Assembly (NCBI GenBank): GCA_002189035.1
Contig: NEEC01000489.1
Location: 1 to 30,863, forward strand
Length of the DNA: 30,863 nt
Origin: Utricularia gibba
Lineage: Eukaryota > Plantae > Magnoliophyta
Reading direction: 5' to 3'
Shown here: positions 1 to 30,863 of the stretch, piece after piece
Layout of the letters: each line of letters begins with the position of its first letter
Position numbering within the stretch: the first letter of the stretch is position 1
Position numbers and translations under genes: made by a program
Notes under the pieces: model-generated
What the model was told of the DNA's origin: nothing
Seen by the model: the letters and a program-made list of their open reading frames with translations, nothing else
Databases searched by the model: none

Positions 1-3000
1 ATCTGAAGGCTAATATAAGGCAATCTTTCGAGCATTTGTGCCTCCTCGGACGAACAAGTTCTCAACACGAAAGAAGACCGGCTCGGAACGAGCTTCGAAA
101 CGGTATGCTATGTGCAACATGACTCATCACATTTGCAAGATATCCACTCGATACCGAAGAGTGCACGAGGCCACCATGAGGTTGTGGCTAGGGACACACC
201 CATGGCATCTTAAATGATCATCTCGAAATCCAAATTTCACATCGTCCCATGAAATACATATGTCTTGCATGCCGAAAATCACATTCGCATCGAGTCGGGT
301 GTCCCGAGTCGCATCGTCGCGAACGTGGTGGCCACTTCGTTGCACATCTTAAGGCTAATATAAGGCAATCTTTCGAGCATTTGTGCCTCCTCGGACGAAC
401 AAGTTCTCAACACGAAAGAGACCGGCTCGGAACGAGCTTCGAAACGGTATGCTATGTGCAACATGACTCATCACCGTTTGCAAGATATCCACTCGATACC
501 GAAGAGTGCACGAGGCCACCATGAGGTTGTGGCTAGGGACACACCATGGCATCTTAAATGATCATCTCGAAATCCAAAATTTCACATCGTCCATGAAATA
601 CATATGTCTTGCATGCCGAAAATCACATTCGCATCGAGTCGGGTGTCCCGAGTCGCATCGTCGCGAACGTGGTGGCCACTTCGTTGCACATCTGAAGGCT
701 AATATAAGGCAATCTTTCGAGCATTTGTGCCTCCTCGACGAACAAGTTCTCAACACGAAAGAAGACCGGCTCGGAACGAGCTTCGAAACGGTATGCTATG
801 TGCAACATGACTCATCACCATTTGCAAGATATCCACTCGATACCGAAGAGTGCACGAGGCCACCATGAGGTTGTGGCTAGGGACACACCCATGGCATCTT
901 AAATGATCATCTCGAAATCCAAAAATTCACATCGTCCCATGAAATACATATGTCTTGCATGCCGAAAATCACATTCGCATCGAGTCGGGTGTCCCGAGTC
1001 GCATCGTCGCGAACGTGGTGGCCACTTCGTTGCACATCTTAAGGCTAATATAAGGCAATCTTTCGAGCATTTGTGCCTCCTCGGACGAACAAGTTCTCAA
1101 CACGAAAGAGACCGGCTCGGAACGAGCTTCGAAACGGTATGCTATGTGCAACATGACTCATCACCATTTGCAAGATATCCACTCGATACCGAAGAGTGCA
1201 CGAGGCCACCATGAGGTTGTGGCTAGGGACACACCATGGCATCTTAAATGATCATCTCGAAATCCAAAATTCACATCGTCCCATGAAATACATATGTCTT
1301 GCATGCAAAAATCACATTCGCATCGAGTCGGTGTCCCGAGTCGCATCGTCGCGAACGTGGTGGCCACTTCGTTGCACATCTGAAGGCTAATATAAGGCAA
1401 TCTTTCGAGCATTTGTGCCTCCTCGGACGAACAAGTTCTCAACACGAAAGAAGACCGGCTCGGAACGAGCTTCGAAACGGTATGCTATGTGCAACATGAC
1501 TCATCACCATTTGCAAGATATCCACTCGATACCGAAGAGTGCACGAGGCCACCATGAGGTTGTGGCTAGGGACACACCCATGGCATCTTAAATGATCATC
1601 TCGAAATCCAAATATTCACATCGTCCCATGAAATACATATGTCTTGCATGCCGAAAATCACATTCGCATCGAGTCGGGTGTCCCGAGTCGCATCGTCGCG
1701 AACGTGGTGGCCACTTCGTTGCACATCTGAAGGCTAATATAAGGCAATCTTTCGAGCATTTGTGCCTCTCGGACGAACAAGTTCTCAACACGAAAGAAAC
1801 GGCTCGGAACGAGCTTCGAAACGGTATGCTATGTGCAACATGACTCATCACCATTTGCAAGATATCCACTCGATACCGAAGAGTGCACGAGGCCACCATG
1901 AGGTTGTGGCTAGGGACACACCCATGGCATCTTAAATGATCATCTCGAAATCCAAAATTTTCACATCGTCCATGAAAATATGTCTTGCATGCCGAAAATC
2001 ACATTCGCATCGAGTCGGGTGTCCCGAGTCGCATCGTCGCGAACGTGGCCACTTCGTTGCACATCTAAGGCTAATATAAGGCAATCTTTCGAGCATTTGT
2101 GCCTCCTCGCGAACAAGTTCTCAACACGAAAGAGACCGGCTCGGAACGTATGTGCAACATGACTCATCACCGTTTGCAAGATATCCACTCGATACCGAAG
2201 AGTGCACGAGGCCACCATGAGGTTGTGGCTAGGGACACACCCATGGCATCTTAAATGATCATCTCGAAATCCAAAATTTCACATCGTCCCATGAAATACA
2301 TATGTCTTGCATGCCGAAAATCACATTCGCATCGAGTCGGGTGTCCCGAGTCGCATCGTCGCGAACGTGGTGGCCACTTCGTTGCACATCTGAAGGCTAA
2401 TATAAGGCAATCTTTCGAGCATTTGTGCCTCCTCGGACGAACAAGTTCTCAACACGAAAGAAGACCGGCTCGGAACGAGCTTCGAAACGGTATGCTATGT
2501 GCAACATGACTCATCACCGTTTGCAAGATATCCACTCGATACCGAAGAGTGCACGAGGCCACCATGAGGTTGTGGCTAGGGACACACCCATGGCATCTTA
2601 AATGATCATCTCGAAATAATTTCACATCGTCCCATGAAATACATATGTCTTGCATGCCGAAAATCACATTCGCATCGAGTCGGTGTCCCGAGTCGCATCG
2701 TCGCGAACGTGGTGGCCACTTCGTTGCACATCTGAAGGCTAATATAAGGCAATCTTTCGAGCATTTGTGCCTCCTCGGACGAACAAGTTCTCAACACGAA
2801 AGAAGACCGGCTCGGAACGAGCTTCGAAACGGTATGATATGCAACATGACTCATCACCATTTGCAAGATATCCACTCGATACCGAAGAGTGCACGAGGCC
2901 ACCATGAGGTTGTGGCTAGGGACACACCCATGGCATCTTAAATGATCATCTCGAAATCCAAATATTCACATCGTCCCATGAAATACATATGTCTTGCATG

Positions 3001-5648
3001 CCGAAAATCACATTCGCATCGAGTCGGGTGTCCCGAGTCGCATCGTCGCGAACGTGGTGGCCACTTCGTTGCACATCGGCTAATATAAGGCAATCTTTCG
3101 AGCATTTGTGCCTCCTCGGACGAACAAGTTCTCAACACGAAAGAAGACCGGCTCGGAACGAGCTTCGAAACGGTATGCTATGTGCAACATGACTCATCAC
3201 CGTTTGCAAGATATCCACTCGATACCGAAGAGTGCACGAGGCCACCATGAGGTTGTGGCTAGGGACACACCCATGGCATCTTAAATGATCATCTCGAAAT
3301 CCAAAATTCACATCGTCCCATGAAATACATATGTCTTGCATGCCGAAAATCACATTCGCATCGAGTCGGGTGTCCCGAGTCGCATCGTCGCGAACGTGTG
3401 GCCACTTCGTTGCACATCTTAAGGCTAATATAAGGCAATCTTTCGAGCATTTGTGCCTCCTCGGACGAACAAGTTCTCAACACGAAAGAAGACCGGCTCG
3501 GAACGAGCTTCGAAACGGTATGCTATGTGCAACATGACTCATCACCGTTTGCAAGATATCCACTCGATACCGAAGAGTGCACGAGGCCACCATGAGGTTG
3601 TGGCTAGGGACACACCCATGGCATCTTAAATGATCATCTCGAAATCCAAATATTCACATCGTCCCATGAAATACATATGTCTTGCATGCCGAAAATCACA
3701 TTCGCATCGAGTCGGGTGTCCCGAGTCGCATCGTCGCGAACGTGGTGGCCACTTCGTTGCACATCTGAAGGCTAATATAAGGCAATCTTTCGAGCATTTG
3801 TGCCTCCTCGGACGAACAAGTTCTCAACACGAAAGAAGACCGGCTCGGAACGAGCTTCGAAACGGTATGCTATGTGCAACATGACTCATCACCATTTGCA
3901 AGATATCCACTCGATACCGAAGAGTGCACGAGGCCACCATGAGGTTGTGGCTAGGGACACACCCATGCATCTTAAATGATCATCTCGAAATCCAAATATT
4001 CACATCGTCCCATGAAATACATATGTCTTGCATGCCGAAAATCACATTCGCATCGAGTCGGGTGTCCCGAGTCGCATCGTCGCGAACGTGTGGCCACTTC
4101 GTTGCACATCTGAAGGCTAATATAAGGCAATCTTTCGAGCATTTGTGCCCTCGGACGAACAAGTTCTCAACGAAAGAGACCGGCTCGGAACGCTCAACAT
4201 GACTCATCACCGTTTGCAAGATATCCACTCGATACCGAAGAGTGCACGAGGCCACCATGAGGTTGTGGCTAGGGACACACCCATGGCATCTTAAATGATC
4301 ATCTCGAAATCCAAATTTCACATCGTCCCATGAAATACATATGTCTTGCATGCCGAAAATCACATTCGCATCGAGTCGGGTGTCCCGAGTCGCATCGTCG
4401 CGAACGTGGTGGCCACTTCGTTGCACATCTGAAGGCTAATATAAGGCAATCTTTCGAGCATTTGTGCCTCCTCGGACGAACAAGTTCTCAACACGAAAGA
4501 AGACCGGCTCGGAACGAGCTTCGAAACGGTATGCTATGTGCAACATGACTCATCACCATTTGCAAGATATCCACTCGATACCGAAGAGTGCACGAGGCCA
4601 CCATGAGGTTGTGGCTAGGGACACACCCATGGCATCTTAAATGATCATCTCGAAATCCAAAATTCACATCGTCCCATGAAATACATATGTCTTGCATGCC
4701 GAAAATCACATTCGCATCGAGTCGGTGTCCCGAGTCGCATCGTCGCGAACGTGGTGGCCACTTCGTTGCACATCTGAAGGCTAATATAAGGCAATCTTTC
4801 GAGCATTTGTGCCTCCTCGGACGAACAAGTTCTCAACACGAAAGAGACCGGCTCGGATATGTGCAACATGACTCATCACCGTTTGCAAGATATCCACTCG
4901 ATACCGAAGAGTGCACGAGGCCACCATGAGGTTGTGGCTAGGGACACACCCATGGCATCTTAAATGATCATCTCGAAATCCAAATTCACATCGTCCCATG
5001 AAATACATATGTCTTGCATGCCGAAAATCACATTCGCATCGAGTCGGGTGTCCCGAGTCGCATCGTCGCGAACGTGGTGGCCACTTCGTTGCACATCTGA
5101 AGGCTAATATAAGGCAATCTTTCGAGCATTGTGCCTCCTCGGACGAACAAGTTCTCAACACGAAAGAAGACCGGCTCGGAACGAGCTTCGAAACGGTATG
5201 CTATGTGCAATGACTCATCACCATTTGCAAGATATCCACTCGATACCGAAGAGTGCACGAGGCCACCATGAGGTTGTGGCTAGGGACACACCCATGGCAT
5301 CTTAAATGATCATCTCGAAATCCAAATATTCACATCGTCCCATGAAATACATATGTCTTGCATGCCGAAAATCACATTCGCATCGAGTCGGGTGTCCCGA
5401 GTCGCATCGTCGCGAACGTGTGGCCACTTCGTTGCACATCTTAAGGCTAATATAAGGCAATCTTTCGAGCATTTGTGCCTCCTCGGACGAACAAGTTCTC
5501 AAACGAAAGAAGACCGGCTCGGAACGAGCTTCGAAACGGTATGCTATGTGCAACATGACTCATCACCGTTTGCAAGATATCCACTCGATACCGAAGAGTG
5601 CACGAGGCCACCATGAGGTTGTGGCTAGGGACACACCCATGGCATCTT

Positions 5649-5919
5649 AAATGATCATCTCGAAATCCAAATTTCACATCGTCCCATGAAATACATATGT
5701 CTTGCATGCCGAAAATCACATTCGCATCGAGTCGGGTGTCCCGAGTCGCATCGTCGCGAACGTGTGGCCACTTCGTTGCACATCTTAAGGCTAATATAAG
5801 GCAATCTTTCGAGCATTTGTGCCTCCTCGGACGAACAAGTTCTCAACACGAAAGGACCGGCTCGGAAAACATGGCGAAAACGAGTGCACATGACGTTGTG
5901 GACACACCCATGGCATCTT
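5649..5919 (+). repeat. Strongly shortened monomer U17 (271 bp)
   Basis: First ~205 bp match consensus; second half collapsed; GTTGTGG|ACACACC junction at 5895-5908. Partner is U61. Confidence 0.8.
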
Positions 5920-7633
5920 AAATGATCATCTCGAAATCCAAATATTCACATCGTCCCATGAAATACATATGTCTTGCATGCCGAAAATCACATTCGCATC
6001 GAGTCGGGTGTCCCGAGTCGCATCGTCGCGAACGTGTGGCCACTTCGTTGCACATCTTAAGGCTAATATAAGGCAATCTTTCGAGCATTTGTGCCTCCTC
6101 GGACGAACAAGTTCTCAACACGAAAAGACCGGCTCGGAACGAGCTTCGAAACGGTATGCTATGTGCAACATGACTCATCACCATTTGCAAGATATCCACT
6201 CGATACCGAAGAGTGCACGAGGCCACCATGAGGTTGTGGCTAGGGACACACCCATGGCATCTTAAATGATCATCTCGAAATCCAAATATTCACATCGTCC
6301 CATGAAATACATATGTCTTGCATGCCGAAAATCACATTCGCATCGAGTCGGGTGTCCCGAGTCGCATCGTCGCGAACGTGTGGCCACTTCGTTGCACATC
6401 TTAAGGCTAATATAAGGCAATCTTTCGAGCATTTGTGCCTCCTCGGACGAACAAGTTCTCAACACGAAAGAGACCGGCTCGGAACGAGCTTCGAAACGGT
6501 ATGCTATGTGCAACATGACTCATCACCATTTGCAAGATATCCACTCGATACCGAAGAGTGCACGAGGCCACCATGAGGTTGTGGCTAGGGACACACCCAT
6601 GGCATCTTAAATGATCATCTCGAAATCCAAATATTCACATCGTCCCATGAAATACATATGTCTTGCATGCCGAAAATCACATTCGCATCGAGTCGGGTGT
6701 CCCGAGTCGCATCGTCGCGAACGTGGTGGCCACTTCGTTGCACATCTGAAGGCTAATATAAGGCAATCTTTCGAGCATTTGTGCCTCCTCGGACTTCTCA
6801 ACACGAAAGAAGACCGGCTCGAACGAGCTTCGAAACGGTATGCTATGTGCAACATGACTCATCACCATTTGCAAGATATCCACTCGATACCGAAGAGTGC
6901 ACGAGGCCACCATGAGGTTGTGGCTAGGGACACACCCATGGCATCTTAAATGATCATCTCGAAATCCAAATTTTCACATCGTCCCATGAAATACATATGT
7001 CTTGCATGCAAAAATCACATTCGCATCGAGTCGGTGTCCCGAGTCGCATCGTCGCGAACGTGTGGCCACTTCGTTGCACATCTGAAGGCTAATATAAGGC
7101 AATCTTTCGAGCATTTGTGCCTCCTCGGACGAACAAGTTCTCAACAAAGAAGACCGGCTCGGAACGAGCTTCGAAACGGTATGATATGTGCAACATGACT
7201 CATCACCATTTGCAAGATATCCACTCGATACCGAAGAGTGCACGAGGCCACCATGAGGTTGTGGCTAGGGACACACCCATGGCATCTTAAATGATCATCT
7301 CGAAATCCAAATTTCACATCGTCCCATGAAATACATATGTCTTGCATGCCGAAAATCACATTCGCATCGAGTCGGGTGTCCCGAGTCGCATCGTCGCGAA
7401 CGTGTGGCCACTTCGTTGCACATCTTAAGGCTAATATAAGGCAATCTTTCGAGCATTTGTGCCTCCTCGGACGAACAAGTTCTCAACACGAAAGAAGACC
7501 GGCTCGGAACGAGCTTCGAAACGGTATGCTATGTGCAACATGACTCATCACCGTTTGCAAGATATCCACTCGATACCGAAGAGTGCACGAGCCCACCATG
7601 AGGTTGTGGCTAGGGACACACCCATGGCATCTT

Positions 7634-7928
7634 AAATGATCATCTCGAAATCCAAATTTCACATCGTCCATGAAATAATATGTCTTGCATGCCGAAAATC
7701 ACATTCGCATCGAGTCGGGTGTCCCGAGTCGCATCGTCGCGAACGTGTGGCCACTTCGTTGCACATCTTAAGGCTAATATAAGGCAATCTTTCGAGCATT
7801 TGTGCCTCCTCGACGAACAAGTTCTCAACACGAAAAAGAACGAGCTCGAACGCTATGTGCAACATGACTCATCACCATTTGCGCAAGAGTGCACGAGACC
7901 ATGGTTGTGGACACACCCATGGCATCTT
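7634..7928 (+). repeat. Strongly shortened monomer U23 (295 bp)
   Basis: Carries the GAACG|CTATG junction (7848-7857), loses the GATATC region, and has GTTGTGG|ACACACC (7904-7917). Partner is U67. Confidence 0.8.
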
Positions 7929-9655
7929 AAATGATCATCTCGAAATCCAAATATTCACATCGTCCCATGAAATACATATGTCTTGCATGCCGAAAATCAC
8001 ATTCGCATCGAGTCGGGTGTCCCGAGTCGCATCGTCGCGAACGTGTGGCCACTTCGTTGCACATCTTAAGGCTAATATAAGGCAATCTTTCGAGCATTTG
8101 TGCCTCCTCGGACGAACAAGTTCTCAACACGAAAGAAGACCGGCTCGGAACGAGCTTCGAAACGGTATGCTATGTGCAACATGACTCATCACCATTTGCA
8201 AGATATCCACTCGATACCGAAGAGTGCACGAGGCCACCATGAGGTTGTGGCTAGGGACACACCCATGGCATCTTAAATGATCATCTCGAAATCCAAATAT
8301 TCACATCGTCCCATGAAATACATATGTCTTGCATGCCGAAAATCACATTCGCATCGAGTCGGTGTCCCGAGTCGCATCGTCGCGAACGTGGTGGCCACTT
8401 CGTTGCACTTCTGAAGGCTAATATAAGGCAATCTTTCGAGCATTTGTGCCTCCTCGGACGAACAAGTTCTCAACACGAAAGAGACCGGCTCGGAACGAGC
8501 TTCGAAACGGTATGCTATGTGCAACATGACTCATCACCATTTGCAAGATATCCACTCGATACCGAAGAGTGCACGAGGCCACCATGAGGTTGTGGCTAGG
8601 GACACACCCATGGCATCTTAAATGATCATCTCGAAATCCAAATATTCACATCGTCCCATGAAATACATATGTCTTGCATGCCGAAAATCACATTCGCATC
8701 GAGTCGGGTGTCCCGAGTCGCATCGTCGCGAACGTGGTGGCCACTTCGTTGCACATCTGAAGGCTAATATAAGGCAATCTTTCGAGCATTTGTGCCTCCT
8801 CGGACGAACAAGTTCTCAACACGAAAGAAGACCGGCTCGGAACGAGCTTCGAAACGGTATGCTATGTGCAACATGACTCATCACCATTTGCAAGATATCC
8901 ACTCGATACCGAAGAGTGCACGAGGCCATGATGAGGTTGTGGCTAGGGACACACCCATGGCATCTTAAATGATCATCTCGAAATCCAAATTTCACATCGT
9001 CCCATGAAATAAATATGTCTTGCATGCAAAAATCACATTCGCATCGAGTCGGTGTCCCGAGTCGCATCGTCGCGAACGTGTGGCCACTTCGTTGCACATC
9101 TGAAGGCTAATATAAGGCAATCTTTCGAGCATTTGTGCCTCCTCGGACGAACAAGTTCTCAAAACGAAAAGAAGACCGGCTCGGAACGAGCTTCGAAACG
9201 GTATGCTATGTGCAACATGACTCATCACCATTTGCAAGATATCCACTCGATACCGAAGAGTGCACGAGGCACCATGAGGTTGTGGCTAGGGACACACCCA
9301 TGGCATCTTAAATGATCATCTCGAAATCCAAATATTCACATCGTCCCATGAAATACATATGTCTTGCATGCCGAAAATCACATTCGCATCGAGTCGGGTG
9401 TCCCGAGTCGCATCGTCGCGAACGTGTGGCCACTTCGTTGCACATCTTAAGGCTAATATAAGGCAATCTTTCGAGCATTTGTGCCTCCTCGGACGAACAA
9501 GTTCTCAACACGAAAGAAGACCGGCTCGGAACGAGCTTCGAAACGGTATGCTATGTGCAACATGACTCATCACCGTTTGCAAGATATCCACTCGATACCG
9601 AAGAGTGCACGAGGCCACCATGAGGTTGTGGCTAGGGACACACCCATGGCATCTT

Positions 9656-9917
9656 AAATGATCATCTCGAAATCCAAATTTCACATCGTCCCATGAAATA
9701 ATATGTCTTGCATGCCGAAAATCACATTCGCATCGAGTCGGGTGTCCCGAGTCGCATCGTCGCGAACGTGTGGCCACTTCGTTGCACATCTTAAGGCTAA
9801 TATAAGGCAATCTTTCGAGCATTTGTGCCTCCTCGGACGAACAAGTTCTCAACACGAAAGAGACTTAAACGCAATCTAGTGCACAGACCATGAGTTGTGG
9901 ACACACCATGGCATCTT
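9656..9917 (+). repeat. Strongly shortened monomer U29 (262 bp)
   Basis: Second half collapsed; GTTGTGG|ACACACC at 9894-9907. Partner is U73. Confidence 0.8.
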
Positions 9918-12900
9918 AAATGATCATCTCGAAATCCAAATATTCACATCGTCCCATGAAATACATATGTCTTGCATGCCGAAAATCACATTCGCATCGA
10001 GTCGGGTGTCCCGAGTCGCATCGTCGCGAACGTGTGGCCACTTCGTTGCACATCTTAAGGCTAATATAAGGCAATCTTTCGAGCATTTGTGCCTCCTCGG
10101 ACGAACAAGTTCTCAACACGAAAGAGACCGGCTCGGAACGAGCTTCGAAACGGTATGCTATGTGCAACATGACTCATCACCATTTGCAAGATATCCACTC
10201 GATACCGAAGAGTGCACGAGGCCACCATGAGGTTGTGGCTAGGGACACCCATGGCATCTTAAATGATCATCTCGAAATCCAAATATTCACATCGTCCCAT
10301 GAAATACATATGTCTTGCATGCCGAAAATCACATTCGCATCGAGTCGGTGTCCCGAGTCGCATCGTCGCGAACGTGGTGGCCACTTCGTTGCACATCTTA
10401 AGGCTAATATAAGGCAATCTTTCGAGCATTTGTGCCTCCTCGGACGAACAAGTTCTCAACACGAAAGAAGACCGGCTCGGAACGAGCTTCGAAACGGTAT
10501 GCTATGTGCAACATGACTCATCACCATTTGCAAGATATCCACTCGATACCGAAGAGTGCACGAGGCCACCATGAGGTTGTGGCTAGGGACACCCCATGGC
10601 ATCTTAAATGATCATCTCGAAATCCAAATATTCACATCGTCCCATGAAATACATATGTCTTGCATGCCGAAAATCACATTCGCATCGAGTCGGGTGTCCC
10701 GAGTCGCATCGTCGCGAACGTGGTGGCCACTTCGTTGCACATCTGAAGGCTAATATAAGGCAATCTTTCGAGCATTTGTGCCTCCTCGGACGAACAAGTT
10801 CTCAACACGAAAGAAGACCGGCTCGAACGAGCTTCGAAACGGTATGCTATGTGCAACATGACTCATCACCATTTGCAAGATATCCACTCGATACCGAAGA
10901 GTGCACGAGGCCACCATGAGGTTGTGGCTAGGGACACACCCATGGCATCTTAAATGATCATCTCGAAATCCAAATTTCACATCGTCCCATGAAATACATA
11001 TGTCTTGCATGCAAAAATCACATTCGCATCGAGTCGGGTGTCCCGAGTCGCATCGTCGCGAACGTGGTGGCCACTTCGTTGCACATCTGAAGGCTAATAT
11101 AAGGCAATCTTTCGAGCATTTGTGCCTCCTCGGACGAACAAGTTCTCAACACGAAAGAAGACCGGCTCGAACGCTTCGAAACGGTATGCTATGTGCAACA
11201 TGACTCATCACCATTTGCAAGATATCCACTCGATACCGAAGAGTGCACGAGGCCACCATGAGGTTGTGGCTAGGGACACACCCATGGCATCTTAAATGAT
11301 CATCTCGAAATCCAAATTTCACATCGTCCCATGAAATACATATGTCTTGCATGCCGAAAATCACATTCGCATCGAGTCGGGTGTCCCGAGTCGCATCGTC
11401 GCGAACGTGTGGCCACTTCGTTGCACATCTTAAGGCTAACAATCTTTCGAGCATTTGTGCCTCCTCTGCAAAAGACGGGTATCGGAACGAGCTTCGAAAC
11501 GGTATGCTATGTGCAACATGACTCATCACGTTTGCAAGATATCCACTCGATACCGAAGAGTGCACGAGGCCACCATGAGGTTGTGGCTAGGGACACACCC
11601 ATGGCATCTTAAATGATCATCTCGAAATCCAAATTTCACATCGTCCCATGAAATACATATGTCTTGCATGCCGAAAATCACATTCGCATCGAGTCGGGTG
11701 TCCCGAGTCGCATCGTCGCGAACGTGGTGGCCACTTCGTTGCACATCTGAAGGCTAATATAAGGCAATCTTTCGAGCATTTGTGCCTCCTCGGACGAACA
11801 AGTTCTCAACACGAAAGAAGACCGGCTCGAACGAGCTTCGAAACGGTATGCTATGTGCAACATGACTCATCACCATTTGCAAGATATCCACTCGATACCG
11901 AAGAGTGCACGAGGCCACCATGAGGTTGTGGCTAGGGACACACCCATGGCATCTTAAATGATATCTCGAAAAATTTCACATCGTCCCATGAAATACATAT
12001 GTCTTGCATGCGAAAATCACATTCGCATCGAGTCGGGTGTCCCGAGTCGCATCGTCGCGAACGTGTGGCCACTTCGTTGCACATCTTAAGGCTAATAAAG
12101 GCAATCTTTCGAGCATTTGTGCCTCCTCGGACGAACAAGTTCTCAACACGAAAGAGACCGGCTCGAACGCTATGTGCAACATGACTCATCACCGTTTGCA
12201 AGATATCCACTCGATACCGAAGAGTGCACGAGGCCACCATGAGGTTGTGGCTAGGGACACACCCATGGCATCTTAAATGATCATCTCGAAATCCAAATAT
12301 TCACATCGTCCCATGAAATACATATGTCTTGCATGCCGAAAATCACATTCGCATCGAGTCGGGTGTCCCGAGTCGCATCGTCGCGAACGTGTGGCCACTT
12401 CGTTGCACATCTTAAGGCTAATATAAGGCAATCTTTCGAGCATTTGTGCCTCCTCGGACGAACAAGTTCTCAACACGAAAGTAACCGGCTCGGAACGAGC
12501 TTCGAAACGGTATGCTATGTGCAACATGACTCATCACCATTTGCAAGATATCCACTCGATACCGAAGAGTGCACGAGGCCACCATGAGGGTTGTGGCTAG
12601 GGACACACCCATGGCATCTTAAATGATCATCTCGAAATCCAAATATTCACATCGTCCCATGAAATACATATGTCTTGCATGCCGAAAATCACATTCGCAT
12701 CGAGTCGGTGTCCCGAGTCGCATCGTCGCGAACGTGGTGGCCACTTCGTTGCACATCTGGGCTAATATAAGGCAATCTTTCGAGCATTTGTGCCTCCTCG
12801 GACGAACAAGTTCTCAACACGAAAGAAGACCGGCTCGGAACGAGCTTCGAAACGGTATGCTATGTGCAACATGACTCATCACCATTTGCAAGATATCCAC

Positions 12901-14291
12901 TCGATACCGAAGAGTGCACGAGGCCACCATGAGGTTGTGGCTAGGGACACACCCATGGCATCTTAAATGATCATCTCGAAATCCAAATATTCACATCGTC
13001 CCATGAAATACATATGTCTTGCATGCCGAAAATCACATTCGCATCGAGTCGGGTGTCCCGAGTCGCATCGTCGCGAACGTGGTGGCCACTTCGTTGCACA
13101 TCTGAAGGCTAATATAAGGCAATCTTTCGAGCATTTGTGCCTCCTCGGACGAACAAGTTCTCAACACGAAAGAAGACCGGCTCGAACGAGCTTCGAAACG
13201 GTATGCTATGTGCAACATGACTCATCACCATTTGCAAGATATCCACTCGATACCGAAGAGTGCACGAGGCCCACATGAGGTTGTGGCTAGGGACACACCC
13301 ATGGCATCTTAAATGATCATCTCGAAATCCAAATTTCACATCGTCCCATGAAATACATATGTCTTGCATGCGAAAATCACATTCGCATCGAGTCGGGTGT
13401 CCCGAGTCGCATCGTCCACTCGGCTAATTCTTTCGAGCAATGTTAACAAGCGAGCACACGAAAGAAAGAAGACGGCTCGGAACGAGCTTCGAAACGGTAT
13501 GATATGTGCAACATGACTCATCACCGTTTGCAAGATATCCACTCGATACCGAAGAGTGCACGAGGCCACCATGAGGTTGTGGCTAGGGACACACCATGGC
13601 ATCTTAAATGATCATCTCGAAATCCAAATTTCACATCGTCCCATGAAATACATATGTCTTGCATGCAAAAATCACATTCGCATCGAGTCGGGTGTCCCGA
13701 GTCGCATCGTCGCGAACGTGGTGGCCACTTCGTTGCACATCTGAAGGCTAATATAAGGCAATCTTTCGAGCATTTGTGCCTCCTCGGACGAACAAGTTCT
13801 CAACACGAAAGAAGACCGGCTCGAACGAGCTTCGAAACGGTATGCTATGTGCAACATGACTCATCACCATTTGCAAGATATCCACTCGATACCGAAGAGT
13901 GCACGAGGCCACCATGAGGTTGTGGCTAGGGACACACCATGGCATCTTAAATGATCATCTCGAAATCTGAAATTTCACATCGTCCATGAAATAATATGTC
14001 TTGCATGCCGAAAATCACATTCGCATCGAGTCGGTGTCCCGAGTCGCATCGTCGCGAACGTGGTGGCCACTTCGTTGCACATCTTAAGGCTAATATAAGG
14101 CAATCTTTCGAGCATTTGTGCCTCCTCGGACGAACAAGTTCTCAACACGAAAGAAGACCGGCTCGAACGAGCTTCGAAACGGTATGCTATGTGCAACATG
14201 ACTCATCACCATTTGCAAGATATCCACTCGATACCGAAGAGTGCACGAGGCCACCATGAGGTTGTGGCTAGGGACACACCCATGGCATCTT

Positions 14292-14619
14292 AAATGATCA
14301 TCTCGAAATCCAAATATTCACATCGTCCCATGAAATACATATGTCTTGCATGCCGAAAATCACATTCGCATCGAGTCGGGTGTCCCGAGTCGCATCGTCG
14401 CGAACGTTGTGGCCACTTCGTTGCACATCTTAAGGCTAATATAAGGCAATCTTTCGAGCATTTGTGCCTCCTCGGACGAACAAGTTCTCAACACGAAAGA
14501 GACCGGCTCGGAACGCTATGTGCAACATGACTCATCACCGTTTGCAAGATATCCACTCGATACGAAGAGTGCACGAGGCCACCATGAGGTTGTGGCTAGG
14601 GACACACCCATGGCATCTT
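14292..14619 (+). repeat. Example deletion-type (Y) monomer U43, 328 bp, lacking AGCTTCGAAACGGTATG
   Basis: Junction GAACG|CTATG at 14511-14520; the same junction recurs in several other short monomers. Confidence 0.8.
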
Positions 14620-17600
14620 AAATGATCATCTCGAAATCCAAATATTCACATCGTCCCATGAAATACATATGTCTTGCATGCCGAAAATCACATTCGCATC
14701 GAGTCGGGTGTCCCGAGTCGCATCGTCGCGAACGTGTGGCCACTTCGTTGCACATCTTAAGGCTAATATAAGGCAATCTTTCGAGCATTTGTGCCTCCTC
14801 GGACGAACAAGTTCTCAACACGAAAGAGACCGGCTCGGAACGAGCTTCGAAACGGTATGCTATGTGCAACATGACTCATCACCATTTGCAAGATATCCAC
14901 TCGATACCGAAGAGTGCACGAGGCCACCATGAGGTTGTGGCTAGGGACACACCATGGCATCTTAAATGATCATCTCGAAATCCAAATATTCACATCGTCC
15001 CATGAAATACATATGTCTTGCATGCCGAAAATCACATTCGCATCGAGTCGGTGTCCCGAGTCGCATCGTCGCGAACGTGGTGGCCACTTCGTTGCACATC
15101 TGAAGGCTAATATAAGGCAATCTTTCGAGCATTTGTGCCTCCTCGGACGAACAAGTTCTCAACACGAAAGTAGACCGGCTCGGAACGAGCTTCGAAACGG
15201 TATGCTATGTGCAACATGACTCATCACCATTTGCAAGATATCCACTCGATACCGAAGAGTGCACGAGGCCACCATGAGGTTGTGGCTAGGGACACACCCA
15301 TGGCATCTTAAATGATCATCTCGAATTCCAAATATTCACATCGTCCCATGAAATACATATGTCTTGCATGCCGAAAATCACATTCGCATCGAGTCGGGTG
15401 TCCCGAGTCGCATCGTCGCGAACGTGGTGGCCACTTCGTTGCACATCTGAAGGCTAATATAAGGCAATCTTTCGAGCATTTGTGCCTCCTCGGACGAACA
15501 AGTTCTCAACACGAAAGAAGACCGGCTCGGAACGAGCTTCGAAACGGTATGCTATGTGCAACATGACTCATCACCATTTGCAAGATATCCACTCGATACC
15601 GAAGAGTGCACGAGGCCACCATGAGGTTGTGGCTAGGGACACACCCATGGCATCTTAAATGATCATCTCGAAATCCAAATTTCACATCGTCCCATGAAAT
15701 ACATATGTCTTGCATGCAAAAATCACATTCGCATCGAGTCGGGTGTCCCGAGTCGCATCGTCGCGAACGTGGTGGCCACTTCGTTGCACATCTGAAGGCT
15801 AATATAAGGCAATCTTTCGAGCATTTGTGCCTCCTCGGACGAACAAGTTCTCAAACGAAAGAAGACCGGCTCGGAACGAGCTTCGAAACGGTATGCTATG
15901 TGCAACATGACTCATCACCATTTGCAAGATATCCACTCGATACCGAAGAGTGCACGAGGCCACCATGAGGTTGTGGCTAGGGACACACCCATGGCATCTT
16001 AAATGATCATCTCGAAATCCAAAATATTCACATCGTCCCATGAAATAATATGTCTTGCATGCCGAAAATCACATTCGCATCGAGTCGGGTTCCCGAGTCG
16101 CATCGTCGCGAACGTGGTGGCCACTTCGTTGCACATCTGAAGGCTAATATAAGGCAATCTTTCGAGCATTTGTGCCTCCTCGGACGAACAAGTTCTCAAC
16201 ACGAAAGAAGACCGGCTCGAACGAGCTTCGAAACGGTATGCTATGTGCAACATGACTCATCACCATTTGCAAGATATCCACTCGATACCGAAGAGTGCAC
16301 GAGGCCACCATGAGGTTGTGGCTAGGGACACACCCATGGCATCTTAAATGATCATCTCGAAATCCAAATATTCACATCGTCCCATGAAATACATATGTCT
16401 TGCATGCCGAAAATCACATTCGCATCGAGTCGGGTGTCCCGAGTCGCATCGTCGCGAACGTGGTGGCCACTTCGTTGCACATCTGAAGGCTAATATAAGG
16501 CAATCTTTCGAGCATTTGTGCCTCCTCGGACGAACAAGTTCTCAACACGAAAGAAGACCGGCTCGAACGAGCTTCGAAACGGTATGCTATGTGCAACATG
16601 ACTCATCACCATTTGCAAGATATCCACTCGATACCGAAGAGTGCACGAGGCCACCATGAGGTTGTGGCTAGGGACACACCCATGGCATCTTAAATGATCA
16701 TCTCGAAATCCAAATTTCACATCGTCCCATGAAATACATATGTCTTGCATGCCGAAAATCACATTCGCATCGAGTCGGGTGTCCCGAGTCGCATCGTCGC
16801 GAACGTGTGGCCACTTCGTTGCACATCTTAAGGCTAATATAAGGCAATCTTTCGAGCATTTGTGCCTCCTCGGACGAACAAGTTCTCAACACGAAAGAGA
16901 CCGGCTCGAAACGCTATGTGCAACATGACTCATCACCGTTTGCAAGATATCCACTCGATACCGAAGAGTGCACGAGGCCACCATGAGGTGTGGCTAGGGA
17001 CACACCCATGGCATCTTAAATGATCATCTCGAAATCCAAAATTTCACATCGTCCCATGAAATACATATGTCTTGCATGCCGAAAATCACATTCGCATCGA
17101 GTCGGGTGTCCCGAGTCGCATCGTCGCGAACGTGGTGGCCACTTCGTTGCACATCTGAAGGCTAATATAAGGCAATCTTTCGAGCATTTGTGCCTCCTCG
17201 GACGAACAAGTTCTCAACACGAAGAAGACCGGCTCGGAACGAGCTTCGAAACGGTATGCTATGTGCAACATGACTCATCACCATTTGCAAGATATCCACT
17301 CGATACCGAAGAGTGCACGAGGCCACCATGAGGTTGTGGCTAGGGACACACCCATGGCATCTTAAATGATCATCTCGAAATCCAAATTTCACATCGTCCC
17401 ATGAAATAAATATGTCTTGCATGCAAAAATCACATTCGCATCGAGTCGGTGTCCCGAGTCGCATCGTCGCGAACGTGTGGCCATTCGTTGCACATCTGAA
17501 GGCTAATATAAGGCAATCTTTCGAGCATTTGTGCCTCCTCGGACGAACAAGTTCTCAAACGAAAGAAGACCGGCTCGGAACGAGCTTCGAAACGGTATGC

Positions 17601-20425
17601 TATGTGCAACATGACTCATCACCGTTTGCAAGATATCCACTCGATACCGAAGAGTGCACGAGGCCACCATGAGGTTGTGGCTAGGGACACACCCATGGCA
17701 TCTTAAATGATCATCTCGAAATCCAAATATTCACATCGTCCCATGAAATACATATGTCTTGCATGCCGAAAATCACATTCGCATCGAGTCGGGTGTCCCG
17801 AGTCGCATCGTCGCGAACGTGTGGCCACTTCGTTGCACATCTTAAGGCTAATATAAGGCAATCTTTCGAGCATTTGTGCCTCCTCGGACGAACAAGTTCT
17901 CAACACGAAAGAGGCTCGGAACGAGCTTCGAAACGGTATGCTATGTGCAACATGACTCATCACCATTTGCAAGATATCCACTCGATACCGAAGAGTGCAC
18001 GAGGCCACCATGAGGTTGTGGCTAGGGACACACCCATGGCATCTTAAATGATCATCTCGAAATCCAAATATTCACATCGTCCCATGAAATACATATGTCT
18101 TGCATGCCGAAAATCACATTCGCATCGAGTCGGGTGTCCCGAGTCGCATCGTCGCGAACGTGTGGCCACTTCGTTGCACATCTTAAGGCTAATATAAGGC
18201 AATCTTTCGAGCATTTGTGCCTCCTCGGACGAACAAGTTCTCAACACGAAAGAAACCGGCTCGGAACGAGCTTCGAAACGGTATGCTATGTGCAACATGA
18301 CTCATCACCGTTTGCAAGATATCCACTCGATACCGAAGAGTGCACGAGGCCACCATGAGGTTGTGGCTAGGGACACACCCATGGCATCTTAAATGATCAT
18401 CTCGAAATCCAAATATTCACATCGTCCCATGAAATACATATGTCTTGCATGCCGAAAATCACATTCGCATCGAGTCGGGTGTCCCGAGTCGCATCGTCGC
18501 GAACGTGTGGCCACTTCGTTGCACATCTGAAGGCTAATATAAGGCAATCTTTCGAGCATTTGTGCCTCCTCGGACGAACAAGTTCTCAACACGAAAGAAG
18601 ACCGGCTCGAACGAGCTTCGAAACGGTATGCTATGTGCAACATGACTCATCACCATTTGCAAGATATCCACTCGATACCGAAGAGTGCACGAGGCCACCA
18701 TGAGGTTGTGGCTAGGGACACACCCATGGCATCTTAAATGATCATCTCGAAATCCAAATTTCACATCGTCCCATGAAATAATATGTCTTGCATGCGAAAA
18801 TCACATTCGCATCGAGTTGTCCCGAGTCGCATCGTCGCGAACGTGTGGCCACTTCGTTGCACATCTTAAGGCTAATATAAGGCAATCTTTCGAGCATTTG
18901 TGCCTCCTCGGACGAACAAGTTCTCAACACGAAAGAGACCCGGCTTCGAACGGTATGTGTGCAACATGACTCATCACCGTTTGCAAGATATCCACTCGAT
19001 ACCGAAGAGTGCACGAGGCCACCATGAGGTTGTGGCTAGGGACACACCCATGGCATCTTAAATGATCATCTCGAAATCCAAAATTTCACATCGTCCCATG
19101 AAATACATGTCTTGCATGCCGAAAATCACATTCGCATCGAGTCGGGTGTCCCGAGTCGCATCGTCGCGAACGTGGTGGCCACTTCGTTGCACATCTGAAG
19201 GCTAATATAAGGCAATCTTTCGAGCATTTGTGCCTCCTCGGACGAACAAGTTCTCAACACGAAAGAAGACCGGCTCGGAACGAGCTTCGAAACGGTATGC
19301 TATGTGCAACATGACTCATCACCATTTGCAAGATATCCACTCGATACCGAAGAGTGCACGAGGCCACCATGAGGTTGTGGCTAGGGACACACCCATGGCA
19401 TCTTAAATGATCATCTCGAAATCCAAATTTCACATCGTCCCATGAAATACATATGTCTTGCATGCCGAAAATCACATTCGCATCGAGTCGGTGTCCCGAG
19501 TCGCATCGTCGCGAACGTGGTGGCCACTTCGTTGCACATCTGAAGGCTAATATAAGGCAATCTTTCGAGCATTTGTGCCTCCTCGGACGAACAAGTTCTC
19601 AACACGAAAGAAGACCGGCTTCGAACGCTATGTGCAACATGACTCATCACCATTTGCAAGATATCCACTCGATACCGAAGAGTGCACGAGGCCACCATGA
19701 GGTTGTGGCTAGGGACACACCCATGGCATCTTAAATGATCATCTCGAAATCCAAAATTTCACATCGTCCCATGAAATACATATGTCTTGCATGCCGAAAA
19801 TCACATTCGCATCGAGTCGGGTGTCCCGAGTCGCATCGTCGCGAACGTGGTGGCCACTTCGTTGCACATCTGAAGGCTAATATAAGGCAATCTTTCGAGC
19901 ATTTGTGCCTCCTCGGACGAACAAGTTCTCAACACGAAAGAGACCGGCTCGGAACGAGCTTCGAAACGGTATGCTATGTGCAACATGACTCATCACCATT
20001 TTGCAAGATATCCACTCGATACCGAAGAGTGCACGAGGCCACCATGAGGTTGTGGCTAGGGACACACCCATGGCATCTTAAATGATCATCTCGAAATCCA
20101 AATATTCACATCGTCCCATGAAATACATATGTCTTGCATGCCGAAAATCACATTCGCATCGAGTCGGGTGTCCCGAGTCGCATCGTCGCGAACGTGTGGC
20201 CACTTCGTTGCACATCTTAAGGCTAATATAAGGCAATCTTTCGAGCATTTGTGCCTCCTCGGACGAACAAGTTCTCAACACGAAAGAAGACCGGCTCGGA
20301 ACGAGCTTCGAAACGGTATGCTATGTGCAACATGACTCATCACCGTTTGCAAGATATCCACTCGATACCGAAGAGTGCACGAGGCCACCATGAGGTTGTG
20401 GCTAGGGACACACCCATGGCATCTT

Positions 20426-20688
20426 AAATGATCATCTCGAAATCCAAATTTCACATCGTCCCATGAAATACATATGTCTTGCATGCCGAAAATCACATTC
20501 GCATCGAGTCGGGTGTCCCGAGTCGCATCGTCGCGAACGTGTGGCCACTTCGTTGCACATCTTAAGGCTAATATAAGGCAATCTTTCGAGCATTTGTGCC
20601 TCCTCGGACGAACAAGTTCTCAACACGAAAGTTCGGAACGAACATGAGCGAAAAAGTGCACAGGTTGTGGACACACCCATGGCATCTT
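20426..20688 (+). repeat. Strongly shortened monomer U61 (263 bp)
   Basis: Same collapse pattern as U17; GTTGTGG|ACACACC starting at 20664. Confidence 0.8.
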
Positions 20689-22070
20689 AAATGATCATCT
20701 CGAAATCCAAATATTCACATCGTCCCATGAAATACATATGTCTTGCATGCCGAAAATCACATTCGCATCGAGTCGGGTGTCCCGAGTCGCATCGTCGCGA
20801 ACGTGTGGCCACTTCGTTGCACATCTGAAGGCTAATATAAGGCAATCTTTCGAGCATTTGTGCCTCCTCGGACGAACAAGTTCTCAACACGAAAAAAGAC
20901 CGGCTCGGAACGAGCTTCGAAACGGTATGCTATGTGCAACATGACTCATCACCATTTGCAAGATATCCACTCGATACCGAAGAGTGCACGAGGCCACCAT
21001 GAGGTTGTGGCTAGGGACACACCCATGGCATCTTAAATGATCATCTCGAAATCCAAAATATTCACATCGTCCCATGAAATACATATGTCTTGCATGCCGA
21101 AAATCACATTCGCATCGAGTCGGTGTCCCGAGTCGCATCGTCGCGAACGTGGTGGCCACTTCGTTGCACATCTTAAGGCTAATATAAGGCAATCTTTCGA
21201 GCATTTGTGCCTCCTCGGACGAACAAGTTCTCAACACGAAAGAGACCGGCTCGGAACGAGCTTCGAAACGGTATGCTATGTGCAACATGACTCATCACCA
21301 TTTGCAAGATATCCACTCGATACCGAAGAGTGCACGAGGCCACCATGAGGTTGTGGCTAGGGACACACCCATGGCATCTTAAATGATCATCTCGAAATCC
21401 AAATTTCACATCGTCCCATGAAATACATATGTCTTGCATGCCGAAAATCACATTCGCATCGAGTCGGGTGTCCCGAGTCGCATCGTCGCGAACGTGGTGG
21501 CCACTTCGTTGCACATCTGAAGGCTAATATAAGGCAATCTTTCGAGCATTTGTGCCTCCTCGGACGAACAAGTTCTCAACACGAAAGAAGACCGGCTCGG
21601 AACGAGCTTCGAAACGGTATGCTATGTGCAACATGACTCATCACCATTTGCAAGATATCCACTCGATACCGAAGAGTGCACGAGGCCACCATGAGGTTGT
21701 GGCTAGGGACACACCCATGGCATCTTAAATGATCATCTCGAAATCCAAATTTCACATCGTCCCATGAAATACATATGTCTTGCATGCCGAAAATCACATT
21801 CGCATCGAGTCGGTGTCCCGAGTCGCATCGTCGCGAACGTGTGGCCACTTCGTTGCACATCTGAAGGCTAATATAAGGCAATCTTTCGAGCATTTGTGCC
21901 TCCTCGGACGAACAAGTTCTCAACACGAAAGAAGACCGGCTCGGAACGAGCTTCGAAACGGTATGCTATGTGCAACATGACTCATCACCATTTGCAAGAT
22001 ATCCACTCGATACCGAAGAGTGCACGAGGCCACCATGAGGTTGTGGCTAGGGACACACCCATGGCATCTT

Positions 22071-22417
22071 AAATGATCATCTCGAAATCCAAATATTCAC
22101 ATCGTCCCATGAAATACATATGTCTTGCATGCCGAAAATCACATTCGCATCGAGTCGGGTGTCCCGAGTCGCATCGTCGCGAACGTGGTGGCCACTTCGT
22201 TGCACATCTTAAGGCTAATATAAGGCAATCTTTCGAGCATTTGTGCCTCCTCGGACGAACAAGTTCTCAACACGAAAGAAGACCGGCTCGGAACGAGCTT
22301 CGAAACGGTATGCTATGTGCAACATGACTCATCACCATTTGCAAGATATCCACTCGATACCGAAGAGTGCACGAGGCCACCATGAGGTTGTGGCTAGGGA
22401 CACACCCATGGCATCTT
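22071..22417 (+). repeat. Reference full-length monomer U66 (347 bp; consensus except T at the G/T site, unit position 140)
   Basis: Runs AAATGATCATCTCGAAATCCAAATATTCAC...GGGACACACCCATGGCATCTT. Hand count on the consensus: 169/347 G+C and 25 CpG. Used as the coordinate reference: window position = 22070 + unit position. Confidence 0.93.
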
Positions 22418-22718
22418 AAATGATCATCTCGAAATCCAAATTTCACATCGTCCCATGAAATACATATGTCTTGCATGCCGAAAATCATTCGCATCGAGTC
22501 GGGTGTCCCGAGTCGCATCGTCGCGAACGTGGTGGCCACTTCGTTGCACATCTTAAGGCTAATATAAGGCAATCTTTCGAGCATTTGTGCCTCCTCGGAC
22601 GAACAAGTTCTCAACACGAAAGAGACCGGCTCGGAACGCTATGTGCAACATGACTCATCACCGTTTGCGAAAAGAGTGCACGAGGCCATGAGTTGTGGCT
22701 ACACACCCATGGCATCTT
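22418..22718 (+). repeat. Strongly shortened monomer U67 (301 bp)
   Basis: GAACG|CTATG at 22634-22643; reads TTTGCGAAAAGAGTGC in place of the GATATC region, similar to U23. Confidence 0.8.
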
Positions 22719-24434
22719 AAATGATCATCTCGAAATCCAAATATTCACATCGTCCCATGAAATACATATGTCTTGCATGCCGAAAATCACATTCGCATCG
22801 AGTCGGGTGTCCCGAGTCGCATCGTCGCGAACGTGGTGGCCACTTCGTTGCACATCTGAAGGCTAATATAAGGCAATCTTTCGAGCATTTGTGCCTCCTC
22901 GGACGAACAAGTTCTCAACACGAAAGAGACCGGCTCGGAACGAGCTTCGAAACGGTATGCTATGTGCAACATGACTCATCACCATTTGCAAGATATCCAC
23001 TCGATACCGAAGAGTGCACGAGGCCACCATGAGGTTGTGGCTAGGGACACACCCATGGCATCTTAAATGATCATCTCGAAATCCAAATATTCACATCGTC
23101 CCATGAAATACATATGTCTTGCATGCCGAAAATCACATTCGCATCGAGTCGGTGTCCCGAGTCGCATCGTCGCGAACGTGGTGGCCACTTCGTTGCACAT
23201 CTGAAGGCTAATATAAGGCAATCTTTCGAGCATTTGTGCCTCCGGACGAACAAGTTCTCAACACGAAAGAGACCGGCTCGGAACGAGCTTCGAAACGGTA
23301 TGCTATGTGCAACATGACTCATCACCATTTGCAAGATATCCACTCGATACCGAAGAGTGCACGAGGCCACCATGAGGTTGTGGCTAGGGACACACCCATG
23401 GCATCTTAAATGATCATCTCGAAATCCAAATTTCACATCGTCCCATGAAATACATATGTCTTGCATGCCGAAAATCACATTCGCATCGAGTCGGGTGTCC
23501 CGAGTCGCATCGTCGCGAACGTGGTGGCCACTTCGTTGCACATCTGAAGGCTAATATAAGGCAATCTTTCGAGCATTTGTGCCTCCTCGGACGAACAAGT
23601 TCTCAACACGAAAGAAGACCGGCTCGGAACGAGCTTCGAAACGGTATGCTATGTGCAACATGACTCATCACCATTTGCAAGATATCCACTCGATACCGAA
23701 GAGTGCACGAGGCCACCATGAGGTTGTGGCTAGGGACACACCCATGGCATCTTAAATGATCATCTCGAAATCCAAATTTCACATCGTCCCATGAAATACA
23801 TATGTCTTGCATGCAAAAATCACATTCGCATCGAGTCGGTGTCCCGAGTCGCATCGTCGCGAACGTGTGGCCACTTCGTTGCACATCTAAGGCTAATATA
23901 AGGCAATCTTTCGAGCATTTGTGCCTCCTCGGACGAACAAGTTCTCAAACGAAAGGGCTCGGAACGAGCTTCGAAACGGTATGCTATGTGCAACATGACT
24001 CATCACCATTTGCAAGATATCCACTCGATACCGAAGAGTGCACGAGGCCACCATGAGGTTGTGGCTAGGGACACACCCATGGCATCTTAAATGATCATCT
24101 CGAAATCCAAATATTCACATCGTCCCATGAAATACATATGTCTTGCATGCCGAAAATCACATTCGCATCGAGTCGGGTGTCCCGAGTCGCATCGTCGCGA
24201 ACGTGTGGCCACTTCGTTGCACATCTTAAGGCTAATATAAGGCAATCTTTCGAGCATTTGTGCCTCCTCGGACGAACAAGTTCTCAACACGAAAGAAGAC
24301 CGGCTCGGAACGAGCTTCGAAACGGTATGATATGTGCAACATGACTCATCACCGTTTGCAAGATATCCACTCGATACCGAAGAGTGCACGAGGCCACCAT
24401 GAGGTTGTGGCTAGGGACACACCCATGGCATCTT

Positions 24435-24728
24435 AAATGATCATCTCGAAATCCAAATTTCACATCGTCCCATGAAATACATATGTCTTGCATGCCGAAA
24501 ATCACATTCGCATCGAGTCGGGTGTCCCGAGTCGCATCGTCGCGAACGTGGTGGCCACTTCGTTGCACATCTTAAGGCTAATATAAGGCAATCTTTCGAG
24601 CATTTGTGCCTCCTCGGACGAACAAGTTCTCAACACGAAAGAGACCAAACGCTATGTGCAACATGACTCATGTTTGCAATCGAAGAGTGCACGAGGCCCA
24701 TGAGTTGTGGACACACCCATGGCATCTT
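24435..24728 (+). repeat. Strongly shortened monomer U73 (294 bp)
   Basis: AACG|CTATG at 24648-24656; GTTGTGG|ACACACC starting at 24704. Confidence 0.8.
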
Positions 24729-27700
24729 AAATGATCATCTCGAAATCCAAATATTCACATCGTCCCATGAAATACATATGTCTTGCATGCCGAAAATCAC
24801 ATTCGCATCGAGTCGGTGTCCCGAGTCGCATCGTCGCGAACGTGTGGCCACTTCGTTGCACATCTGAAGGCTAATATAAGGCAATCTTTCGAGCATTTGT
24901 GCCTCCTCGGACGAACAAGTTCTCAACACGAAAGAAGACCGGCTCGGAACGAGCTTCGAAACGGTATGCTATGTGCAACATGACTCATCACCATTTGCAA
25001 GATATCCACTCGATACCGAAGAGTGCACGAGGCCACCATGAGGTTGTGGCTAGGGACACACCCATGCATCTTAAATGATCATCTCGAAATCCAAATATTC
25101 ACATCGTCCCATGAAATACATATGTCTTGCATGCCGAAAATCACATTCGCATCGAGTCGGGTCCCGAGTCGCATCGTCGCGAACGTGGTGGCCACTTCGT
25201 TGCACATCTTAAGGCTAATATAAGGCAATCTTTCGAGCATTTGTGCCTCCTCGGACGAACAAGTTCTCAACACGAAAGAGACCGGCTCGGAACGAGCTTC
25301 GAAACGGTATGCTATGTGCAACATGACTCATCACCATTTGCAAGATATCCACTCGATACCGAAGAGTGCACGAGGCCACCATGAGGTTGTGGCTAGGGAC
25401 ACACCCATGGCATCTTAAATGATCATCTCGAAATCCAAATATTCACATCGTCCCATGAAATACATATGTCTTGCATGCCGAAAATCACATTCGCATCGAG
25501 TCGGGTGTCCCGAGTCGCATCGTCGCGAACGTGGTGGCCACTTCGTTGCACATCTGAAGGCTAATATAAGGCAATCTTTCGAGCATTTGTGCCTCCTCGG
25601 ACGAACAAGTTCTCAACACGAAAGAAGACCGGCTCGGAACGAGCTTCGAAACGGTATGCTATGTGCAACATGACTCATCACCATTTGCAAAGATATCCAC
25701 TCGATACCGAAGAGTGCACGAGGCCACCATGAGGTTGTGGCTAGGGACACACCCATGGCATCTTAAATGATCATCTCGAAATCCAAATTTTCACATCGTC
25801 CCATGAAATACATATGTCTTGCATGCCGAAAATCACATTCGCATCGAGTCGGGTGTCCCGAGTCGCATCGTCGCGAACGTGGTGGCCACTTCGTTGCACA
25901 TCTGAAGGCTAATATAAGGCAATCTTTCGAGCATTTGTGCCTCCTCGGACGAACAAGTTCTCAACACGAAAGAAGACCGGCTCGGAACGAGCTTCGAAAC
26001 GGTATGCTATGTGCAACATGACTCATCACCATTTGCAAGATATCCACTCGATACCGAAGAGTGCACGAGGCCACCATGAGGTTGTGGCTAGGGACACACC
26101 ATGGCATCTTAAATGATCATCTCGAAATCCAAATTTCACATCGTCCCATGAAATACATATGTCTTGCATGCCGAAAATCACATTCGCATCGAGTCGGGTG
26201 TCCCGAGTCGCATCGTCGCGAACGTGGTGGCCACTTCGTTGCACATCTCTAATATAAGGCAATCTTCGAGCATTTGTGCATGCAAAAAGACGTGTCTCGG
26301 AACGAGCTTCGAAACGGTATGCTATGTGCAACATGACTCATCACCGTTTGCAAGATATCCACTCGATACCGAAGAGTGCACGAGGCCACCATGAGGTTGT
26401 GGCTAGGGACACACCCATGGCATCTTAAATGATCATCTCGAAATCCAAATTTCACATCGTCCCATGAAATACATATGTCTTGCATGCCGAAAAATCACAT
26501 TCGCATCGAGTCGGGTGTCCCGAGTCGCATCGTCGCGAACGTGGTGGCCACTTCGTTGCACATCTGAAGGCTAATATAAGGCAATCTTTCGAGCATTTGT
26601 GCCTCCTCGGACGAACAAGTTCTCAACACGAAAGAAGACCGGCTCGGAACGAGCTTCGAAACGGTATGCTATGTGCAACATGACTCATCACCATTTGCAA
26701 GATATCCACTCGATACCGAAGAGTGCACGAGGCCACCATGAGGTTGTGGCTAGGGACACACCCATGGCATCTTAAATGATCATCTCGAAATCCAAATTTC
26801 ACATCGTCCCATGAAATACATATGTCTTGCATGCCGAAAATCACATTCGCATCGAGTCGGGTGTCCCGAGTCGCATCGTCGCGAACGTGGTGGCCACTTC
26901 GTTGCACATCTTAAGGCTAATATAAGGCAATCTTTCGAGCATTTGTGCCTCCTCGGACGAACAAGTTCTCAACACGAAAGAGACCGGCTCGGAGTATGTA
27001 TGCAACATGACTCATCACCATTTGCAAGATATCCACTCGATACCGAAGAGTGCACGAGGCCACCATGAGGTTGTGGCTAGGGACACACCCATGGCATCTT
27101 AAATGATCATCTCGAAATCCAAATATTCACATCGTCCCATGAAATACATATGTCTTGCATGCCGAAAATCACATTCGCATCGAGTCGGGTGTCCCGAGTC
27201 GCATCGTCGCGAACGTGTGGCCACTTCGTTGCACATCTGAAGGCTAATATAAGGCAATCTTTCGAGCATTTGTGCCTCTCGGACGAACAAGTTCTCAACA
27301 CGAAAGAGACCGGCTCGGAACGAGCTTCGAAACGGTATGCTATGTGCAACATGACTCATCACCATTTGCAAGATATCCACTCGATACCGAAGAGTGCACG
27401 AGGCCACCATGAGGTTGTGGCTAGGGACACACCCATGGCATCTTAAATGATCATCTCGAAATCCAAAATTTCACATCGTCCCATGAAATACATATGTCTT
27501 GCATGCCGAAAATCACATTCGCATCGAGTCGGTGTCCCGAGTCGCATCGTCGCGAACGTGGTGGCCACTTCGTTGCACATCTGAAGGCTAATATAAGGCA
27601 ATCTTTCGAGCATTTGTGCCTCCTCGGACGAACAAGTTCTCAACACGAAAGAAGACCGGCTCGGAACGAGCTTCGAAACGGTATGCTATGTGCAACATGA

Positions 27701-30700
27701 CTCATCACCATTTGCAAGATATCCACTCGATACCGAAGAGTGCACGAGGCCACCATGAGGTTGTGGCTAGGGACACACCCATGGCATCTTAAATGATCAT
27801 CTCGAAATCCAATATTCACATCGTCCCATGAAATACATATGTCTTGCATGCCGAAAATCACATTCGCATCGAGTCGGGTGTCCCGAGTCGCATCGTCGCG
27901 AACGTGGTGGCCACTTCGTTGCACATCTGAAGGCTAATATAAGGCAATCTTTCGAGCATTTGTGCCTCCTCGGACGAACAAGTTCTCAACACGAAAGAAG
28001 ACCGGCTCGGAACGAGCTTCGAAACGGTATGCTATGTGCAACATGACTCATCACCATTTGCAAGATATCCACTCGATACCGAAGAGTGCACGAGGCCACC
28101 ATGAGGTTGTGGCTAGGGACACACCCATGGCATCTTAAATGATCATCTCGAAATCCAAATTTTCACATCGTCCCATGAAATACATATGTCTTGCATGCGA
28201 AAATCACATTCGCATCGAGTCGGGTGTCCCGAGTCGCATCGTCGCGAACGTGGTGGCCACTTCGTTGGGCTAATATAAGGCAATCTTTCGAGCATTTGTG
28301 CCTCCTCTGCAAAAGGTACATGAACCGGCTCGGAACGAGCTTCGAAACGGTATGCTATGTGCAACATGACTCATCACCGTTTGCAATATCCACTCGATAC
28401 CGAAGAGTGCACGAGGCCACCATGAGGTTGTGGCTAGGGACACACCCATGGCATCTTAAATGATCATCTCGAAATCCAAATTTCACATCGTCCCATGAAA
28501 TACATATGTCTTGCATGCCGAAAATCACATTCGCATCGAGTCGGTGTCCCGAGTCGCATCGTCGCGAACGTGGTGGCCACTTCGTTGCACATCTGAAGGC
28601 TAATATAAGGCAATCTTTCGAGCATTTGTGCCTCCTCGGACGAACAAGTTCTCAACACGAAAGAAGACCGGCTCGGAACGAGCTTCGAAACGGTATGCTA
28701 TGTGCAACATGACTCATCACCATTTGCAAGATATCCACTCGATACCGAAGAGTGCACGAGGCCACCATGAGGTTGTGGCTAGGGACACACCCATGGCATC
28801 TTAAATGATCATCTCGAAATCCAAATTTCACATCGTCCCATGAAATACATATGTCTTGCATGCCGAAAATCACATTCGCATCGAGTCGGTGTCCCGAGTC
28901 GCATCGTCGCGAACGTGGTGGCCACTTCGTTGCACATCTGAAGGCTAATATAAGGCAATCTTTCGAGCATTTGTGCCCTCGGACGAACAAGTTCTCAACA
29001 CGAAAGAAGACCGGCTCGGAACGAGCTTCGAAACGGTATGCTATGTGCAACATGACTCATCACCATTTGCAAGATATCCACTCGATACCGAAGAGTGCAC
29101 GAGGCCACCATGAGGTTGTGGCTAGGGACACACCCATGGCATCTTAAATGATCATCTCGAAATCCAAATTTCACATCGTCCCATGAAATACATATGTCTT
29201 GCATGCCGAAAATCACATTCGCATCGAGTCGGGTGTCCCGAGTCGCATCGTCGCGAACGTGTGGCCACTTCGTTGCACATCTTAAGCTAATATAAGGCAA
29301 TCTTTCGAGCATTTGTGCCTCCTCGGACGAACAAGTTCTCAACACGAAAGAGACCGGCTCGGAACGCTAATGTGCAACATGACTCATCACCGTTTGCAAG
29401 ATATCCACTCGATACCGAAGAGTGCACGAGGCCACCATGAGGTTGTGGCTAGGGACACACCCATGGCATCTTAAATGATCATCTCGAAATCCAAATATTC
29501 ACATCGTCCCATGAAATACATATGTCTTGCATGCCGAAAATCACATTCGCATCGAGTCGGGTGTCCCGAGTCGCATCGTCGAACGTGTGGCCACTTCGTT
29601 GCACATCTTAAGGCTAATATAAGGCAATCTTTCGAGCATTTGTGCCTCCTCGGACGAACAAGTTCTCAACACGAAAGAGACCGGCTCGGAACGAGCTTCG
29701 AAACGGTATGCTATGTGCAACATGACTCATCACCATTTGCAAGATATCCACTCGATACCGAAGAGTGCACGAGGCCACCATGAGGTTGTGGCTAGGGACA
29801 CACCATGGCATCTTAAATGATCATCTCGAAATCCAAATTTCACATCGTCCCATGAAATACATATGTCTTGCATGCCGAAAATCACATTCGCATCGAGTCG
29901 GTGTCCCGAGTCGCATCGTCGCGAACGTGGTGGCCACTTCGTTGCACATCTGAAGGCTAATATAAGGCAATCTTTCGAGCATTTGTGCCTCCTCGGACGA
30001 ACAAGTTCTCAACACGAAAGAGACCGGCTCGGAACGAGCTTCGAAACGGTATGCTATGTGCAACATGACTCATCACCATTTGCAAGATATCCACTCGATA
30101 CCGAAGAGTGCACGAGGCCACCATGAGGTTGTGGCTAGGGACACACCCATGGCATCTTAAATGATCATCTCGAAATCCAAAATTCACATCGTCCCATGAA
30201 ATACATATGTCTTGCATGCCGAAAATCACATTCGCATCGAGTCGGGTGTCCCGAGTCGCATCGTCGCGAACGTGGTGGCCACTTCGTTGCACATCTGAAG
30301 GCTAATATAAGGCAATCTTTCGAGCATTTGTGCCTCCTCGGACGAACAAGTTCTCAACACGAAAGAAGAACTCGGAACGAGCTTCGAAACGGTATGATAT
30401 GTGCAACATGACTCATCACCATTTGCAAGATATCCACTCGATACCGAAGAGTGCACGAGGCCACCATGAGGTTGTGGCTAGGGACACACCCATGGCATCT
30501 TAAATGATCATCTCGAAATCTGAAATTTCACATCGTCCCATGAAATAAATATGTCTTGCATGTCAAAAATCACATTCGCATCGAGTCGGGTGTCCCGAGT
30601 CGCATCGTCGCGAACGTGGTGGCCACTTCGTTGCACATCTGAAGGCTAATATAAGGCAATCTTTCGAGCATTTGTGCCTCCTCGGACGAACAAGTTCTCA

Positions 30701-30863
30701 ACACGAAAGAAGACCGGCTCGAACGAGCTTCGAAACGGTATGCTATGTGCAACATGACTCATCACCATTTGCAAGATATCCACTCGATACCGAAGAGTGC
30801 ACGAGGCCACCATGAGGTTGTGGCTAGGGACACACCCATGGCATCTTAAATGATCATCTCGAA

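Follow-up and report, generated by a model that had tools for sequence, protein, structure and literature searches.

Satellite arrays expand, and acquire periods of several monomers, by the standard route of out-of-register exchange or template switching, and the segmental duplications that unequal crossing-over generates are seen as large off-diagonal blocks in complete assemblies of centromeres and satellites. Models of unequal crossing-over within satellite arrays have been summarised (PMC7004042; PMC8122249), and higher-order repeats (HORs) have been reported in plant satellites, FabTR-2 of Lathyrus sativus being one example (PMC7004042). The array described here occupies the whole of a 30,863-bp stretch of Utricularia gibba DNA, referred to as the window. 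Its organisation is probably the result of a genuine tandem duplication within a satellite array, fairly recent in origin, that left 44 consecutive monomers (~14.8 kb) in two or more adjacent, collinear copies.

The satellite has a unit of ~346 bp and fills the window (1..30863) uninterrupted, with a period of 343–346 bp throughout according to TRF and a GC content of 0.48 that is flat along its length. Cutting at a conserved 19-mer used as anchor yields 91 whole monomers, indexed here from 0 (monomer 5 is U6 of an earlier, sequence-only reading of this DNA), and one partial monomer at each end, and the array extends past both window ends. As in HORs, the TRF output and the 91 anchored monomers describe a single family arranged head to tail. 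The 30,863 bp contain no Ns or other joins, and neither TRF nor the GC profile reveals non-satellite sequence inside the window. No Rfam family matches the window even with permissive thresholds, so the monomer is not a detectable derivative of 5S rDNA or of a ribozyme. A coding role of the array was rejected, as the ORF scan gave merely short, frame-shifting ORFs, none of them longer than 156 aa. Six 17–20-mers of the monomer found no match in a full-text literature search, word searches being likewise empty, and a 26-mer found none in a metagenome scan.

The block structure is revealed by the lengths of the monomers. Exactly 20 of the 91 are 328 bp or shorter, all the remaining ones being at least 335 bp, and the ten short monomers of the second half of the window have the indices of the ten in the first half plus 44 in every case, just as the sequence-only reading had noticed. 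At this lag, 10 pairs are short in both halves, 37 are full-length in both and neither kind of mixed pair occurs (Fisher p = 1.9e-10), while the runner-up lag reaches p = 0.004. The offset between lag-44 partners is 14,752–14,854 bp throughout (14,756–14,854 bp in the sequence-only reading). With the phase set, arbitrarily, at the first short monomer, copy 1 of the period consists of monomers 5–48 (1928..16685; 44 monomers, 14,758 bp), and the anchor split and lag-44 pairing assign monomers 49–90 (16686..30841) to copy 2, that is, 42 of its 44 monomers, the rest being cut off by the window end. The two copies are adjacent, collinear and on the same strand, with no spacer between them, as in a tandem duplication within an array.

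The short monomers carry internal deletions that fall into three lesion classes, and the partners agree in class as well as in position. The first three pairs are of class A or A-like: monomer 5 (1928..2246, 319 bp, with a ~17-bp deletion) and 49 (16686..17011, 326 bp), the A-like monomers 11 (3968..4286, 319 bp) and 55 (18730..19053, 324 bp), and monomers 13 (4633..4955, 323 bp) and 57 (19399..19726, 328 bp). Three pairs of class B follow: monomers 16 (5643..5913, 271 bp) and 60 (20420..20682, 263 bp), to which a deletion of ~40 bp is restricted, monomers 22 (7628..7922, 295 bp) and 66 (22412..22712, 301 bp), and monomers 28 (9650..9911, 262 bp) and 72 (24429..24722, 294 bp, hence 32 bp longer). 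Class C is represented by monomers 33 (11288..11604, 317 bp) and 77 (26105..26420, 316 bp), in which a ~20-bp deletion is accompanied by a private cluster of changes, and, in a variant form, by monomers 39 (13305..13599, 295 bp, with an extra deletion at columns 140–163) and 83 (28131..28451, 321 bp, 26 bp longer). Between these two pairs lie the class A monomers 35 (11950..12268, 319 bp) and 79 (26768..27094, 327 bp), and the series ends with monomers 42 (14286..14613, 328 bp), whose class A deletion of 17 bp is clean, and 86 (29140..29466, 327 bp). The resulting order, A, A, A, B, B, B, C, A, C, A, is identical in both halves and is one of 2,520 possible orders, so that the ten short monomers and their classes document at lag 44 the ordered recurrence of a monomer block that is also known from HORs. 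Moreover, the lesion signatures of 16/60, 28/72, 33/77 and 39/83 are private to each pair; monomers 16 and 60 are mutual nearest neighbours, and 72 is nearest to 28.

The full-length monomers contain the same signal in a weaker form. Monomers 44 apart differ on average in 10.8 alignment columns, against ~25 at other lags, and when the full-length monomers alone are considered lag 44 is better than all of 5,000 shuffles, which is the peak that the sequence-only reading had predicted for a permutation test. Three variants that it had scored were also recovered. The GGG>GG change is matched at lag 44 in 8 of its 10 first-half carriers, and at the G/T site 34 of the 42 pairs that can be scored agree, both exactly as counted before; five second-half carriers of GGG>GG have no partner. 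For AAATATT versus other forms, 33 of 47 pairs agree in the present alignment, the earlier count being 35. Lag-44 partners are significantly closer than other pairs, but by a small margin (3.97 events per monomer versus 5.39). At common polymorphic sites only about half of the correlation is retained between copies, which speaks against a recent duplication, as it would require that gene conversion was extensive or that reads were heavily mixed in the consensus.

A shorter period of 6–7 monomers is nested inside the 44-monomer block. The profile of column differences by lag has a trough at lag 6, and both lag 6 (0 of 5,000 shuffles) and lag 7 (1 of 5,000) reach significance. The clearest case in copy 1, delimited by type strings and lag tests, consists of three 6-monomer units (monomers 16–21, 22–27 and 28–33; 5643..11604), each of which opens with a multiply deleted class B monomer and continues with an identical series of monomer types. 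As the mismatch is lowered at lags 6, 7, 13 and 57 too, it could be argued that the lag-44 signal is a matter of chance or a by-product of the 6–7-monomer periodicity, and that the two halves are unrelated. This reading has practically no probability: it is refuted by the Fisher test on the short monomers and by shuffles within sub-block positions, none of which, out of 10,000, matched the observed lag-44 value, and the pair-specific lesion signatures also speak against it. Among full-length monomers, the mean number of mismatches at key sites is 2.22 for lag-44 partners, 3.25 for monomers sharing a sub-block position and 3.85 for other positions.

Most of the fine differences between the copies look like sequencing or consensus noise, a conclusion drawn from the excess of indels, the deletion bias of unshared rare variants and the restoration of a missing base by short reads. 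Copy 1 and copy 2 are separated by 178 indel events and 71 substitutions (a ratio of 2.5:1), and the rare variants of full-length monomers comprise 38 deletions, ~8 insertions and 20 substitutions, with nine transitions to 11 transversions. The string TGCATGCAAAAATC is present in eight monomers of the window, a T being missing in 8 of the 9 monomers of that variant type. In four public short-read runs from three studies, each covering one or more of four sites, unitigs give TGCATGTCAAAAATC, with the T restored, at all four TGCATGCAAAAATC monomers compared, and monomer 90 of the window itself carries TGCATGTCAAAAATC. These unitigs are 55–136 bp long and each fits many monomers, so that depth per monomer has no meaning and they do not resolve the period, the junction or the lesion borders. 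The contig has recurrent deletion errors, which make fine-scale variant analysis of the satellite in this assembly unreliable, and a caution in this respect is the main practical value of the present results.

This noise gives weight to the possibility of an assembly artefact, an alternative named in the sequence-only reading, in which the block is single at the locus and was placed twice in tandem by the assembler, either by joining reads over a spurious overlap within the six plain monomers that separate the short-monomer blocks or by chaining two versions of the block, haplotypic or paralogous. The window, contig-sized and entirely satellite, holds almost exactly two periods, and its sequence is demonstrably noisy, as the indel excess and the short-read contradictions indicate. 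The large lesions private to the source block (16/60, 28/72, 33/77 and 39/83) occur in both copies, but rare point variants do not and rare exact words hardly do: none of the variants carried by exactly two full-length monomers lies at lag 44, and only three of the 272 31-mers found exactly two times link lag-44 partners, when an accurately assembled recent duplication would yield hundreds of such links. Such copies, which share no rare point variant and almost no rare exact word, and whose paired lesions agree in place and differ in their exact borders, are what one template rendered twice, independently and with noise, would look like. When rare exact words are counted by offset no 14.8-kb peak is seen either, but this approach was discarded as blind to the period, since most rare 31-mers are isolated noise (of the 3,907 distinct 31-mers, 2,798 occur a single time).

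A few of the differences between the copies, however, look real. Monomer 51 has the linked set C53A, TCA, GGG>GG, GG>G and C208A, which is also that of monomers 26 and 70, and its partner, monomer 7, lacks the set, so that the whole monomer has switched type; the two-base TCA variant is retained in two of six lag-44 pairs and lost in the other four. The sequence-only reading had ascribed the fine differences to noise over a duplicated template, which holds for most of them and fails for the 7/51 switch and for TCA. Copies of a single template would differ solely by consensus noise, and coherent divergence of the kind seen in monomers 7 and 51 argues against a template read twice, although chained haplotypes would allow both the switch and the TCA losses. 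Furthermore, when read sets overlap fully an assembler will normally collapse them and not duplicate them, a false join would have just ~2 kb of plain monomers to form in, and the window is free of Ns or other joins. An artefact is on these grounds considered unlikely, and a real duplication remains the preferred explanation.

It has also been considered that the 44-monomer block could be an established HOR, that is, a 14.8-kb homogenisation unit with many copies beyond the window, whose differences would be largely real and due to conversion between monomers. The rise in similarity from different positions to the same sub-block position to the lag-44 partner is consistent with such a unit, as is the persistence of the lag-44 signal up to the window's right end, where monomers 44 and 88 are nearest neighbours and 46 and 90 share the rare TCA type. 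The left end behaves differently. Monomers 0–3 differ from 44–47 by 6, 5, 8 and 7 events, the background for random pairs being 5.4, and being no closer than random pairs they leave a third copy to the left unsupported. The three pairs available at lag 88 differ by 4, 6 and 10 events, so that the members of a pair are not alike; a circular or over-run contig, in which start and end would match at lag 88, was rejected because the ends are dissimilar. A leftward third copy at lag 43 was rejected as well: two of four pairs fit, but the partial monomer at the start appears full-length, as judged by reading the sequence directly and not by measurement, and monomer 42 is short. In addition, the spectrum of differences between the copies is that of noise and not of mutation.

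An established HOR is therefore regarded as quite unlikely, and it is similarly doubtful that a three-tier HOR of monomer, 6–7-mer and 44-mer continues for many copies in the 346-bp satellite of this plant. The sequence-only reading had proposed a higher-order repeat or a recent duplication. Two adjacent, collinear copies of 44 monomers were indeed found, but the term higher-order period, which implies a repeatedly homogenised unit, is not supported as stated, because just 2.07 periods are visible in the window and monomers 0–3 are unlike their partners. To our knowledge, a period of 44 monomers and 14.8 kb is long relative to known plant HOR examples, and if a many-copy HOR did exist here it would have one of the longest periods described for plants, with internally deleted monomers as its markers.

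The model we prefer, a recent tandem duplication, proposes that the duplicated block was already composed of an older 6–7-monomer sub-repeat, and that it was probably copied by unequal crossing-over between sister chromatids or homologues, or by a template switch during replication, between monomers 44 units apart. An error-prone long-read assembly would then have introduced consensus errors biased towards deletions and most severe near the deleted monomers, which would explain most of the small differences, and the minority would be real post-duplication changes of the gene-conversion type. If both copies are real, the locus provides a small and clean example of layered array growth by the duplication of blocks that already hold shorter periods, and the deleted monomers would serve as long-range markers in assembly checks of the satellite.

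When compared with known systems, the array shares with the HORs of human alpha-satellite and of plant FabTR-2 the head-to-tail arrangement of a single family, the ordered recurrence of a block and nested periods, here the monomer, the 6–7-mer and the 44-mer. It differs from them in that two copies only are seen, in that the identity between copies is barely above that between monomers (~98.9% versus ~98.4% by events per monomer), and in that the main markers of the period are deleted monomers and not diverged monomer types. False tandem duplications in long-read assemblies likewise occupy small, repeat-only contigs with about two periods, a high consensus error and mostly indel differences, but some of the differences between the copies described here are coherent over several sites, beyond what noise produces. 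Intra-array segmental duplications have the same adjacent, collinear, multi-kilobase copies in the same orientation and with no spacer, and no essential difference from them was found. As judged from the sequence, this category would be the best fit, and the two-copy block is an ordinary kind of duplication within satellite arrays.

The window is filled from end to end (all 30,863 bp) by a single unbroken array of tandemly repeated ~346-bp satellite monomers, along which the GC content stays flat at 0.48. An ORF scan of the array found nothing longer than about 150 aa, and an Rfam scan of the monomer gave zero matches, even with E values up to 10. Six 17-20-mers from the monomer were absent from all searchable papers in a full-text search, and one 26-mer was absent from JGI metagenome contigs. 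Splitting of the array at a conserved 19-mer yielded 91 whole monomers (numbered 0-90), which were then aligned; 20 of them measure 262-328 bp and the remainder 335-348 bp.

The short monomers are 5, 11, 13, 16, 22, 28, 33, 35, 39 and 42, plus each of these numbers increased by 44, which reproduces exactly the list on which the sequence-only reading had based a 44-monomer (~14.8 kb) higher-order period. Partners at this lag lie 14,752-14,854 bp apart, and the 2x2 table for shortness is 10/0/0/37 (Fisher p = 1.9e-10), the runner-up lag reaching p = 0.004. The peak predicted at lag 44 is present: mean column differences as a function of lag show one deep trough, at 44 (10.8 vs about 25), and, for full-length monomers only, with mismatch counted at 16 recurrent sites, the lag-44 value falls below all 5,000 shuffles and also below all 10,000 shuffles that preserve place in a nested sub-repeat. 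The individual sites cited earlier were recounted with the same outcome for GGG>GG (a lag-44 match in 8 of the 10 first-half carriers) and for the G/T site (agreement in 34 of 42 pairs), and, for AAATATT, the present alignment gives agreement in 33 of 47 pairs, where 35 had been given. The lag-44 relation is confirmed, and chance, which the Fisher and shuffle tests exceed by far, can be dismissed as its source.

Three lesion classes can be distinguished among the short monomers: a ~17-bp deletion (class A), multiple deletions within the final third of the monomer (class B), and a ~20-bp deletion plus clustered changes (class C). The order of these classes is identical in both halves, one of 2,520 possible orders, and the pairs 16/60, 28/72, 33/77 and 39/83 carry signatures that are common to both partners and absent from every other monomer. 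The class-A deletion, seen in 14286-14613, in 29140-29466 and in other class-A monomers, changes GGAACGAGCTTCGAAACGGTATGCTATG to GGAACGCTATG. On visual inspection, it is flanked by a pair of similar short motifs, GAACG and GAAACGG, which would suggest slippage as its origin.

The 44-monomer block is itself composed of units of 6-7 monomers, the clearest being monomers 16-21, 22-27 and 28-33 (window 5643-11604), each of which starts with a class-B monomer followed by the same series of monomer types. Mismatch is also lowered at lags 6, 7, 13 and 57 (= 44+13), and lags 6 and 7 are both significant (0 and 1 of 5,000 shuffles, respectively). This sub-repeat is cleaner in copy 1 (monomers 5-48, 1928-16685) than in copy 2 (monomers 49-90, 16686-30841), and key-site mismatches decrease from 3.85 for different sub-block positions to 3.25 for the same position and 2.22 for lag-44 partners.

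Only 2.07 periods are visible in the window. Compared with monomers 44-47, monomers 0-3 show 6, 5, 8 and 7 events where the background is 5.4, so that they are no closer than random pairs, and none of the three pairs compared at lag 88 is alike; nothing therefore points to a third copy on the left. An established multi-copy 44-mer HOR would agree with the persistence of the relation to the right end of the window, where the pair 44/88 consists of nearest neighbours and both members of the pair 46/90 are of the rare TCA type, but the unlike monomers on the left and at lag 88 make it quite improbable. The 2.07 periods and the unlike monomers on the left therefore indicate two adjacent copies, and of the long higher-order repeat or recent duplication first proposed, the array-wide period is not borne out. 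The structure is probably a real tandem duplication of two (or more) copies, viewed through a noisy assembly.

The noise is directly evident at one motif. Eight monomers, all of one variant type, read TGCATGCAAAAATC, with a T missing (1300, 7003, 9021, 11006, 13660, 15711, 17418 and 23808), and a ninth, monomer 90, reads TGCATGTCAAAAATC, with the T present (30557). The public runs found consist of short-read unitigs of 55-136 bp, which fit many monomers; they insert the T in all four TGCATGCAAAAATC monomers compared (at 7008, 9026, 11011 and 23813), and each of the four runs, which come from three studies, has it in at least one of these monomers. The T-less form is an error of the assembly, a 1-nt deletion that recurs at this motif. 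The recurrent variants GGG>GG, GG>G and CCC>CC likewise lack one nucleotide of a G/C run. Comparison of the 47 pairs gives 178 indel events between the copies, 127 of them single-base, and 71 substitutions; full-length partners show 3.97 events per monomer vs 5.39 in random full-length pairs, a gain in identity that is real but small. Rare variants of full-length monomers comprise 38 deletions (20 of 2-7 bp), about 8 insertions and 20 substitutions, with transitions and transversions at 9:11, a spectrum typical of long-read consensus error and unlike mutation in methylated plant DNA. None of the variants present in exactly two full-length monomers is at lag 44, and only 3 of the 272 31-mers occurring exactly twice join lag-44 partners. 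Despite the 91-copy array, 2,798 of 3,907 distinct 31-mers are seen only once, and the best public run contains only 0.31 of sampled words of the window, both of which are compatible with many one-off errors in the contig. Paired short monomers are about twice as different as paired full ones (5-18 events), and the borders of the class-A deletion shift between monomers, as expected if the consensus was built from noisy, partly mis-registered reads. For the rare differences, the variant spectrum, the missing T and the shifting borders thus give good support to the earlier idea of noise over a duplicated template, and the fine-scale variation of this contig should not be trusted.

The same idea fails for differences that are coherent. 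Monomer 51 (17358-17698) has five linked marks (C53A, TCA, GGG>GG, GG>G and C208A) in common with monomers 26 (8961-9303) and 70, whereas its partner, monomer 7 (2594-2933), has just one of them. The two-base TCA variant is retained in just 2 of 6 pairs, and the two copies disagree at the G/T site in 8 of 42, seven of these pairing a T of copy 1 with a G of copy 2. Random error of ~0.3% per base cannot produce these three patterns, which reflect either genuine conversion-like change that postdates the duplication or consensus mixing of reads from different monomers; for monomer 51, the type switch would stem either from a mis-tiled read or from conversion or replacement of the whole monomer since the duplication. 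Such differences also bear on a false duplication by the assembler, which a small, purely repetitive and noisy contig of nearly two periods would allow: they argue against a single template read twice, while leaving room for the chaining of two haplotype or paralogous versions, and an assembly artefact is possible, although unlikely. In the reads there is an abundant second satellite form that is absent from the window. At 22437 and 26130, behind AAATCC, ~40% of the depth of run X1 reads AAATCCG..., and unitigs of this run terminate in CTCGAAATCCG, with loose ends at 5669, 10972 and 11314.

The favoured tandem segmental duplication could have arisen by out-of-register recombination or template switching, as judged from the standard models of satellite evolution (summarised in PMC7004042). 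Structures of this kind are well known in satellite arrays, including those of plants (PMC7004042), and the present instance is new but ordinary.

What the first reader, a model, noticed from the sequence alone, without database searches (positions are those of the whole stretch)
1934..17017. The 44-mer is nested: seven sub-blocks of 6,5,6,6,7,7,7 monomers, each led by a deletion-type monomer
Seen: deletion-type (Y) monomers fall at U6, 12, 17, 23, 29, 36, 43, then U50, 56, 61, 67, 73, 80, 87. After ten of them (U17, 23, 29, 36, 43, 61, 67, 73, 80, 87) the same order follows. Y+1 has AAATATT in 10/10 and GTGTGG in 9/10. Y+2 has the GG variant exactly in 8/10. Y+4 never has AAATATT, and shows GCATGCAAAAATC in 5 (U21, 27, 33, 47, 71) or another altered GCCGAAAA in 3 more. 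Inference: an older ~6-mer repeat expanded, gained or lost monomers by unequal exchange, and was then duplicated as a 44-mer, leaving a layered amplification record.
Basis: partly seen in the sequence, partly recalled or inferred. Interest (0 to 1): 0.75.

Follow-up and report, generated by a model that had tools for sequence, protein, structure and literature searches.

The report
Nested repeat pattern in plant satellite
The window is one long run of a 346-base plant satellite whose copies sit in blocks of about six inside a 44-copy block present twice, an ordinary layered pattern left by repeated duplication, read here from noisy sequence.

Summary
The window is 91 full monomers of a ~346-bp, 49% GC satellite of a plant.

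Monomer make-up depends on distance from the leading Y monomer. For the five regular cassette classes z is about 6 (p=0.0002), and for all seven z is about 3 (p=0.004). Lags 6 and 7 are both significant.

The archetype is a 6-mer: Y, T1, T2, T3, K, P. Blocks of 5 or 7 differ from it by single monomers gained or lost at different places.

- An added layer: the Y monomers of blocks C, D and E share further deletions.

Caveats:
- Only two copies of the 44-mer are visible.
- Lag-44 partners (1.2% different) are no closer than same-position monomers of different blocks (1.2%). The order of events therefore rests on structural markers, not on graded divergence.
- The sequence is noisy, so an assembly duplication is not excluded.

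This is a nested ("cascading") higher-order repeat, a known kind. The scan noted nested repeats of this satellite on another piece of this genome. Interest is low.

The parts
1..30863 (+). Uninterrupted tandem array of a ~346-bp satellite: 91 full monomers U1-U91 plus partial monomers at both ends. GC is 0.48-0.49 throughout.
   Evidence: TRF periods 343-346 across the whole window. Flat composition. Anchor segmentation. Consensus of 346 bp.
1928..16685 (+). First copy of the 44-monomer unit (U6-U49). Blocks: A 1928-3967 (6 monomers), B 3968-5642 (5), C 5643-7627 (6), D 7628-9649 (6), E 9650-11949 (7), F 11950-14285 (7), G 14286-16685 (7).
   Evidence: Positions of Y monomers. Lag-44 minimum. 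Block-by-block lag-44 distances.
16686..30863 (+). Second copy of the 44-monomer unit (U50-U91, cut by the window end). Blocks: A' 16686, B' 18730, C' 20420, D' 22412, E' 24429, F' 26768, G' 29140 (truncated).
   Evidence: The same series of short monomers 44 units later, phi 0.94. Pairwise alignments of homologous deletion monomers.
14286..14613 (+). U43, an example of a simple Y monomer: 17-bp deletion at consensus 230-246, joined to the GTGTGG position, T148, delA218 and G277. Other simple Y monomers are U6, 12, 14, 36, 50, 56, 58, 80 and 87.
   Evidence: The exact junction is shared by U43, U67 and U87. Junction letters vary in the others.
5643..5913 (+). U17, a complex Y monomer (271 bp). 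U17/U61, U23/U67 (7628-7922) and U29/U73 (9650-9911) add a deletion at consensus ~277-297 and loss of CTAGGG at 327-332. These mark blocks C, D and E as one sub-family.
   Evidence: The exact 6-bp-deletion junction occurs only in U17, 23, 29, 61 and 73. The intact 277-297 stretch is missing in U17, 23, 29, 61, 67 and 73.
4633..4955 (+).
11288..11604 (+). U34 (partner U78, 26105-26420): a different deletion at consensus ~181-213, specific to block E.
   Evidence: The lag-44 partner is among the two nearest monomers.
13305..13599 (+). U40 (partner U84, 28131-28451): a heavily rearranged or deleted monomer (consensus ~113-204). It is the extra monomer of block F.
206..1927 (+). U1-U5 upstream of the first 44-mer. 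They fit U44-U48 at lag 43 better than at lag 44. The partial monomer before them (1-205) lacks the Y deletion. This is therefore not a clean third copy.

Best explanation
This is non-coding plant satellite DNA with a nested (cascading) higher-order repeat.

An ancestral block of six monomer variants was amplified in tandem. Its order was:
- Y, with a 17-bp deletion;
- T1, with AAATATT, GTGTGG, T148 and delA218;
- T2, with AAATATT and GG;
- T3, with AAATATT;
- K, with GCAAAAA;
- P, with GTGTGG, T148 and G277.

One lineage of the block acquired further deletions in its Y monomer and gave blocks C, D and E. Individual blocks then gained or lost single whole monomers, giving lengths of 5 to 7. 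Finally a 44-monomer (~14.8 kb) segment of seven blocks was duplicated in tandem.

The events are whole-monomer, in-register duplications and deletions. They are of the kind produced by unequal sister-chromatid exchange or other homology-directed repair. Later allele flips at a dozen recurrent sites come either from non-allelic gene conversion or from consensus noise.

Shown: the periodicities, the shared order and the block-specific markers. Inferred: the mechanism and the order of events.
For: - The whole window is a 343-346-bp tandem array.
- Distance minima lie at lag 44, 6, 50, 38 and 7. Lags 6 and 7 are significant against shuffled order.
- Position in the block predicts monomer make-up. 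Blocks C-G give z=5.8 to 6.4. Each 44-mer copy alone gives z=6.6 and z=3.0. All seven classes give z=3.1 to 3.2.
- Single sites are tied to offset, for example AAATATT p=0.001, the K site p=0.0007 and GTGTGG p=0.004.
- Block alignment shows that C and D are collinear, E, F and G each have a different extra monomer, and B lacks K.
- Block-specific deletions recur exactly 44 monomers later.
- There is no ORF, Rfam family or internal half-repeat, so the sequence is plain satellite.
- Kilobase indels of whole repeat units and local gene conversion are the measured mutation spectrum of Arabidopsis centromere satellites (bioRxiv 10.1101/2025.06.02.657473).
- Higher-order units with repeated monomer types arranged in rows are described in primates (PMC11050224 and PMC12428378).
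Against: - Full-length lag-44 homologues differ by 1.18%. That equals the 1.24% between same-offset monomers of different blocks, and is only a little below the 1.66% at different offsets. Divergence therefore gives no time order.
- Monomer types differ by only about two sites.
- Half of the differences between the two 44-mer copies are flips at 12 recurrent sites, and 38% are private and mostly 1-bp deletions. This is what a noisy long-read consensus would also give.
- Deletion monomers differ by 3.9-8.9% between the two copies, and their junction letters vary.
- Only 2.0 copies of the 44-mer are visible, and the left flank does not continue it cleanly.
- Blocks A and B alone show no significant order.
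- No independent reads confirm the long-range structure.
Confidence: 0.75

Rival explanations
1. The 6-7-monomer blocks are real, but the 44-monomer layer is an assembly artefact. One ~15-kb stretch would have been laid down twice from noisy long reads, or the consensus would have been mixed by reads recruited from neighbouring monomers.
For: - Differences between the two copies are mostly 1-bp deletions and flips at recurrent sites.
- Lag-44 partners are no closer than same-offset monomers of other blocks.
- Rare-variant (deletion) monomers are the messiest, at 3.9-8.9%.
- The best public run holds only 34% of the sampled 31-mers.
- Only two copies are seen.
Against: - The copies differ by changes that are not typical read noise. 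U8 is an ordinary monomer while U52 is a full K-type monomer carrying five linked variants. U29 is 262 bp against 294 bp for U73, and U40 is 295 bp against 321 bp for U84.
- The delG229 variant is common in U20-U55 and nearly absent afterwards.
- A doubled read overlap would normally be collapsed by an assembler.
Confidence: 0.15
2. There is no true nested structure. The pattern comes from sequencing noise plus the reader's after-the-fact choice of ten of fourteen blocks and of particular sites.
For: - With all columns and the messy short monomers included, the test is weak (p=0.04 for C-G, p=0.20 for all).
- Blocks A and B alone are not significant.
- Average-linkage clustering gives no discrete monomer clades.
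Against: - With all seven classes and no site selection, full-length monomers still give z=3.07, p=0.004.
- Each 44-mer copy is significant on its own.
- Lag 6 and lag 7 are significant without any reference to Y.
- Substitutions (T148, G277, the K site) take part, not only homopolymer indels.
Confidence: 0.03
3. The regular spacing of deletion-type monomers every ~2.1-2.4 kb is maintained by function, for example chromatin phasing or centromere protein loading. On this reading it is not a passive record of duplications.
For: Y monomers recur every 5-7 units through the whole 29 kb. Nothing else supports this reading.
Against: - Y monomers are the most degraded and variable units, with different extra deletions and variable junctions.
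- An additional Y lies only two units after U12 and U56.
- Another array of the same satellite is noted with other periods, 5, 13 and 17 (unchecked note).
- No conserved motif or structure was found.
Confidence: 0.04

Closest known systems
Cascading higher-order repeats and superHORs of primate alpha satellite (Gluncic et al., PMC11050224; PMC12428378)
   Same: A long higher-order unit (15- to 58-mer there, 44-mer here) holds several monomers of the same type. It can be written as rows or sub-fragments of unequal length that repeat one order of types.
   Different: - Alpha-satellite monomers are 171 bp and differ by tens of percent within a unit, and units recur tens to hundreds of times at under 1% divergence.
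- Here the monomers are 346 bp and about 98% alike, and types differ by about two sites.
- Only two units are seen, and they are not measurably closer than the rows are to each other.
Plant centromeric satellite arrays shaped by whole-unit indels and local gene conversion (Arabidopsis CEN178; bioRxiv 10.1101/2025.06.02.657473)
   Same: Changes add or remove complete repeat units in register. Point differences are largely allele exchanges between nearby units. Both features match the block-length changes and the flips at recurrent sites seen here.
   Different: - The satellite family and monomer length are different.
- The chromosomal position and CENH3 association of this array are unknown.
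- Mutation events were not observed here, only inferred.
Other nested arrays noted by this scan in the same genome (346-bp satellite with 5-, 13- and 17-monomer periods; 157/313-bp satellite families)
   Same: It is the same genome and, for the first, apparently the same monomer length. These notes also describe nested periodicities.
   Different: These are unchecked first-reader notes on other DNA with other periods. I could not read those sequences, so family identity was not tested.

Membership tests
Satellite DNA (tandem repeat array) | Long head-to-tail array of one non-coding monomer | tested here: met
   91 monomers of 343-347 bp fill the window. No long ORF and no Rfam family.
Higher-order repeat (classical, Willard type) | Similarity peaks at a multi-monomer period | tested here: met
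   Lag 44 is the global minimum: 2.03% against about 3.25% on all columns, and 0.206 against about 0.31 on informative sites. The short-monomer pattern has phi 0.94.
Higher-order repeat (classical, Willard type) | Copies of the unit are much more alike than monomers within a unit | tested here: inconclusive
   Full-length lag-44 pairs differ by 1.18% and different-offset pairs by 1.66%. The contrast is small and close to the apparent noise floor.
Higher-order repeat (classical, Willard type) | Many tandem copies of the unit | tested here: not met
   Only 2.0 copies lie in the window, and the five monomers upstream do not continue the period cleanly. The array beyond the window is unknown.
Cascading / nested higher-order repeat | The unit contains repeated monomer types arranged in rows that share one order | tested here: met
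   Permutation tests give z=5.8 to 6.4 for five classes and z=3.1 to 3.2 for all seven. Supported also by the per-site table and the block alignment.
Centromeric satellite | Association with CENH3 chromatin or a cytological centromere position | not testable with these tools
   No chromosome context and no ChIP data are available. The window is satellite from end to end.

The most novel reading that the evidence does not exclude
The array may be a readable, multi-step pedigree of a plant satellite: a 6-mer, then a C-D-E sub-family, then single-monomer gains and losses, then a 44-mer. Its steps could be ordered and, with accurate reads from several individuals, dated. This would give direct rates of whole-unit duplication against gene conversion outside Arabidopsis. 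The regular ~2-kb spacing of deletion monomers could also have a chromatin role.
Probability: 0.07. Interest if true: 0.45.

Novelty: new member of a known kind. Interest (0 to 1): 0.25.

Why it matters
Nested higher-order structure is how satellite arrays record their own amplification history. It is well documented in primates and is being documented in plants.

This array is a tidy small example in a very homogeneous 346-bp plant satellite. It could serve as a test case for whole-unit indel and gene-conversion models if accurate reads were available.

In itself it changes no current view, and the base-level detail of this assembly is too noisy for fine inference.

Tried and rejected
- Rfam scan of 4 kb at a permissive threshold found nothing, so no ribozyme or RNA family is present.
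- ORF scan found only short frames of at most 156 aa with no periodic open frame.
- Internal half-repeats and inverted repeats in the consensus were no better than shuffles.
- I laid contigs of four public runs on 5298-11287, 5,990 letters. Only 60-136-bp unitigs were placed, and most fit several places. They cannot confirm or refute deletions or long-range order. They do show that the AAAATTT form is very abundant at position 6971.
- The run search returned coded organism names, with a best share of 0.34 of the sampled words.
- Two exact-pattern scans of metagenome contigs with conserved 32- and 20-base motifs found nothing.
- Average-linkage clustering put 81 of 91 monomers in one cluster. 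The adjusted mutual information was still p=0.004-0.018 for blocks C-G.
- An ML tree was not built, because most markers are 1-bp indels that such a tree ignores.
- The raw distance that includes the messy short monomers blurs the signal.
Full report
**What is there.**
- Tandem Repeats Finder reports periods of 343-346 bp over the entire 30,863-base window, and base composition is flat at 48-49% GC.
- Cutting the sequence at a conserved anchor gives 92 anchors, that is 91 complete monomers plus a partial one at each end.
U6 starts at 1928, U50 at 16686 and U51 at 17012, so the stated interval 1934-17017 is U6 to U50.
- The consensus monomer is 346 bp. It has no internal half-repeat or inverted repeat beyond what shuffles give, no long ORF and no Rfam match.
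- Earlier notes of this scan say the genome is a plant's. The public runs that hold parts of the sequence have coded names. I could not name the species or the satellite family.

**The observation.**
- Twenty-one monomers are shorter than 338 bp: U6, 12, 14, 17, 23, 29, 34, 36, 40, 43, then U50, 56, 58, 61, 67, 73, 78, 80, 84, 87, plus U71. The short/long pattern repeats at lag 44 with phi 0.94.
Y is a deletion of about 17 bases at consensus 230-246, linked to GTGTGG, T148, delA218 and G277.
After the ten chosen Y monomers, Y+1 has AAATATT in 10/10 and GTGTGG in 9/10. Y+2 has the GG form in 8/10. Y+4 never has AAATATT, has the GCAAAAA form in five, and has another change at that site in three.
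- Two corrections apply. U14 and U58 carry the same Y deletion and were not listed. Two further pairs, U34/78 and U40/84, carry other deletions inside blocks.

**Is it more than chance?**
- Mean distance between monomers is about 3.25% at most lags. It falls to 2.03% at lag 44, 2.60% at lag 6, 2.64% at lag 50, 2.77% at lag 38 and 3.01% at lag 7.
- I shuffled the order of the 44 positions, applying the same shuffle to both copies so that the duplication is not counted twice. This gives z=-4.0 for lag 6 and z=-3.4 for lag 7.
- I also permuted positions within each block, again with the same permutation for lag-44 homologues. Monomers at the same distance from Y in different blocks are then significantly more alike than monomers at different distances.
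  - On the 16 recurrent variant columns, blocks C-G give z=5.8 (p=0.0002), the first 44-mer alone z=6.6, the second alone z=3.0, and all seven classes z=3.2 (p=0.004).
  - On all columns of full-length monomers, with no site selection, z is 6.4 for C-G and 3.1 for all classes.
- The test is weak only when the heavily deleted, badly aligned monomers are included in the raw distance.
- Blocks A and B on their own are not significant. Even so, Y+2 has the GG form in 4/4 and Y+4 the P-type combination in 4/4 there.

**Anatomy.**
- The archetype block is Y, T1, T2, T3, K, P:
  - T1 has AAATATT, GTGTGG, T148 and delA218.
  - T2 has AAATATT and GG.
  - T3 has AAATATT, sometimes with delG229.
  - K has GCAAAAA, often with GG and GTGTGG.
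  - P has GTGTGG, T148 and G277.
- I aligned blocks as strings of monomers:
  - C and D are collinear 6-mers.
  - E has one extra monomer at its end (U35).
  - F has an extra rearranged monomer in the middle (U40).
  - G has an extra T3-like monomer (U48).
  - B lacks K.
  - A lacks K and has an extra terminal monomer.
- The length changes are therefore independent events that each involve one whole monomer.
- The Y monomers of C, D and E (U17, 23, 29 and their partners U61, 67, 73) share a second deletion at about 277-297 and the loss of CTAGGG at 327-332. No other monomer has these.

**Order of events and its limits.**
- The argument that the 44-mer was copied last rests on structural markers. 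Each block's private features reappear 44 monomers later.
- Base-level divergence does not add to this. Among full-length monomers, lag-44 homologues differ by 1.18%, same-offset monomers of different blocks by 1.24% (1.08% within C-D-E) and different offsets by 1.66%.
- There is a floor near 1.1%. Of the 191 differing columns between homologues, 95 lie at 12 recurrent sites and 73 are private. Private changes are mostly one-base deletions.
- Deletion monomers are far more different between the two copies (3.9-8.9%), and their junction letters vary.
- These features fit a noisy long-read consensus in which rare variants are disturbed by reads from neighbouring monomers. The recurrent-site flips equally fit non-allelic gene conversion, which dominates point change in Arabidopsis centromere arrays. 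I cannot separate the two.
- Only two copies of the 44-mer are visible. U1-U5 match U44-U48 at lag 43 rather than lag 44, and the partial monomer before them has no Y deletion.
- Some differences between the copies are not noise-like. U52 is a complete K-type monomer with five linked variants where U8 is ordinary. U29 is 262 bp against 294 bp for U73, and U40 is 295 bp against 321 bp for U84. The delG229 variant is confined largely to U20-U55. These argue against a trivial double lay-down, but an assembly artefact keeps about 15% in my estimate.

**Mechanism.** The most likely history is in-register whole-monomer duplication and deletion by unequal exchange or related homology-directed repair, acting at three or four successive scales. 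This was followed by local conversion or noise. The mechanism is inferred from the products. It agrees with the measured spectrum of kilobase indels of complete units in Arabidopsis and with the general models reviewed in PMC8122249.

**Comparison with what is known.**
- A long unit made of rows that repeat one order of monomer types is what Gluncic and colleagues call a cascading higher-order repeat. Examples are 15-mers with 4-, 7- and 11-monomer sub-fragments on human chromosome 15, and a 58-mer superHOR in five rows on the orangutan Y.
- The present array works like these. It differs in three ways: a 346-bp monomer, very low divergence between monomer types (about two sites), and only two visible units.
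- It meets the period criterion of a classical higher-order repeat. It meets only marginally the criterion that units be more alike than their monomers, and it does not meet the many-copies criterion within the window.
- First-reader notes of this scan report nested periodicities in a 346-bp satellite on another piece of this genome and in its 157/313-bp satellites. The phenomenon therefore seems usual for this plant. These notes are unchecked.

**Verdict.** It is a new example of a known kind and of low general interest.

Noticed in passing
window 2594-2933 (U8) versus 17358-17698 (U52): The lag-44 partners are of different types. U52 is a full K-type monomer (A54, GCAAAAA, GG, GTGTGG, A209, G277), like U27 and U71. 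U8 has only the GG form. Either the monomer was replaced or converted after the 44-mer was copied, or the assembly is wrong here.
   Followed up: partly
window 6603-18729 (U20-U55): The one-base deletion delG229 occurs in U20, 29, 32, 35, 39, 41, 42, 48, 49 and 55 but in only two later monomers (U73, U91). It shows no lag-44 concordance (phi -0.01) but does show lag-7 concordance (+0.34). It is a regional variant, or a region-specific consensus error.
   Followed up: partly
Y monomers, e.g. window 1928-2246, 16686-17011, 26768-27094: The letters at the junction of the 17-bp Y deletion differ between copies, and only U43, U67 and U87 share the exact junction. Deletion-bearing monomers differ 3.9-8.9% from their lag-44 partners, against about 1.2% for ordinary monomers. 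This suggests the consensus is disturbed at rare variants.
   Followed up: partly
window 6971 (U21): Short-read contigs of all four public runs read A where the window has T, which gives the AAAATTT form at very high depth (about 335,000 in run X1). That form is therefore abundant in the species, although it occurs in only 13 of the 91 monomers here.
   Followed up: no
window 206-1927 (U1-U5) and 1-205: The monomers upstream of the first 44-mer match U44-U48 at lag 43 rather than lag 44. The preceding partial monomer lacks the Y deletion. This could be a third, altered copy of block G, or the edge of the duplicated segment.
   Followed up: partly
window 23748-24082 (U71): This K-type monomer is 335 bp, with a small extra deletion at consensus ~214-219 that is not shared by its lag-44 partner U27.
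   Followed up: no
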